Below are positions 1-64,000 of a stretch of 64,000 nucleotides of DNA, in pieces (position 1 is the first letter of the stretch; each line of letters starts with the position of its first letter). The translations under genes and the position numbers were made by a program. This DNA is from Acidobacteriota bacterium (GTDB lineage Bacteria; Acidobacteriota; UBA6911): NCBI GenBank assembly GCA_963664705.1, contig OY761556.1, positions 5,280,001 to 5,344,000 of the forward strand, written 5' to 3'. The notes under the pieces were generated by a model. It was given only the letters and a program-made list of their open reading frames with translations. It was not told the DNA's origin and did no database searches.

Positions 1-1953
1 GAGCTGGCAGCCGATCAGTTCATCATCTTCCGGCACGAAGATCCCGATGATCCCGGAGCTTCGCGGGTTGGCGTATTCAGCCAAAGCCGATTTCTTCACA
101 ATGCCGTTGCGGGTCGCCATCAGGACGCACTGGTCGGTGTCAAAATTCTTCACGGCAATGATGTCGGCAATCTTTTCGTCCTTGCCCAGATTCACGAGGT
201 TTACGATCGCTTTTCCCTTGCCGGCGGTCCCTACATCCGGAATCTCATAGACCTTCAACCAGTAAACCTGGCCGCGATTCGTGAATACCAGCAGGTAGCT
301 GTGCGTGGAAGCGACAAAAACGTGATCGATAAAGTCTTCGTCTCGGGTTGTCATCCCGATACGACCCTTTCCGCCACGCCCCTGAGGTCGATAGAGGGAC
401 GCTGCCGTCCGTTTGATATACCCGGAGTGCGTAACGGTAATAACCACGTCCTCGTCGGCAATCAGGTCTTCGAGGGTGATTTCAACTTCCTCGTCGACGA
501 TCTGCGTCCGCCGGGCATCCCGATAGGTTTTTTGCACTTCCCTCAACTCTTCGATGACGACGCCTTCCAGGACTTTCTCGCTGGCCAGGATTTCCTTCAA
601 CCTGGCAATGAGCTTCAGAATTTCTTCATATTCCGCGATTATCTTTTCGCGTTCCAACCCGGTAAGGCGCTGCAGGCGCATTTCGAGAATCGCCTGGGCC
701 TGCACGGCGCTGAACTGGAACTGCGTCATCAGTCCGTCCTTGGCCACGGCCGGTTCTTTGGACGCACGGATCAACGCGATGACCTGATCCAGCAGGTCCA
801 AGGCACGCTTCAGTCCTTCCAATATATGCGCCCTGGTTTCCGCTTTTCGCAATTCAAAGATGGTTCTGCGGCGTACAACATCTTTCCGGTGCTCGATGAA
901 GCAGCTGAGCGCTTCTCGCAGATTCAGGATTTTGGGCTGATTCTGCACAATAGCCAGCAGGATGATCCCGAAACTGCTCTGCATGGGGGTCATTTTGTAG
1001 AGATTGTTCAGAACGACCTGGGCCGGCTCGTCTTTTTTAAGCTCGATGAAGATGCGCATCCCTTCGCGATCCGATTCGTCACGAAGATCCGAGATGCCTT
1101 CGATTTTTTTGTCCCGGACCAACTCCGCAATGCGCTCTATGAGTTTCGCTTTATTGACCTGGTATGGGATTTCGGTAACTACAATCGCCTCTCGATCGCG
1201 TGAGACCTTCTCGATGGCCGCCCGCGCACGCATAACGATAATTCCGCGGCCGTTTTCGTAGGCGGTCCGAATGCCGCTGCGCCCGTAGATAAATCCTGCC
1301 GTGGGAAAATCCGGACCCGGCACAAAGGCCATAATCTCATCCAGCGTAGCCGCCGGGTTTTCAATCAAAAGAACCGTCGCATCAATAATTTCGGAAAGGT
1401 TGTGGGGTGGAACATTGGTGGCCATCCCGACCGCAATGCCGGACGATCCATTTACGAGAAGGTTTGGAAACCTGGCCGGCAGGACCAGCGGCTCCGTGAG
1501 CGAGTCGTCGTAGTTCGGCCCGAAATCGACGGTTTCTTTGTCCAGATCAGTCAGCAGCTCGTCGGTAAGCCGCGCCATCCTTACTTCGGTGTACCGCATG
1601 GCCGCTGCATTGTCGCCGTCGATAGAGCCAAAGTTGCCCTGGCCGTCTATCAGTGGGTAACGAACAGAGAAATCCTGAACCAGGCGGACCATGGTGTCAT
1701 AAACGGCACTGTCGCCATGCGGATGATACTTACCGATGACATCGCCGACAATGCGCGCCGATTTTTTGTAGGGCTTATTGTGCGTGTTCCCCAAATCGTA
1801 CATGGCATAGAGCACGCGCCGATGGACCGGCTTGAGCCCGTCGCGCGCATCCGGCAGGGCTCTGCCGATGATGACGCTCATTGCATAGTCCAGATAGGAC
1901 TTCCGCATTTCGTCGATAATATTTACAGGGATCTGTTCAAGAGCTTCATCCAT
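1..1953 (-). CDS. gyrA: DNA gyrase subunit A (N-terminal ~651 codons; runs off the window edge)
   Basis: The minus strand from ATG 1953 reads [46 protein letters not shown]...[10 protein letters not shown]...AAMRYTE. It lies directly downstream of gyrB and is absent from the ORF track because it has no stop in the window. Confidence 0.96.
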
Positions 1954-1969
1954 GAGAGGCGCTTCAATC

Positions 1970-4450
<2,481 letters not shown>

Positions 4451-4489
4451 TCACTTTTGGGTTGAGATTCAATGGATCTGGAAATGCTA

Positions 4490-4791
4490 CAAACTATTTA
4501 TTTCCAACAAATTATTTGATCCATTCCAACGGTGAAAGTATACCACAATCCAACCGCGATTCAGAGCGAAATTCTTCTCGGAAATAGAACAATAAATTTT
4601 TTATTTTCAATAATTTACAATTGTGATTTCCCGCCGCCCGATACTTGGGCCGGCGCATCGTCGGAAACGGAGTTTTTCCCGGTCAAAAAAGGCGATTTTA
4701 GGAGATTTCTGCCTCTGCGCTTTTTCCATTTACGCGGCTCGGACATTTGAGGGTAAAGCGGATGCAAGTTATTGAAAAATAAAGAAGCTTA
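4490..4791. promoter_or_regulatory. AT-rich gyrB upstream region with three IHF-like sites
   Basis: ttatttccaacaaatta (~4497-4513), ttattttcaataattta (~4601-4617) and, on the minus strand, ttatttttcaataacttg (4765-4782) resemble WATCAANNNNTTR. Confidence 0.35.
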
Positions 4792-4862
4792 CTGAAAAAA
4801 ACGCGTTTAAGAATTGCCACCCCGGGACCAGCGAGGAACAACTTCAGAGGCGGAGATCGGGT

Positions 4863-5960
4863 TTAGAGCGGAGAGACGACCCCGTCTTTTACGCCAAAGC
4901 ATCGCGTATCCACCGGCATGAAGGGGAGGAGAAAGTCTTTGGCCGAGGTAAGAAAAAGCTGAGTCCGTTCGGCAATGTACTGAAGGAAGGTTCGTAACCG
5001 CTGTTCATCCAATTCCGCTTCGGCATCATCTACGAGGAATACGGGATAAAAGCCGTGAAACCGATGGTGGATTTCCATTTGAGAAAAATAGAGAGACAGC
5101 AGTCCGGAACGCTGTTGGCCTGCCGACCCGAAGTCAATGAGCGACTTACCGTTAACAAATAGCTTGAGGTCGTCCCGGTGTGGACCGACAGAAGTATATC
5201 CCGTTCTCAGATCATTCGGGCGTGCCTGCAGGAGTCGCGCCCGAAACTGTTCTTCGATCTGCGCCACGGCATCACTATCGGTGGTGACAGTGGAGAGATA
5301 GTGCATTTTCAGAACTTCAGTTCCGAATAATCCCAAAGGCACCTGGCGTTTCATCTCCTCGGTGTATTGCCAGCGGTGCCAGAGAATTCTCGCGCCCGGC
5401 TTTACAAGGGATTCATCCCAGCTGTCGAGGAGATTTGGATCTACGCGTACATTCCCGTCGCGACCCGTCGCCAAAACCCTGTTTCTTTGCTTCAGAGCCC
5501 TTTCGTAGGCTGCCAAATGAGATACGTGCCCCGGGTATAGGGTAACCATCGCCCGATCAAGGAAAGCCCTTCTGTCCGCAGGTGCGCCGCGTACAACTTT
5601 CAGATGTTCGTGAGTGAATGCCAGCAGATGCAGGTTTCCTACAAACTGATCGATGGATGCCGGCTTGCCGAACAGGAAAAGCTTTTTCTCTTCGCGGCCG
5701 ATGGATATTTTGAGATTGCGCGTCAGGCTCCCGTGCTCGACGGTCCCTTCGATGACGCATTGATTCTGGTTGTGCCGGATGCAGTCCTTGGGAGTCGATG
5801 TACGAAAACTCCTTCCGTACCCGAGAAGATACATCGCTTCCAGTAGATTGGTTTTTCCCTGGCCATTCCTCCCTGACAGAAGATTTGTTCCCTCTGCGGG
5901 AGATAATTCCAGTTCCTCGATGTTGCGATAGTTGAAAAGACGCAGCTTTGTTAGATGCAC
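4863..5960 (-). CDS. recF: DNA replication/repair protein RecF
   Basis: Walker A GRNGQGKTNLLEA, GPHRDDL, SAGQQR, LVDDAEAELD; conserved position between dnaN and gyrB. Confidence 0.96.
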   Translation of the reverse strand: MHLTKLRLFNYRNIEELELSPAEGTNLLSGRNGQGKTNLLEAMYLLGYGRSFRTSTPKDCIRHNQNQCVIEGTVEHGSLTRNLKISIGREEKKLFLFGKPASIDQFVGNLHLLAFTHEHLKVVRGAPADRRAFLDRAMVTLYPGHVSHLAAYERALKQRNRVLATGRDGNVRVDPNLLDSWDESLVKPGARILWHRWQYTEEMKRQVPLGLFGTEVLKMHYLSTVTTDSDAVAQIEEQFRARLLQARPNDLRTGYTSVGPHRDDLKLFVNGKSLIDFGSAGQQRSGLLSLYFSQMEIHHRFHGFYPVFLVDDAEAELDEQRLRTFLQYIAERTQLFLTSAKDFLLPFMPVDTRCFGVKDGVVSPL

Positions 5961-7069
5961 TAAAATTTCATTGGCATCACGACATACCTGTATTCCATAT
6001 CGGATGCCGTAACGGGCTTGAGCAAGCCCTGGGTTTCAGAGTCTTTGAGCGAAATGATAATCGATTCCGCCGCGCAGACTCCGAGAAAGTCGAGAAGATA
6101 TTGGGGATTGAATCCGATGTCCAGAGCATCTCCATCGAATTCCACCGGCACCACTTCCCTGGCTTCTCCAGCCTCAGCACTGCTGGCGGTCAGCTCCAGC
6201 GTGCCGGCCTTGAACGACAGCTTGATGGCTCGCAGCTTTTCATCCGACATGATGGCTGCCCGGCGTATTCCATCCACAAGCTCCCTGGTGGATGAGGTAA
6301 TGTTTTTGTCGTTATCGCGAGGCACGACAAGTTCATAGTTTGGAAACTGTCCGGCCAAAATCCGGGAAACAAGCCGTTTGCTTCCCACGGAGAAAAACAG
6401 GTGATTTTCGTCGCGGCCGAATTCTACCAGCATGTCCTGCTCGCCGATCAGCTTCTGTAGTTCGACAAGAGTCTTGCGCGGAATCAAGGCGCGAACTTCC
6501 AAATCGACTCCGGGTATTTCCATACCTTTGCTCACCAACGCCAGCCGATGTCCGTCCGTGGCCACCATGCGGATATCGTTGGGCATGAGGACCAGCAACG
6601 CCCCATTCAGCGAGTATCGTGATTCCTCCTGCGTTATGGCAAACATCGTCCGCTGAATCATGTTCCGCAACAGAAAACCAGGGATCTGTGCAGTCGTCGC
6701 CGCCGGCTCGGGGATTGAGGGGAAATTTTCTTTCGGCAAAGCCACAATCTTGTATTGGGAGTTCCCGGAGTGCAGCTGTACCCAGTCATTTTCCATCAGC
6801 GAGAAAGCGATATCGGCTCCATCGGGAAGAAGCCGAACGATATCGAAGAGCCTTCTTGCGGAAATGGTCGTCGTCCCTTCACTCTCCACCGATGCAGGGC
6901 AGCCGCAGCGGATCGTCACATCCAAATCTGTCGCGGCAATGTCGAGGTGACCACCCGAAGCTTCCAACAAAATATTGGAAAGGATAGGAATGGTACTTTT
7001 CTTCTCAATGACACCCTGTACCAAATTGAGTTCATTCAACAGCTCGTTCCTGGTAACCGTGAATTTCAT
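5960..7069 (-). CDS. dnaN: DNA polymerase III beta sliding clamp
   Basis: MKFTV...IPILSNILL, ATDGHRL, FPNYE, IGFNPQYLLD, YVVMPM C-terminus. Confidence 0.97.
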   Translation of the reverse strand: MKFTVTRNELLNELNLVQGVIEKKSTIPILSNILLEASGGHLDIAATDLDVTIRCGCPASVESEGTTTISARRLFDIVRLLPDGADIAFSLMENDWVQLHSGNSQYKIVALPKENFPSIPEPAATTAQIPGFLLRNMIQRTMFAITQEESRYSLNGALLVLMPNDIRMVATDGHRLALVSKGMEIPGVDLEVRALIPRKTLVELQKLIGEQDMLVEFGRDENHLFFSVGSKRLVSRILAGQFPNYELVVPRDNDKNITSSTRELVDGIRRAAIMSDEKLRAIKLSFKAGTLELTASSAEAGEAREVVPVEFDGDALDIGFNPQYLLDFLGVCAAESIIISLKDSETQGLLKPVTASDMEYRYVVMPMKF

Positions 7070-7215
7070 GAATGACGCTCCTTGGGGAAAGAAGGAAGAC
7101 CACGATCTTTTTGAAGGACCGATTATACCGCGTCTGTAAATTTATGCTTCAGGAAAAAACCACACTTCCAGCGATTGTTTTCTGCTTCTACTAAAATTAT
7201 GACAGATATTGATAC

Positions 7216-7389
7216 TAGTAGAAGTAGAAGGTCGTGTGGATATGTGGAAAACAGGCTTAAAGCTATTTGAGATAGCAGGATAGAAAGTGCAAGCATTCCA
7301 GGCTCGCCTGTGAAAATATGCCAGTTTTTGTGGAAAAAAACGGATGAGGAAAAATCCACAGGGTTCTAAAAATGATGTTTTGTGGAAAA
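7216..7389. other. oriC: oriC unwinding module: DnaA-trios, GC spacer and DnaA boxes
   Basis: TAG TAG AAG TAG AAG (7216-7230), GTCG, then TGTGGATAT (7235) and TGTGGAAAA (7243); further boxes at 7329, 7352 (AAATCCACA) and 7381, in the dnaA-dnaN gap. Confidence 0.85.
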
Positions 7390-7549
7390 AGATATAAAAC
7401 AAACAAAATCAATAATATACACTGTGTAAATCCCTGTTAAAAACTTATGGGCGGTCACAGGCCGATTGTCTTCAGAACGATCGTAACGAAGACGCAAGGA
7501 TCCCCCGACCCGACTTCTGTTGCCGATACCTAAAGACAGAGGGCTGGTT

Positions 7550-8872
7550 TTACCGAAGTGATTTCATGATCGAGTTCACTGCAGCGGAGATTTCTGAATC
7601 CTTCTTCTTCAGCGAATCGATCTTGCGAATGGAGTGAAGAACCGTGGTGTGGTGCTTTCCGCCAAAGTCCTTGCCGATCTGAGGCAGGGATTGGTTGGTA
7701 AGCTCTTTGCAGATATACATCGCGATTTGACGCGGTACGGCAATGGGTTTTGAATTGTTCTTGGCTTTAAGCTGCGCCGGCTTCAGCGAAAAGAAAGAGG
7801 CGACAGCCCGGAGAACCGCTTCGGAGGACACCGATGGATTCTGATCCGTGGTGAATCCTTTCAAGACCTCCTTGGCGTAGAACAGATCGATTTCCGATAC
7901 ATCCATTCCGTCAAGAGAGGCTCGAGCATTAAGCCGGTTCAATGCGCCTTCGAGCTCGCGCACATTGGAGCGGATACCGCTTGCAATGTAGATGGCAACA
8001 TCATCCCTGAGTTTGAAGGAATCCGATTCGGCCTTCTTTCTGAGGATTGCCAGCTTGGTTTCGAGGTCAGGCGGCTGGATATCTGCAATCAAGCCCCATT
8101 CAAACCGGGAATGCAGTCTCTCTTCCAGCGTTGGAATCTGTTTTGGAGCGCAGTCACTGGTAATGACAATCTGCTTCTGTGCGTCATACAGTGCGTTAAA
8201 GGTATGGAAAAACTCCTCCTGGGTGCGTTCCTTTCCCGCTATAAACTGGATGTCGTCCATGAGCAGGACGTCAATGTTTCGGTATTTCTGACGGAATTGA
8301 ATGGTGCGTTCGTACCGAATTGCATTGACCAGCTCATTCATGAATTTTTCGGAGGACATGTAGGTCATCCGGACATTCCGGTTCCGCTTCTGAATGAGAT
8401 TGCCGATAGCGTGCATGAGGTGCGTTTTTCCGAGGCCGACGCCGCCATACAGGTAAAGCGGGTTGTATGCTTTGGAAGGGCGTTCGGCTACAGCCAGGGA
8501 CGCAGCGCAGGCAAGCTGATTACTTGTTCCCACAACAAAAGAGTCAAACGTATACTTGGGGATCAACAAAGGCTGAGAATCGGAGGTCGAAGCGACCGGG
8601 GAAGCGGAAGACAGTTCCACCGCATCCGTCGCAGAGGATCCCTCAATGGAAACCTGCAGAGTCAGCGGAGCTTTGGCAATTTCGGTGGCAGCACGCAGCA
8701 ACAGCTCCGAGTAATTCTCGAGGAGGCAGTTTTTGAAAACCTCTGTCGGAACCGTCAGCCGCAATACACCATTCTCACGTCCCTGATACGATATCGGTTT
8801 AAACCAGGTATCGTAGCATTGACGATTGGTATGCTTCTGAACGGTAGAGAGGACGTGGTGCCAGAAATCCAT
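7550..8872 (-). CDS. dnaA: Chromosomal replication initiator DnaA
   Basis: YNPLYLYGGVGLGKTHL, LMDDIQF, QEEFFHTFN, RLHSRFEWGL, FGGKHHTTVLH. Start reassigned to MDFWHH (8872) because the longer ORF runs through DnaA boxes. Confidence 0.96.
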   Translation of the reverse strand: MDFWHHVLSTVQKHTNRQCYDTWFKPISYQGRENGVLRLTVPTEVFKNCLLENYSELLLRAATEIAKAPLTLQVSIEGSSATDAVELSSASPVASTSDSQPLLIPKYTFDSFVVGTSNQLACAASLAVAERPSKAYNPLYLYGGVGLGKTHLMHAIGNLIQKRNRNVRMTYMSSEKFMNELVNAIRYERTIQFRQKYRNIDVLLMDDIQFIAGKERTQEEFFHTFNALYDAQKQIVITSDCAPKQIPTLEERLHSRFEWGLIADIQPPDLETKLAILRKKAESDSFKLRDDVAIYIASGIRSNVRELEGALNRLNARASLDGMDVSEIDLFYAKEVLKGFTTDQNPSVSSEAVLRAVASFFSLKPAQLKAKNNSKPIAVPRQIAMYICKELTNQSLPQIGKDFGGKHHTTVLHSIRKIDSLKKKDSEISAAVNSIMKSLR

Positions 8873-8917
8873 ATTTGATTTACCAGGTGCTTCTATACCA
8901 GCTAACGGAACTCGAAC

Positions 8918-8949
8918 TTTTCCACAGAGTTTTCCACAGCTGTGGAAAA
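8918..8949. promoter_or_regulatory. DnaA box cluster upstream of dnaA (autoregulation / second oriC part)
   Basis: TTTTCCACA at 8918 and 8930, inverted TGTGGAAAA at 8941; TTCTCCACA at 9077. Confidence 0.75.
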
Positions 8950-9410
8950 CACAAATAGATTCGAAACAGTCAGGCTTTATTTGATCCTGCTGTTCACTTC
9001 GAATCGAAATGTCAGGATTTCGCGGAACCTCGCGTTTGTTTTTCTCAACAACGGGCGTGAAAGTTAGCATACGCGATTCTCCACATTCAACAAAAAAATC
9101 GCTATTTGGGTTTTTTGTCACAAATCAATGAATGCCAGTAACGACGCGGGTTTCAGCGTTGGTGACGATGTAAAATACTGAAAAATAAAGGGGCAGGATA
9201 GGACTGGAGAATATGAAAATTCCTACCGAAATAAAAATAGGAAATTAGATAATATTTTTTGATTAAGACGTGTCCTCTTTTGCAAAACACGCGTCCCTAG
9301 CCGATACGGGGTTCCATCGGTACGGCCGGCCCGATACTAAAAGCATAGTTATAAGCTAACGGGCAGATTCCGGCGTGATAGAAATCACTGTAAATTCGCG
9401 GATGAAAGGC

Positions 9411-9896
9411 TTAGAGATTGGAGAAATAGGGAAGCAATCGATTGTAGGTAGCAGGCAATTCTTCAGGAAGGACGCGGGTTTCACCCACTACGGAAACAAA
9501 GTTCGAATCGCCCACCCAGCGAGGCAGAATGTGCATGTGCAGGTGATGTTCAACTCCGGCTCCGGCGGCGCGTCCAAGATTGAACCCCATATTGAATCCA
9601 TTCGGATGGTATTCCCGGCGCAGAGCGTCTTCACAGACACGTCCAAGATCGATGATTTCGTGGAGTTCTTCCGGTTGCGCTTCCGAGAGTGAAGCGATAT
9701 GGCGGTTCGCGACGCACATCAGGTGGCCGGAAGTATAGGGAAAGAGATTCAGAATGACGAAGGCGTGTTTGCCGCGATACAAGAGATAGTTGGCGGCGTC
9801 GCGCGTCTCCTGCAAAAGGCGGCAGAAGACACACTCCGGCGCCTGTTCAGCTGTGCGGATATATTCGAATCGCCACGGAGTCCAGAGGCGGTCCAT
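9411..9896 (-). CDS. HIT-family hydrolase (Ap4A hydrolase/phosphorylase type)
   Basis: MDRLWTPWR, CVFC, LNLFPYTSGH, HLHMHILPRW histidine triad. Confidence 0.92.
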   Translation of the reverse strand: MDRLWTPWRFEYIRTAEQAPECVFCRLLQETRDAANYLLYRGKHAFVILNLFPYTSGHLMCVANRHIASLSEAQPEELHEIIDLGRVCEDALRREYHPNGFNMGFNLGRAAGAGVEHHLHMHILPRWVGDSNFVSVVGETRVLPEELPATYNRLLPYFSNL

Positions 9897-10171
9897 TACA
9901 GATTGACAAGGTCCTTGATTTCTTTACCCGGCTTGAAATAAGGGACCTTTTTGGCCGGTACGCTGACGCCCGTGCCGGTTTTCGGATTTCGTCCCTGGCG
10001 GGAAGACCGGTTACGGATGCGGAACGAGCCGAACCCGCGAAGCTCGATTTTTTCGCCGCGCTGCAGTGATTCGGTAATGCTGTCCAAGACGGTCTGGACG
10101 ATAACTTCGGCATCCTTCTTGGTCAGTTCCGACTCATTGGCAACTTCTTCGACAAGTTCTGCTTTTGTCAT
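9896..10171 (-). CDS. ihfB: Integration host factor beta / HU-family protein
   Basis: MTKAELVEEV...KIELRGFGSF...GRNPKTG...PYFKPGKE; GGGAGA RBS before ATG 10171; rpsA-sppA-ihfB synteny. Confidence 0.85.
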   Translation of the reverse strand: MTKAELVEEVANESELTKKDAEVIVQTVLDSITESLQRGEKIELRGFGSFRIRNRSSRQGRNPKTGTGVSVPAKKVPYFKPGKEIKDLVNL

Positions 10172-10181
10172 TTCTGTCTCC

Positions 10182-11093
10182 CTATTTCCAGAGATATTCA
10201 AACCGTATGTGGGACTCGGACCGGTCCGGGCTCAGGGATAGAGCAGATCGGGAATCCCCGAGAAGAAGATCGAGAATGGAATAGGTCTTTTTTGCGGGGC
10301 TTAGAACCTTTGGCGTTCCGGAAATTCCCGCAATTCGTCCCGCTTCCTCAATAGCCTCCTGGTAGGTCCCAATCGCATCGATCAGTCCGTTGGCTTTCGC
10401 CTCCTCGCCGGTGTAGACACGACCGTCCGCCAGCTTCCGCACATCTTCTTCTTTCAGTTTCCGGCTCTTTGATACGGCGGATACAAACTGGCCATACATG
10501 TTGCCGATCAGATTTTGAAAATAAACCTTCTCTTCTTCCGTAAGCGGGCGCGTACCGGAACCCGCATCCTTCAACGAACCGCTCTTAATGACAATGCTCT
10601 CCATCTTGGCCCATTTGAGCAGGTCGCCATAATTATACCACTCGGCTATCACGCCGATGCTCCCGGTAATGGTCCCGGGATTGGCATAGATCTTGTCTGC
10701 CGCGCAAGCCGCGTAATATCCGCCTGACGCGGCGACAGATCCCATACTTACCACTACTTTCTTTTTCGATTCCGCGCGGAATTTCTTTATAGCTTCGTAA
10801 ATTTCCTGCGAAGCCGCAACACCACCGCCCGGGCTGTTGATTCGCAAAACTACCGCGCGAACACCCGAACGGTTTCCATAATCCTTGAGCTGCTCGATGA
10901 ATTCCTTTGAATCGGAAATGACGCCTTCAAGCTCGACGGCCGCAATCTGATTGCCGGAAAAGCTTATCCCGGGGGAGCTTTCACCTGAAAAGTAAACCGC
11001 CAGGGCGAGGAGACACAGGATAAAGAAGAAGAAAGCTCCCCCGCCCAGGATAATCCAAAGCAACAGATTCGATCGCTTCCGCTGTGTCTCCAA
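10182..11093 (-). CDS. sppA: Signal peptide peptidase SppA (36K type)
   Basis: N-terminal TM, RINSPGG, AASGGYY, TGSIGV, DGRVYTG. Confidence 0.93.
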   Translation of the reverse strand: METQRKRSNLLLWIILGGGAFFFFILCLLALAVYFSGESSPGISFSGNQIAAVELEGVISDSKEFIEQLKDYGNRSGVRAVVLRINSPGGGVAASQEIYEAIKKFRAESKKKVVVSMGSVAASGGYYAACAADKIYANPGTITGSIGVIAEWYNYGDLLKWAKMESIVIKSGSLKDAGSGTRPLTEEEKVYFQNLIGNMYGQFVSAVSKSRKLKEEDVRKLADGRVYTGEEAKANGLIDAIGTYQEAIEEAGRIAGISGTPKVLSPAKKTYSILDLLLGDSRSALSLSPDRSESHIRFEYLWK

Positions 11094-11115
11094 GTTAGAG
11101 CCTAAGGCCTTTCAC

Positions 11116-12906
11116 CTATTCGTTTTCAGGCTTTTTGAATCGCTGCAACTGTTCGCCCAGCCGTTCGCCCATGGAGGCATTTCCCGAGTCGGCGGAAGCC
11201 ATGTACGAAGTGAATTCGAACCGGGGCTCTTCTTCCTTCATGGCCTTCAGGCTCAAACCAATCTTCTTTTCCTGCAGGTTCATCTTAATGACCCGCATTT
11301 CGACTTCCTGGCCGATGTTGAGAAATTCTGTCGGTTTTTCGACATGCTTTTCATCAAGCTCGGATACGTGGCACAGTCCCTCGACGCCTTCTTCCAGTTC
11401 AACAAAAGCCCCGAAATTGGTCATTCGAACGACTTTACCCTTTACCGCCTCTCCAAGCTGGTGACGGCTGAACCAGTCTTCCCAACGATCCGGCTCAAGC
11501 TGCTTGATCCCTAACGAGAGTTTCTGGTTGGCTGCATCGATACTTAGAACTACGGCTTGAACCTCGTCCCCCTTCTTCAGCACTTCAGAGGGGTGCTTCA
11601 TCCGCTTCGTCCAGGATATATCCGATACATGCACCAAACCGTCGATCCCGTCTTCTACTTCCACAAAAGCGCCAAAATCGGTGATATTCCGGACCTTGCC
11701 GCTGATGACAGTACCGGGGGCGTACCGGGCTTCAATGACATCCCATGGATTGGGCTCGGTCTGTTTCAGACCCAGGGAGATTCTACGGGACTCCACATCG
11801 ATATCCAATACGACCGCTTCCACCGTGTCTCCGACGCTGAGGATCTTCGACGGATGCTTGACGCGCTTGTTCCAGGTCATTTCGGAGATATGAATCAGTC
11901 CCTCAACACCCGGTTCCAGCTCAACAAAGGCACCGTAATCCGTAAGGCTGACCACTTTGCCCGAAACACGCATGTTTTTCGGGTAACGCATATCAGCGTG
12001 CAGCCAGGGGTCTTCGGTCATCTGCTTGAATCCCAGGGAAACCCGACCGTCTTCTTTGGTGAACTTGATGACCTTCACCTGCAGCTTATCACCCACGGCA
12101 AAGAGCTCGGACGGATGATTCACGCGGCCCCAGGACATGTCTGTGATGTGGAGCAGGCCATCGACGCCGCCAAGATCAATAAATGCACCGTAATCGGTGA
12201 TGTTCTTGACGACACCTTCCATGACTTTGCCCGCCTCGAGAACTTCCATGGTCTTTTCTTTCTCTTCCTTCATGGATTCCTCGAGAACGGCTTTTCTCGA
12301 AAGCACGATGTTCCCGCGTTTCTTATTCACCTTGATGACGCGCATTTCGAATTCTTCGCCGCGCAGGCTGTCAAGGTTGCGAACCGGGCGCACATCAATC
12401 TGGGATCCCGGCAGGAAAGCCCGGACACCGATGTCGACCGCCAGACCGCCTTTGATCCGCTCAATGACGCGGCCTTTGACGACGGTTCCTTCACGATACG
12501 CGCGCTCGATTTCGTCCCAAATCTTCATCCGCTCGGCTTTTTCCCTGGATAGGACGACGTAGCCTCTGGAGTCTTCGGTCTGTTCCAGGAAGACATCTAT
12601 CGCATCTCCCGCTTTTACGGTGACCTGACCGCGATCATTCATGAACTGCTCAATGGGAATGATCCCTTCAGACTTGAAACCGACATCAACAACAACTCCA
12701 CCGCCAGAGATGGCAATGACCCGGCCCTTGATAACCTCTCCCTCAGAGAAACTCTGAGTTCTACCTTCGTATGCAGCCAGAAGCGCCTCGAAGTTGTTTT
12801 CGTCTTCTTTTGCTCCGGCGGGGGTGTTTTCCTGGGTTGGTACTGCCGCGTCCGGCTGAGATGAAGCGTCAGCTGCAGGATGCGTTTCGTTAACGTCAAA
12901 TGACAT
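11116..12906 (-). CDS. rpsA: 30S ribosomal protein S1
   Basis: Six S1 domains (FLPGSQID, YGAFIDLGGVDGLLHITDMSW, GLIHISEMTW, GLVHVSDISW, GLCHVSE). Confidence 0.97.
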   Translation of the reverse strand: MSFDVNETHPAADASSQPDAAVPTQENTPAGAKEDENNFEALLAAYEGRTQSFSEGEVIKGRVIAISGGGVVVDVGFKSEGIIPIEQFMNDRGQVTVKAGDAIDVFLEQTEDSRGYVVLSREKAERMKIWDEIERAYREGTVVKGRVIERIKGGLAVDIGVRAFLPGSQIDVRPVRNLDSLRGEEFEMRVIKVNKKRGNIVLSRKAVLEESMKEEKEKTMEVLEAGKVMEGVVKNITDYGAFIDLGGVDGLLHITDMSWGRVNHPSELFAVGDKLQVKVIKFTKEDGRVSLGFKQMTEDPWLHADMRYPKNMRVSGKVVSLTDYGAFVELEPGVEGLIHISEMTWNKRVKHPSKILSVGDTVEAVVLDIDVESRRISLGLKQTEPNPWDVIEARYAPGTVISGKVRNITDFGAFVEVEDGIDGLVHVSDISWTKRMKHPSEVLKKGDEVQAVVLSIDAANQKLSLGIKQLEPDRWEDWFSRHQLGEAVKGKVVRMTNFGAFVELEEGVEGLCHVSELDEKHVEKPTEFLNIGQEVEMRVIKMNLQEKKIGLSLKAMKEEEPRFEFTSYMASADSGNASMGERLGEQLQRFKKPENE

Positions 12907-13442
12907 TCATTTCCTCCTGAATTAGATCCGAGCCCGCAGAAGGCGGGAAGGGACCCGTATTTTTTACGAATCTATGAGTGCTGTGAGGTATGGAACAGGA
13001 AGTGGCTTACCTGTGTATGCTTGATTTATTGTGTGCGGCAAATCCAAATGTCCACATCCCTTTATCACGAGAGATATAAGCGTCTATGTATAACTCCATC
13101 TACAACTATTGTCAAGATTCGCTTTCCGCGTGAAACAAGGAAGACAGGCCTGTGCCCGCTATCACGATGGAACCCATTCTACCCAAGCTGGGGCGTGCCA
13201 ATGAGAACAGGGGTTCATATCCGCAGCTTCCGGGCCGGAACCTTTATGAAAAACTGTTCCATTATATGGCTTCCAATCGTGATGGCGTTTTCAATGCTCC
13301 ATATATTCATGGTTACAGGGAGCCGGCGAATCCGGAATAGATAGGGGAAAAGGAGCCTCCGTTGTCCATTGATTTGGGCGTGGCGAATGGGCGCGCAGGC
13401 ATGTTATATACACGGCTTCTGGTTTAGGAATAGGAGGTTCAC

Positions 13443-14282
13443 ATGAGCGGAATACCGGTACTGTATGTGGAGGCCGACTGCATTGCGCGGGGCTGGGAAA
13501 ACTCCTTGATCGAATTGCACCGGAGCGGCTGCGAAGTCCGCACACAGTACGATAAGCCGGAGGATCCTCCCAGTAAAGATTGCACCATGATCCTCACAAT
13601 TCACGACCCGCTTGGCGAGCCGATGATTCATAAGGATTTTCCGGGTGGGCCGGAAGAGCTTCAGGAATACGTCATGGAAGTATGCGAGGGCATCAAGGAC
13701 CACCTTGTCCGTGATCGCGAGGATCCAACCGACACCCGGTGGGACTACACGTATCACGGCAGATTGGCTTCCTACGATATTCCCGGGATTCAAACCTTCA
13801 ACCAGATTGAAACCATGTGCCAGAAGCTGGCGGAGGTGCCCCATACACGAAGGGCGCAGGCTATTACATGGAAAGTCTGGGATGATAATGATTGCTTTGA
13901 TCCGCCCTGTCTTCAAAGCATCTGGGCGCGGATGACAGAGGAAAATGCCGAATGGGTGTTGAGTCTGAATGCGCGCTTCCGGTCCAACGATGCCTATAAG
14001 GCGGCATTCATGAATATGTTTGCGCTGGTTCAGCTGCAGAAAAATATGGCGGCGCGCATTACGGAAATTTTGGGCAAAGAGGTCAAAGTCGGGCGGTACT
14101 GTCACATGGCCGACAGTTACCACCTTTATGGTTCCTATTTTCGGGAATTCGAAGGGCGATTCCTCGGCGCTCTGCAAAAGCGTGGATTCGAGCAGAGGAC
14201 CATCCGCTATGAATCGGTGAAGGAGATGATGGAGGACGCCCGCCCGCAGATACTTGAAAAAGCAAAGCAAATGGGACGGTAG
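13443..14282 (+). CDS. thyA: Thymidylate synthase, archaeal/methanogen-type ThyA
   Basis: YTYHGRL, TRRAQAITW, catalytic DPPCLQ, FRSNDAYKAAFMN, DSYHLY; AGGAGG RBS. Confidence 0.8.
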   Translation: MSGIPVLYVEADCIARGWENSLIELHRSGCEVRTQYDKPEDPPSKDCTMILTIHDPLGEPMIHKDFPGGPEELQEYVMEVCEGIKDHLVRDREDPTDTRWDYTYHGRLASYDIPGIQTFNQIETMCQKLAEVPHTRRAQAITWKVWDDNDCFDPPCLQSIWARMTEENAEWVLSLNARFRSNDAYKAAFMNMFALVQLQKNMAARITEILGKEVKVGRYCHMADSYHLYGSYFREFEGRFLGALQKRGFEQRTIRYESVKEMMEDARPQILEKAKQMGR

Positions 14283-14324
14283 CGCATATTCCGCGCACAA
14301 AGACTCTTTCTGCGGTTTGGCCGG

Positions 14325-15785
14325 CTATTTTTTTAGGAGTTGCCAGTGAATGGAAATGGCTGAATATTTGGCCGACCCGCTATAGAGCATCAAGCGCTTC
14401 CAGGCATTTGCCTCGGTGGGCGTTTGTCGGATTTCTACTTCCTTGGGATCCACATCGATTGTCACAGGATCGCCTGGCAGCATATTCCCCTCAATGGTTC
14501 CAATGGAAGCTCTCGGTCCGTCGATAACGAGAATCGAGTTTTTGGGCAAATTGCCGGTCCAGCTGATGAAGCCGGAGGCAGGACCTGGCGCCTGACCCGC
14601 CGAGGGGACAAATTTCCTGACGGGCGGCTCCGCTGCGGGCTGTTTCGACACGGGCCCGGATTTCGGTTCGATCGCCGGACTCGAAGACGGAACCGTGTTT
14701 GATATTTCCGGTTGAGTCGCTTCGGCGACGCTTGTTGGGACTGTTACCGGGACCTGTAATTCGGCTCGTGGCGGCTGTTGAGGCGCGTGTTTAACGAAAA
14801 ATAAAGCAGCGACAGCGAGAATCACGGCCGCTGCCAGCGCAATCCATTTCCAGGTACCGCCCTGTTTTATAACCTCCGGCTCCTCCTCTGCCGGCATGTC
14901 CGGCGCTGGTTGGACGGCGGTGGGGGCGATCGGAACCGCAGCGGGCTGGAGTTTGCTTTGCTGTTCTTCTCGATGCCGTGCGTAGCAGGACTCGAGCTCC
15001 CGCACAAAATCGACGCAACTCTCAAACCGCATTGGTGGAGTTTTGGAGAAAGCCTTCTCAAATGCGGGTCGAAGGAAGGAAGGCAAACCGGAACTTTCAT
15101 ATTCCGGTTCTTCCCATAGGATTTTTGATAATACGGCCGTCAGAGTGGGGCCGTCAAAAGGAAGCTTTCCCGTCAGGATTCGATAGGCGACCACCGCCAG
15201 GGAAAACTGATCCGCACGCCCGTCTGTCTCATGCCCTTGCGCATGCTCGGGCGACATATAACTGGGTGTGCCCAACACGAAGCCGGCCTGCGTCAACGAA
15301 GTCGATGCCGATAGCTTCGCCACTCCAAAGTCAGCAATTTTGACCGCCCCATTCGTGGAGATCATGATGTTGGACGGCTTGATGTCCCGGTGGACTATGC
15401 CCTTGCTGTGAGCATAATCCAGCGCTTCGGCCGTTTGTTTCAAAATGGAAAGGAAGGTGGCGGAGGGCTGCGGAACGCCGCTTGCCAGGATGTCCTCCAG
15501 AGTTTTGCCGGTCACAAATTCCATCACAATATAGGCATTGCTCAGACGCTCACCGATATCGTGGATCGTAATGATTCCAGGGTGAGAAAGAATCCCGGCG
15601 GACTGGGCCTCCCTGAATAAACGGCGTGTCAACTCATCCCGCGTGCTCTCATCACCAAGGGCATCCAGGCGAATTGTTTTGATTGCAACCTGGCGGCCGA
15701 TGAGGGGGTCGATGGCAGCGTACACGACTCCCATGGCCCCTCGCCCCAGCTCCCGAATAATCTCATATCGGCCCAATTGCTGCAT
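14325..15785 (-). CDS. Membrane Hanks-type Ser/Thr protein kinase (PpkA-like position, last gene of the tss operon)
   Basis: LGRGAMG, VAIK, HRDIKPSN, DFG, GTPSYMSPE; TM WIALAAAVILAVAALFFV; Pro-rich linker and C-terminal beta-rich extracytoplasmic domain. Confidence 0.93.
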   Translation of the reverse strand: MQQLGRYEIIRELGRGAMGVVYAAIDPLIGRQVAIKTIRLDALGDESTRDELTRRLFREAQSAGILSHPGIITIHDIGERLSNAYIVMEFVTGKTLEDILASGVPQPSATFLSILKQTAEALDYAHSKGIVHRDIKPSNIMISTNGAVKIADFGVAKLSASTSLTQAGFVLGTPSYMSPEHAQGHETDGRADQFSLAVVAYRILTGKLPFDGPTLTAVLSKILWEEPEYESSGLPSFLRPAFEKAFSKTPPMRFESCVDFVRELESCYARHREEQQSKLQPAAVPIAPTAVQPAPDMPAEEEPEVIKQGGTWKWIALAAAVILAVAALFFVKHAPQQPPRAELQVPVTVPTSVAEATQPEISNTVPSSSPAIEPKSGPVSKQPAAEPPVRKFVPSAGQAPGPASGFISWTGNLPKNSILVIDGPRASIGTIEGNMLPGDPVTIDVDPKEVEIRQTPTEANAWKRLMLYSGSAKYSAISIHWQLLKK

Positions 15786-15810
15786 GGCGCCCCTTTCCCC
15801 AAAGCCTTGA

Positions 15811-16305
15811 TCAGCCTCCGATCATAACCGTCGGACAACCCATGGCAATTTTGTTGGGGGGACCCAATGGTTCCAAAATCGAGTCTCCCTGCCTGGCAGC
15901 AGGAAGGTTATTAATCAGGACGGTTGAAGAACCGGTAATCACAACGCCCGGCCCATGCGGCGGTACGGGCGATGGCGTGGAACATGTATGAAGATCCGCT
16001 CCGGCGGCTGCCGAGGAGATCGCTGCCCCCATGGAGGCAAGCATGGAGGCTTTGAGCGCTTGTTCCGCAGCAAAAGCTGCGGGCGCTCCGGGTGAGCCGG
16101 CCGCCGCCTTTGTTGCCATTTCGGCCGCCTGCACTGCGGTATCGGCGGCCTGTTTTGCGGCCTGCACCGCGGCTACTGCTGCAAGAGGCATTCCGCGCCA
16201 GGCCGGAAGGAATCCTATGAGCACATTGGGGCTGCCGGGGCCGCCCGATAAGATGGGTGGAAGCGGATGGATTACAGGGTCTGTAATTCTAGCTGCGGCT
16301 GGCAT
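15811..16305 (-). CDS. PAAR spike-tip protein with Ala-rich insertion
   Basis: MPAAARITD, LPAWR, HTC...PPH, LPAARQGD, GCPTVMIGG; AGGAGG RBS before ATG 16305. Confidence 0.9.
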   Translation of the reverse strand: MPAAARITDPVIHPLPPILSGGPGSPNVLIGFLPAWRGMPLAAVAAVQAAKQAADTAVQAAEMATKAAAGSPGAPAAFAAEQALKASMLASMGAAISSAAAGADLHTCSTPSPVPPHGPGVVITGSSTVLINNLPAARQGDSILEPLGPPNKIAMGCPTVMIGG

Positions 16306-16409
16306 CTTGCGATCCCTCCTCTTGGGAAGACCATCGATGGACCCCCGGACCGGAGTCAGGTTTGGCCGCGCGGGGTCCATGTGAGTCCAACAATGCATTC
16401 ACCGATAGT

Positions 16410-19031
16410 CTATGAATAAACGAAATTCCCGTCTTCTCCAACCGTTACGTTGATCGATTCCAGCTTCTGCCCTTCCGCGATGCGTGTGAGAAGCTGGCGT
16501 GAAATCTCGGGCAGCAGAGTATTGGTGATGATGTTATCCACGTTGCGTGCCCCGCTTTCCACTTCGGTGCAGCGGCGGCCGATTTCCTGGATCAATGGCT
16601 CGCTGCAGTTCAAATCGATCTTGTGGTTCTCCCGGATGCGCCGCTGGATCTTCCCAAGCTTGAGCAGAATGATCTTTCTCAACGCTTCATCACGGACCGG
16701 GTAATACGGAATAATCACGAGACGGCCGAGGAACGCCGGCTTGAAGGTTTTGTTCAGCTCCGGCTTGATCGCCTTTACGATTCCATCCGGCAAGGGCATG
16801 GTTTCAGGGTCGGCGCAGAGTTTCATCATGGCATCGGTCGCGGCATTGGAGGTGAGCAGAATAATCGTATTCTTAAAGTCGATTTCGCGACCTTCGCCAT
16901 CTTCCATCCGTCCCTTGTCAAAGACCTGGAAGAAAAGCTCGAGAACATCCGGATGGGCTTTCTCCACCTCGTCCAGGAGCACGACGGAATAGGGTCGGCG
17001 TCGGACGGCTTCGGTAAGAACACCGCCTTCTCCATAGCCGACATAGCCCGGAGGCGAGCCCTTCAAGGTAGACACGGTATGGGCTTCCTGGAATTCAGAC
17101 ATATTAATAGTGATGACGTTGCGCTCTCCCCCATAAATCATGTCGGCCAGCGCAAGCGCGGTTTCGGTTTTCCCGACGCCGCTGGGGCCCACGAGGAGGA
17201 AGACGCCGATCGGTTTTTGCGGATCTTCCATGCCCGCCCGGGAGGTACGGATGCGCTGGGCGAGGGCTTCCATTGCATGATCCTGGCCGATGACTCTTTC
17301 AGCCAGGTGCTTTTCCAGCGAAAGGATGGTCTGAATCTCGTCCTTCACCATCTTGCCGGTGGGAATGCCTGTCCAGGCAGAGATCACTTCACTGACGATA
17401 TGTCCATCCACGCAAACGCGCATCAACGGGTTATCGCCTTGGAGCGCATCCAGTTCCGCGGTGAGCTGATCGAGTTCGGCGCGCAGCGGAGCCTGATCTC
17501 CCGTGCCTTCCTCCAGCTTTGCCCGAATCTCCCGGATTTTTCCCACCAGGGCCGTCTCTTTTGCAAATCGTTCCTCCAGCAAGGAAAGCTGCTTCTTTAC
17601 ATCTTCGCGCCGGGTGCGAATCTGTTGGAGGCGCTCTTCGTGATCCCCGCCTGCAGCCGCTTCACGCAGCAATACCCGCTCCTGGAGGTCGAAGTCATCG
17701 ATCTGCCGCCTGGCATCCTCGATGGGGGCCGGAGTGGAATTCTGTCCCAGCGCAAGGCGCGCGCAGGCGGTGTCCAGGACGCTTACAGCCTTGTCCGGAA
17801 GCTGCCGTCCGGCCAGGAAACGGTGGGACAGGCGAACCGCGGCCGCTACCCCTTCGTCAAGGATGCGGACCTTGTGATGCTTTTCCAGCGAACCGACAAT
17901 TCCCCTCAACATCACAAGGCACTGCTGCTCTGTTGGTTCTTCCACCTTCACGACCTGGAAGCGGCGTGCGAGGGCCGGGTCTTTCTCGAAGTACTTTTTG
18001 AATTCAGACCATGTGGTTGCGGCGATGGTGCGTAGCTCACCGCGTGCCAGCGCTGGTTTCAGCAGGTTCGCGGCATCGTTCTGGCCCGCCTGTCCGCCGG
18101 CGCCAATCATGGTGTGAGCTTCATCAATAAATAGGATGATGGGTGAAGGAGAAGCCTTCACCTCCTCAATCAAGCCTTTGAGTCTGTTCTCGAACTCGCC
18201 TTTGATTCCAGCTCCCGCCTGCAGCAAGGCAAGGTCCAAAGTACGAATCGTGACATTCTTGAGCGCTGGGGGAACATCGTCGGCCGCTACACGCAGAGCC
18301 AGTCCTTCCACCACCGAGGTCTTTCCGACGCCGGCTTCACCGGTCAGGATCGGGTTGTTCTGGCGGCGGCGCATCAGAATATCGATGATCTGGCGCACCT
18401 CAACATCGCGGCCGAGAACGGGATCAATCTGGCCGTTTTTTGCCTTTTCCGACAGATTCACGGTGAACTGATCGAGATTGGGGGATTTGCCGCTTCCCGC
18501 CGGACGGGGAGTACCATCCCCAGCGGAGGGCTCCCCTGCAACGGCGGTTACGTCATCCTCATTGGAGCCGCGAATAATGGACGCCAGCTCCTTCTTCAGA
18601 GTATCAACTTCAAGCTTTGCCAGCTCTTTGCTGATCTCTCGCGCGATCCTGCCGAGTTCGTCGTCGGATATCATGGCCAGGATCGTAAAGCCGCTTCGCA
18701 CCTGGGCGGCACCATAGTCAATGGATCCCAGCGTCCATGCCTGGGTCAGCATTTTCAGAATGGAGGGACTGATTGCCGGCGTGCGCGCATTCCCGGATTT
18801 GAGCTTGTCGAGGCTGCGGGTAAGATCGGCGGTCAGTCTTGATTGATTTACCTCGAAACGATAGAAGATGCGCGCGACGTCATTGTCTGTCGCCTCCATC
18901 AATTTCATCAGGTAATGCTCGATCTCCACATTGTAATGCGTGCGGGACAGGCATAGTCCGGCGGCGCCTTCGAGAGCGCTGCGCGTTGGAGCATTCAGTT
19001 TTCCAATTAGTGACTTCAGGTTTACGCTCAT
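16410..19031 (-). CDS. tssH: T6SS ATPase ClpV/TssH
   Basis: MSVNLKSLIGKLN, RRRQNNPILTGEAGVGKT, GPSGVGKTETA, LKGSPPGYVGYGEGGVLTEAVRRRPY, ESGARN. Confidence 0.96.
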   Translation of the reverse strand: MSVNLKSLIGKLNAPTRSALEGAAGLCLSRTHYNVEIEHYLMKLMEATDNDVARIFYRFEVNQSRLTADLTRSLDKLKSGNARTPAISPSILKMLTQAWTLGSIDYGAAQVRSGFTILAMISDDELGRIAREISKELAKLEVDTLKKELASIIRGSNEDDVTAVAGEPSAGDGTPRPAGSGKSPNLDQFTVNLSEKAKNGQIDPVLGRDVEVRQIIDILMRRRQNNPILTGEAGVGKTSVVEGLALRVAADDVPPALKNVTIRTLDLALLQAGAGIKGEFENRLKGLIEEVKASPSPIILFIDEAHTMIGAGGQAGQNDAANLLKPALARGELRTIAATTWSEFKKYFEKDPALARRFQVVKVEEPTEQQCLVMLRGIVGSLEKHHKVRILDEGVAAAVRLSHRFLAGRQLPDKAVSVLDTACARLALGQNSTPAPIEDARRQIDDFDLQERVLLREAAAGGDHEERLQQIRTRREDVKKQLSLLEERFAKETALVGKIREIRAKLEEGTGDQAPLRAELDQLTAELDALQGDNPLMRVCVDGHIVSEVISAWTGIPTGKMVKDEIQTILSLEKHLAERVIGQDHAMEALAQRIRTSRAGMEDPQKPIGVFLLVGPSGVGKTETALALADMIYGGERNVITINMSEFQEAHTVSTLKGSPPGYVGYGEGGVLTEAVRRRPYSVVLLDEVEKAHPDVLELFFQVFDKGRMEDGEGREIDFKNTIILLTSNAATDAMMKLCADPETMPLPDGIVKAIKPELNKTFKPAFLGRLVIIPYYPVRDEALRKIILLKLGKIQRRIRENHKIDLNCSEPLIQEIGRRCTEVESGARNVDNIITNTLLPEISRQLLTRIAEGQKLESINVTVGEDGNFVYS

Positions 19032-19167
19032 TCAGGACTCCTTGGGTAATGCCGCATGGTTATCGTCCAACAGGACGGTGAAAAGCGGCCCGGCACCTTG
19101 CGGGCCTGGCATAAAAGGCGATTTGCGAATCTTCGGAATAATGCAATTTCCTTTATTGCTTGCTGAA

Positions 19168-20208
19168 CTACAGCGCGAGGATGCTCTCATCCGGGTTTTG
19201 CGCCGGGGTTGTGGTCCGGGCCCAGGTAAGCCAGCCAAGTCGCGGAGCCGCGGGACCTTCCGCGCCAAGTTCGCAAGGCGGTGTTTCTTCCTTCTGCAAA
19301 ATCAACTGCGCCTCTATATCAAGCTCAGGACCGCTGAAAAGACGTACAAGAGCTCGTAATGGCTGATGTGCACTTCCCTCGGGAAGGAAATCAAGGTATT
19401 GCTTCAGCGTCAGGGGCCCCAGCTTTATTCGGACGCCGGATTGCTGGTCCCATATCTCATCTCCGACTACCGTGCCGAATCCCAGCTTTTCCGAATCGGA
19501 ATCGGTGCCCGTAAAGCGAGTGGCGTCGTCGATCGGGTACCATTTACCGACAAACTGCTCGATTTCAACCGGGACATCAAAATAGTCGATAAGCAGGGCG
19601 CGCAGGGCAGCGGCTGAACGAGCATGGCTCGCCAGGAGGCCCGAACGAAAAAGAAGCGCTTCGTCCGGGAACGGTTGCCGGGCGCTCAGGTGAGGCGTGC
19701 CCAAGCCCAAAAGATCCATCACGTGCGGGGACAGGGGATCGGGTTCACTCCGTTCATAGCCGACGGTGAAATGGTGTTTTTCCCATGCACGATAAAAAAG
19801 CGAAATGGCGCGGTGATTGAAAAGATCGAGAAACTCATGCAAGGCCACATCGCGAGAGCGAAGGCGTTCGCGAATCAGCGCGGAATATACGAGCGGAAGA
19901 AGGCCCTGGGGCCCGGTCAAACCCATAAAGCTGACATTCATCCGGGGTTGACGATCTTCGGTCCAGTGCATATCAGCGATAGGCCCCGGAGGAAAGCCAA
20001 TTTCTGTCGTGGTTCCAAAGCGGACAACCTCCGACTTTGGATCGGAGAAGCCGCCGACGGATTTCCTGTCCGGCAACAATCGGCTGAGAAGCCGTACTGC
20101 CTGAAAGAAGTCGAAAGCCGATGGCTTGCCGCGCAGCAGCTCTTCGATTTCCGGGGAAGCGATAGCATTTTCTACAGGAGAATTTTCGTTCCCGCTCTCG
20201 GGGGCCAT
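19168..20208 (-). CDS. tssG: T6SS baseplate subunit TssG
   Basis: FDFFQAVRLL, FMGLTGPQGLLP, FLDLFNHR, YRAWEK, LGWLTW; overlaps the tssF end. Confidence 0.94.
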   Translation of the reverse strand: MAPESGNENSPVENAIASPEIEELLRGKPSAFDFFQAVRLLSRLLPDRKSVGGFSDPKSEVVRFGTTTEIGFPPGPIADMHWTEDRQPRMNVSFMGLTGPQGLLPLVYSALIRERLRSRDVALHEFLDLFNHRAISLFYRAWEKHHFTVGYERSEPDPLSPHVMDLLGLGTPHLSARQPFPDEALLFRSGLLASHARSAAALRALLIDYFDVPVEIEQFVGKWYPIDDATRFTGTDSDSEKLGFGTVVGDEIWDQQSGVRIKLGPLTLKQYLDFLPEGSAHQPLRALVRLFSGPELDIEAQLILQKEETPPCELGAEGPAAPRLGWLTWARTTTPAQNPDESILAL

Positions 20209-22010
20209 TGCCTCACGACCTCCTTTCTCTGGCGCGTTGTAAAGCTCAGCCGGCTGAAGCTGTTCAGCGTGACGTATTGGCCCAGAAAATTTTCGAGGAC
20301 ACTGGCGAACAGGTAAACGCCGCCACCAACAAAATTGTCTTCATCCAGATTCATCTCGACCCGCGTGCCGCGAACGAAACTTATGCCGTTCTCAGAAAGA
20401 ATGCGGGCGAAACTCGGGCTGCTCTTAATCTCCAGAATCCCCTCAATCTGTTTGGTGGAATGTAAGGAATCGCTGAAATTGTAGAGTTTGAGAATCTCCT
20501 GAAAGGCTTCCTTCCCTTCGCTCACGAGCGACAGATAGTTCAGCGATAAATGCGAGATCAAGCGCCATAAAGAGGATCGGCCTTGCGGCGGACGAAGAGA
20601 AAGTGTCGGTTTTCGTATTGCGACAATAGATTGAACCGGCATGGCGCCGTCCATTTCAAAGTCGCCGGATTCCATTCCAAAGGGAAGCCGGGCCGGGATG
20701 TCTCTATTGGTACAGGTCAGACGGACCGTGAGGCTGTCGACATCGGGTGCAAGGGGCCGTTGATCGAGATCGACCAGGGCAATGGCCATTTCTGTTCCTT
20801 CATCATCGCGGCGTCCGGATGGCCGTCGCGTAGCCAGCCAGAAAGCCTGTCCGCCGGAAGATGCGTTTCCATGCCGGTAGGAATAGAATGGCTCGAAGTG
20901 CACGGGTTCCTGCGTATCGGGGCGGACGCTGACAACATCATCCACAGAAAAGATTTCCGTGGCATTCGGTCTACGGATATCCGGGATGATGGGATATTCA
21001 AAGCGGCGTTGAGTCAGAAGAATAGGTTCCGCCGTTTGAGTGAACAGGTTCACCGCGGGAGCACACGTCAGTTGAAATGTTTTTGGCGAAACACCCAACT
21101 CCAGCATCTGCCGGCGCTCCGAAATTTCGAACGGGGAAATCAGAAAAACAAGCTCTGCCCTGTCCTTGAATCCGCTCAACGCCTTATCCAGTCCAAGCAA
21201 ATCCAGGAAAAAGTACTTTTCCGGAAAAGCGAAATATTCATGAAGCAGCTGGTAGCCGGAAAAGGATCGGCGCGGGTATGGGAGCAGGCTCTCATCCTCG
21301 GCGAAGCCGAGGGGACGCAGCGCGTCGGGCGGCAGGGCTACAGGCGGAACCTTGGAATTGGGACTGGGGTCCCGGACAAGGATCTGCAGGACACGGCTGC
21401 ATAGAAGTTCGTACAGCGTGTGAACGAGGCTGCTTTCGCCATTGAGAAAAAAACGCAGCGGATAGGGCTTTGTACTCTCGAAAGACACGTCGCGCCAGCA
21501 GGCAAGCTCCACTCGCAGCGCCGCCACGGCTTCCGTGGACTTGACGGCGGGTTGCAGGCGGTCAGGGGTTTTCCATTCCGCCGCAACGATACTCAAGGGC
21601 CACAGATAGGCATCGTAGCAGGTGCGAAACTTGCACGCCACACCTGCAACCGGTCGCGAAGAAAGAACAGTGCCGCGGTCGATCTTCAATCCGGTTCCAA
21701 TGGGGGCCTGCCCGGGATTTACACGGAAATCCACGACAGTGGCGGAAGGAACCGGGCGAATGAAATGCGGGTAGATGATGCTCAACAGCGCTTCCGTAAT
21801 TTCGGGGAATTCGTCATCAATTTTCAGATGAACGCGCGCAGCCAGGAAAGCAAAGGCTTCAAGAAGACGTTCGACATGAGGATCTTCGCATTTGTCGGGT
21901 TCGAGGTTCAGGCGAGATGCGATTTTCGGGTACTGTTCGGCGAACTGTGCCCCCATACGCCGGAGAAAACTGAGTTCGCGTTCGTAGTACAAAAGAAGAT
22001 CGTCGCGCAC
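20172..22010 (-). CDS. tssF: T6SS baseplate subunit TssF
   Basis: YYERELSFLR, DPHVERLLEAFAFL, LLHEYFAFPEK, WRLISHLSLNYLSL, YVTLNSF. Confidence 0.96.
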   Translation of the reverse strand: MRDDLLLYYERELSFLRRMGAQFAEQYPKIASRLNLEPDKCEDPHVERLLEAFAFLAARVHLKIDDEFPEITEALLSIIYPHFIRPVPSATVVDFRVNPGQAPIGTGLKIDRGTVLSSRPVAGVACKFRTCYDAYLWPLSIVAAEWKTPDRLQPAVKSTEAVAALRVELACWRDVSFESTKPYPLRFFLNGESSLVHTLYELLCSRVLQILVRDPSPNSKVPPVALPPDALRPLGFAEDESLLPYPRRSFSGYQLLHEYFAFPEKYFFLDLLGLDKALSGFKDRAELVFLISPFEISERRQMLELGVSPKTFQLTCAPAVNLFTQTAEPILLTQRRFEYPIIPDIRRPNATEIFSVDDVVSVRPDTQEPVHFEPFYSYRHGNASSGGQAFWLATRRPSGRRDDEGTEMAIALVDLDQRPLAPDVDSLTVRLTCTNRDIPARLPFGMESGDFEMDGAMPVQSIVAIRKPTLSLRPPQGRSSLWRLISHLSLNYLSLVSEGKEAFQEILKLYNFSDSLHSTKQIEGILEIKSSPSFARILSENGISFVRGTRVEMNLDEDNFVGGGVYLFASVLENFLGQYVTLNSFSRLSFTTRQRKEVVRQWPPRAGTKILL

Positions 22011-22499
22011 CTAATCACCCTTTATCTGGTATTCGCCGGAATTCAGCTGCAACACGGTATCAAACAGTATCTGTTCCGGCGCCGGATCCATTTTGAGCAA
22101 GCCCTCGATTTGAAATCGCAGGATACGAGGCCCTGAACCGGCGTTATCGATGGCTCGCACTTGAACCTGTGTCAAGCGAGGTTCGAAAATTTCAATAGTC
22201 TGCTCGATCACTCGCAGCAAACGCTGCCGGTCTCGCGACGAATTCAACCCCATGGAGGTTACGTCGGGCAACCCGTAGTTATAAAGTGAGCGAAACAGCT
22301 CTTCATAGGTTTCCGGCACCTCATCGGGATTTCTCCTGGAATTGAGCAGCCATTCCAGGTCCCGGCGCAGCGAGGCCTTCAACTGGCGAACAGATTGAGA
22401 GCGGTTTGCAGGGGGATCACTGCTGACATCCGGATTCGTATCGATCAAGCGATCCAACACCGAGATCGTTACCGCAAGATCGGGATCCGGTCGCGCCAT
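22011..22499 (-). CDS. tssE: T6SS baseplate subunit TssE (gp25-like)
   Basis: SVLDRLID, RRDLEWLLNSR, YGLPD, FEPRL. Confidence 0.94.
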   Translation of the reverse strand: MARPDPDLAVTISVLDRLIDTNPDVSSDPPANRSQSVRQLKASLRRDLEWLLNSRRNPDEVPETYEELFRSLYNYGLPDVTSMGLNSSRDRQRLLRVIEQTIEIFEPRLTQVQVRAIDNAGSGPRILRFQIEGLLKMDPAPEQILFDTVLQLNSGEYQIKGD

Positions 22500-22502
22500 G
22501 CC

Positions 22503-24329
22503 CTATCTCCCGCAGGCCAGCGCCTGCAAAGGATCCAGCCGGCAAATGCGGTCATAGATCTTCTGTTTCAATTCAGGGTTGGCTTCGGATTTCGCCAGGC
22601 ATTGGTATAAAAGCGCGAAGGGTTGTGCCACCAGTTCCGGGGTTTCCCACCCTTCCAGTCCTCGCGTGTCGATTTCGGCCGTAATTTGATCCAGGATTGG
22701 ATGCGCAATCTGATCATATCCGATGGAGATGCACAATTGAGCCAGCTGCAGCCGTCTTTGAAACTTTCCGCGTCCGCTTTTTTCCATGGCCGCTTCGCGC
22801 ATCAGGATTTCGATCGCTTCCTGGTATCTCCCCTCGGATGCAGCCTGCATCGCGAGCTGATTTGCATCGGGAGGCAAAAGCTCGCCGTCCGCCGCAGCGC
22901 GTGGCTCTTCGGGGACATAAACCGGCGGCGTGTAGACGGGTTCGGCTTCTGCGGGTGCGGGTAAAACAGGGGCAATCTCATCCAGCCACGCCTGAGTTTC
23001 AGGATTGGCGGTTGGCGTATCGTCCAGCAGCGTTGCCTGGCGCAGCCCGGGATAATCGGAAAGCAGTCCATTCACTTCCGCGCGGATCGAGGCCTGAATC
23101 TGGTAATAGCTGAGTTCGTAGGAGGCTCTGTAGACATACCGCTGCAGATCCAGCCAACCTCGCCCGCAGGGCAAAGCCATGGCTGACTCCGCCAGCTCTA
23201 TGACCTGCTGCCAGTCGCTGTCATTTGCCGCCTTTTTCAGAGACTGGCGGATTTCGGTTGAAGGCGCTTCCAATAAGTTGGGATCAAGATCCGCCCCTGC
23301 GCTGCGAAGCTCGCCAAAGCGCATCCCTCGCAGCAGGAGATAGGGAGTGGCACTGTAGGGATCTTCACGGCGCAGAAAGGCTGCCACGCTCGTGATGCGC
23401 GCAAACGCGTCCTCTTTGTCCACCGGTTCCGGAGCAAGCGGGCCGCCTTTAGCACGAGCTTTGCGCGGAGCCGGCGCTGCCGCTTCAGGCTCCGTCCAGG
23501 AGTCCTCCGGAGCGGCTTCTTCCGCGGGCGTTGCGTCAGCTTCCTCCGCTGTCTTATCCGGGTCCGTCTCACGTTTTTTCTGGAGCAAGCCATGGACAGT
23601 GTGGCGGATCTCCTCGACGGTAGTTTTCAATGGGCCGAAGGAGGGGGCGTCGCTGGTAAATTTTTCCTCGCACAGGCTTCCGAGTGCATCCAGGCACTCC
23701 AGGATGCCGTCCAGAGTGGATTCGAGTTCGGTGTAGAAGGACTTGGGCGAGGCTTTGAAAGCCTGGTCCCATTCCTCCATCGGCATTTTTCCTTCGGCAA
23801 TCAGCGCGGCCCGCGCTTCCTGCTTTTCAGAGTCGTCGGCATCGGTTTCATAGCCGACGGAACGCGCCTCCTTGAATTTGTACCAGCTTGTTCCTTTGGT
23901 GCGCGTCAGGGAAAGGCTGCGCAATAGAGCGTCCTGTCGGGCGCCCAGCCAATCAAGCGGAGCTGCGCGCAGCTCGAAATCGCCCTCTTCAATTTCCGGG
24001 TATAGATTTTCCCAGAAGTTTTCGATCAGCCCGCGGATCAGATCAAGGCCAGCGCGCAGGCCGCCGAACGATTCCGTTTTGATCAGGGCCTCGGTCAACC
24101 AGGCCGCAAGTTGGAGGTCTTTACTTTTTGTTGCCAGCGCTTCCCCTGCCAGCTTCAGGACCAGAGCGAAATCGGCAGTCTTTCGTTCATGCTGCCAGTC
24201 GCCTTGAGGAGCATCGTCATCTTCGCGCCGTGCCTCTTTGATCTTGTCATAAATCGGGGCATAGCGCAGATTCTCTCCGCCAGGGTTCTCGCCGGGAATC
24301 GGATTCAGCAGATCATCTCTCAGTGGCAT
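22503..24329 (-). CDS. tssA: T6SS TssA (ImpA_N domain, long form)
   Basis: LLNPIPGENPGG, SKDLQLAAWLTEA, FWENLYP, PYLLLRG, GWLDLQR, C-terminal LDPLQAL. Confidence 0.92.
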   Translation of the reverse strand: MPLRDDLLNPIPGENPGGENLRYAPIYDKIKEARREDDDAPQGDWQHERKTADFALVLKLAGEALATKSKDLQLAAWLTEALIKTESFGGLRAGLDLIRGLIENFWENLYPEIEEGDFELRAAPLDWLGARQDALLRSLSLTRTKGTSWYKFKEARSVGYETDADDSEKQEARAALIAEGKMPMEEWDQAFKASPKSFYTELESTLDGILECLDALGSLCEEKFTSDAPSFGPLKTTVEEIRHTVHGLLQKKRETDPDKTAEEADATPAEEAAPEDSWTEPEAAAPAPRKARAKGGPLAPEPVDKEDAFARITSVAAFLRREDPYSATPYLLLRGMRFGELRSAGADLDPNLLEAPSTEIRQSLKKAANDSDWQQVIELAESAMALPCGRGWLDLQRYVYRASYELSYYQIQASIRAEVNGLLSDYPGLRQATLLDDTPTANPETQAWLDEIAPVLPAPAEAEPVYTPPVYVPEEPRAAADGELLPPDANQLAMQAASEGRYQEAIEILMREAAMEKSGRGKFQRRLQLAQLCISIGYDQIAHPILDQITAEIDTRGLEGWETPELVAQPFALLYQCLAKSEANPELKQKIYDRICRLDPLQALACGR

Positions 24330-24346
24330 TGCCGTATGGAACGCTT

Positions 24347-25057
24347 CTATTCCGCTGCTGCGGCAGTCGGGAATTCCAGCGTCCGTACCTCCAGGATAGG
24401 AAACTCTTCGCCATCGATAAGCAGGACCTTCTGTCCCATCGGCACCGCAGCCTCATCAACCTCTTCCCAAAGTGTCTGCCGGCCAAGACGAACGGAATTG
24501 TCGGCATGGCGGAATGAAAGTGGAGTCAGTGCCGGAATCATGACTTCGCCCAAGTCCAGGCCTCCGCATTTGGGCGAGGTTTTGAGAACGGCAGGGATCC
24601 AGAGAAGATCCCGCAACCGCTTGGGGGCTTCCATCCGGATGGACGTGATATGAGCAAACGGAAGCCAAAGGTAGGAACCTGCGGCAAATACCTCAAGGCG
24701 GGCGCCAATGCGCGGATCAGCGTCTTCAATAGCGGCATAGGATGCGCCGTTCATTGTGAAGGACCCGACCGGATCCGCCGTGCTTTGAGGAAAAGTCTTT
24801 TTTTCGAACATTTCGCGCCGAAGCCGTTCCGCCTGGATGGCGGAGCGATACACAAGCGTACCCATCCCGGCTTCCTTGCTGAGGTCGGAGAGGATGTCCA
24901 ACTGCTTTTCAGCCCGATCCAATTCACCCGTGAAACAGAACAACTCAAAAAGGAAAGTCCGGTTTCGCACGTTGGTGGGATCATTTCTCAATTCGGATGC
25001 TAGTGATTTAACAGCCTCTTCGAGTTGCCCGGCCTTGAACAGTTCATTGGCATTCAT
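24347..25057 (-). CDS. tagJ: T6SS accessory TagJ/ImpE
   Basis: MNANELFKAGQL, RTFLFELFCF, DADPRIG, RDLLWIPA, RLGRQTLW, GQKVL. Confidence 0.9.
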   Translation of the reverse strand: MNANELFKAGQLEEAVKSLASELRNDPTNVRNRTFLFELFCFTGELDRAEKQLDILSDLSKEAGMGTLVYRSAIQAERLRREMFEKKTFPQSTADPVGSFTMNGASYAAIEDADPRIGARLEVFAAGSYLWLPFAHITSIRMEAPKRLRDLLWIPAVLKTSPKCGGLDLGEVMIPALTPLSFRHADNSVRLGRQTLWEEVDEAAVPMGQKVLLIDGEEFPILEVRTLEFPTAAAAE

Positions 25058-25089
25058 CTCTCCACCGCCTTTCACAGATAGCTGCTTCC

Positions 25090-25140
25090 GGAAATTGCGG
25101 CAAGGCGCACGGGGGATAGACCGTGCGCCCTGCAATTTCC
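25090..25140 (-). terminator. Stem-loop after hcp (partial terminator or mRNA stabiliser)
   Basis: ggaaattgc..ggcgcacgg / ccgtgcgcc..gcaatttcc inverted repeat between hcp and tagJ. Confidence 0.45.
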
Positions 25141-25153
25141 AAAGGTAAATGGG

Positions 25154-25630
25154 TTAGCCGCCGGTCTGAACTTTCTGGTCGTAATGCGCTTTAATGGCTC
25201 CGCCAAGCGTACCATCGGCCTTCTGTTCCTTGTACTCCATTTCCATCTTTGAAAAATTTATGGAAATCTGTTCAGCGGGCATATCTCCACCCGAGGATGT
25301 GGAAAAAGAAGAGACAAGCAGGTCCGAGAAGGTATATTTCAGATACTCCTGCTGTTCTTTTCCCGCCTTCCGGCAGGTTAGAACCGCTTTTTTGATGTGC
25401 TCGCCATTGGAACAGGCCAGGAAAAGTTTTGGAGATGCCTTGTTCACGTTCATAATAAAATGGAAATCCTGGAACTGAACCCTTCCTGCTCCGCCGCCGC
25501 CGCCCATGGAGAATGTACCTGCCTGGGTAGCACCGAACGAGAAGTTATCGAGCTGGATTTCATTCTTATGGGTCTTATCCTGGCTTTCGCCGTCGATACC
25601 GTCGATCTTGAGAAAATAATCAACCGCCAT
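25154..25630 (-). CDS. hcp: T6SS tube protein Hcp/TssD
   Basis: YFLKIDGIDGESQDKTHKNEI, KASPKLFLAC..GEHI, EQISINFSK..EYKEQ. Confidence 0.96.
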   Translation of the reverse strand: MAVDYFLKIDGIDGESQDKTHKNEIQLDNFSFGATQAGTFSMGGGGGAGRVQFQDFHFIMNVNKASPKLFLACSNGEHIKKAVLTCRKAGKEQQEYLKYTFSDLLVSSFSTSSGGDMPAEQISINFSKMEMEYKEQKADGTLGGAIKAHYDQKVQTGG

Positions 25631-25669
25631 GTTTCACTCTCCTTATATAGAGCCTGATCGAGCCTGTGA

Positions 25670-27157
25670 TTACTTCCGGGCTGAGGCAGGCAGTTCCGCA
25701 ACAAGACGAAGCGACACGGACAATTCATCCAATTGGAAGTGCGGCCGGAGGAAAGCGACCGCGCGATAAGCGCCGGCTTTTCCCGGGACTTCCATGACCT
25801 CGATTTTCGCATCCCGCAACGGGTACTGAGCCTTGGTCGCAGGGGAGGCGTTATCGTCGGGTGTTACATAGTTGGTAATCCACTTGTTCAGCCATCGTTC
25901 GCAATCCGAACGCGAAGTGAAGCTGCCGATCTTGTCTCGCATCATCGCCTTCATGTAGTGGGCGAAGCGGGAGACTGCCATGATATAGGGAAGCTGAGCG
26001 GAAAGACGCGCATTGGCATTTGCCGCGTCGCTGTCGAACAGCTTTGGCTTGTTGCAGGACTGAACGCTGAAGAAAGCGGCGTAATCTGTTCCCTTGCAGT
26101 GGACCAGGGGGGCAAAGCCGAGGTCTGCAAGTTCTTTTTCCCTGCGGTCTGTGATCGGGGATTCCGTCGGGCACTTCATCGCTACATCGCCCGAATCCGT
26201 ATAAAAATTGTGCACGGGCAGGCCTTGAACCAATCCGCCACCTTCAACTCCACGAATGGCGGCGCACCAGCCATACTGCGCGAAAGCGTTTGTCATTCGT
26301 GCGGCAAGAGCGTAGGCGGCATTGCCCCAAAGGTACTTGGAGTGATCGGTCCCATCGACGCGCTCTTCGTAGGAAAAGGCTTCAACAGGCGTGGTCTCTT
26401 TGCCATATGGAAGGCGCATCAGCACGCGCGGGCAGGTCAGAGCGACATAGCGCGAATCTTCGGATGCCCGGAAAGATTTCCATTTGGCATATTCGGTAGT
26501 GTCGAAAACCTTACCCATATCGCGCGGCGCATCCAATTGCGTATAGCTGTCCAGATTGAACATCTCCGGAGAGGCAGCGGAGATAAAGGGTGCGTGGGCC
26601 GCTGCGGCTACCTGGGATATTTTTTCCAACAGCTCAATATCCTCCGCCCCACGGCCGAATTCGTAATCGCCAACGATGCCCGCAAAAGGCGCGCCGCCAA
26701 AGATTCCGAACTCCTCCTCGTACACCTTCTTGAATAAAGCACTCTGATCAAATTCGGGGGCTCTCTGCAAATCGCGCAGCATTTCTTTTTTGGAGGCATT
26801 CAGAATCTTGATCTTCAAGTTGCTGCTGGTTTCGCTCTGATCCAACAGATACTTGAGCCCTCGCCAGGTTGCTTCGAGCTTCTGGAATTGCTCGTTGTGC
26901 AGGATTTCATTGAGCTGAATGGAGATGAGGTGATCCAACTGGGCAATGCGGGCATTGATCATGGCTTCAGCGTCTTTTGAAACCGTCATGGCCCCATCAA
27001 GAACCTGGGCTACAAATTCCGAAACGAGATTTTTCCCTCGTTCGCGAGCCGCGACATCTTTGCCGTATCTGCCTTCCTCCACAATCTGGTCCAGCAGGCT
27101 CTTTTCAAGCACCTGTTCTGCCGGAGCGGGTGCATTTGCTTTCTGGGTCTCGCTCAT
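25670..27157 (-). CDS. tssC: T6SS sheath large subunit TssC
   Basis: FQKLEATWRGL, DQSALFKKVYEEEFG, AAAAHAPF, YLWGNAA, RPHFQLDEL. Confidence 0.97.
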   Translation of the reverse strand: MSETQKANAPAPAEQVLEKSLLDQIVEEGRYGKDVAARERGKNLVSEFVAQVLDGAMTVSKDAEAMINARIAQLDHLISIQLNEILHNEQFQKLEATWRGLKYLLDQSETSSNLKIKILNASKKEMLRDLQRAPEFDQSALFKKVYEEEFGIFGGAPFAGIVGDYEFGRGAEDIELLEKISQVAAAAHAPFISAASPEMFNLDSYTQLDAPRDMGKVFDTTEYAKWKSFRASEDSRYVALTCPRVLMRLPYGKETTPVEAFSYEERVDGTDHSKYLWGNAAYALAARMTNAFAQYGWCAAIRGVEGGGLVQGLPVHNFYTDSGDVAMKCPTESPITDRREKELADLGFAPLVHCKGTDYAAFFSVQSCNKPKLFDSDAANANARLSAQLPYIMAVSRFAHYMKAMMRDKIGSFTSRSDCERWLNKWITNYVTPDDNASPATKAQYPLRDAKIEVMEVPGKAGAYRAVAFLRPHFQLDELSVSLRLVAELPASARK

Positions 27158-27675
27158 TTGTCGCCTCCCTCCTTGCCGAGTTCAGATTTCAGCTTATCGA
27201 GCTTCTCGCTGTTGTTCACGGCTTCAAGCAGGAGTTCTTCCAGCTTGTCATTGCCCTGGAGCGAGCCGCGCAGATCGGAAAGCTTGGTGCGGAGATCCAA
27301 CATCTCCTTCAGAGGTTTGACCTGCTTGGCAACCTGTTCAGGCTCGAAATCCTCCATGCTTTTGAAATTCAGGTCGACTTTAAGCTGGCCGGCATTCGGA
27401 TCCTCACTCAGCTTGTTTTCAACGGAAAACGCCAGATGAGGCTTCATTCCTTCCAAAACGCTATCGAAATTATCCGGGGTCACTTCCACAAACTTACGTT
27501 CCTTCAATTTGGGCAGCGGAGCTTCCGGCTGACCGGTGAAGTCGCCGAGAACACCCATGACGAACGGAAGTTCTTTCATCTCGATGGTATCGCCGGTTTC
27601 CACATCGTAAGTGACATGGACACGGGGCGGACGCACCCTATCGAGTTTGTGCTGCGTGCTTTTTGCCATTGCCAT
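27154..27675 (-). CDS. tssB: T6SS sheath small subunit TssB
   Basis: RVRPPRVHVTYDVE, ELPFVMGVLGDF, DFEPEQVA, LLDLR-like MLDLR. Confidence 0.96.
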   Translation of the reverse strand: MAMAKSTQHKLDRVRPPRVHVTYDVETGDTIEMKELPFVMGVLGDFTGQPEAPLPKLKERKFVEVTPDNFDSVLEGMKPHLAFSVENKLSEDPNAGQLKVDLNFKSMEDFEPEQVAKQVKPLKEMLDLRTKLSDLRGSLQGNDKLEELLLEAVNNSEKLDKLKSELGKEGGDK

Positions 27676-28257
27676 CCCCTTTCCCTTATTGAACTAACAA
27701 CAGCCGCAAAATGGAGTCCCAGGCGCCTGAAGCGCAAGAGCCAATAATGATGCTGACGGTAAATGAGAGCTGAATTGAAGGATACCTATCCGGAAGGTTG
27801 CAAGGCTGCGGCAAGGAAAAATTTGTGCGCGTACATAGCACATCTACTCACCTGCGCGCCATGGCCCGTTACGACAATCGGACAGCCGAAGTCATGGCAG
27901 TAACCGGCGTCCGAACCCCTCCAGAATAACGAAATTTATACGCAAGATCAGAGATCTGAGTATAATTGTGTTACCAAATAGCAGTCAAGAATTATCCCCC
28001 CCCTCAAAAACATCATCCATATGGATCAAAATCACCGTCAGGCAGAGACATTCCGTGCCCTTATCGGCAGGTTTTCCTAGAAACTTCGCAAGTGACACCC
28101 GCAGTTCCAAAATATCCTGGCCTCGCAATTAGGAAGTTCGATAGGTATAGATAAGAATTAGGGTTATTGCCCTAGTCCTGTAGTAGAATGGTCCTATCTG
28201 GCAATTTCAAATTATCACCCGAGTTTCATCCTGCGGACCTCGAAAGGAGGTTGATAT

Positions 28258-29064
28258 ATGCCGGGACCCTTCATGAGTGGAGATCAAGCTTTTGCTGCAC
28301 TGAAAAAGATATGCCATGACAAAATCAGCAGCACCGAGAGGACCCGGAAGAAACTTTATTGGCAGGCTGCCAAGATGGTTCTTTCTGCGGCGACTATGGG
28401 TGTGGGAGCGCTGGCGCATGAAGGGAGCAAAATTGCGAAGGAGTGTTTTACCTTTATTCTCCCGAAACTGCCGGATCTCATGGCCGGCGCCAAGGAATTG
28501 ATACCCGCCTCGGATGGGCCGGTCGACCGCTCCAAGATACCCAGTATTCTTCAGCATGGAAAAACACTGGCACAGATAGCTCCGGGACGATCCGGGACAC
28601 AGGGATTTATGAAAGAGGAGGATCTGGTCAAGAGCCTGAAGGAACACCACCAGATGGCGGAAGTGGCGCAGAGCGATATTCCCGTTGGAGTCCCGATTCA
28701 GATTTTGTCATGCTGCCACGCGGAAGAGCTGTATCAGCACTTCGTCGATATGGATTATCACATGTCGAAAGTAAAGGCTTACGCCCAGGCGCTGCAGTCT
28801 ATGTCAAAATCGTACCTTGACCTGTGCGCCCATTTCGAAAAGGATTGGGCGATTCACTGGACCGATATGAATAAAAAGGTTTCGGAAACGATGGGCAAAC
28901 CGTTGGAGTGGCATGGGGTAAACTGCGGCTCCGATCCCGAGCTTCAGAAGCACTGCTACCGGGCCACTTTTACGAAGGCGCCACCGCCTCCCCTCCAGCC
29001 GCAAGGACCCGTCGTGAGGCGACCGGGGCCTCCGCCATTTCCGCCTCCCCTGCGCCGAAGATAG
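28258..29064 (+). CDS. Hypothetical helical protein with polyproline/Arg C-terminal tail (candidate T6SS effector)
   Basis: Strong AAGGAGG RBS, 268 aa, no signal peptide, just upstream of tssK1; no family recognised. Confidence 0.7.
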   Translation: MPGPFMSGDQAFAALKKICHDKISSTERTRKKLYWQAAKMVLSAATMGVGALAHEGSKIAKECFTFILPKLPDLMAGAKELIPASDGPVDRSKIPSILQHGKTLAQIAPGRSGTQGFMKEEDLVKSLKEHHQMAEVAQSDIPVGVPIQILSCCHAEELYQHFVDMDYHMSKVKAYAQALQSMSKSYLDLCAHFEKDWAIHWTDMNKKVSETMGKPLEWHGVNCGSDPELQKHCYRATFTKAPPPPLQPQGPVVRRPGPPPFPPPLRRR

Positions 29065-29191
29065 AAGCAGGCCGCAGGCGGGATTATTGCGTATCAGGGC
29101 CGTATGCCTTTGTGTTGGAATTGTTTTCGTTTGGGTACAAGTTTTCATTTCTCTTTACCAAAGCTATTCACTTCTGTTAGGTTGAAAAACG

Positions 29192-30547
29192 ATGAATCAG
29201 CTGCAACCGGTTATCTGGACCAAAGGCACATTTCTGGCGCCGCAGCATCTGCAAACTCAGGACAGGTTTATCGAAACCTCTTTGAGGTTCCGCGTTGAAT
29301 CCCTGCTATCCAATCCCTGGGGATTCCTGAAGCTGCAGGTAAACCAGGAGGCGCTCGCAGCGGGAGAATTTGGCTTGTCGGAAGCCGCTGGCATATTTCC
29401 CGATGGATTGCTGTTTGATTTTCCCGGTTCGGAGCCATCTCCGCCGTCCATCCCGCTGAACGGAGCCTTTGGACCCGATCAGGAATTCGTCGACATATAC
29501 CTGGCAATCCCGAACTATCGCCAGGCGGGATTGAATGTATCGATTGCTCGGCAGAAAGCGGATACGCGGTATCTGTCGGATGTAATCTCGGTACGAGATG
29601 AGAATTCCGGCCTGGCCGAAAAGCCGGTTCAAGTGGCACGCAAGAATTATCGCCTGCTGACAGGAAGCGATTCCCGTCAGGAATGCTCCTCGATTTGTGT
29701 TGCGAGGGTACGTCGGAGTGAAGCCGGAGTGATGCAGCTGGATCCGCAGTTTGTCCCTCCCTTGCTCGATTTTGCTGCCAACGATTTCCTTCGAGCGGTT
29801 GCCAGGAGGCTGGTTGAGATCCTTGCCGCCAAAAGCAGCATTCTTGCCGGTGTGCGCAAGCAGAAAAATCTGACCCTGGCCGATTTTGGGACTGCGGATA
29901 TCGCGAGCTTCTGGCTCCTCTATACCATCAACAGCCATTTTCCGGAATTCAATCATCTATCCGAGACACGACACGGACATCCCGAGCGGCTCTATCAGGC
30001 GATGCTGTCGCTGGCCGGCTGCCTGACTACGTTCTCACCCAAAATTCATCCGCGCGACTTGCCGCCCTACCGGCATGACGATCTGGCCGGCTGCTTTGGA
30101 ACGCTTGACGAAATTGTACGGACCTTGCTTGAAACCGTGGTTCCGAGCAATTTCGTGTCGCTGCCGTTGAAGCTGGTTCAACCTTCCATCTATGCAACCG
30201 CTCTTGCCGACGACAAGTATTTGAATGGAACTCGCCTGTACCTGGCAATCTCCGCGGAGATGAATCAGGCCGATCTGATCTCCAAGACGCCATACCTGAT
30301 TAAAGTGTGCTCTGCGAACCATATCGAGCATCTGGTGCGGCAGGCATTGCCGGGGGTGTCCCTGACGCACGTCCCCAAACCTCCGGGTTCGATTCCGGTA
30401 AAGCTGAAACATCAGTATTTCAGCATCAGCCAATCCGGGGTGGTCTGGGAAGCAGTGGTTCGAGCCAGGAATCTTGCCGTTTATGTGCCGGGCGATTTTC
30501 CCAACCCCGAAATGGAACTGATTATCCTGCTTCCTGAAGCCGGTTAG
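29192..30547 (+). CDS. tssK: T6SS baseplate TssK (copy 1)
   Basis: VIWTKGTFLAPQHLQTQDR, WGF, GIFPDG, FVPP, HPERLY, LPPYRHDDL. Confidence 0.93.
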   Translation: MNQLQPVIWTKGTFLAPQHLQTQDRFIETSLRFRVESLLSNPWGFLKLQVNQEALAAGEFGLSEAAGIFPDGLLFDFPGSEPSPPSIPLNGAFGPDQEFVDIYLAIPNYRQAGLNVSIARQKADTRYLSDVISVRDENSGLAEKPVQVARKNYRLLTGSDSRQECSSICVARVRRSEAGVMQLDPQFVPPLLDFAANDFLRAVARRLVEILAAKSSILAGVRKQKNLTLADFGTADIASFWLLYTINSHFPEFNHLSETRHGHPERLYQAMLSLAGCLTTFSPKIHPRDLPPYRHDDLAGCFGTLDEIVRTLLETVVPSNFVSLPLKLVQPSIYATALADDKYLNGTRLYLAISAEMNQADLISKTPYLIKVCSANHIEHLVRQALPGVSLTHVPKPPGSIPVKLKHQYFSISQSGVVWEAVVRARNLAVYVPGDFPNPEMELIILLPEAG

Positions 30548-30764
30548 ATTCCCCGGCGCAAAACAAAGTCCTTGGTGGGCACGCGGCAGTCCCGCCTAAT
30601 GCTGCATCCTATTTGCCCAAGGAACTTGGAATGCGATGCATATCAGCCCCTCTGAGCCCGGTACCTCACTCGCGTCGCGGGGCTCCCAGCCGGGCTTTTG
30701 TAAGCATTGCTCGCCGCGCAGGCGGCAAATAATATGCGGTATGACGCGTTCCCGCCGGGATAGC

Positions 30765-32276
30765 TTATTCGGCCTCGGCGGGGGGCCGGTACCCGTCAAC
30801 CTCGATAAAGCCTCCGGAGATGAGAGCCGAGATGGCTTCAGCAAACGCTTTTTCCTCTATCGATTCCGGAAATACACCGTTTTGCACAAGAATCCGAAGC
30901 ACATCCCTGCCGGTAGAGATGCCATTGCAAAGGGAGAGTAGGTGCGCCATCCATGGCTGCGCCGTGCATTCCACGTCGAACGGATACTGCAATTTCAGCT
31001 GATAGCTCACAGGATTCCAGGAACCCTGCGCCAGCCGATGCAGAACTTCAAAGCTTGTGCGCCTGGAGGCATGAAGCGGTGTTTTCATTAATAGATCTGC
31101 CAGATGGTCTCCTGAAGCCTCTGTCTCCCAACGAAGCAGCCACTCCCATGGAGTGCGTGCGATGAGGCGGGATGCCCTGCGGCGTATCGTAAACGTTCTG
31201 GCCGCGGACGATCTTCGCTGAATGCACAGAAAGCCATAATTCAGCGATGTAATCCGCAGGCGGGAAAACAACTCTTTCCAGCGTTCTGATTCCTCTCGAG
31301 TGCGGATGGTGTCCCGGTGGGCTTTTAAGGCAAAGTCCAGCGGATCAAGTTCTTTCCGAACCAAAAAGGCAATATCGAACTCGCTCTGCCGGTCCCCCAG
31401 CCACTCGCGAATTCGCTGCTCCAGGGGCGCATCTGCCCGGTCGCTCCCCATCGTGAGTGCGTAGAACATCCCGCCGTCCTCCAGGTGATTGGGGAGACCC
31501 TGGACGATGCGCTGAGTGATTTCCTCTCCGTCCGTCCCGCCGCTGAAAAACACCCATCGAGGCTGCAGCGATGGGACATAGGGAGGATGGGCACAGATGA
31601 GATCAAAGCGAAGCTCCGCGAAATTCTGATATATGTCGCTTGTCACGGCCTGAAAATTATTAATTCCATTAAGCTTACGGTTAAACTCGGCAAATCGCGT
31701 TGACCGGTCCGCGATATCGCCCGACCATGCGTATGCCGCTCCCTTTCGGGCTGCCGCCAAAGCAGCGACTCCGGTTCCGGCGCACAAGTCCAGAAACCTG
31801 GCTCCCTGCCTTTCCGGCAAATGCTTTAAAAATAGACGCGTGTTTGGAATAAAAGCCGGGTATACGATGTCGGCCGGTTCGCTGAATTCGGAGGCATCCG
31901 GGTTGCTCCAACGGTCTGACGCGATATAGAGATCGGCAACCGGGTAGAGTGATACAGGACTGAAATAATCTCCCGCAGCTGTCTGCTTTAGCAAGCCCAT
32001 GCTTTCCAGAAGCTGAACGATGTCGGCGCCGAGCAGTCCGAACAGGGATTCCGCGTCAGACGGTTCACCGGCAAGAAAGAGCTGCAGCAGGACGTCGGCG
32101 GCCGATTCGAGGCCGGGAAGCGGAGCGCGAGACTTTCGGTCAAGCGCAAAATCCTCCGCGTGTTCAAGATGGTGCCGCCTGCAGATGTAGCTGTCACTGT
32201 AATCAGCAGAGCGGAGAAGTTGGAGGACTTCATCAAAACGGGCGGATCGACCAAAGTCATTTAGATCGAAATCCAT
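30765..32276 (-). CDS. Class I SAM methyltransferase (HemK/MTS-like) with C-terminal PqqD-like winged helix
   Basis: FLDLCAGTG motif I, FDLICAHPPY motif IV; C-terminal LLSLCNG...LISGGFI; start overlaps the stop of the upstream repeat protein. Confidence 0.85.
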   Translation of the reverse strand: MDFDLNDFGRSARFDEVLQLLRSADYSDSYICRRHHLEHAEDFALDRKSRAPLPGLESAADVLLQLFLAGEPSDAESLFGLLGADIVQLLESMGLLKQTAAGDYFSPVSLYPVADLYIASDRWSNPDASEFSEPADIVYPAFIPNTRLFLKHLPERQGARFLDLCAGTGVAALAAARKGAAYAWSGDIADRSTRFAEFNRKLNGINNFQAVTSDIYQNFAELRFDLICAHPPYVPSLQPRWVFFSGGTDGEEITQRIVQGLPNHLEDGGMFYALTMGSDRADAPLEQRIREWLGDRQSEFDIAFLVRKELDPLDFALKAHRDTIRTREESERWKELFSRLRITSLNYGFLCIQRRSSAARTFTIRRRASRLIARTPWEWLLRWETEASGDHLADLLMKTPLHASRRTSFEVLHRLAQGSWNPVSYQLKLQYPFDVECTAQPWMAHLLSLCNGISTGRDVLRILVQNGVFPESIEEKAFAEAISALISGGFIEVDGYRPPAEAE

Positions 32277-34243
32277 TACTTCCTCATCAATACCATCACA
32301 ACGATCAGTAGGACCAGAATCACTATGATCCCGCCCAAAATCAGGGGAAGCTTGGAATTCCCGGCAGGAGCGGGTACCAGATCGGCCGCAGGCGTGGGAG
32401 GAGGCGCTGCTGCCGGCACAGGTGCCGGCTCATCGGCGGGTAGTATGGCTTGAGCGCTGAACATGCGCGTATATTCGCCGGGTCCGGCGGGAGGCTGCGA
32501 GGCGGACGGTGCTTCGCCGGCGGATTCGATGCTTGTCGTTCCAAAGAGACGTGTAAATTCCCCGGCGGGAGCCGCAAATGCCGGCGGAGGAGTCGTACTG
32601 CCTCCCGGTTGGGGGGCGCCCGGCGCGGCAGGCGTCTGAAACATGCTCGTATATTGCCCCACCGATTCTTTTGCCGGCGGCGGAGGAGTTGTAGGGCCAC
32701 CTCCAAACACTTTGGTAAATTGACCTTGCCCGGTGCCGCCCGAAGTCGGAATAGCTCCGGATGGCGCCGGAGCCCGGAACAAACGAGTGAATTCGCCGGG
32801 CGCAGATTCAGTGGAAGAAACCACAGGTTTTGGTGGTTCAGGAGCAGGCGGGGGCGCAGCGGGAGGAGCCGCTTTGGCCGCAGGCTCAACCAAGGGAGCT
32901 GCCGGAGCCTGGAACAAACGAGTGAATTCACCGGGTGCAGATTCAGGAGATGGAGCCACAGGCTTTGGAGGCTCAGGAGCGGGCGGTCGAACCATGGGAG
33001 GAGCCACCTTGACCGCGGGCTCAACCGAAGGAGCCGCCGGAGCCCGGAACAAACGAGTGAATTCGCCAGGCGCAGATTCAGTGGAAGAAACCACAGGTTT
33101 TGGCGGTTCAGGTGCAGGCGGGGGAGCTGCGGGAGGAGCCGCTTTGGCCGCAGGCTCAACCAAGGGAGCCGCCGGAGCCTGGAACAAACGAGTGAATTCG
33201 CCAGGCGCAGATTCAGTGGAAGAAACCACAGGTTTTGGCGGTTCAGGAGCAGGCGGGGGAGCAGCGGGAGGAGCCGCTTTGACCGCGGGCTCAACCGAAG
33301 GAGCCGCCGGAGCCTGGAACAAACGAGTGAATTCGCCAGGCGCAGGTTCAGCGGAAGAAACCACAGGCTTTGGTGGTTCAGGAGCCGCTTTGACCGCGGG
33401 CTCAACCGAGGGAGCTGCCGGAGCCTGGAATAAACGAGTGAATTCACCGAGCGCCGGTTCGGAAGAAGGCGCCACAGGCTTGGGCGGCTCGGGAGCAGGC
33501 GGCGGAATTGGCGGAGCAACGTTGGTGTCGACCGGGGGGTCAACCGCAGGAGTCGCGGCAACCTGGAATAAGCCGGTAGATATGCCGACCGCAGGTTCCT
33601 CCAAAGCCACATTGGGCTGCGATGGTTCATAAGCCGGAACCGGTTCAGGGTTGATCGCTGCTGCGTCCATGGGAGGATCCGGTTGCTCTATCCGGGAAGG
33701 TCGCGGCGGTGTTGGAACCGGCGTCTCCTCAATCTTTGCGGAAGGTTCTCCCATGGGAGGCGCCGGAGTCTGAAACATCTGCGTAAAGCTGCCCGGAGCC
33801 GGCGGGGCTGCCGGTCGGAGAATATCTTCCTCGGTTTTGGCTGGGCTCTTTGCTATGTCTGCCGGTTTAGCTGCAGAATCCGGCTGTCGCTGCGGAATGT
33901 GCCAGACCCCGGCTTTTGCAAAGACATCCCGCCGCGGGGAGGGTTGCGGTGGAGCCGGAGATCTTGTTTCCGACGTTTTTTCCTTTAGATCCGCGAACCC
34001 ATTCAAGGGCAGGGTGACCACGAAAGGTGTGCCCTGGTTATTGCCGGTTTCAACCAATTCGGGAAAGAGAGTGCGATCAATTTTCCCCAGCCTGTCCAGC
34101 AGTTCAGCTTGCGCTCGGGCCTGGTCCCCGACGAAAAGAAAAACCGTGACCTCTCGCCCGGTGGACAGCTCGCGGGCAGAGAATAACTTCGCTTCGGTGT
34201 CTTCCTTAAGGGATACAAGCTGGTATTTCTCGTCAAAGCGCAT
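32276..34243 (-). CDS. Tail-anchored Pro/Ala-rich repeat protein with kinase-N-lobe-like head and 12 G-x-x-T-x-x-F motifs
   Basis: GGAG RBS before ATG 34243 (MRFDEKY); repeats such as GEFTRLF; C-terminal TM LPLILGGIIVILVLLIVVMVLM-RK. Confidence 0.85.
   Translation of the reverse strand: MRFDEKYQLVSLKEDTEAKLFSARELSTGREVTVFLFVGDQARAQAELLDRLGKIDRTLFPELVETGNNQGTPFVVTLPLNGFADLKEKTSETRSPAPPQPSPRRDVFAKAGVWHIPQRQPDSAAKPADIAKSPAKTEEDILRPAAPPAPGSFTQMFQTPAPPMGEPSAKIEETPVPTPPRPSRIEQPDPPMDAAAINPEPVPAYEPSQPNVALEEPAVGISTGLFQVAATPAVDPPVDTNVAPPIPPPAPEPPKPVAPSSEPALGEFTRLFQAPAAPSVEPAVKAAPEPPKPVVSSAEPAPGEFTRLFQAPAAPSVEPAVKAAPPAAPPPAPEPPKPVVSSTESAPGEFTRLFQAPAAPLVEPAAKAAPPAAPPPAPEPPKPVVSSTESAPGEFTRLFRAPAAPSVEPAVKVAPPMVRPPAPEPPKPVAPSPESAPGEFTRLFQAPAAPLVEPAAKAAPPAAPPPAPEPPKPVVSSTESAPGEFTRLFRAPAPSGAIPTSGGTGQGQFTKVFGGGPTTPPPPAKESVGQYTSMFQTPAAPGAPQPGGSTTPPPAFAAPAGEFTRLFGTTSIESAGEAPSASQPPAGPGEYTRMFSAQAILPADEPAPVPAAAPPPTPAADLVPAPAGNSKLPLILGGIIVILVLLIVVMVLMRK
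32770..33500. repeat. 135-bp in-frame tandem repeat (~5.5 units, one 111-bp unit)
   Basis: aaacgagtgaattc recurs at 32781, 32916, 33051, 33186, 33321 and 33432. Confidence 0.95.
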
Positions 34244-34581
34244 TGTTTGCTCCATTTTTGACCATGATAGCAGCAAAAAACCTTTTAATTATAGGGGATT
34301 ATGGGAAAGAAAATTGGCTGAATCCAGCCCGGTTAGGCCAAGGAAGCAAATGCCCGCGCGCCCTGATCTCGACCCGCCCCACCTTTTGCGCAGCCTATCC
34401 AATCCCTGGTTGCGCTACCGGGATAAGATCAACACATTCATTCATTGATTTTGTGATTTTGAGGCCTTACAAAATAGACTAGCATCGCGGAAGAATTGTG
34501 GAGTAATCTCTAATTCCTTACGAGTACTGTCGATAAGTGGATTGCGCGGCTGGCGTCCAGAATTATGCCCGGCGGGAAAAA

Positions 34582-35937
34582 ATGACGAAGCACCTATCGA
34601 GAGTTGTCTGGTCAGAGGGGATGTACCTGGCTCCACACCATTTCCAGGTGCAAAGCAGATATTTCGAAGATTCTATTCACTTTGCTATTTCCGCTCTCTG
34701 CTACGAGCCCTATGGATTCATTGGCTGCGGACTGGATGCCGAGGCGTTGCGCAACGGCACTCTTTCCCTCCTGCATGCCCGAGGGATTCTTCCGGATGGA
34801 ACGCCGTTCCAGATGCCGGACAGCGACCCGCTGCCGCCCGCAAGAAACATAGCGGATTTGTTTCCCCCGACGCGAGACAAAGTGTTGGTTCTGCTGGCGC
34901 TCCCCGAGCGAAAGCCGGGTGGCGGCAACTGTGATCAGCCGCAAGCCCCCGATACGCAAGCCCGTTATAAAGCGGAAACGAAAGCTGTTTCGGATGAGAC
35001 AACCGGACGCGATGAGAAGCCGGTCCTGGTTGGGCAGAAGAACTTCACACTCCTGTTGGATTCGGAAGAGCGCGAAGGAATCCTCGGCATGCCAGTGGCG
35101 CGCATCACGAGGGACGGAACCGGCCATTTTATTTTTGATCCCGACTTTATTCCGCCGCTGGTAACGATAGCCGCCAGCGACTGCCTGATGAATCTGCTGA
35201 AAAGGCTGGTTGAAATACTTGATGAAAAAAGCGCCAGCCTTTCGACCGGCAGCGCCGCCACGGCAAGGACCTGGGCTGAGTATTCCACGCGCGACGTCGC
35301 GCAGTTCTGGCTGCTTCATACCGTGAACTCCGGACTGGCGCCGCTGCGCGAAATGTATACGGGGCGGCATATCCACCCGGAACAGTTATTTGTACAAATG
35401 CTGCGGCTGGCCGGAGCATTGTGTACCTTTGCCATAGAAGCCCATCCGCGTGAATTACCGGTGTACGATCACCTGGATTTGACAGGATGTTTTGGCGCCT
35501 TGGATCATTATATCCGCGCGCATCTGGAAACCGTTGTTCCCACGAATGTGCTTTCGATCCCTTTACAGAAAACCGCGAATTATTTCTACGAGGCGAAAAT
35601 CACAGATCAGCGCTGCCTCGACCGGGCGCGATGGATTTTTTCCATTCGCAGCGCCACCGGCGAGGTGGAGATAATTTCTAAAACGCCCCAGCTGGTAAAA
35701 ATCTGTTCGAAGCTTTTTGTTCCCAAGCTGGTTGAAAGAGCTTTACCCGGGATGGCGCTGACGCATCTCCCCACACCGCCCTCCGCTATTTCCACTCAGG
35801 TCGACGCGCAATATTTCAGTATCAACCGTTCCGGCCCTTGCTGGGAGCATATTGTCCAGACACGGGAGGTTGGAGTTTATATCCCGGGCGAACTGCCCGA
35901 TCCGGAACTCCAATTGTTGGTTATCCTCGAATCCTGA
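34582..35937 (+). CDS. tssK: T6SS baseplate TssK (copy 2)
   Basis: MTKHLSRVVWSEGMYLAPHHFQ, GILPDG, FIPP, HPEQLF, LPVYDHLDL; first gene of tssK-L-M. Confidence 0.93.
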   Translation: MTKHLSRVVWSEGMYLAPHHFQVQSRYFEDSIHFAISALCYEPYGFIGCGLDAEALRNGTLSLLHARGILPDGTPFQMPDSDPLPPARNIADLFPPTRDKVLVLLALPERKPGGGNCDQPQAPDTQARYKAETKAVSDETTGRDEKPVLVGQKNFTLLLDSEEREGILGMPVARITRDGTGHFIFDPDFIPPLVTIAASDCLMNLLKRLVEILDEKSASLSTGSAATARTWAEYSTRDVAQFWLLHTVNSGLAPLREMYTGRHIHPEQLFVQMLRLAGALCTFAIEAHPRELPVYDHLDLTGCFGALDHYIRAHLETVVPTNVLSIPLQKTANYFYEAKITDQRCLDRARWIFSIRSATGEVEIISKTPQLVKICSKLFVPKLVERALPGMALTHLPTPPSAISTQVDAQYFSINRSGPCWEHIVQTREVGVYIPGELPDPELQLLVILES

Positions 35938-35952
35938 TAAGGAGACTCCGCC

Positions 35953-36666
35953 ATGACACCCAACTCCGGTTCTCCCGCCTCGATCCGGCGGCATGAGAAC
36001 CTCGCACTGGTTTTTCAGGAGATCCTGGTCGGCAGCGAACGACTTCGTTCCGGCCGCCTGACTGTTACCGACCCTGCCCTTTTTCGCCAGCAGATCATCG
36101 AAGCCTTGAAGGCTGCGGACCAGCAGGCGCGCAGCCAGGGATACGGTGCCGAGGATATCAAATTTGCTATCTTTGCAGTTGTAGCCTTTGTGGATGAATC
36201 CGTGCTGAATCTTCGGTTGCCCGTCTTTGCCGACTGGCCGAGACGACCGCTGCAGGAAGAGCTTTTCGGCCATCACATTGCCGGGGAGATCTTTTTTAAA
36301 AACCTGCAGGAGCTTCTGGGGAAGAACGACTCGAATGATCTGGCGGATCTTCTCGAAGTCTACCTCCTGTGTCTTCTCCTCGGATTCGCGGGGCGCTATA
36401 GCCTGGGAGATCGTGGAGCTCTCCGGGCGATTACCGAGGCAACCGCCGAGAAGATCAGGCGAATTCGCGGCAGCGTAGGCCCTATTTCGCCTGCATGGGA
36501 ATTGCCGGCAGAAACGCTGCAGGTTTCGGGCGCCGATCCTTGGGTTCGGAAAATCGGCATTGTCGCGGCAGCGTGTTTTGTTTTTGCTCTGATTCTGTTC
36601 ATAGCCTACAAAACCATGCTCGGCTCGGGCATATCCGGCTTGAGCAGCCTTGCTGGAAGGTTCTGA
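35953..36666 (+). CDS. tssL: T6SS TssL/DotU (short form, no OmpA domain)
   Basis: AFVDESVL, W..RPLQEELFG, AGEIFF, EVYLLCLLLGFAGRY, C-terminal TM. Confidence 0.93.
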   Translation: MTPNSGSPASIRRHENLALVFQEILVGSERLRSGRLTVTDPALFRQQIIEALKAADQQARSQGYGAEDIKFAIFAVVAFVDESVLNLRLPVFADWPRRPLQEELFGHHIAGEIFFKNLQELLGKNDSNDLADLLEVYLLCLLLGFAGRYSLGDRGALRAITEATAEKIRRIRGSVGPISPAWELPAETLQVSGADPWVRKIGIVAAACFVFALILFIAYKTMLGSGISGLSSLAGRF

Positions 36667-36679
36667 GGGAGAGACCATC

Positions 36680-39600
36680 ATGAAAATCTACTGGACGGCG
36701 GGCGCTGCACTTGTTGGATATCTGCTCCTGGCATGGGTAACCGAAAGCGTTCTACATCTCGACACGACGCGTTTCTACATCGTATTCGCAATACTTGCGG
36801 CTCTTGGAATCGGAGTAACCGCTGTTTTTCTCTGGCTGTGGAACAAGAAGGAAGGTTCCTCCGGCCAAGGGTCCGGAACCATGGACCGCGATGATGAAAT
36901 TGACGGATTGATTCGCGAAGCGGAAAACCGGCTTGCCGCATCCAATCTTGCAAAAGGCTCCAAGATGGCTAACCTGCCGGTCATCTTTGTCATGGGAGAC
37001 CCGGGCGCCACAAAAACCAGCACCATTGTAAACTCTGGGCTGGATCCGGAACTGCTTGCCGGCAACGTCTACCAGGACACCACTATTGTTTCAACGCGGC
37101 TTGCAAACATCTGGTTTACGCGGGGCATGATTTTTGTCGAAGCAGGGGGGAAACTGCTGACCGATCCTCAAAGATGGAGCCGGCTGCTGCAGCGTTTGCG
37201 TCCGGGTCGGCTGAGTTCTGCCGTACGCAATGAACAAGCGCCGCGTGCCGCTCTGTTGTGTTTTGATGCGGAAACGTTTGTCAGACCGGGATCGACGGAA
37301 GCCGCGAATGCCGCGTCCAGAAATCTACAGAAAAGGCTCGGCGAGATCTCACAGTATTTGGGGATCAGCTATCCGGTCTATGTTCTTTTTACAAAAATGA
37401 ACCGGGTCGCTTTCTTTGAGGAGTTCGTTCGCAACTTTAATAATGAAGAAGCGCAGCAGGTGCTTGGAGCAACGCTGCCGATGCAGACGCAGGCGATCAG
37501 CGGCACCTATGCCGATGAGCAGTCGAAGCGGATCGGCACATATTTCGATGACGTTTTTTATTCGCTCGCTGATCACCGGATCAGCTTGCTGCCGCGTGAA
37601 AACGATGCGCAGAAGCTTCCCGGCGCGTACGAATTTCCACGTGAATTCCGCAAGATGCGGAATGGCATTGTGCAATTCCTTGTGGATTTGTGCCGACCCA
37701 GCCAACTGAATGTCAGCCCGTTCCTGAGAGGTTTCTATTTCTCGGGAGTTCGTCCGATCATTGTTCAGGACACGCCTGTCGAAGCGCCAAGACCCTCAGC
37801 GGCTGCACAGCGCAATCCCTTTGAAGCGGCCGGAACAGCCACGGGGTTTTTCAAGGCGGGAGATTTACCTAAACAGATCCAGACACCCTTGGTTCAATCC
37901 GGGACAGGTACGCGCAAAGTCCCGCAATGGATATTCCTGAACCAGCTTTTCACCGGCATCATCCTTAGAGACAGAACGGCCTTGAGTGCAAGCGGAAGCA
38001 GTACGAGAACCAGCACCCTGCAGCGTGTGCTTCTGGCAGCTGCCGCTGCGCTATTTCTGATCCTCGCCGTTGGGTTCACGGTTTCTTTCTTCGGCAATAA
38101 GGCGCTCGTAAAGGAAATTGCGGACGCAGTCGCCGGGATTCCAGCGGGAGAGGCCAGCGGGATGAATCTCCCAAGCAAGGCCGCGTTGCAGAAACTTGAG
38201 GACTTGAGGATGAGTCTGGTCAAGCTGACCCGGTACGAGGAAGAGGGCGCGCCGCTCGGGCTTCGCTGGTTTCTGTATACAGGCGGGGATCTCTATCCCG
38301 AGGCACGTCGGCTGTATTATACCCGGTTCAACCAGCTGCTTTTCATTCAGACACAGGGGCAAATGCTCGGTAGCCTTAGGATGTTAGCCATTCCGCCGGC
38401 GCCCACGGATGATTACGCCAAAAACTATGACACGCTAAAGGCGTACCTCATCACCACATCGGAAAGCAAGCGCAGTTCAAAGTGGCTTTCTCCCGTACTA
38501 TTAAGCCGCTGGTCTGAAGGAAGAACCATCGATCCCGCTATTCTGCCGCTTGTCGTCAAGCAGTTCGATTTCTATTCGGAAGATCTCGCACGGGCAAATC
38601 CGTTTACGGACAAAAACGATGCCGCAGCTATCGATCGGGCGCGGCAACACCTATCCAGGTTTTCGGGCACGGAACAGATTTACCAGTTCATGCTTGCGGA
38701 TGCTTCGCGTCGGTCCAAGAAGGTCAATTTCAACGAACAGTTTCCCGGCTCCGCAGAGACCGTCATCAACAACCTGGATATTCCCGGTGCCTATACAAAA
38801 GCCGGGTGGACGGCAATGCAGGAAAACCTGGCTAAAGCGGACAAATTCTTTGGCGGCGAGCGATGGGTACTGGGAGACTATGCCGCCGCACAGCCCGATC
38901 TTGCAAAGATGCAGGAGGAACTGCGTGGACGTTATACTGCCGAATATCTCGAAAAATGGCGCGAGTTCATGCGCATCAGCCGCGTGGTTCGGTATAACGG
39001 GTTGAAGGACGCCGTAAAAAAACTGAATGTGCTTTCGGGGGCGCAGACTCCTTTGATGGCTCTCTTCTGGGTAGCCTCGCAGAATACGTCGGTCGGTTCA
39101 CCAAAATTGACGGAAGCCTTTGATTCGGTTCAGAAGGTCGTTCCTCCGCCGGCCACGACGGTCCAATATGTGTGGCCAACGAACCAGGAATATATGGGGT
39201 CCCTGGCGTCGCTGCAGAGCGCAATCAACCAGGTGGCGGATGTTTCCGGTCCTCCGGATCCCAATATCGCTTTGCCGGTGAAACAGAGCGCCGACAGCGC
39301 ACACAATATCGTCAAGAAGATGGGCTATACCTTCAGGATAGATCCGGATGCGCATATAGAGACCGTTACCAGCAAGCTTTTGGAAGCTCCAATTGATTAC
39401 GTCGATGCGTTGACAAAAGGCATGGGCGCCGGGGAAATCAACCTCAAGGCAGGCAGGTTCTGCTCTGATTTTGCGAAGGTCTCCTCCAAATTCCCATTTA
39501 ATCCGACAGCCAAGACGGAAGTGACGCTTCAGGAACTGGGTGCGATCTTCCGGCCACGGGATGGGCAGCTTTGGACGTTCTTCAACGATACGCTTCAGCG

Positions 39601-40144
39601 CTATCTTCAGAAACAAGGGGCTCTATATGTGGCAAACCCATCGGGCAACATTCAGCTGACGCCGGGCTTTATTGCATTTTTTAATGCAGCCGCGCGATTT
39701 TCAGATGCTGTTTATCCCGGCGGCGCCAGCGAGCCGAACTTCCGCTACATTTTGAATCCACAGAAATCGGACCAGATCAAGGAAATGAGCGTTTCGATTG
39801 ATGGTCAGACAACCAAGGGTCAAAAGCAGTATGTCTGGACAGGAAATGCGAACCACAGTGTCCGGATCAGCGCAAAACTCCAGGGTGGATCGGATTTCGA
39901 TTTCCAGGATCGCACGGGAATATGGTCGTTGTTCCATTTCTTTGCGGATGCTGATCGATGGAACCCCAATGGCAATGGATACCTGCTTGAATGGGTTGTT
40001 CGCCAGGGACGAGAAGGGCGGCCGGTAATGGTTGGCGGAAAAGAACTCACCTACCGGTTCGTGGTAGAAACCGGAGGCGCCGCGCCGGTATTCCAGAAGG
40101 AATTTCTCAGCGGAATGAGGTGCACCTCTCAGGCTGTGAAATAG
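36680..40144 (+). CDS. tssM: T6SS membrane subunit TssM/IcmF
   Basis: Two N-terminal TMs, LPVIFVMGDPGATKT, YPVYVLFTK, PFLRGFYFSG, third TM, YDTLKAYL, IPGAYT, KFPFN, GIWSLFHF. Confidence 0.92.
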   Translation: MKIYWTAGAALVGYLLLAWVTESVLHLDTTRFYIVFAILAALGIGVTAVFLWLWNKKEGSSGQGSGTMDRDDEIDGLIREAENRLAASNLAKGSKMANLPVIFVMGDPGATKTSTIVNSGLDPELLAGNVYQDTTIVSTRLANIWFTRGMIFVEAGGKLLTDPQRWSRLLQRLRPGRLSSAVRNEQAPRAALLCFDAETFVRPGSTEAANAASRNLQKRLGEISQYLGISYPVYVLFTKMNRVAFFEEFVRNFNNEEAQQVLGATLPMQTQAISGTYADEQSKRIGTYFDDVFYSLADHRISLLPRENDAQKLPGAYEFPREFRKMRNGIVQFLVDLCRPSQLNVSPFLRGFYFSGVRPIIVQDTPVEAPRPSAAAQRNPFEAAGTATGFFKAGDLPKQIQTPLVQSGTGTRKVPQWIFLNQLFTGIILRDRTALSASGSSTRTSTLQRVLLAAAAALFLILAVGFTVSFFGNKALVKEIADAVAGIPAGEASGMNLPSKAALQKLEDLRMSLVKLTRYEEEGAPLGLRWFLYTGGDLYPEARRLYYTRFNQLLFIQTQGQMLGSLRMLAIPPAPTDDYAKNYDTLKAYLITTSESKRSSKWLSPVLLSRWSEGRTIDPAILPLVVKQFDFYSEDLARANPFTDKNDAAAIDRARQHLSRFSGTEQIYQFMLADASRRSKKVNFNEQFPGSAETVINNLDIPGAYTKAGWTAMQENLAKADKFFGGERWVLGDYAAAQPDLAKMQEELRGRYTAEYLEKWREFMRISRVVRYNGLKDAVKKLNVLSGAQTPLMALFWVASQNTSVGSPKLTEAFDSVQKVVPPPATTVQYVWPTNQEYMGSLASLQSAINQVADVSGPPDPNIALPVKQSADSAHNIVKKMGYTFRIDPDAHIETVTSKLLEAPIDYVDALTKGMGAGEINLKAGRFCSDFAKVSSKFPFNPTAKTEVTLQELGAIFRPRDGQLWTFFNDTLQRYLQKQGALYVANPSGNIQLTPGFIAFFNAAARFSDAVYPGGASEPNFRYILNPQKSDQIKEMSVSIDGQTTKGQKQYVWTGNANHSVRISAKLQGGSDFDFQDRTGIWSLFHFFADADRWNPNGNGYLLEWVVRQGREGRPVMVGGKELTYRFVVETGGAAPVFQKEFLSGMRCTSQAVK

Positions 40145-40177
40145 AAAAGATGAAGCGAGGAGCCAGGAGCCAGGCCA

Positions 40178-41605
40178 TTGCCGGATAAATATGATGTAGT
40201 CAGATATCCCAGTTTCCCGAGGGATCAAAGCCATCCAGCATACATTGCAGCACTGGCGGCTGTCGCAGGGCTGAAAACGCCTCCTGTAGGGCAGTGGCGC
40301 GTTCTCGAAATCGGGTGCGGCGATGCGTCCAATATCCTGCCACTGGCCGTGGAGTATCCGAACGGGCAGTTTGTTGGAGTGGATCGAGCGGCGCAGCCGC
40401 TGAATGTCGGCCAAACACTTGCCCTCGATCTCAAGCTTTCAAACCTCGACTTGATCTGCGCCGATCTGATGGATTGGAAGCCGGGAAGCGAATTCGATTA
40501 TATCGTTGCGCATGGTGTGTTTTCATGGGTTCCGCAGGAAGTCCGGCGGAAGATCCTGCAGCTTTGCAGTGAGAGTCTGAAGCCTGCGGGTATTGCTTTT
40601 ATCAGCTACAATGCCCTTCCCGGCTGCCATTTTCGTCGCTATGTCCGGGATTTGCTTCGATTTCATGTGCGCCGCGATAGTGACCCGGTGTTCCGAATCG
40701 GCAAAGCTCGGGATTTTGCCCGGTTCATGACGGAAATGCACGGCGACGAACCGCTTCAAAATGCCCTGCGGTATGAATTCAATACGCTGCTGGAACGGGA
40801 TGAGACGGCTCTCTACCATGACGACCTGGCCGAGGTAAATGATCCCTTTTATCTAATGGATTTTGTCGGGCTGGCTGCGGAGTATGGCCTCCAGTATCTG
40901 GGAGATGCCGATCCAATCCGTGATGATCTGCAAGGGCACGCGCCATTTGCTGAAAACTGGCTGGAAGCCAGGCAATACATGGATTTCATGACCAGGCGAA
41001 GATTCAGGGAGACGCTGTTATGCAGGCGGGAGATCTCACTGGACCGTTATCTCAGGATGGAATCGCTGAAGGAGATGTATATTGCATCCCGTTTGACACC
41101 GGGCAAGCTGGAAGACGGCGATGTGCAGACATTCTCGTTTCCCAAGGCGGGCACGCTGAGTACGAATAATCCTATCATCCGGGAAATTTTGTTGCGGCTC
41201 TGCAGTATCTGGCCGGCATCGATGCCTGTTTCGGAATTTCCACTCCATGACCAGGATCCCAAGGCGATCGCTGAGCTTCTGATGCAACTGGTCAGGAATA
41301 AGGCATTGGATATAAGGGCCACTCCTCCCCAAATTGCCGACTGGGTAGGCGAACGTCCGCAGGCAAGTGCGCTCGCGAGAATTCAAGTGGCACAGGGTTA
41401 CCCCATGGTAACCAATCAACGGCATCAGAATGTCGAATTGGGCGACGACCGGAGTCGGAAGCTGATCGCCCTTCTGGATGGAACGCGTGATCGTACCGCG
41501 CTGCTGGATGAGCTTGGGTCCTTTGGGGCGGATCGCGCGGAAATCGCTCAAATGCTGGAAAATGCTCTCATTGAACTTCACCGGTGTTGTCTGCTTACCC
41601 GCTGA
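40178..41605 (+). CDS. Protein lysine methyltransferase-like enzyme (Rickettsia PKMT / methyltransferase regulatory domain family)
   Basis: YDVVRYPS, RVLEIGCGDASNILPLA..YP...FVGVD, FDYIVAHGVFSWVP, GIAFISYNALPG, YHDDLAEVNDPFY, QYMDFMTRRRFRETLL, LLDGTR. Confidence 0.82.
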   Translation: MPDKYDVVRYPSFPRDQSHPAYIAALAAVAGLKTPPVGQWRVLEIGCGDASNILPLAVEYPNGQFVGVDRAAQPLNVGQTLALDLKLSNLDLICADLMDWKPGSEFDYIVAHGVFSWVPQEVRRKILQLCSESLKPAGIAFISYNALPGCHFRRYVRDLLRFHVRRDSDPVFRIGKARDFARFMTEMHGDEPLQNALRYEFNTLLERDETALYHDDLAEVNDPFYLMDFVGLAAEYGLQYLGDADPIRDDLQGHAPFAENWLEARQYMDFMTRRRFRETLLCRREISLDRYLRMESLKEMYIASRLTPGKLEDGDVQTFSFPKAGTLSTNNPIIREILLRLCSIWPASMPVSEFPLHDQDPKAIAELLMQLVRNKALDIRATPPQIADWVGERPQASALARIQVAQGYPMVTNQRHQNVELGDDRSRKLIALLDGTRDRTALLDELGSFGADRAEIAQMLENALIELHRCCLLTR

Positions 41606-41759
41606 TCCAAGAACGGAATTGCGGTGAAAGGCCAAATGCCTGCATGGGAGGGACTGTGCTAATTCCCTGGCCGGAATAGTTCGATAAATGATATTGGATT
41701 TCTGATGTGAGGGATGTTCGGCCAGAGTATAATTTTCTCAAAAAGAAGAGAGGTCGGTT

Positions 41760-42728
41760 ATGCGTCGCTTGTATGCCTTCACTGTCATTCTGTGCATTTC
41801 GTTAACCTTGGCGAATGCTCAAACCAAACCGCGCGTGGCGGTCATGGATTTTGATTACGCCACCGTGCAAGATGTCAGCGCTTCCATTTTTGGGACCAAT
41901 GTTGATATTGGAAAGGGCATTACCGATTTGCTGGTCGAAAAGCTGGTGAATGGCGGTTCGTTCTCCGTCATCGAACGAAAGGCGCTCGACAAGATTATGA
42001 CAGAGCAGAACCTATCGAACAGCGATCGATTCGACAGCACATCGGCGGCCAAGATCGGCCGATTGCTCGGAGTGGATGCGATTATCACCGGCAGCATCAC
42101 TCAATTCGGCCGCGATGATAAGAACACCAATATCGGTGGCGGCGCAGTCGGAGGCATTACGCGCCGGTTCGGAGTAGGGGGCGTCGGGAAAAAGGAATCA
42201 AAGGCAGCTGTCGGAATCACCGCGCGCATTATCAACACGGATACCGCTGAAATTCTGAGTGTTGCGACCGGGAAAGGTGAATCAAAGCGCTCCGGAGCCA
42301 CCCTGCTTGGCGCTGGCGGCAGTTCCGATACTGCGGCTGGCGGCATTGTCGATATGCGCAGCAGCAATTTTGCCAATACAATCCTGGGAGAAGCGGTCGG
42401 GCAGGCAGTCGCTTCTGTGGCAACGCAGCTCCAGGGGAATGCGAGCCGGCTTCCCGCACGTGTGGTAAAGATCGACGGCCTGGTTGCGGATGCAACGGGC
42501 GGGGTTCTGATCCTGAATGTAGGCAGTCGGGCTGGAGTGAAGGTAGGGGACAAGTTATCGGTTGTGCGCACGGGACGTGAGGTGCGCGATCCGGCCACCG
42601 GCAAGGTAATTCGGCGGGTTGAGGAAGCGCTGGGAGATGTCGTGATTACGGAGGTCGATGACCTTTCCTCCGTCGGCAAATACACGGGAGCCAATCCCGC
42701 AAAGGTAGGCGATCGAGTTCATAATTGA
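41760..42728 (+). CDS. CsgG/HfaB-family exported protein with FlgT-like C-terminal beta domain
   Basis: Sec signal (ANA/Q), RVAVMDFD, FSVIERKALDKIMTEQ, KIGRLLGVDAIITGSITQFG; C-terminal LNVGSRAGVKVGD...DPATG. Confidence 0.85.
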   Translation: MRRLYAFTVILCISLTLANAQTKPRVAVMDFDYATVQDVSASIFGTNVDIGKGITDLLVEKLVNGGSFSVIERKALDKIMTEQNLSNSDRFDSTSAAKIGRLLGVDAIITGSITQFGRDDKNTNIGGGAVGGITRRFGVGGVGKKESKAAVGITARIINTDTAEILSVATGKGESKRSGATLLGAGGSSDTAAGGIVDMRSSNFANTILGEAVGQAVASVATQLQGNASRLPARVVKIDGLVADATGGVLILNVGSRAGVKVGDKLSVVRTGREVRDPATGKVIRRVEEALGDVVITEVDDLSSVGKYTGANPAKVGDRVHN

Positions 42729-42739
42729 TACGAGGGCGT

Positions 42740-44467
42740 ATGGGCTACGAAATCGGTTCTCGAGTCGGTGATTACGAAATACTGGAGATTCTGGGCGCTG
42801 GAGGCATGGGCCGCGTGTATAGAGTCCGAAATGTAATTTCGGACCGCGTTGAGGCCATGAAGGTTCTGCTGCCGGATCTGGAGGGGAATCCGGGTCTCGC
42901 GGACCGTTTCATGCGCGAGATCAAAGTGCAGGCAAGTTTGGATCACCCGAACATTGCCGCGCTGTACACCGCACAGCGAATAGAAAATCAGCTCATTATG
43001 TTAATGGAGTTTGTCGAAGGAACTACGCTCGACAAACTGATGGAATCGGGACCCATTGCTATCGACAAGGCGGCGGACTATATCGCGCAGGTGCTATCGG
43101 CGCTTGCCTATGCGCATGCACGGGGTGTGGTTCATCGCGATCTCAAACCTGCCAACATGATGGTGACCGGGAGCGGCCTGGTCAAGCTGATGGATTTTGG
43201 AATAGCCAAAATGACGGCGGACAGAAAACTCACCCAAACCGGGAGCACGGTCGGATCGCTGTATTACATGTCTCCCGAGCAGATTCAGGGAGCTGTCGAT
43301 CTGGATCCGCGCTCAGATCTTTATTCGCTGGGTGTCTCACTGTATGAAATTGTCACGGGAGCCAGGCCTTTCCAGGGTGACAGCGAATATTCGATCATGG
43401 CCGCGCACCTTCAAAGCAATCCGCCTCCCCCGATTCAGATTTCACCGAAACTTCCGGCAGGGCTGAATGAGATTATCCTTCAGGCTCTCGAAAAGGATCC
43501 GGCCCGGCGATTTCAGACAGCGGACGCATTCAGAAACGCTTTGCTGTATGTCTGCAAAGGCGGGCAGGGAGCGGCCGTTGCGCCGTCGCCAGTGGCTCCG
43601 CCGCAACCGGCCAAAAAGGCGGACCCCGTTCCTCCGGCCAAACCGCAAGTTCCCCCTGCTCCTGTCGCGCCATCCGGCCGTTCTCATCGCGGGCTATGGA
43701 TCGCGGTTGGCGCTGTTCTTGCGATTGCCGTGATTGTTGTGGCCGCAATGCAGATCCCAAAGTTCCGGCGCACGGCGGCGGAAACTGGGCAGGCTCAGCC
43801 TCCGATAGCAAGCCAGGCTGCGGATCCGCCGGTTGTGCAAACAACAACGACCACAGCCGCCGAAACGCAGCCTTTGACGACAGAAAACACCGCCACACCG
43901 GCAACGACACAAACTCCGCCGTCCGCTCCTCCGGCTCAGCTTTCCACCGCGGCCAGCCAGACCGCCGAGTCAGTGAAGGTAGCCAAGCCGCCGGCCGCGG
44001 CTCGCGTCGCGACGGTACAGCCCGTGAGAACAGGCCGTGCAATTCAGGAATCTGTGGCGGTCCGATCGAACCCACCGGCGGTCACTTCTTTTGCCGAGCC
44101 GCCGGCAGTCTCCAGCTCGGCCAGACAGGAACCTCCGCAACAAACCTATCAGCAGACTCCGTCTAATCCGCCCGCTCCTGCGGAGGATCCGGCAATCGCG
44201 GAGCGACTGAAGGAAGTGAACGAGCAGTTAGACATGTTGGGAGTAAGGGCAGGCACGGTCCGGGGCAGCCTTGAGGCGTTGCGTAAGCAACAGGCAATGT
44301 CCGGACTTGGGTTGAGAGCCGATATGGCCAATGCCGCCCAGCGGATGGAAATGTTTATGAGTCAGACGCAAAGTGCGCTCAAGCGGCGGGACGCGGATGC
44401 AGCAAAGAAAAACCTGGATTCCGCGGAACGCGAAGTTTCCAAGCTCGAAAATTTTCTACACAAATAG
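42740..44467 (+). CDS. Membrane Hanks-type Ser/Thr protein kinase
   Basis: LGAGGMG, AMK, HRDLKPAN, DFG, GSLYYMSPE; TM; Pro/Thr-rich linker; C-terminal helical domain. Confidence 0.93.
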   Translation: MGYEIGSRVGDYEILEILGAGGMGRVYRVRNVISDRVEAMKVLLPDLEGNPGLADRFMREIKVQASLDHPNIAALYTAQRIENQLIMLMEFVEGTTLDKLMESGPIAIDKAADYIAQVLSALAYAHARGVVHRDLKPANMMVTGSGLVKLMDFGIAKMTADRKLTQTGSTVGSLYYMSPEQIQGAVDLDPRSDLYSLGVSLYEIVTGARPFQGDSEYSIMAAHLQSNPPPPIQISPKLPAGLNEIILQALEKDPARRFQTADAFRNALLYVCKGGQGAAVAPSPVAPPQPAKKADPVPPAKPQVPPAPVAPSGRSHRGLWIAVGAVLAIAVIVVAAMQIPKFRRTAAETGQAQPPIASQAADPPVVQTTTTTAAETQPLTTENTATPATTQTPPSAPPAQLSTAASQTAESVKVAKPPAAARVATVQPVRTGRAIQESVAVRSNPPAVTSFAEPPAVSSSARQEPPQQTYQQTPSNPPAPAEDPAIAERLKEVNEQLDMLGVRAGTVRGSLEALRKQQAMSGLGLRADMANAAQRMEMFMSQTQSALKRRDADAAKKNLDSAEREVSKLENFLHK

Positions 44468-44484
44468 GAAGGCAATATTCTGCA

Positions 44485-44530
44485 ATGCGCGAAATCCACA
44501 GCAACCGGATCAGCTGTGGATTTCGCGCAT
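44485..44530. terminator. Perfect 18-bp hairpin between convergent genes
   Basis: atgcgcgaaatccacagc-N10-gctgtggatttcgcgcat. Confidence 0.7.
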
Positions 44531-44545
44531 GGAACGAGCGCTTTT

Positions 44546-45349
44546 TCAGGACTCCCAGGGAACCGGCGGCGGCTGCCACATGACTGATACGGCATCCTGG
44601 GTCGCATAATCGGAATCCACTTTTGCCCCACCAATCCAATTGTCGCCACGATACTGCCAGACTTTTACCATCCCAAAATGGCCTGCATCGGGAGCATCCG
44701 GTACCCAGGGACCGGGGTCTGTAAAATTGCCGCGATGCGGGCTGAAAGACCAGATCCATGCTCTCTGGCTGATATTGGGGACTCGGACCCAGTTTGTTTG
44801 AATGATGGCCGCTTCAATGGCACCGAAACGCTCGACCAGCAGTTCCGGGTACGTCATCAGCACAAGCGCATTGACATAGGTCTGTTTCAGCGTGCAGTAC
44901 AGACCTGCCTGGTATGCGCTCATACCAAACACGGAGGACCACCACCCAAGAATCCAGGCTGGAGTTACATTGGGCCAGGAAGGTTCAATGTCCGCCCATA
45001 TATACACACCGGGAGGAATCCCCAGAGTGGAAGCCGCATTGATGGCATCAAGTCCATCCTGAATGCCATCCATAAAGGTGCCCCTCCAGGCAATTCCTCT
45101 GCGCTGGTAAACCGTGCGGTTATAAATGGGCAGGATAGCGCATCCATTTTGAAAGAGGTAATTCACTTCGGCGGTGGTTAGAGTACTCTTGTCTCCGGAA
45201 GCATTGGGTGTTCGGATATAACGTCCCCAATATGCGGGTTTCTTCTTTTTCCGAACCTGGTCAAAAAGCGTCAAGTTGGAGGTTGATTGCCAGGTGGCCG
45301 GTGTAACGGAATCTACTCCCCAGTGGGGATCTGTGATCCATTGTCCCAT
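44546..45349 (-). CDS. DUF1906/Rv2525c-like (GH25-related) glycoside hydrolase, no signal peptide
   Basis: WGVDS, YWGRY, LTTAEV, ILPIYN, G..DG..A...A..LGIPPGVYIWADIE, GLY, VWQY, VDSDYA. Confidence 0.8.
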   Translation of the reverse strand: MGQWITDPHWGVDSVTPATWQSTSNLTLFDQVRKKKKPAYWGRYIRTPNASGDKSTLTTAEVNYLFQNGCAILPIYNRTVYQRRGIAWRGTFMDGIQDGLDAINAASTLGIPPGVYIWADIEPSWPNVTPAWILGWWSSVFGMSAYQAGLYCTLKQTYVNALVLMTYPELLVERFGAIEAAIIQTNWVRVPNISQRAWIWSFSPHRGNFTDPGPWVPDAPDAGHFGMVKVWQYRGDNWIGGAKVDSDYATQDAVSVMWQPPPVPWES

Positions 45350-45468
45350 ACAATGCCCTCTCTCGCCTGTCTGGTAATGCAATAAACTTAGTAGAACAAA
45401 TCAATGCTGGTTAGCGGCAGTGTAGGAAAAGATATCTATAAAAGCAACAGAGTATACAGAGATTCTGC

Positions 45469-46986
45469 TTATAGTTGCGGGGTAAGGAAGCCTCTCCGGA
45501 TCAGCGCCTGAACAATGCTCAGGCAACCGCCTGAAACAGTTTCGAAAGGTACATTTGCATCCTTGGCCAGGGCTGAGATCAGGTCGCGCAAGGGCGTCGT
45601 GCCATCGCAGGTACGGATCAGGTTGGCAATACGGAGGTCCATTACCGCCGAGAACTGAAAACCTCCGATTTGACGAAGCTGGTATTGGCCGGCTTCCCAC
45701 GCGGATCCATTCCAGGTTCGCGAAGTTTCTATGGCAACGGAAGGAGCGATACCCACTCTGCAATTCAGCAGGTCGGCGCCAAGGCTGTCTACGATATCTG
45801 TCGCTTCGAAATATCGCGCCACGGCTTCTCCAAATTGGGTTGGCGTGCGAGGCGGAAGAGATTCCAGGTGTACCCAATTGGAACTTGCCGTTCTCTTGCG
45901 CAGGGCCAGGAGTCCTTCCGAGATTGATACAACATTCCTTCCTGTAAAATAATCAATGTAGTTATCGTAACCTGCTTGCTGTATTGCCGGATCGAGCATC
46001 TCGGTATCGTGCATGGTTTCTTCGGAATGTTCGTGGATGTCCTTGATTCGCATGTGGAGCAGAAGGACGTCGCACGAGAGGTTCTGCACGGCATCCAGAA
46101 TGCGTTCTTTCCATTCTGCCCCGGCTATATTGGGCCATTCCAGGGTGCACTGAAAAATGCCGCCCTCATTTAGGTAGGCGGGCGCTTCGGCGATGATTTG
46201 CCGGCAAAAGCCGTCGAGTTCGATGCCACTGTCGCGGAAAGAGTAATGGGATGCCGGACCAATGATGCAAGGCGGATTGGCGGTAATAAGATCAAAAGAG
46301 CATCCGGCAACCGGCTCAAAGAGGCTTCCGGTAGCAAACTGAATGTTGGATATTCCATTGAGGCGGGCATTGAACGTGGCCAGTTGAATGGCTCTCGGAT
46401 TGAGGTCTGTTGCGACAATCTGTTCGCTGGATTGGGCGGCAAGGAATCCCAGGATTCCGCATCCCGTGCAGAGATCAAGCACGCGAGCGAACCGTCGGGG
46501 CACCATAAAACGGGCGAGCGTGGCCGAGCTGTTGGTTGCGCTGTTGACATAATCGGAATCGGCGCCGCAATCCAGGAGCTCGGGTTTTTCGGATGCAAGC
46601 AACAGGCCCTCAATGACGCTGATGGCAACAAGCGCTTCCACCTGATCCCCATCGATACAAAGCAATCCGGCATCGCACCATTCTTCTATCGGGATTGGTT
46701 GGAGCGTCTCTCGAGCGGCGGTCAGCGAAACAGGAACGCCCAGGAGAAACAGGCGAGCCAGCGTATTCAGCTTAGTTTTCTCAGAAGTCAATCGAAGCAG
46801 GCGGGGAAGATTCTGGCCGCCGCGCGCGCGCAGCTCAATCACTTCAGAAGTTTTCTCGGGCGAGGGCGGAAGATAGCCCGATTCCACGAAGGCCTGACGG
46901 AACCTTGTTGCCTGAGACAGGGAAATGGCCGCAATCTTTTGTGTGTCCGCTCGTTTCAGTTGTGCCTGCGATGGTTGAGTTTCCAT
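45469..46986 (-). CDS. Class I SAM methyltransferase (HemK/MTS-like) with C-terminal PqqD-like winged helix; paralogue of 30765..32276
   Basis: RVLDLCTGCG, FNARLNG, FDLITANPPC; C-terminal LIRTCDGTTPLRDLISALA...LIRRGFL. Confidence 0.85.
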   Translation of the reverse strand: METQPSQAQLKRADTQKIAAISLSQATRFRQAFVESGYLPPSPEKTSEVIELRARGGQNLPRLLRLTSEKTKLNTLARLFLLGVPVSLTAARETLQPIPIEEWCDAGLLCIDGDQVEALVAISVIEGLLLASEKPELLDCGADSDYVNSATNSSATLARFMVPRRFARVLDLCTGCGILGFLAAQSSEQIVATDLNPRAIQLATFNARLNGISNIQFATGSLFEPVAGCSFDLITANPPCIIGPASHYSFRDSGIELDGFCRQIIAEAPAYLNEGGIFQCTLEWPNIAGAEWKERILDAVQNLSCDVLLLHMRIKDIHEHSEETMHDTEMLDPAIQQAGYDNYIDYFTGRNVVSISEGLLALRKRTASSNWVHLESLPPRTPTQFGEAVARYFEATDIVDSLGADLLNCRVGIAPSVAIETSRTWNGSAWEAGQYQLRQIGGFQFSAVMDLRIANLIRTCDGTTPLRDLISALAKDANVPFETVSGGCLSIVQALIRRGFLTPQL

Positions 46987-47083
46987 TCAGTGACAATAAG
47001 ACAAGTTCGGATATCCCGCCACGAAAATCGGGGAGGTTGTGCTTGTTGCCCGGGTTCTCCGATTTCGAGCTGATTCTGGTCCC

Positions 47084-47113
47084 TTGACTATGGTTTAGGC
47101 CAAGGTCTATAGT
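47084..47113 (+). promoter_or_regulatory. Sigma70-like promoter of the CoA-transferase gene
   Basis: TTGACT-N18-TATAGT, about 30 bp upstream of the GGAGG RBS and ATG. Confidence 0.45.
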
Positions 47114-47142
47114 GGCGGTCTTTCTTTTTCCGGAGGAAAACC

Positions 47143-48342
47143 ATGTCTGGACCTTTAACCGGTGTTCGGGTTGTAGAAATTACAATGTTTCAGCAGGGGC
47201 CGAAAGCTGGAGCGCGCCTGGGTGATCTTGGTGCCGATGTCATCAAGGTTGAACCTAAAGAGGGCGATCCGGCGCGCGGTTTTATGCGCCTGATTGGCGC
47301 CACCGCTGGTCTCAAAGGCCCGAATTATTATTTTGAAAGCCACAACCGAAACAAGCGAAGCATCGCCATGAACCTCAAGTCAAAACAGGGGATGGAAGTT
47401 TTCCTGAAGCTGATTGACAATGCGGATGTATTCGTCACAAACATGAGTATCGACGCGCCGATCAAAATGGGAATTGGGCCGGAAGTCCTATTGAAAAGGA
47501 ATCCGCGCCTCATCTATGCGCACTCTTCAGGGTGGGGCAGAAAAGGCCCCGACGCCAGTGAGCTTTCTTTTGACTATACCGGGATTGCCCGCTCCGGATT
47601 CATGATGTGTGCTGGTGAGCGCAACAGTCCGCCCTCCTCCATGCTGCCAGGGATGGGTGATGAGATGGGTGGTCTGATGCTGGCTTGGGGAGTTACGGCG
47701 GCTCTGTATGCAAGAGAGAAAACCGGGAAAGGCCAGGTAGTGGATACATCCCTGATGGGAAGCATCATTGCACTTGCCGGTCTGATTATGGATGCGCCGG
47801 CTATGCTTGGCCAGGAATTTCCCCGGGATTCCCGTGCAGATGCCGGTAACCCCATGTACAACCATTATCGGTGCCGAGATGAAAAGTGGATTGCCGTGGC
47901 GCACCTGCAGCCGGACCGTTATTGGCCGCCATTCTGCAAAGCCATGGAAATCGCTGATTTGGAACAGGACCCGCGGTTCAACACCTTGGAGGCCCGAGGA
48001 AAGAACTCCACAGAGCTGGTTCGTATTCTGGATGAAAAGTTTGCCTCCAAGACTCGGGAAGAATGGATCAAACAGTTGAAGGATGGCGGCTGTATCTGCA
48101 CGCCGGTCCAGACCCCGCTGGAAGTAAGTCGGGATCCGCAGGCTTTTGCGAACAACTACTTTATTGAAGTCGATCATCCATCCATGGGTAAGACGAGAAT
48201 GGTCGGGTTCCCTTGGGATTTCAGCGAAACGCCGGCTTCATGGCGCAAGCCAGCTCCGGGACTAGGTCAGCACACCGATGAGATTCTGGACGAATTGGGA
48301 TACTCGAAAGAAGAGGCTGCCAAGCTGAAGGAAAACATGTAG
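47143..48342 (+). CDS. Family III (CaiB/BaiF) CoA-transferase
   Basis: PLTGVRVVE, LGDLGADVIKVEP, NRNKRS, NPRLIYA, SFD active-site Asp, APGLGQHTDEIL. Confidence 0.94.
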   Translation: MSGPLTGVRVVEITMFQQGPKAGARLGDLGADVIKVEPKEGDPARGFMRLIGATAGLKGPNYYFESHNRNKRSIAMNLKSKQGMEVFLKLIDNADVFVTNMSIDAPIKMGIGPEVLLKRNPRLIYAHSSGWGRKGPDASELSFDYTGIARSGFMMCAGERNSPPSSMLPGMGDEMGGLMLAWGVTAALYAREKTGKGQVVDTSLMGSIIALAGLIMDAPAMLGQEFPRDSRADAGNPMYNHYRCRDEKWIAVAHLQPDRYWPPFCKAMEIADLEQDPRFNTLEARGKNSTELVRILDEKFASKTREEWIKQLKDGGCICTPVQTPLEVSRDPQAFANNYFIEVDHPSMGKTRMVGFPWDFSETPASWRKPAPGLGQHTDEILDELGYSKEEAAKLKENM

Positions 48343-48349
48343 GTATCGG

Positions 48350-48394
48350 TTGTCAGCCGTCAGCATTGCCAAGGTTTTGCTGACGGCTGGCAAT
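48350..48394. terminator. Hairpin between convergent genes
   Basis: ttgtcagccgtcagca...tgctgacggctggcaa. Confidence 0.6.
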
Positions 48395-48411
48395 TATCAA
48401 TCGCGTCAGAA

Positions 48412-49698
48412 TTATTCACGAACGACAGGAATGATCATTCCGCCCGAAGGAAGAATCGTGACATCGGCGCGTGGAAGCTTCTTCCTGACCTGCTCAATCG
48501 CCTCCTGCACATTTCGCGCGTAACCGAAATTCATCAACTCCACCTGCTCGCGAGTCAATCCTTCCGTCGCATGAATGACGTTGTATTGCTCCGCGATTTC
48601 CTTAAACGGAACACCCAGCATAAAAAAGGAAATGCCGAACGGCTTGAGAGCGTCCGGAATATCTCCGCGCAGCAATCGACGGTGATAGTCATTGGCACTC
48701 TTGGCCTGCGCCATCTGCTCGATCAGGAACATGAGAGGGCCAGGCTGGTTTTCCTTGGCCAACCAGATAATGGTGCCTCCGGTTTTCGCGGCAAGTCTGG
48801 CATTGAGGAGCGATTTGCTTGCCTGAACGCCCGGCTCCAGGGGAGAGGCGGATGTGATGACGACGTCGGCCGGTTTTGGAAGGAAAACCTGGTAAAGCGA
48901 AAGGGAGTGCCTGGCCGCTTCCTTGTGTTCCTCGACGGGATCCCCCGCAAAAGTGCGAATGACCTGATCGAGTTCGTTCATCAGGAAATCCACCTTGAAG
49001 GACAATCCTCCAAGTCGCGCGATCTCGACCTCCTCTTCGTACCACATATTTCCGTCCAGGATGCTGAGCTTGCAGGTCTTGTTCCGAAGCCAGGAGTAAT
49101 GATGCTCCCCGATGGTCCGGTACGATGAAACTCCGGGAAGAAGGATTTTGCATCCGCCGCTGAAGCCGGAATAGGGGTGAGGCATACAGGTTCCGATGCC
49201 GATCACCAGGTCTGCTTCAGCGACATTCCTGTTTATTTCCACAACCGTCCCGCGGCTGGTTCTTCCTACAAACACATTTTCCGAGGATTGGGCATCGTGG
49301 ATTAGAACACGGCCGGCAAGTCGGGCCAGCACCTCTTTGCCAACCTTCTTTTCCAGCTGCTCGGGGGTTGGCGCGGGATGCGTTCCTCTGGCGCAAATCG
49401 CCGTGATGCGCTCGTCCAGGACTCCAGCTTTATTCAGACGATTCAGGACGGCCGGAATGGCCAGAGCCGCCGGAGTGGGTCGCTGCATATCGTCGAACAG
49501 GATCGTTACCTTCATTCCGGGACGCGCAAGCTTTTCCAGCGGAGCGGTTCCGATCGGATTGTCCAGGGCGCGCTCAATCTCGCCGGAGATGTCCTCAACC
49601 ACCGGCGCCTTTGCGCAATCCGCGGCACTGATTACATTCCACTCTGAAGGAACAGAAAAATGAATTTTGCTTCCATCTTGATTCAGGTAGTATTCCAT
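48412..49698 (-). CDS. LarA-family nickel-pincer 2-hydroxyacid racemase/epimerase
   Basis: ALDNPIG, DDMQRPTP, ARGTH, HD, PHPYSGFSGGCK, QASK. Confidence 0.88.
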   Translation of the reverse strand: MEYYLNQDGSKIHFSVPSEWNVISAADCAKAPVVEDISGEIERALDNPIGTAPLEKLARPGMKVTILFDDMQRPTPAALAIPAVLNRLNKAGVLDERITAICARGTHPAPTPEQLEKKVGKEVLARLAGRVLIHDAQSSENVFVGRTSRGTVVEINRNVAEADLVIGIGTCMPHPYSGFSGGCKILLPGVSSYRTIGEHHYSWLRNKTCKLSILDGNMWYEEEVEIARLGGLSFKVDFLMNELDQVIRTFAGDPVEEHKEAARHSLSLYQVFLPKPADVVITSASPLEPGVQASKSLLNARLAAKTGGTIIWLAKENQPGPLMFLIEQMAQAKSANDYHRRLLRGDIPDALKPFGISFFMLGVPFKEIAEQYNVIHATEGLTREQVELMNFGYARNVQEAIEQVRKKLPRADVTILPSGGMIIPVVRE

Positions 49699-49867
49699 AG
49701 CATCCCCGCCTTTCTGCAAAGCGCCTAATTATATACCGGATTTATCCTGAAATGCCGCAACTCGCAGTCGGTCACAAAGGCGGCCGCTTTGCGCAGGGAG
49801 CTTATTTTCCCTTGACAGCCCCTTGCGGAGCTTAATATGGTTTGCGTTTCTCGTGAGGTGTAACTTG

Positions 49868-50842
49868 TTGAGCACAAAACCGAAACAGCTCGCAGTGATC
49901 GGCGCCGGACCCATTGGTGGAATCCTCACGGCCCATCTTTGCGCTCTAGGCCACAGAGTTTGCCTTGTGGATGCCTGGAAGGAGCATATTGCGAGCATTC
50001 GTACTCACGGGCTGCGAATCACCGGGAAAGAAGAGCTGCAGGCAAGGCCCGCGTATCTATTTGATTCTATTGAAGCCCTTTCTGATATCGCACCGGAATT
50101 CGTTTTCATCTGTACGAAAGGTTGCGATCTTGATACTGTGATAAGCCAAGTGAGCGATGCGCTCAAGCGATCGGCTGTGTTCCTTTGTTTCCAGAACGGC
50201 ATTGATACCGAGCAAGTGGTTGTTCGGCACATTGAACGCGGGCGGGTCCTGCGGGCTGTGCTTAGTTATGCCGGTGTTCTAACGGGCCCCGGCGAGATCC
50301 GGGAGAGTTTTTTTACACCACCGAATTATCTGGGCTGGCTTGATGACAAGGGGGAAGAGTCTTGTAGGGAAATCGCCGCAATGCTGTCGGAAAGCGGGCT
50401 GGCGACTGAAGCCACGGGCGAAATCAGCCGCTATGAGTGGCGGAAGACGATTCTGAATACTTGTACGATGGCAATTGGGGCTGTAACCGGACTGAATATC
50501 GAGGAAATGGTGCAATTTCCTCCCACAGCTCAGCTGGTAGAGCTTTTGCTTCAGGAATCGATTGCGGTGGCGGCTGCATATGGGTTTGAATATGGGCCAG
50601 GATTTGTCGAAATGGTGAGGCATTTTAACCAGCATGCCGGGCCGCACAAACCTTCAATGCTGGTGGATCTTGAAAACCGGCGTAAGACGGAGAATGCTTT
50701 TCTTGTTCGGCGGATTGCAGAATATGCCGAGTTGAAAGGAATGGCGGCCCCAGTGCATCGTTCGATGGCGAATATCATCGATGCCCTGGAGATGCGTGGC
50801 CTTGAGCTGCGTCGCTTACAGCAGGCTGGACAGGATCAGTAA
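49868..50842 (+). CDS. Ketopantoate reductase family (PanE/ApbA) 2-oxoacid reductase
   Basis: VIGAGPIGG, CTK, FQNGI, WRKTILN, HKPSMLVDL...TE; GAGGTG RBS before TTG 49868. Confidence 0.88.
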   Translation: MSTKPKQLAVIGAGPIGGILTAHLCALGHRVCLVDAWKEHIASIRTHGLRITGKEELQARPAYLFDSIEALSDIAPEFVFICTKGCDLDTVISQVSDALKRSAVFLCFQNGIDTEQVVVRHIERGRVLRAVLSYAGVLTGPGEIRESFFTPPNYLGWLDDKGEESCREIAAMLSESGLATEATGEISRYEWRKTILNTCTMAIGAVTGLNIEEMVQFPPTAQLVELLLQESIAVAAAYGFEYGPGFVEMVRHFNQHAGPHKPSMLVDLENRRKTENAFLVRRIAEYAELKGMAAPVHRSMANIIDALEMRGLELRRLQQAGQDQ

Positions 50843-50982
50843 TGAAAATCGGGAACATCCCGCTCGCTTGCCTGGCTTTTGGCAAAGCCAGGTTGCGGCT
50901 GGAGTTTCAAGACCAGCCAACGAGCGGCATATGCTACGATTTTCGGTTTAGTTTTTAACACTTTTCAGACAGGAGTCAGGGA

Positions 50983-52239
50983 GTGAAAACGGAACAACGA
51001 ACCCCGCAGACATTTAAGAAGATCAACGCGTCAAAGCAGATGAAAGACATCATGGAAGCCCATTTCCGTGAGTTGGATGCCGCTGCCAAGACCATAAGCC
51101 ACAAAATCGCGTGGTGCACCAGCGTGGGTCCCGCTGAGCTGCTTAAAGCATTGGGCTTCCAGGTCTATTTTCCGGAAAACCACGGCGCCATGCTTGGGGC
51201 TACCCGGATGGCGACGGATCTTATCCCGGTTGCCAACGCTATTGGCTATTCTCCGGACATCTGTTCCTATCTGACTAGCGATGTCGGGGCGTACTTGAAG
51301 GGTGTGAGCCCGATAAGCACCGCCTATCCTGGGACCAGCGGACCGCCGAGGCCGGATGTTCTCGTATACAATACCAATCAGTGCCGTGACGTCCATGACT
51401 GGTTCAATTTCTATGGAAGAGAATTCAATGTCCCGGTCATTGGGGTAGTAACGCATCGCGGCGTGGGCGATATTACCAAGGGCCATGTTGATTCGATTGC
51501 CAGCCAGATTAAGGCGCTTATTCCGACACTCGAAGAAGTTGCCGGCAAGAAACTTGATATGGACGAGTTCAAGCGCGTGGTCGGATTGTCCCGTCAATGC
51601 ACAGACCTCTGGAAGGAAGTCCTGCAGATTGCGTCGAATGTCCCCTCCCCGCTGACGTTTTTCGATGGCACTATCCAGATGGGTCCGGCTGTCATTCTCC
51701 GCGGCGAACAGCGCGCGGTTGATTACTACAAAGTATTGCTTGCGGAGTTGAAGAAGCGGGTTCAGGACGGAGTCGCTGCCATTGATGGCGAAAAATTCCG
51801 CATCTATTGGGAAGGCATGCCAGTTTGGGGTAAATTGCGCGAGTTGTCGACACAGTTTGCCGACCTGAATGCCTGCGTACTGGCGTCCACCTATTGCAGC
51901 AGCTGGGTATTCCCTGCCCTGGATCCCGATGATCCGTTCGACAGTATGGCGCGTGCTTACATCGAGCTGTTCATTGTCCGCGATGAAAATTACAAAGAGC
52001 GCTATTTCGAGAAGCAGATCGAGCTCTACAAGATCGATGGCATGATTTTCCACGATGCGAAGACCTGTCCGAACAATTCCAATAACCGGTATGGATTGCC
52101 GGAACGGCTGACCAAGAAATACAACATGCCGACGCTTACCATTCATGGAGATCTGAATGATCTGCGGTGCTATTCGGAAGAGCAGGCGCGCACCAATATC
52201 GAGGCGTACATCGAGCAATTAGCGGAGAGAAAGGGCTAG
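50983..52239 (+). CDS. 2-hydroxyacyl-CoA dehydratase subunit (HgdA/B, FldB/C family)
   Basis: PAELL, FPENH, DICSY, TNQC, RIYWEG, YKIDGMIFH..KTC, TNIEAYIE; next to the activase gene. Confidence 0.9.
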   Translation: MKTEQRTPQTFKKINASKQMKDIMEAHFRELDAAAKTISHKIAWCTSVGPAELLKALGFQVYFPENHGAMLGATRMATDLIPVANAIGYSPDICSYLTSDVGAYLKGVSPISTAYPGTSGPPRPDVLVYNTNQCRDVHDWFNFYGREFNVPVIGVVTHRGVGDITKGHVDSIASQIKALIPTLEEVAGKKLDMDEFKRVVGLSRQCTDLWKEVLQIASNVPSPLTFFDGTIQMGPAVILRGEQRAVDYYKVLLAELKKRVQDGVAAIDGEKFRIYWEGMPVWGKLRELSTQFADLNACVLASTYCSSWVFPALDPDDPFDSMARAYIELFIVRDENYKERYFEKQIELYKIDGMIFHDAKTCPNNSNNRYGLPERLTKKYNMPTLTIHGDLNDLRCYSEEQARTNIEAYIEQLAERKG

Positions 52240-53012
52240 TGAGCGAAAGTCCAGTTTTTGGCGGAATAGATATCGGGGCATCGGCGACCAAATCAGCGAT
52301 TGTCGATGCCCAGCGCAAACTCCTTGCAACCGATGTGCGGAAGACGGGCGTGAGCTTTGAAGCCAGCGCCCACGAATCCATGGAAGCCGCATTAGCCTCG
52401 TGCGGATTGACGTATCAGGATTTTAAATCTGTTTTCTCAACAGGATACGGTCGGCACAACGTCGATTTTGCCAAGGACACCCGTACGGAAATTGCCTGCC
52501 ATGCGCGGGCAGCCTACCATCATTTTCCCCGTCGCATCACTGTCGTGGATGTTGGCGGACAGGACAACAAAATTATCCACATCGATCCCAATGGGCGGCG
52601 GGACAATTTTAAGATGAATCGCAAATGTGCCGCAGGCACAGGCGCTTTCCTTGAAGAAGTGGCACAGCGCATCGATCTGCCGATGGATGAGCTGGATTCT
52701 GTCGCAAGACAGGCTTCCCATATCGTTCATATGGGAAGCTATTGCACAGTCTTTACCAAGACGGAGATCCTTGCTCATTTACGGGCGGGCGAAAAGGTTC
52801 CGGAAATTGTAGCGGGGCTTATCGAATCCGTCGTCAAGCGCATCGTTGAGATGGATCCGCTTACGGGAGAGGTTGTGGTCAGCGGCGGCGTTGTGGCTCA
52901 CAACCCGATTCTTGCCGAAATGCTGGCAAAGCATATTGGGCATCCGGTGAGTATCCTTCCGAATGCACAGGTTGCCGGCGCCTTTGGAGCGGCCCTGTTC
53001 GCCATGGACTGA
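52239..53012 (+). CDS. 2-hydroxyacyl-CoA dehydratase activator (HgdC/HadI-type [4Fe-4S] ATPase)
   Basis: GIDIGASATK, TGYGR, EIACH, DVGGQDNK, MNRKCAAGTG, CTVF, GAFGAA. Confidence 0.93.
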   Translation: MSESPVFGGIDIGASATKSAIVDAQRKLLATDVRKTGVSFEASAHESMEAALASCGLTYQDFKSVFSTGYGRHNVDFAKDTRTEIACHARAAYHHFPRRITVVDVGGQDNKIIHIDPNGRRDNFKMNRKCAAGTGAFLEEVAQRIDLPMDELDSVARQASHIVHMGSYCTVFTKTEILAHLRAGEKVPEIVAGLIESVVKRIVEMDPLTGEVVVSGGVVAHNPILAEMLAKHIGHPVSILPNAQVAGAFGAALFAMD

Positions 53013-53021
53013 AAAAACAGC

Positions 53022-53064
53022 GAAAAACGGGGTCTAACCCCGTTTTTCTGTTTTTTCGCTTTTT
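53022..53064. terminator. Bidirectional terminator-like hairpin
   Basis: gaaaaacgggg-tctaa-ccccgtttttc flanked by A and T tracts between convergent genes. Confidence 0.7.
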
Positions 53065-54144
53065 TTAGCCGAGGAGCGGAAGGTCGAACTTGGCTGCGTA
53101 GTCGTCGAACATTTTCCAGGTTGCCTCATCCAGCATGATTCCCTTTGCCAGGGATTCCTCGCGCTTCTCCGCTTCCTTTTCTCCGTGGATGTAGATGCGG
53201 TCATATCCGGCGGCTTTATTGCTGTGGCGCACCTGCTGCAGAATCGATTCGACATGCGACTCAATTTCAGCCTGGTTGCCGAACAGGTCTACTCGAACCG
53301 CCCCAAAGAACTGACAGATACCGCCGCCTTCCCGGTTAAAGGTTTCACGACTCCAGGTACCCATCGACATGCCCGCACACAGGAGATCGACGAAAAGTCC
53401 AAGTCCATAGCCCTTGTGGCCACCCAGTTCTTCCCCGGCCCCACCGAGAAAAAGGTGGCCCCCTTCTGCCGAATCGCCGCGAAATACCCTCTGAAAGTGC
53501 TCCGTATCGGTTGTGTCCGCACCGGTTTCATCGACGACCCATCCCACGGGTAAGCGTTTATCGCGCCGCTCGTACACCTCGATTTTTCCATGCGCAACCG
53601 TGGTGGTCGCCATATCCAACAGAAAAGGGGTCTTTCCCGAGGATGGGATGGCAAAACAAACCGGATTTGTACCGAGAATCCGTTCCCGCCCAAAGGTAGG
53701 AATGGCACAAATGCGTGTGTTGCAGAATGCCATCCCGATACATCCCTCAGCCGCAGCCATTTCTGCCCAGAGCCCTGCCATTCCAAAATGATTGGAGTTG
53801 CGGACCGCGGCAAACCCGGCGCCGATGTTTTTTGCCTTCTCCAGAATTCGAGCCATGACAAATTTTGAAATGCAGGGCCCGATCCCATGGTGACCATCGA
53901 TGGCCAGAGATAAGGGAGTTTCGTGAATAATTTCGATGGAGGCTGCAGGAAAGGTGAAGTGATCGCGAATGTTGGATTCGTAGAAAAGAAGTCGCGCGAC
54001 TCCGTGGGAGGCGACGCCCCGGGCGTCGGCCTCCACTAGAATTCCGGCGGTTGCTTGCGCCTGCTCCTGAGAGTAGCTCAGCTTCTGAAGAACTTTGACG
54101 GTGTAGTTAAAAAGCACGTCGTAGGGTACAAAGCCTCTTTTCAT
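53065..54144 (-). CDS. Ldh_2-family (type 2 malate/L-lactate dehydrogenase) oxidoreductase
   Basis: ADARGVASHG, VRNSNHFG, GTNP, LDMATT, GGHKGYGL, IYIHGEKE. Confidence 0.93.
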   Translation of the reverse strand: MKRGFVPYDVLFNYTVKVLQKLSYSQEQAQATAGILVEADARGVASHGVARLLFYESNIRDHFTFPAASIEIIHETPLSLAIDGHHGIGPCISKFVMARILEKAKNIGAGFAAVRNSNHFGMAGLWAEMAAAEGCIGMAFCNTRICAIPTFGRERILGTNPVCFAIPSSGKTPFLLDMATTTVAHGKIEVYERRDKRLPVGWVVDETGADTTDTEHFQRVFRGDSAEGGHLFLGGAGEELGGHKGYGLGLFVDLLCAGMSMGTWSRETFNREGGGICQFFGAVRVDLFGNQAEIESHVESILQQVRHSNKAAGYDRIYIHGEKEAEKREESLAKGIMLDEATWKMFDDYAAKFDLPLLG

Positions 54145-54161
54145 GCTTTCCTTTCGGGGTT

Positions 54162-55448
54162 TCAGCGCTTACCGAGTTTCGGAAGGGCGCTGGACCCCTG
54201 TGGCATCAGATAGATTTTCTGATCTCGTCCCCCTTTGTTGAAGGCCATCTCAAGGGCTTCTTCAACAGTTGTTGCCGTTTTGAAAGCTGTTTTTGCGAGA
54301 AGCGCCGGATCGCCTTTTCCCACAATGATGATGTTCCACTTTTCCGCAGCGGTACACATGTAATAGCTGACGAATTTGGGAACCGTGAAAAGGTTGCGAA
54401 CTTCCTTCTCCCTTTCGGCATTTGTCGAACAGCTCAGGAAAATGGAATTTGCATCCGGGGGACCAAGGCCTTCGCTGCAATCGCTCAGGATAATCATGGT
54501 GCCTCCGGGTTTTGTGGCTTCCTGCGTATGGTAGATAGCCTTCCCGGTCTGACAAACATCGATGTCTTTCGGATAACCGCCCTGGGAGGAAATCGTTATG
54601 TCGGCCAATTGATCGATCGGTACTGCGTAAAGATCGTCTACTATTCTGCACCCGGCTTCATGGGCCGCAACCAGATCCCCGGCCACCGCGCGGGCGATCT
54701 TGCCGTCATACCCCATGATAACATTCAAGATAAAGGCCGGATTTACTTTGAGCCCGAATTCCAGCATATCCTGGTGGATCGGGTTGTCCTTGATATTTCC
54801 GCTTCTGACGGCATGGTGCTGCTTGCCGGTTTCGTCCATGGTCAAAGGATGGTTTCGCTGTATGGATTCGAAGGCTGCAATGCCGGGCAGGAGAGACTTC
54901 TTCCCGCCTCCCCACCCAACCCAGGGGTGATAGGTGCAGCATCCGGTCAAAATGAGTCGATCGGCGGTAGCCGCTGCTTTGTTAATCGTGATCGGCGTGC
55001 CCCGGCTGGTGACTCCAAGGTTGACCATGCTTTGCTTATCGAGGCAATCGTGATCAATCATCTTAAACCGCCGGAACAAATCCGGCCCCATCATTTTTTC
55101 GTGCTCTTCCGGTGTATGAGCACGATGATAGCCAATGGCACTCAGAAACCGTATGTCCGCGTCCTTGATGCCTGCGTCATTCAATTCCTTCACAATAAAG
55201 GGGAGAAAAACCCACATCCGCTGCCAGGCACGAGTGATGTCGGAAACGACGATACATACGGTCTCGCCAGGCTTTACGATATCTCTCAGCCGAGGCGTTC
55301 CGATTGGATTTGCCAGCGCTTCCCGGATGACCTCCTCTTCGGGTGCCGATGGAGGGACATCCTTGGAGATAATTCCCAGCAGGTTTTCTTCCGGAACGGA
55401 AACATCCACATAGCCCGTTCCAAGCTTCATCTTTATTGTCTTATTCAT
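54162..55448 (-). CDS. LarA-family nickel-pincer racemase/epimerase (second paralogue)
   Basis: ALANPIG, SDITRAWQ, AIGYHR, HD, YHPWVGWGGGKK, RNH, GGYPKD..CQTGK. Confidence 0.88.
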   Translation of the reverse strand: MNKTIKMKLGTGYVDVSVPEENLLGIISKDVPPSAPEEEVIREALANPIGTPRLRDIVKPGETVCIVVSDITRAWQRMWVFLPFIVKELNDAGIKDADIRFLSAIGYHRAHTPEEHEKMMGPDLFRRFKMIDHDCLDKQSMVNLGVTSRGTPITINKAAATADRLILTGCCTYHPWVGWGGGKKSLLPGIAAFESIQRNHPLTMDETGKQHHAVRSGNIKDNPIHQDMLEFGLKVNPAFILNVIMGYDGKIARAVAGDLVAAHEAGCRIVDDLYAVPIDQLADITISSQGGYPKDIDVCQTGKAIYHTQEATKPGGTMIILSDCSEGLGPPDANSIFLSCSTNAEREKEVRNLFTVPKFVSYYMCTAAEKWNIIIVGKGDPALLAKTAFKTATTVEEALEMAFNKGGRDQKIYLMPQGSSALPKLGKR

Positions 55449-55708
55449 CGGTGACTCCTGAGCCTGCGTTCGGACGAACGATAGACATAAGCATGCCACT
55501 AAAATGCTGGTATCGCTATCCGATTCTACAATGGAATACGCGCAGCTAAAATAGACTTTCCATTTCGTACAGGATTATGTCTTGAACTGCGGCGCCAGCG
55601 TTGCGGGAGAGCCGGTTCCGATACATTCCGGCGGCTCCATGGATGTGATATAGTGACGACTCAATGAAATGAATCTACAGATTTGCAGCTGAATTAAAGG
55701 AGAACATC

Positions 55709-57766
55709 ATGCTTGATTCCCTCTTTCGCCCCCGTGGCGTTGCCGTGATCGGGGCTTCCAATAATACTTTTTCTATCGGCAATCGTGTCGTAAAAAACCT
55801 CATCACTCATAACTTCAAAGGCGGCATTTATCCTGTTCATCCCAAAGAGGTTGAGATTCTTGGTCTGAAAGCCTATCCCAGCATTCTGGACGTGCCGGGG
55901 CCCGTGGACATCGCATCGATCGTTGTCAAAAACACCATGGTTCCGCAGGTTGTGGAAGATTGCGGGAAAAAGGGAGTCAAATTCGTCATCATCCATACCG
56001 CGGGATTTAGCGAAATGGGGGCCGATGGTTCGAAGTTGCAGGATGCCCTGCTTGCCGCCGCTGCCAAATATGGTGTGCGCGTCTATGGACCGAATTCTCA
56101 GGGAATCATGAATTCTGATCCGGATGTTTCCGTATATGCAAATTTTACGTTTACTCCAATGCGTCCCGGCAAGGCTTCGATTCTGGCTCAAAGCGGCGGT
56201 GTCGCCGAGATGCTGAATCTGAACCTTCGCGAAATGGGCTCCGGCTTCCGGATGTATGCTTCGCACGGCAACGCTACCGATGTCAGCACCAATGAATTGT
56301 TGGAATATCTCGGCAATGACCCGGAAACGCGCACAATCGTCATGCATATCGAGAGCATGAAGGACACGCCGCGCTTTATAGAGCTTTGCCGCGAGATTGC
56401 CCAGAAAAAAGCCCTGCTCGCAATCCGCACCGGGCGCACAGCCGTTGCGGCCAAAGCTGTCAGTTCGCACACCGGATCGCTGATGCAGCAGGATTCGCTC
56501 ACCGATGCGGTATTCGAACATGCCGGTGTTATGCGCTTTGACTCTACCGAGGAAATGATATCCGCCGCCTATGGCTTTGCCACCCAGCCTGTGCCCAAGG
56601 GGCCAAGAGTGGCGATAGTGGCGAACGCGGGCGGTCCGGCGATCATGGCGATTGACGAATGCGTGGCCAACGGCTTGCAGCTCGCTAAGCTGACCGATGA
56701 AACCAAGAAGAAATTGCGCGCGGGATTAATCCCTGAAGCCAGTATCGAAAATCCGGTAGACATCGCAGCCACCGCCAACGCGGACCACTTCGGACTTACC
56801 CTCAAAGCCCTGGATGAAGATCCGGGTGTGGATTGCATCCTGATAACAATGGTCACGCCTTTCTTTGTCGACTGCGACGCCATCGCGGCACGCATTGCCG
56901 AAACGGCCAAAACCCTGACCAAGCCGATTGTCGATGTGATTATGACCAATGAAAATTGGGCGGGCGTTGTCAAAACGATCAAGGATTCCGGCATCCCTGT
57001 ATTCGATTTCCCGGAAACCGGTTCACGGGTATTGGCATCCATGGTTCGCTATAGCAATATGCAAAAACAGCTTTCGGAAAAGCCAGCGGTCGCTTCCGGC
57101 AACAAAGCGAAAGCGCGGGAAATTTTGGCCAATGCGGCCGATGGATTCATCTCGCAGGCTGAAGCCTTTGAAATTCTCAAGGCCTACGGCATTCCTGCAC
57201 CTGCGACATCGCAAATCATTGGTGGCAAGATTCCTGCCGGTGTTCAGTTCCCTGCTGTTCTGAAGGTTGACAGCGATAAGGTCGTTCACAAAAGTGATGC
57301 CGGCGGAGTCATGCTGAACATAAAAGATGAAAAAGCGCTCAAGGAAGCCGTTGCCCAGATGGACAGCCGGTTTCCGGGTGCCAATCTCATCGTTCAGGAG
57401 CAATGCGCGCCCGGGACAGAACTTATCATAGGCCTTAAGCGCGAAGCCGGAGTCGGCCCGGTCCTGATGTTCGGTCTGGGCGGAATTTATGTCGAAGTAC
57501 TGAAGGATGTCGCTTTCAGACTTGCTCCCGTCTCCGAAGCAGGCGCGGCACGGATGGTTCGTGAAATCCGGTCCTTCCAGCTGCTTACCGGTGTTCGTGA
57601 TACCCCTGCGGCCGATGTGGCGGCCATCGAGCGTCTGCTTATCGCGGTTTCGCAGATGGCAATGGATCTACCCGAGATTGCCGAAATGGATCTGAACCCG
57701 GTTTTTGTTTATCCGCAAGGACAGGGCGTCAAAGCCGTTGACGTCCGAATCAAAAAACAGGCGTAG
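55709..57766 (+). CDS. ADP-forming acetate/acyl-CoA synthetase (fused alpha-beta)
   Basis: LFRPRGVAVIGAS, GPNSQG, QSG, SHTGSL phospho-His, NAGG, NPVD, HKSDAGGV, MFGLGG, EMDLNP; no GNAT domain. Confidence 0.92.
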   Translation: MLDSLFRPRGVAVIGASNNTFSIGNRVVKNLITHNFKGGIYPVHPKEVEILGLKAYPSILDVPGPVDIASIVVKNTMVPQVVEDCGKKGVKFVIIHTAGFSEMGADGSKLQDALLAAAAKYGVRVYGPNSQGIMNSDPDVSVYANFTFTPMRPGKASILAQSGGVAEMLNLNLREMGSGFRMYASHGNATDVSTNELLEYLGNDPETRTIVMHIESMKDTPRFIELCREIAQKKALLAIRTGRTAVAAKAVSSHTGSLMQQDSLTDAVFEHAGVMRFDSTEEMISAAYGFATQPVPKGPRVAIVANAGGPAIMAIDECVANGLQLAKLTDETKKKLRAGLIPEASIENPVDIAATANADHFGLTLKALDEDPGVDCILITMVTPFFVDCDAIAARIAETAKTLTKPIVDVIMTNENWAGVVKTIKDSGIPVFDFPETGSRVLASMVRYSNMQKQLSEKPAVASGNKAKAREILANAADGFISQAEAFEILKAYGIPAPATSQIIGGKIPAGVQFPAVLKVDSDKVVHKSDAGGVMLNIKDEKALKEAVAQMDSRFPGANLIVQEQCAPGTELIIGLKREAGVGPVLMFGLGGIYVEVLKDVAFRLAPVSEAGAARMVREIRSFQLLTGVRDTPAADVAAIERLLIAVSQMAMDLPEIAEMDLNPVFVYPQGQGVKAVDVRIKKQA

Positions 57767-57791
57767 CCTTAAAATAGCCTGCGATTATAAG

Positions 57792-57830
57792 AGCCGGAGG
57801 GCACGAATTCCGTGTTCTCCGGCTTTTTTT
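57792..57830 (+). terminator. Rho-independent terminator
   Basis: agccggagggcacg-aattc-cgtgttctccggct followed by a T run. Confidence 0.8.
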
Positions 57831-57898
57831 ATATTCTCAGCCTTTTCCGAACTTTTTTCGCATGATTCCCGTATTGAAAGATCATTGAGGGAGGAGTC

Positions 57899-59140
57899 AT
57901 GGCCAAAAAGCGAGTTTTTACGATATCATTCCTTTCCATCATCGGTCTTCTGCTCATACTTGGCGGCTACTGGGTTTTTGGCGCCCTGTTCTCGGTAGAT
58001 AAAACCATCCCGGCCGAAAAACTGGCCAAGGTTGATAGCGGCTCGATTGCAAAGTCCGTTGTTGCCACCGGCAAGGTGGAACCCTTGTCCAAAGTTGAAA
58101 TCAAGTCGAAGGCCAGCGGACTTATAAAATATCTCTACGTCAACGCTGGGGATCGGGTCCGGGAAGGTCAGCTTCTGGTCGAGCTCGACAAGGAGATCCT
58201 TGAAGCTCAGTTGAAGGAAGCCAAAGCTGTTCTGAATTCCGCCGAGAGCAGTCTCAAGGAGATGCAATCTCAGGGGAAAACGCTGAACGCGAATCTGCAC
58301 AAAGCACAGCTTGAAGCCGAGAACCGGGATTATGAATTCTCTGTTGCCGAATACAAACGACAGAAGGAGCTTTTCCAGCAGGGACTCATTTCAAAATCCG
58401 ATTTCGACAGCTTCGAACAAAAAATGCAGTCGGCGGAAGTCGGGAAAAAGGCTTTGCACGCGGCAGTAGGGGTGAAAGAAGCGGAAATCGAGCAGAACGG
58501 TCGTTCCATTGAAAAGGCACGGGCGGCTGTTGTCCAGGGACAGGCGCAATACGAAAGAGCCGAAGAGAATCTCCGGTATGCATCCATCCGTTCTCCCATC
58601 AGCGGAGTGGTCCTGAGTCGTGAGGTTGAAGTCGGCGATGCCGTATCGTCCATCCTTCAACTGGGTTCAAATGCCACATTGATCATGACCCTTGGAGACG
58701 TGAAAGAGCTTTATATCAAAGGAAAGGTGGATGAAACCGATATCGGACTTGTCAAACTCGACCAGCCGGTTCGGGTGACCGTGGATGCCTATAAAAACCG
58801 CAGCTTCCAGGGAAAGGTTTTTAGGATTGCACCCATGGGCGTTGAAAAGGACAACGTTACCCGCTTCGAAGTCCGCGTTTCCATTCTCAATGATCTTGAT
58901 CTTCTGAAGGTCAATATGAGCGCTAATGCCGAGATCATTCTTGAGGAGCATCATAACGTGCTGCTCATCCCGGAAAGCGCCCTGATTTATAACGAAAAGA
59001 AAGAGACGTTTGTGGAGTTGCCGGATGTTTCCACAAAAACAGGGCGTAAACAAAGTCCAGTCAAAATGGGACTGGGCAATGGGGCCCGTGCGGAGGTTCT
59101 CTCCGGCTTGACTCTTGGCCAGCAGGTCGTCCTGCAGTGA
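57899..59140 (+). CDS. MacA-like periplasmic adaptor subunit
   Basis: N-terminal TM, VVATGKVEP, GDRVREGQLL, coiled coil, IRSPISGVV, VDETDIG, GL..G..VVL. Confidence 0.92.
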   Translation: MAKKRVFTISFLSIIGLLLILGGYWVFGALFSVDKTIPAEKLAKVDSGSIAKSVVATGKVEPLSKVEIKSKASGLIKYLYVNAGDRVREGQLLVELDKEILEAQLKEAKAVLNSAESSLKEMQSQGKTLNANLHKAQLEAENRDYEFSVAEYKRQKELFQQGLISKSDFDSFEQKMQSAEVGKKALHAAVGVKEAEIEQNGRSIEKARAAVVQGQAQYERAEENLRYASIRSPISGVVLSREVEVGDAVSSILQLGSNATLIMTLGDVKELYIKGKVDETDIGLVKLDQPVRVTVDAYKNRSFQGKVFRIAPMGVEKDNVTRFEVRVSILNDLDLLKVNMSANAEIILEEHHNVLLIPESALIYNEKKETFVELPDVSTKTGRKQSPVKMGLGNGARAEVLSGLTLGQQVVLQ

Positions 59141-59216
59141 CGCCGCAGGTATTGCCAATGAAAAGCCCGGTTGAGATTTTCAAAACGTCTGTTTCCCAGG
59201 AAAATTGTAAATCGTC

Positions 59217-60461
59217 ATGACGCTGCTGATTCAGACTTTCATGAACCTGAAGGCAAACAAAACACGGTCATTTCTGACTATGTTCGGTATTGCCTGGGGC
59301 CTGATCTGCTTGATTCTCATGACCTCCATGGGCGAGGGGATGTGGATTGCACAAAAGCAGAAAACACGAGCGCTTGGACAGAACATCATCATTTTCTGGG
59401 GTGGGATGACCAGCAAGGGCGTGGCAGGAATTCGGCCTGGAAAGGAAATCCGGCTTACCCTTGACGATTATTTCCTGCTGAAGAACAAAGCCACCTATCT
59501 GCAAAGATTGAGTCCTGAAGTGGAACGCGGTTTGACGGCAACGTCTCTCATCAATAACGGGACATTCCGAACGCACGGCGTATTCCCTGACTATATGCAG
59601 ATGCGAACCATTGACCTGGCGCCCGGTGGGCGGCATATCAATGATGGGGACAATCGGAACGCCCTGCGCGTCTGTATTATCGGAGACGAAGTAAAATCCC
59701 AGCTCTTTAACCGGGAGCGAGCGCTCGGACAAACCATCATGATCGGGGGCTTTCCCTACCTCATCATCGGCGAATTACTGCACAAGGATCAGAACTCGAA
59801 TTACAGCGGTCCGGATAAGACGAAGATTTTTATCCCATTTTATTCGATGATCCGGGATTTCCCTTTGCCCAAGGCGGTGGATGGAAAGGAGCAGCTTTCC
59901 GATTTGATCCTTCAGCCGCGCAGCGAGGAAATGGGCGAGGTAGCGGAAATACAGGTGAGGAAGATACTTGGCGCAGCTAAAGGCTTCGACTCCCTGGACA
60001 GGGATGCGGTGCAAACCTGGAACACGGTTAAGGATGCCAAATTCGTGAAGAGGATATTTGATTCACTCCGGATCTTCCTCGGTGTGGTTGCTATCATCAC
60101 ACTCATTCTCGGTGGCGTGGGGGTGATGAATATCATGCTGCTGGCGGTTGGAGAACGGACACGTGAAATTGGGATTTGCAAAGCGGTTGGAGCCACAACC
60201 CGCAGAATTTTGACCCAATTTTTCCTCGAATCAATGATCCTGACCTTTACGGCCGGCGTGACAGGAATCTTTTTCGGGTGGGGGCTGTGCGCTCTCATCA
60301 ATCTTTTCCCCAAAATTGATTTCTTTGCCGGAATGATTGTAACGCCGGAAGTTGGAATCACAGCTTTTGGCTTCCTTATCCTGGTCGGAGTCTTGTCCAG
60401 CATTTATCCGGCATTTATGGCGGCGGTAGTTGATCCTATCGAGGCACTCAGACATGAATGA
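59217..60461 (+). CDS. MacB/FtsX-family ABC permease
   Basis: RSFLTMFGIAWG, GGVGVMNIML..V.ERTREIG, DPIEALRHE. Confidence 0.93.
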   Translation: MTLLIQTFMNLKANKTRSFLTMFGIAWGLICLILMTSMGEGMWIAQKQKTRALGQNIIIFWGGMTSKGVAGIRPGKEIRLTLDDYFLLKNKATYLQRLSPEVERGLTATSLINNGTFRTHGVFPDYMQMRTIDLAPGGRHINDGDNRNALRVCIIGDEVKSQLFNRERALGQTIMIGGFPYLIIGELLHKDQNSNYSGPDKTKIFIPFYSMIRDFPLPKAVDGKEQLSDLILQPRSEEMGEVAEIQVRKILGAAKGFDSLDRDAVQTWNTVKDAKFVKRIFDSLRIFLGVVAIITLILGGVGVMNIMLLAVGERTREIGICKAVGATTRRILTQFFLESMILTFTAGVTGIFFGWGLCALINLFPKIDFFAGMIVTPEVGITAFGFLILVGVLSSIYPAFMAAVVDPIEALRHE

Positions 60462-60529
60462 TGGACGGTTGATATGCTGCAGCGAAGTCCTTCCGTCGCC
60501 CATCGTCCATCACAAATCGGATTACCGGT

Positions 60530-61783
60530 ATGATCGCTGAAATAATAAAACGCGTGCTCGAGAATATTGTGGCGTACAGGAAGCGGTCTCTCATGACCAT
60601 TGTGGGCGTAGCGTGGGGAATTGCATCCTATATCCTCCTCATTGCCTACGGCGATGATTTCCATCGCGCGCTGCTCCTGGGGATGCGGTACTTCGGCGAC
60701 AATATTGTCGTGGTCTGGAACGGACAGACATCCATGCAGGCAGGAGGGTCCCGCGCGGGCAGGGTTGTTAGAACGGAGCCTGGCGATGTGGATGCCATCC
60801 GCCAGAGATGTACGCTGGTAAAAAGGGTCAGCCCGGAGGTTTATGACGAGTTTCAGTTGCGTTGGGGCGATCGGCTGACGAGCGCGGGCATCCGTGCCGT
60901 CAATGATGAGTATGGAGCTATGCGCGGCATGTTCATGGAGGAAGGGCGGTTTCTCAGTGCCGAAGATGTTTCGAGTATGCGGCGTGTTGTCGTGTTGGGA
61001 CACGATCTGAAAAGGAAACTATTCAGCCAGGCGCCTGCGATTGACCAGGATGTATTTATCAATGGGCTGCGATTTTCTGTGGTTGGCGTTGTCCGAAAGA
61101 AGATTTCCCTCTCCAACTATTTTTCGCAGGATGACAGCAATGCCATCATCCCGATCAATGTCATGGGGATCATGCGGGATATCCGATATAACAGCGTTCT
61201 GGTCTTCCAGCCGGTCAGCGGTTCCATGGAACCGGCGGCAACGCGCCAGGTCCGCCAGGTCCTGAGTGAGATTCACAAGTTCAACCCTGCGGACATGAAA
61301 GCTTTGAATATGAATTCTTCCAGCGAGGGCTTCAACATTGTTAATGGCCTGGGATTGGCCATCAGAGGGCTGCTGGGCGTGATTGGAATCTTCACCTTGG
61401 CCGTTGCCGGAGTCGGCATCATGAACATCATGTTGTTTTGCGTCAAAGAACGGACGCACGAAATCGGCGTACTGCGGGCCCTGGGAGCGCGGAAGCGACA
61501 TATTCGCATGCAATTTCTGGGTGAAGCGTTTGCGCTGTCGATCCTGGGTGGCATTATCGGATATGTATTGTCGATCGGGATCGCGCATTGGATCGGTGTT
61601 ATCCCTTTTCTGGGCCCGATATTTGAAGATGCCAGCGGTCAGGGAGACATTCACCTCGTGGTCAACTCGCGGGTGTTTATTACCTCATTTATTACCTTCG
61701 CCATTATCGGGCTGCTATCCGGAACCTGGCCCGCAGTCAAAGCTTCCAAACTGGATCCGGTTGAAGCGTTGCGCTCTGAATAA
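60530..61783 (+). CDS. MacB/FtsX-family ABC permease
   Basis: RSLMTIVGVAWG, AGVGIMNIML..VKERTHEIG, DPVEALRSE. Confidence 0.93.
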   Translation: MIAEIIKRVLENIVAYRKRSLMTIVGVAWGIASYILLIAYGDDFHRALLLGMRYFGDNIVVVWNGQTSMQAGGSRAGRVVRTEPGDVDAIRQRCTLVKRVSPEVYDEFQLRWGDRLTSAGIRAVNDEYGAMRGMFMEEGRFLSAEDVSSMRRVVVLGHDLKRKLFSQAPAIDQDVFINGLRFSVVGVVRKKISLSNYFSQDDSNAIIPINVMGIMRDIRYNSVLVFQPVSGSMEPAATRQVRQVLSEIHKFNPADMKALNMNSSSEGFNIVNGLGLAIRGLLGVIGIFTLAVAGVGIMNIMLFCVKERTHEIGVLRALGARKRHIRMQFLGEAFALSILGGIIGYVLSIGIAHWIGVIPFLGPIFEDASGQGDIHLVVNSRVFITSFITFAIIGLLSGTWPAVKASKLDPVEALRSE

Positions 61784-61844
61784 AGATCGCTTAGGCCTTC
61801 GTGTCGTTTCTGTTTTTCATTACAATATGCACTGGGAGCCTAAA

Positions 61845-62309
61845 ATGAAAAAAATAATAGTGCTTGTGGCGTGCATATTGGGTCTGACTTCACTGTATTG
61901 CTTGGGCGATGTGCCTGTGAATGAAATCACCAGGCAAAAAGTACTTTCACAGGAGGAATGGCAGACGAGGTATGACTCCTATCAGGTGGATGCCGCCGGG
62001 ATTGAGGCTATGAAGGCAAAGCTTGGGGATGTGCATATCGACATTTACCTCGGGCTGTGGTGTTCAGATTCCAGGAATAACGTCCCGCCATTTATCAAGA
62101 TACTGGACGCTGCCGGTGTTTCGGTTCCGGTAAAATTCTTCAACGTGCAGCGGAAGCCGGTCAAGACAATCAAGTTCTTCTCGGATAAATACCAGATCGA
62201 AAGGGTGCCTACATTTATCTTTTACAGGGGAGATACGGAGATAGGACGGATTATCGAAAATCCGACAACCAGCCTTATAGAGGATTCGATCGCAATCCTG
62301 TCAAAATAG
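61845..62309 (+). CDS. Exported thioredoxin-like protein (CxxS)
   Basis: Signal peptide MKKIIVLVA, WCSDS, RVPTFIF, EIGRIIENP; GGGAG RBS. Confidence 0.82.
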   Translation: MKKIIVLVACILGLTSLYCLGDVPVNEITRQKVLSQEEWQTRYDSYQVDAAGIEAMKAKLGDVHIDIYLGLWCSDSRNNVPPFIKILDAAGVSVPVKFFNVQRKPVKTIKFFSDKYQIERVPTFIFYRGDTEIGRIIENPTTSLIEDSIAILSK

Positions 62310-62335
62310 GACGATCTACTTTGAGCCGCCGCCTG

Positions 62336-62362
62336 CTGGGAGCGCGCCGGCGGCGCTCCCAG
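62336..62362. terminator. GC-rich hairpin between convergent genes (terminator or REP-like)
   Basis: ctgggagcgc-gccggcg-gcgctcccag. Confidence 0.5.
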
Positions 62363-62382
62363 TGGGTCCGGTATAAAAGTAT

Positions 62383-63900
62383 TTATTCTATTACTACACG
62401 GCGGCCATCGTACGCCGGCGTAACGGTTCCCTTTTTTCGAATTACCGAAATAACGCTATCCAGACGCGGCTTGCCAGTGTTCTTTACCTGAATTCCCTTC
62501 AGGGCAAATCCGGCAAAGTAGGAATTGGTGCTCCCCAGGTAGACGCGATTATCCTGAATGGGTTTTCCACCAATAGTGGCCTGTACCAGCTTGTTTCCCT
62601 CAATGCGATATTGAAGGCCGGAAACGGCGGGTTTGTTCTTTTGCAGGATCTCTTTCAGTTCGCGGCCTTTAACCTGGAATGTGATAACTGTATTGTCGAA
62701 GGGATCCATATTTACAAGGTCGGCTTTTGTAATTTTTCCCGCAACGAGATCAGATCGGATGCCACCGAGATTTTCGAGATCAAATTGAGTTTTGAATGCC
62801 TCGCGGATGGAATCGCTGAAGAGATTGTAATGTGCAAGGTCATCCCCGCGGGAGATAAAGTCTGCGGCGGCTTCTCCAATTACTTCCCCGAATTTTGAGG
62901 AGATCGGTTTCCAGAAGCGGTCCACAACCGAGGCAACTTCGGGGTCCTCAGGAATATCCGTAGTAACCGGGATCAGCCGGGCGCGATAGCGATCAACGTG
63001 CCAGGCGCCTTGATCATCTTTATCAAAGAGCAGATCGAGTCGGCCGAGTTCGCCGGCCCATTGATGAGCTTGAACGATAACGGTGCCGTTGACCTCTTTT
63101 TCTTTGAGCTGATCGGAGTGCCAAACAAAATCACCAATGGGAAGGCGAGAGTGAGAATGTCCGCCAACAATGACATCGAGGCCGGGAACGTTGGCCGCAA
63201 TTTTCTCATCCAGTGTTTCGCCCGCATGGGAAATTGCGATGATGATGTCTACCTTCGGGCGGAGCGTCTGTACCATTTCCTTTGCGGCCTTAATCTCATC
63301 TACAATGGTGACTCCCTCTTTTCCGGCAGGATAGGTTGCGGCCTCGTGCGTAATAAGGCCGAAGATGCCAATTTTCAGGAGCGGCAACTCGCGAATGGCG
63401 TACGTTTGAGTCAGAGGTTTGTTCGTGGACGATTCGATGGCATTTGCGCAAAGCACCGGATACTTGATCTGGGCCAGGAGACTTTTCAATCGCGCGAGCG
63501 GATTGTTGAATTCGTGATTGCCGAGTGTGGCGAAATTATAACCGGCTGCATTCATGGCCGCGATATCGGCTTCGCCGTGGTACTCCGTAGAAAAGGGGGT
63601 CCCGTCACTAAAATCACCTGCATCGACAAGCCAAACCTCGGTGCCTTTGGGGCGAAGCTCGTCCCGCAGACGTTTTACAAGGGTCGCGCGGCGGGCGATA
63701 CCGCCAATATTCCGCCTGACGGTCATTCCGGAAAGCTCAGAGCCGGGGGGAACATTGGTGGGATAGCTGAAGGGCAACAAATGGCCGTGCGTGTCATTGG
63801 TGTGGAGGATGGTCAGTGAAACCTGCTGTGCGGAGAGCGAGACGGTCCCAAAAAGAACCGCAAAGATAATAATCCATGCGAGCGATAAGCGTTTTTTCAT
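62383..63900 (-). CDS. Exported bifunctional 5'-nucleotidase/UDP-sugar hydrolase
   Basis: Signal peptide, HTNDTHGH, DAGD, GNHEF, SHAG, GGHSH, GGIR; GGAGG RBS before ATG 63900. Confidence 0.92.
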   Translation of the reverse strand: MKKRLSLAWIIIFAVLFGTVSLSAQQVSLTILHTNDTHGHLLPFSYPTNVPPGSELSGMTVRRNIGGIARRATLVKRLRDELRPKGTEVWLVDAGDFSDGTPFSTEYHGEADIAAMNAAGYNFATLGNHEFNNPLARLKSLLAQIKYPVLCANAIESSTNKPLTQTYAIRELPLLKIGIFGLITHEAATYPAGKEGVTIVDEIKAAKEMVQTLRPKVDIIIAISHAGETLDEKIAANVPGLDVIVGGHSHSRLPIGDFVWHSDQLKEKEVNGTVIVQAHQWAGELGRLDLLFDKDDQGAWHVDRYRARLIPVTTDIPEDPEVASVVDRFWKPISSKFGEVIGEAAADFISRGDDLAHYNLFSDSIREAFKTQFDLENLGGIRSDLVAGKITKADLVNMDPFDNTVITFQVKGRELKEILQKNKPAVSGLQYRIEGNKLVQATIGGKPIQDNRVYLGSTNSYFAGFALKGIQVKNTGKPRLDSVISVIRKKGTVTPAYDGRRVVIE

Positions 63901-64000
63901 AATACCTCCACAGAATGCGCAGATGTCAGCAAACAAGCCAAGCCTAACAGGGCTGCGCTGATTCAAACTGATATTTTATTTTTCGGCAAGGACAAACTGC

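Follow-up and report, generated by a model that had tools for sequence, protein, structure and literature searches.

RRE-fold methyltransferases as candidate accessory modifiers of an acidobacterial T6SS

Post-translational control of the T6SS has so far been described through threonine phosphorylation and TagF, and in the sections considered here a T6SS review describes phosphorylation and names methylation only within a general list of modifications (PMC10482370). The word "methyltransferase" is likewise absent from the sections considered of PMC13098142 and PMC13373197. In a Rhizobium paper it is Re87, and not Re78, that is the methyltransferase; this protein is a small remnant resembling O-methyltransferases, and its full-length homologue lies outside a T6SS context (PMC10215855, sections considered). 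No description of T6SS protein methyltransferases was found in the largely open-access literature searched. Among protein and peptide methyltransferases outside the T6SS, PKMT1 and PKMT2 from Rickettsia (PDB 5dnk, 5doo) target outer-membrane proteins (PMC8232902, in part), and their structural relative Rv2067c from M. tuberculosis (8hkr) is a secreted protein with host histone H3 as its methylation target (PMC10739865, in part). AerE and PoyE (7rc2-6) are proteusin Asn N-methyltransferases, and GenN (5u18 and others) methylates a small molecule.

Relatives of both kinds of enzyme are found in the T6SS locus of an Acidobacteriota bacterium, which we analysed within a stretch of 64,000 nucleotides (the window; Table 1). 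The T6SS subtype i genes for TssA, B, C, Hcp, E, F, G, H, K, L and M are all present according to Pfam, tssK twice. Both spike parts exist in the genome, with PAAR inside the window and the single vgrG about 1.5 Mb away, no copy being found in the window itself. TssJ (PF12790) had no match in the genome under conditions in which the E. coli control was positive, a profile that a divergent TssJ could escape. Neither the remote vgrG nor the failure to find TssJ had been mentioned in an earlier note on this DNA. Among 11 close loci, U28 and the Rv2525c-like hydrolase are both confined to this one, and U28 had no match above 0.81 in the protein atlas; each is a possible candidate effector.

Table 1. 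Features of the locus, in window coordinates
Feature	Position	Strand	Annotation
K1, membrane Ser/Thr kinase at the end of the left tss operon	14325..15785	-	Pfam Pkinase
PAAR protein	15811..16398	-	Pfam PAAR_motif
tssB, tssC, hcp, tagJ (ImpE), tssA, tssE, tssF, tssG, tssH operon	16410..27675	-	Pfam
Hcp tube protein, 158 aa, 15 Lys	25154..25630	-	Pfam T6SS_HCP
U28, 268 aa	28258..29064	+	without Pfam/NCBIfam family
tssK copy 1	29192..30547	+	Pfam T6SS_VasE
MTA, AerE/GenN-like class I methyltransferase, HPPY, C-terminal RRE-fold domain (about residues 392-495)	30765..32276	-	
REP, domain resembling a kinase N-lobe, 11 PGEFTRMF-type motifs in a Pro-rich region, TM helix at the C-terminus	32276..34276	-	
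tssK copy 2, tssL, tssM	34537..40144	+	Pfam
MTB, full-length PKMT1/2 homologue	40178..41605	+	MethyTransf_Reg, PKMT_2nd winged helix
CsgG/FlgT_C-family exported protein	41760..42728	+	Pfam
K2, membrane Ser/Thr kinase, PpkA-like position after tssM	42725..44467	+	
Rv2525c-like glycoside hydrolase	44546..45382	-	Pfam PF08924
MTC, DUF7059-MTS-DUF7782 methyltransferase, NPPC	45469..46986	-	Pfam

The three methyltransferase genes claimed in the earlier note are all intact and lie as described there: MTA overlaps the stop of the repeat gene REP by one base (TAATG), MTB starts 33 bp beyond tssM, and MTC shares a strand with the Rv2525c-like hydrolase, from which it is separated by 86 bp on the upstream side. 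MTA and MTC belong to one family, with 23% identity to each other, and motif IV reads HPPY in MTA and NPPC in MTC, again in agreement with the claim. GenN is the top match of MTA in sequence as well as in fold, and AerE is among the two top folds (HMM, Foldseek), AerE/GenN-type structures being matched with E values of 1e-30 and 3e-19 in the HMM search and of about 1e-18 with Foldseek. An AerE/GenN-like N-terminal domain followed by a class I Rossmann fold was assigned to MTA by model and Foldseek and to MTC via the family profile. AerE/PoyE and GenN thus share the N-terminal and catalytic domains with MTA, whereas MTA and MTC carry an additional C-terminal RRE-fold domain. Judged by the HMM alignment only, the catalytic set of AerE (Tyr137, Asp141, Asn231, Phe234) is not kept: there is no Asp at position 141, near which MTA has an Asn, Asn231 is replaced by His in MTA, and MTC has a Cys at the position of Phe234. 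The HemK-type amide chemistry suggested in the earlier note is therefore not supported; the HemK/PrmC profiles TIGR03534 and TIGR00536 score far below the NCBIfam cut-off, and the motifs are HPPY and NPPC rather than NPPY. In addition, unlike the situation in AerE/PoyE, the Pfam annotation of the window includes no RiPP precursor or epimerase gene.

With GenN as the best match, and with an RRE-like fold occurring in the small-molecule enzymes GdmN and NovN as well, MTA and MTC could methylate a small molecule, e.g. in order to detoxify it or to make a competition metabolite. GenN chains, however, have about 320-340 aa and the match stops at profile position 315, so that GenN is without the C-terminal domain, no biosynthetic genes were recognised by Pfam beside the enzymes in the window, and the PKMT-type partner would be left unexplained. 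We therefore regard a small-molecule substrate as very improbable.

That partner, MTB, aligns with PKMT1/2 over its length (E 9e-115), which bears out its earlier noted likeness to a Rickettsia PKMT, and it was aligned nearly end to end with PKMT1, PKMT2 and Rv2067c. The C-terminal domain of the PKMTs and of Rv2067c has a fold in common with MTA (Z 7.5 and 9.3). Whereas the substrates known for these enzymes are outer-membrane proteins or a host histone, MTB is part of a tssKLM operon in a non-pathogen lineage. The tree of the PKMT type was built with FastTree, that of the MTA family by a quick IQ-TREE search.

All three enzymes had been predicted to end in a domain of the PqqD/RRE pattern, and this is supported by the model for MTA and by Pfam for MTC and MTB. 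The modelled domain of MTA consists of three strands followed by three helices (pLDDT 93.6), the same order as in the PqqD/RRE domains of TbiB1, NisB, MibB, PbtF and PqqD (Z 7.3-9.9), and RRE-bearing proteins head the VIA-align listing, for which the C-terminal domain of MTA was the only query. The top Foldseek matches of this domain are the carbamoyltransferases GdmN and NovN, a profile search identified PqqD (5sxy, E 6.6e-4), and Pfam PqqD was detected in 12 of 54 family members at E values up to 0.1. In MTC the domain corresponds to Pfam DUF7782, with a weak PqqD match (E 0.04), and in MTB to the PKMT_2nd winged helix. In contrast to known PqqD/RRE systems, no precursor peptide was identified for MTA, MTB or MTC, and peptide binding by the MTA domain is putative.

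A strong tie between these methyltransferases and the T6SS, as the earlier note had supposed, emerged from a neighbourhood survey and from 231 genomes of another acidobacterial class, in which the base rate of tssK is 45/231. All 24 carriers of the MTA/MTC family have tssK, none of the 186 tssK-negative genomes carries the family, and tssK is present in 19 of 21 carriers of the PKMT type, tallies which overstate independence because the genomes are related and, for the family, were obtained with a profile built from T6SS-linked members. The co-occurrence of the MTA/MTC family with tssK persists within three families. In this second class, tss genes were found in 19 of the 27 loci examined, and the two unrelated methyltransferase families adjoin each other in seven of them; of the PKMT-type loci in this class, only 7/23 have tss genes. 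Members of the HPPY clade are located at most 5 kb from a tss gene in 35 of 40 rows, in several different slots, and the best 78 PKMT-type loci from metagenomes contain tss or hcp genes in 32 cases (20/33 when the locus spans at least 6 kb). Among the 11 close loci, three have all three enzymes and two have none, which argues against the single fixed six-gene module that had been proposed, as do the Ig-repeat neighbourhood of MTB's sister clade and the MTA-type enzymes of genomes in which no repeat protein was found (see below).

Some homologues adjoin vgrG or PAAR (L086, L094, L127, L158, L172, L213), their presence is patchy as with effectors, and the PKMT relative Rv2067c is itself secreted and acts on host histone H3 (PMC10739865, in part). 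The enzymes could accordingly be delivered effectors, or act on effector cargo instead of the machine. However, no immunity-like gene accompanies them, orthologues (54-62% identical) keep to fixed positions among the core genes, and most of the enzymes are found near tssK, tssB or tssM and not near spike genes, which makes a role as or on effectors distinctly unlikely.

Both wider families are also found in unrelated bacteria, on replicons of C. glutamicum, Caulobacter, actinobacteria and Methylococcus (plasmid searches returned 2 and 1 records). A sister clade of MTB is located, together with K2 and once also with CsgG and MTC, behind an Ig-repeat gene with a signal peptide, and the stretch examined there contains no tss gene. 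As PKMT1/2 modify outer-membrane proteins (PMC8232902, in part), the enzymes might methylate exported or surface proteins generally and share only neighbourhood and lifestyle with the T6SS. The Ig-repeat proteins, however, form a single set of orthologues (43-63% identity) in which lysine makes up about 1%, the MTA/MTC family is missing from all tssK-negative genomes of the sample, and hitchhiking would hardly yield two unrelated families repeatedly inserted in different tss slots. A general modification of surface proteins is therefore improbable.

The protein encoded next to MTA, REP, probably starts at an ATG at residue 8 or 12, and its gene contains a DNA tandem repeat (32765-33385, period 135). 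Its homologues comprise 581 cluster representatives at E values up to 1e-10, and the protein is unnamed; four weak matches (E about 1e-3 to 1e-4) were discarded as low-complexity noise. In the PDB, 41 of 43 matches of the N-terminal domain are kinases aligned over the N-lobe, at E values of 0.05 or weaker; weak matches of kinase length were found in genomes, and atlas kinase rows reached 0.87. Pairwise BLAST of this domain against K1 gave no match. The kinase-N-lobe-like start is a further point on which the earlier note is silent.

MTA orthologues (47-62%) directly follow the repeat gene in 8 of the 11 close loci, often with overlapping stop and start, and the order is kept throughout an 18-row clade. 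The PGEFTRMF motif, a conserved and short hydrophobic pattern, falls within a disordered region. Both observations are consistent with an RRE-fold domain that binds this motif, the repeat protein being the substrate or a scaffold which brings enzymes and kinases to the baseplate. Methyltransferase distance also follows the repeat N-domain in 16 loci (partial r 0.35, p 0.007, one control pair), but this is lost when TssK1 is the control (r 0.06). Moreover, 15 of 37 repeat loci are without a methyltransferase in the stretch examined, and four of the five tested genomes having an HPPY-clade enzyme and tssK yielded no clear repeat protein, so that the motif is not supported as the general recognition site for which it had been taken. 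As the motif is mostly without lysine, it is also a poor fit to MTB. We thus consider recognition of the repeat protein unlikely as an explanation for the enzymes, the protein being still a candidate substrate of MTA.

The kinases K1 and K2 both carry the HRD and DFG motifs as well as a single TM segment, in line with the two membrane Ser/Thr kinases named earlier. The position of K1 differs among relatives, and a 51% paralogue exists outside the locus. The CsgG gene overlaps K2 by 4 bp, and the pair is kept in 9 of the 11 close loci, the CsgG/FlgT_C-family protein being a possible sensor of K2. FHA and PppA genes are missing from the window, as had been claimed: five FHA and three PP2C matches all lie outside it. 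A search for TagF found no match in the genome, nor did it in the control genomes. In common with the PpkA/PppA/Fha/TagF/TagQRST/RtkS pathway, a membrane Ser/Thr kinase follows tssM; K2, however, stands behind an exported CsgG-family protein, and instead of an FHA or PP2C gene the locus has one for a Thr-repeat membrane protein. Kinases and repeat protein would likely form a separate layer, more constant than the methyltransferases, that may correspond to a threonine-phosphorylation pathway of the PpkA kind with neither FHA nor PppA encoded in the locus.

From the interpretation given in the earlier note, the T6SS tie, the RRE fold and the presence of protein or peptide methyltransferases among the nearest solved relatives can be retained; the fixed module, the HemK-type chemistry and the general motif recognition cannot. 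The reading we prefer, which has close to an even chance, is that the enzymes are optional, interchangeable accessory methyltransferases of the acidobacterial T6SS, which would N-methylate a machine protein in the cytoplasm, most likely Hcp or the tube-sheath pair. Directly observed are the folds and motifs, the order of the genes and their co-occurrence across genomes. The RRE-fold domain would grip an extended stretch of the substrate, which the SAM domain would then methylate, MTB on lysines as in PKMT1/2, MTA and MTC on some amine or amide nitrogen. As a consequence, the exported tube might be masked or stabilised, or assembly might be tuned.

We favour Hcp as the leading candidate substrate, because hcp and methyltransferase genes form pairs and, in one locus, seem to be replaced jointly. 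In detail, L047, L166, L175, L186 and L187 have hcp directly upstream of a PKMT-type gene in the same orientation, whereas in G127 hcp is missing from its usual slot and a 40%-identical copy adjoins a 30%-identical MTC-type gene. Hcp had no match in 4 of 10 phylum-sample genomes carrying the MTA/MTC family. A co-divergence test covering Hcp, TssK1, TssB, TssC and the repeat N-domain gave a partial r of 0.42 for methyltransferase and Hcp (23 loci), which drops to 0.15 when L061 is left out and to about 0 in the set of 16 loci; the signal is due to the single G127 locus and gone once this is omitted. FliB from Salmonella is a flagellin lysine methylase. It may be seen as a parallel in its way of working, being encoded in an appendage locus and modifying an exported filament subunit, although enzyme family and machine are both different.

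In a wider and more tentative formulation, which we hold plausible at somewhat less than an even chance, two unrelated RRE-bearing methyltransferase families have repeatedly been recruited for methylation of the Hcp tube or the sheath, as a second post-translational layer of the T6SS. In this acidobacterial subtype, whose machine is without TssJ, the layer would act beside a kinase pathway that does not depend on FHA and in which a membrane-anchored scaffold of pseudokinase and repeats replaces Fha.

Methylation of tube, sheath or scaffold, if true, would be a new layer of control of the T6SS. It would also provide a function for DUF7059/DUF7782 and for the PKMT-like enzymes, both large groups without characterised members, and take RRE domains beyond peptide natural products into a secretion machine. 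The locus itself represents a T6SS subtype with two tssK genes, an unnamed repeat protein and no tssJ that could be recognised, from a phylum that is abundant and little cultured.

Re-examination of the open reading frames bore out all coordinates, gene junctions and motifs of the earlier note. Gene order and Pfam show that dnaA adjoins the window and that the T6SS there is arranged as two arms. The window contains no vgrG, the single copy of the genome being an 861-aa orphan about 1.5 Mb off, and the slot after tssH holds PAAR, a position taken in relatives by vgrG and a HEAT-repeat gene. A genome search found no TssJ, and FHA and PP2C genes are present only elsewhere in the genome, in line with the noted lack of FHA or PppA genes in the window. 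The CsgG/FlgT_C-family gene is coupled to the kinase gene K2 in 9 of 11 close loci (those of the window's own class with strong matches to the repeat protein REP); in a T6SS without TssJ, its product may serve as the kinase's sensor or as a component at the outer membrane. The flanking thymidylate synthase, also found in one relative (G119), is closest to the methanogen type (TIGR03283, E 9e-29, under cut-off).

Features of the window, of its genome (C1) and of compared loci (L)
Feature	Position	Strand	Content
Thymidylate synthase	13443-14282	+	flanks T6SS locus
Minus-strand arm		-	tssB-C-hcp-tagJ-tssA-E-F-G-H-PAAR-kinase K1 (Pfam)
K1	14325-15785	-	kinase
U28	28258-29064	+	268-aa protein
tssK1 and REP-MTA pair		- (REP-MTA)	between the two arms
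MTA	30765-32276	-	methyltransferase
REP	32276-34276	-	repeat protein
Plus-strand arm		+	tssK2-L-M-MTB-csgG-like-kinase K2 (Pfam)
MTB	40178-41605	+	methyltransferase, PKMT-like
CsgG/FlgT_C-family gene and K2	41760-44467		coupled pair
K2	42725-44467	+	kinase
Hydrolase	44546-45382	-	Rv2525c-like glycoside hydrolase; with MTC at right edge of T6SS locus
MTC	45469-46986	-	methyltransferase
Catabolic cluster, anaerobic type	47143-57766		CoA-transferase III, two lactate-racemase-family genes, 2-hydroxyacyl-CoA dehydratase and activator, Ldh_2, acyl-CoA synthetase (Pfam)
Orphan vgrG	C1:6826920-6829505		remote from T6SS locus
Conserved frame	L024:8981-9713; L150:1435-2062		between tssM and MTB
Hcp with N-terminal extension	L194:215-682; L223:7169-7645		divergent from PKMT-type gene
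TssB-TssC fusion-like gene	L108:4612-6255		Pfam VipA and VipB

MTA and MTC, 23% identical across 441 residues, belong to a single family with DUF7059, MTS and DUF7782 domains, to which GenN and AerE are the most similar solved proteins both in profile and in fold comparisons. AerE acts on an unstructured peptide, methylating the side chains of Asn residues with no need for the leader, and its description lists GenN and PrmC as neighbours in structure (PMC9060474). In the HMM alignment to AerE, motif IV reads HPPY in MTA and NPPC in MTC, and both lack the equivalent of AerE Asp141; as the catalytic residues of AerE are not conserved as a set, HemK-type amide methylation is not established. A 61-row family tree comprises a 40-row clade, mostly HPPY, a 19-row clade, mostly NPP[F/C], and two outliers. 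MTB is a homologue of PKMT1/2 along its full length.

The C-terminal domain of MTA, modelled alone, forms three strands followed by three helices. Its top structural matches are RRE-bearing (MibB, Z 9.9; TigE, 9.1; TbtB, 8.2; TbiB1, 8.1; NisB, 7.8; PqqD, 7.3), together with the C-terminal domains of Rv2067c (9.3) and PKMT2 (7.5). An RRE-type fold, as the earlier note had suspected, is therefore common to MTA, MTB and MTC, and we infer that it binds peptides. NovN is also matched (Z 8.0) and GdmN ranks first in Foldseek. Methylation of a small molecule is regarded as very improbable.

REP matches were found in 15 of 137 genomes of the window's class, 11 of them strong, and in all 11 strong loci two tssK genes flank REP. 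An MTA orthologue directly follows REP in eight of these (once in pieces), MTB follows tssM in six and an MTC orthologue occurs in three; three loci have all three enzymes and two have none, which does not fit the single built-in module proposed earlier. The hydrolase and U28 are confined to the window among these loci. In G127, a relative with an empty hcp slot, the MTA slot is taken by an MTC-type gene (30%) next to an hcp (40%), both divergent. Hence the loci can do without the three enzymes or exchange them, and it is REP and the kinase following tssM that are more constant.

For a co-occurrence analysis without selection for REP, a second class of the phylum, represented by 231 genomes, was searched with the profile of the MTA/MTC family (E cut-off 1e-40). 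All 24 genomes with matches lie within the 45 having tssK (0/186 outside; 23/23 without the unpublished genome G498). By taxonomic family, tssK-positive versus tssK-negative genomes gave 12/21 versus 0/13, 7/8 versus 0/23, 4/7 versus 0/24 and 1/5 versus 0/29, as raw counts from related, hence not independent, genomes with genome size uncontrolled. Of 27 loci examined, 19 contain tss genes; the remaining eight include two next to a PKMT-type (MTB-like) gene, one next to REP and two partial matches. The slots vary: some copies follow REP or tssM, others lie between tssK and tssB or between tssH and vgrG, and others adjoin a TssB-TssC fusion gene. Four further genomes carry the family only in the T6SS locus, and a fifth has one extra copy elsewhere. 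TssB-TssC fusion-like genes travel with methyltransferases (L108, L110, L112, L113, L115, L120, L128, L129), sometimes away from other tss genes.

PKMT-type genes occur in 21 of the 231 genomes, 19 with tssK, but tss genes are near in only 7 of 23 loci; in the window's own class, 11 of 12 PKMT-type genomes have tssC. Among the best metagenome loci (80 of 577 taken, from 9 of 64 parts of the collection), 32 of 78 have tss or hcp genes, and 20 of 33 where the locus is at least 6 kb. T6SS-linked rows are scattered across the 102-row PKMT-type tree, forcing at least seven changes. A sister clade of MTB (L133, L151-L156) shows no tss genes in the stretch compared. It lies in an operon for exported proteins behind the last, a multi-Ig (He_PIG) protein, with K2 next where seen; the L156 version also holds a CsgG-like gene and MTC. 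These Ig-repeat proteins are a single orthologous set, poor in lysine, and general methylation of surface proteins appears improbable. Elsewhere, a conserved frame of about 130 codons and no assigned family separates tssM from MTB in two relatives.

Hcp was not matched in 4 of 10 MTA/MTC-family genomes of a 301-genome phylum sample, and both wider families extend to unrelated replicons, among them those of C. glutamicum and Caulobacter. Together with the MTB sister clade, this means that dedication to T6SS is strongest for the HPPY clade and weaker for MTC and MTB.

REP belongs to a large family without a name. Its N-terminal domain matches nearly exclusively kinase N-lobes in the PDB, with weak E-values, and a Pro-rich middle (11 motifs in the window copy) precedes a C-terminal TM helix. 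The motif consensus is P-G-E-F-T-R-M-F-(Q/G) (241 motifs, 38 ORFs; T and the last F preset by the search pattern), and its threonines could be kinase sites. The genome collection yielded 37 REP loci, the close loci accounting for 10; within the stretch compared, 34 have tss genes, 22 MTA/MTC-type and 6 PKMT-type genes. L072, L074 and L078, where REP has no tss gene in that stretch, are perhaps remnants of split loci. That REP is the methyltransferase target, as had been considered, is unlikely: 15 of the 37 loci show no methyltransferase and four of five tested genomes with the HPPY clade and tssK gave weak kinase-type matches or none, which argues against a general partner, although for the MTA subclade, with its gene coupled to that of REP, the repeat protein is still a reasonable candidate. 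A co-divergence test did not tell Hcp and REP apart as partner.

Tube and sheath genes are the smallest context that the two enzyme families have in common. In L047, L166, L175, L186 and L187 the gene immediately downstream of hcp is of PKMT type, the L047 genome having no tssC match; in two loci Hcp carries a signal-peptide-like extension; and TssB-TssC fusions adjoin a pair of methyltransferases. From these pairs, the fusions and the G127 swap we therefore chose, tentatively and at close to even chances, the reading that the enzymes would N-methylate Hcp or the tube-sheath pair in the cytoplasm. That some protein of the T6SS locus is the substrate is probable, and effector roles, with the enzymes delivered or acting on effector cargo, appear improbable.

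In the available part of a review, T6SS regulation is attributed to PpkA, PppA, Fha and TagF, with methylation only within a general list (PMC10482370), and we found no description of T6SS protein methyltransferases in the literature, covered incompletely. Across the phylum, the methyltransferases are genuine accessories of T6SS loci, and Hcp or the tube-sheath pair is their candidate substrate.
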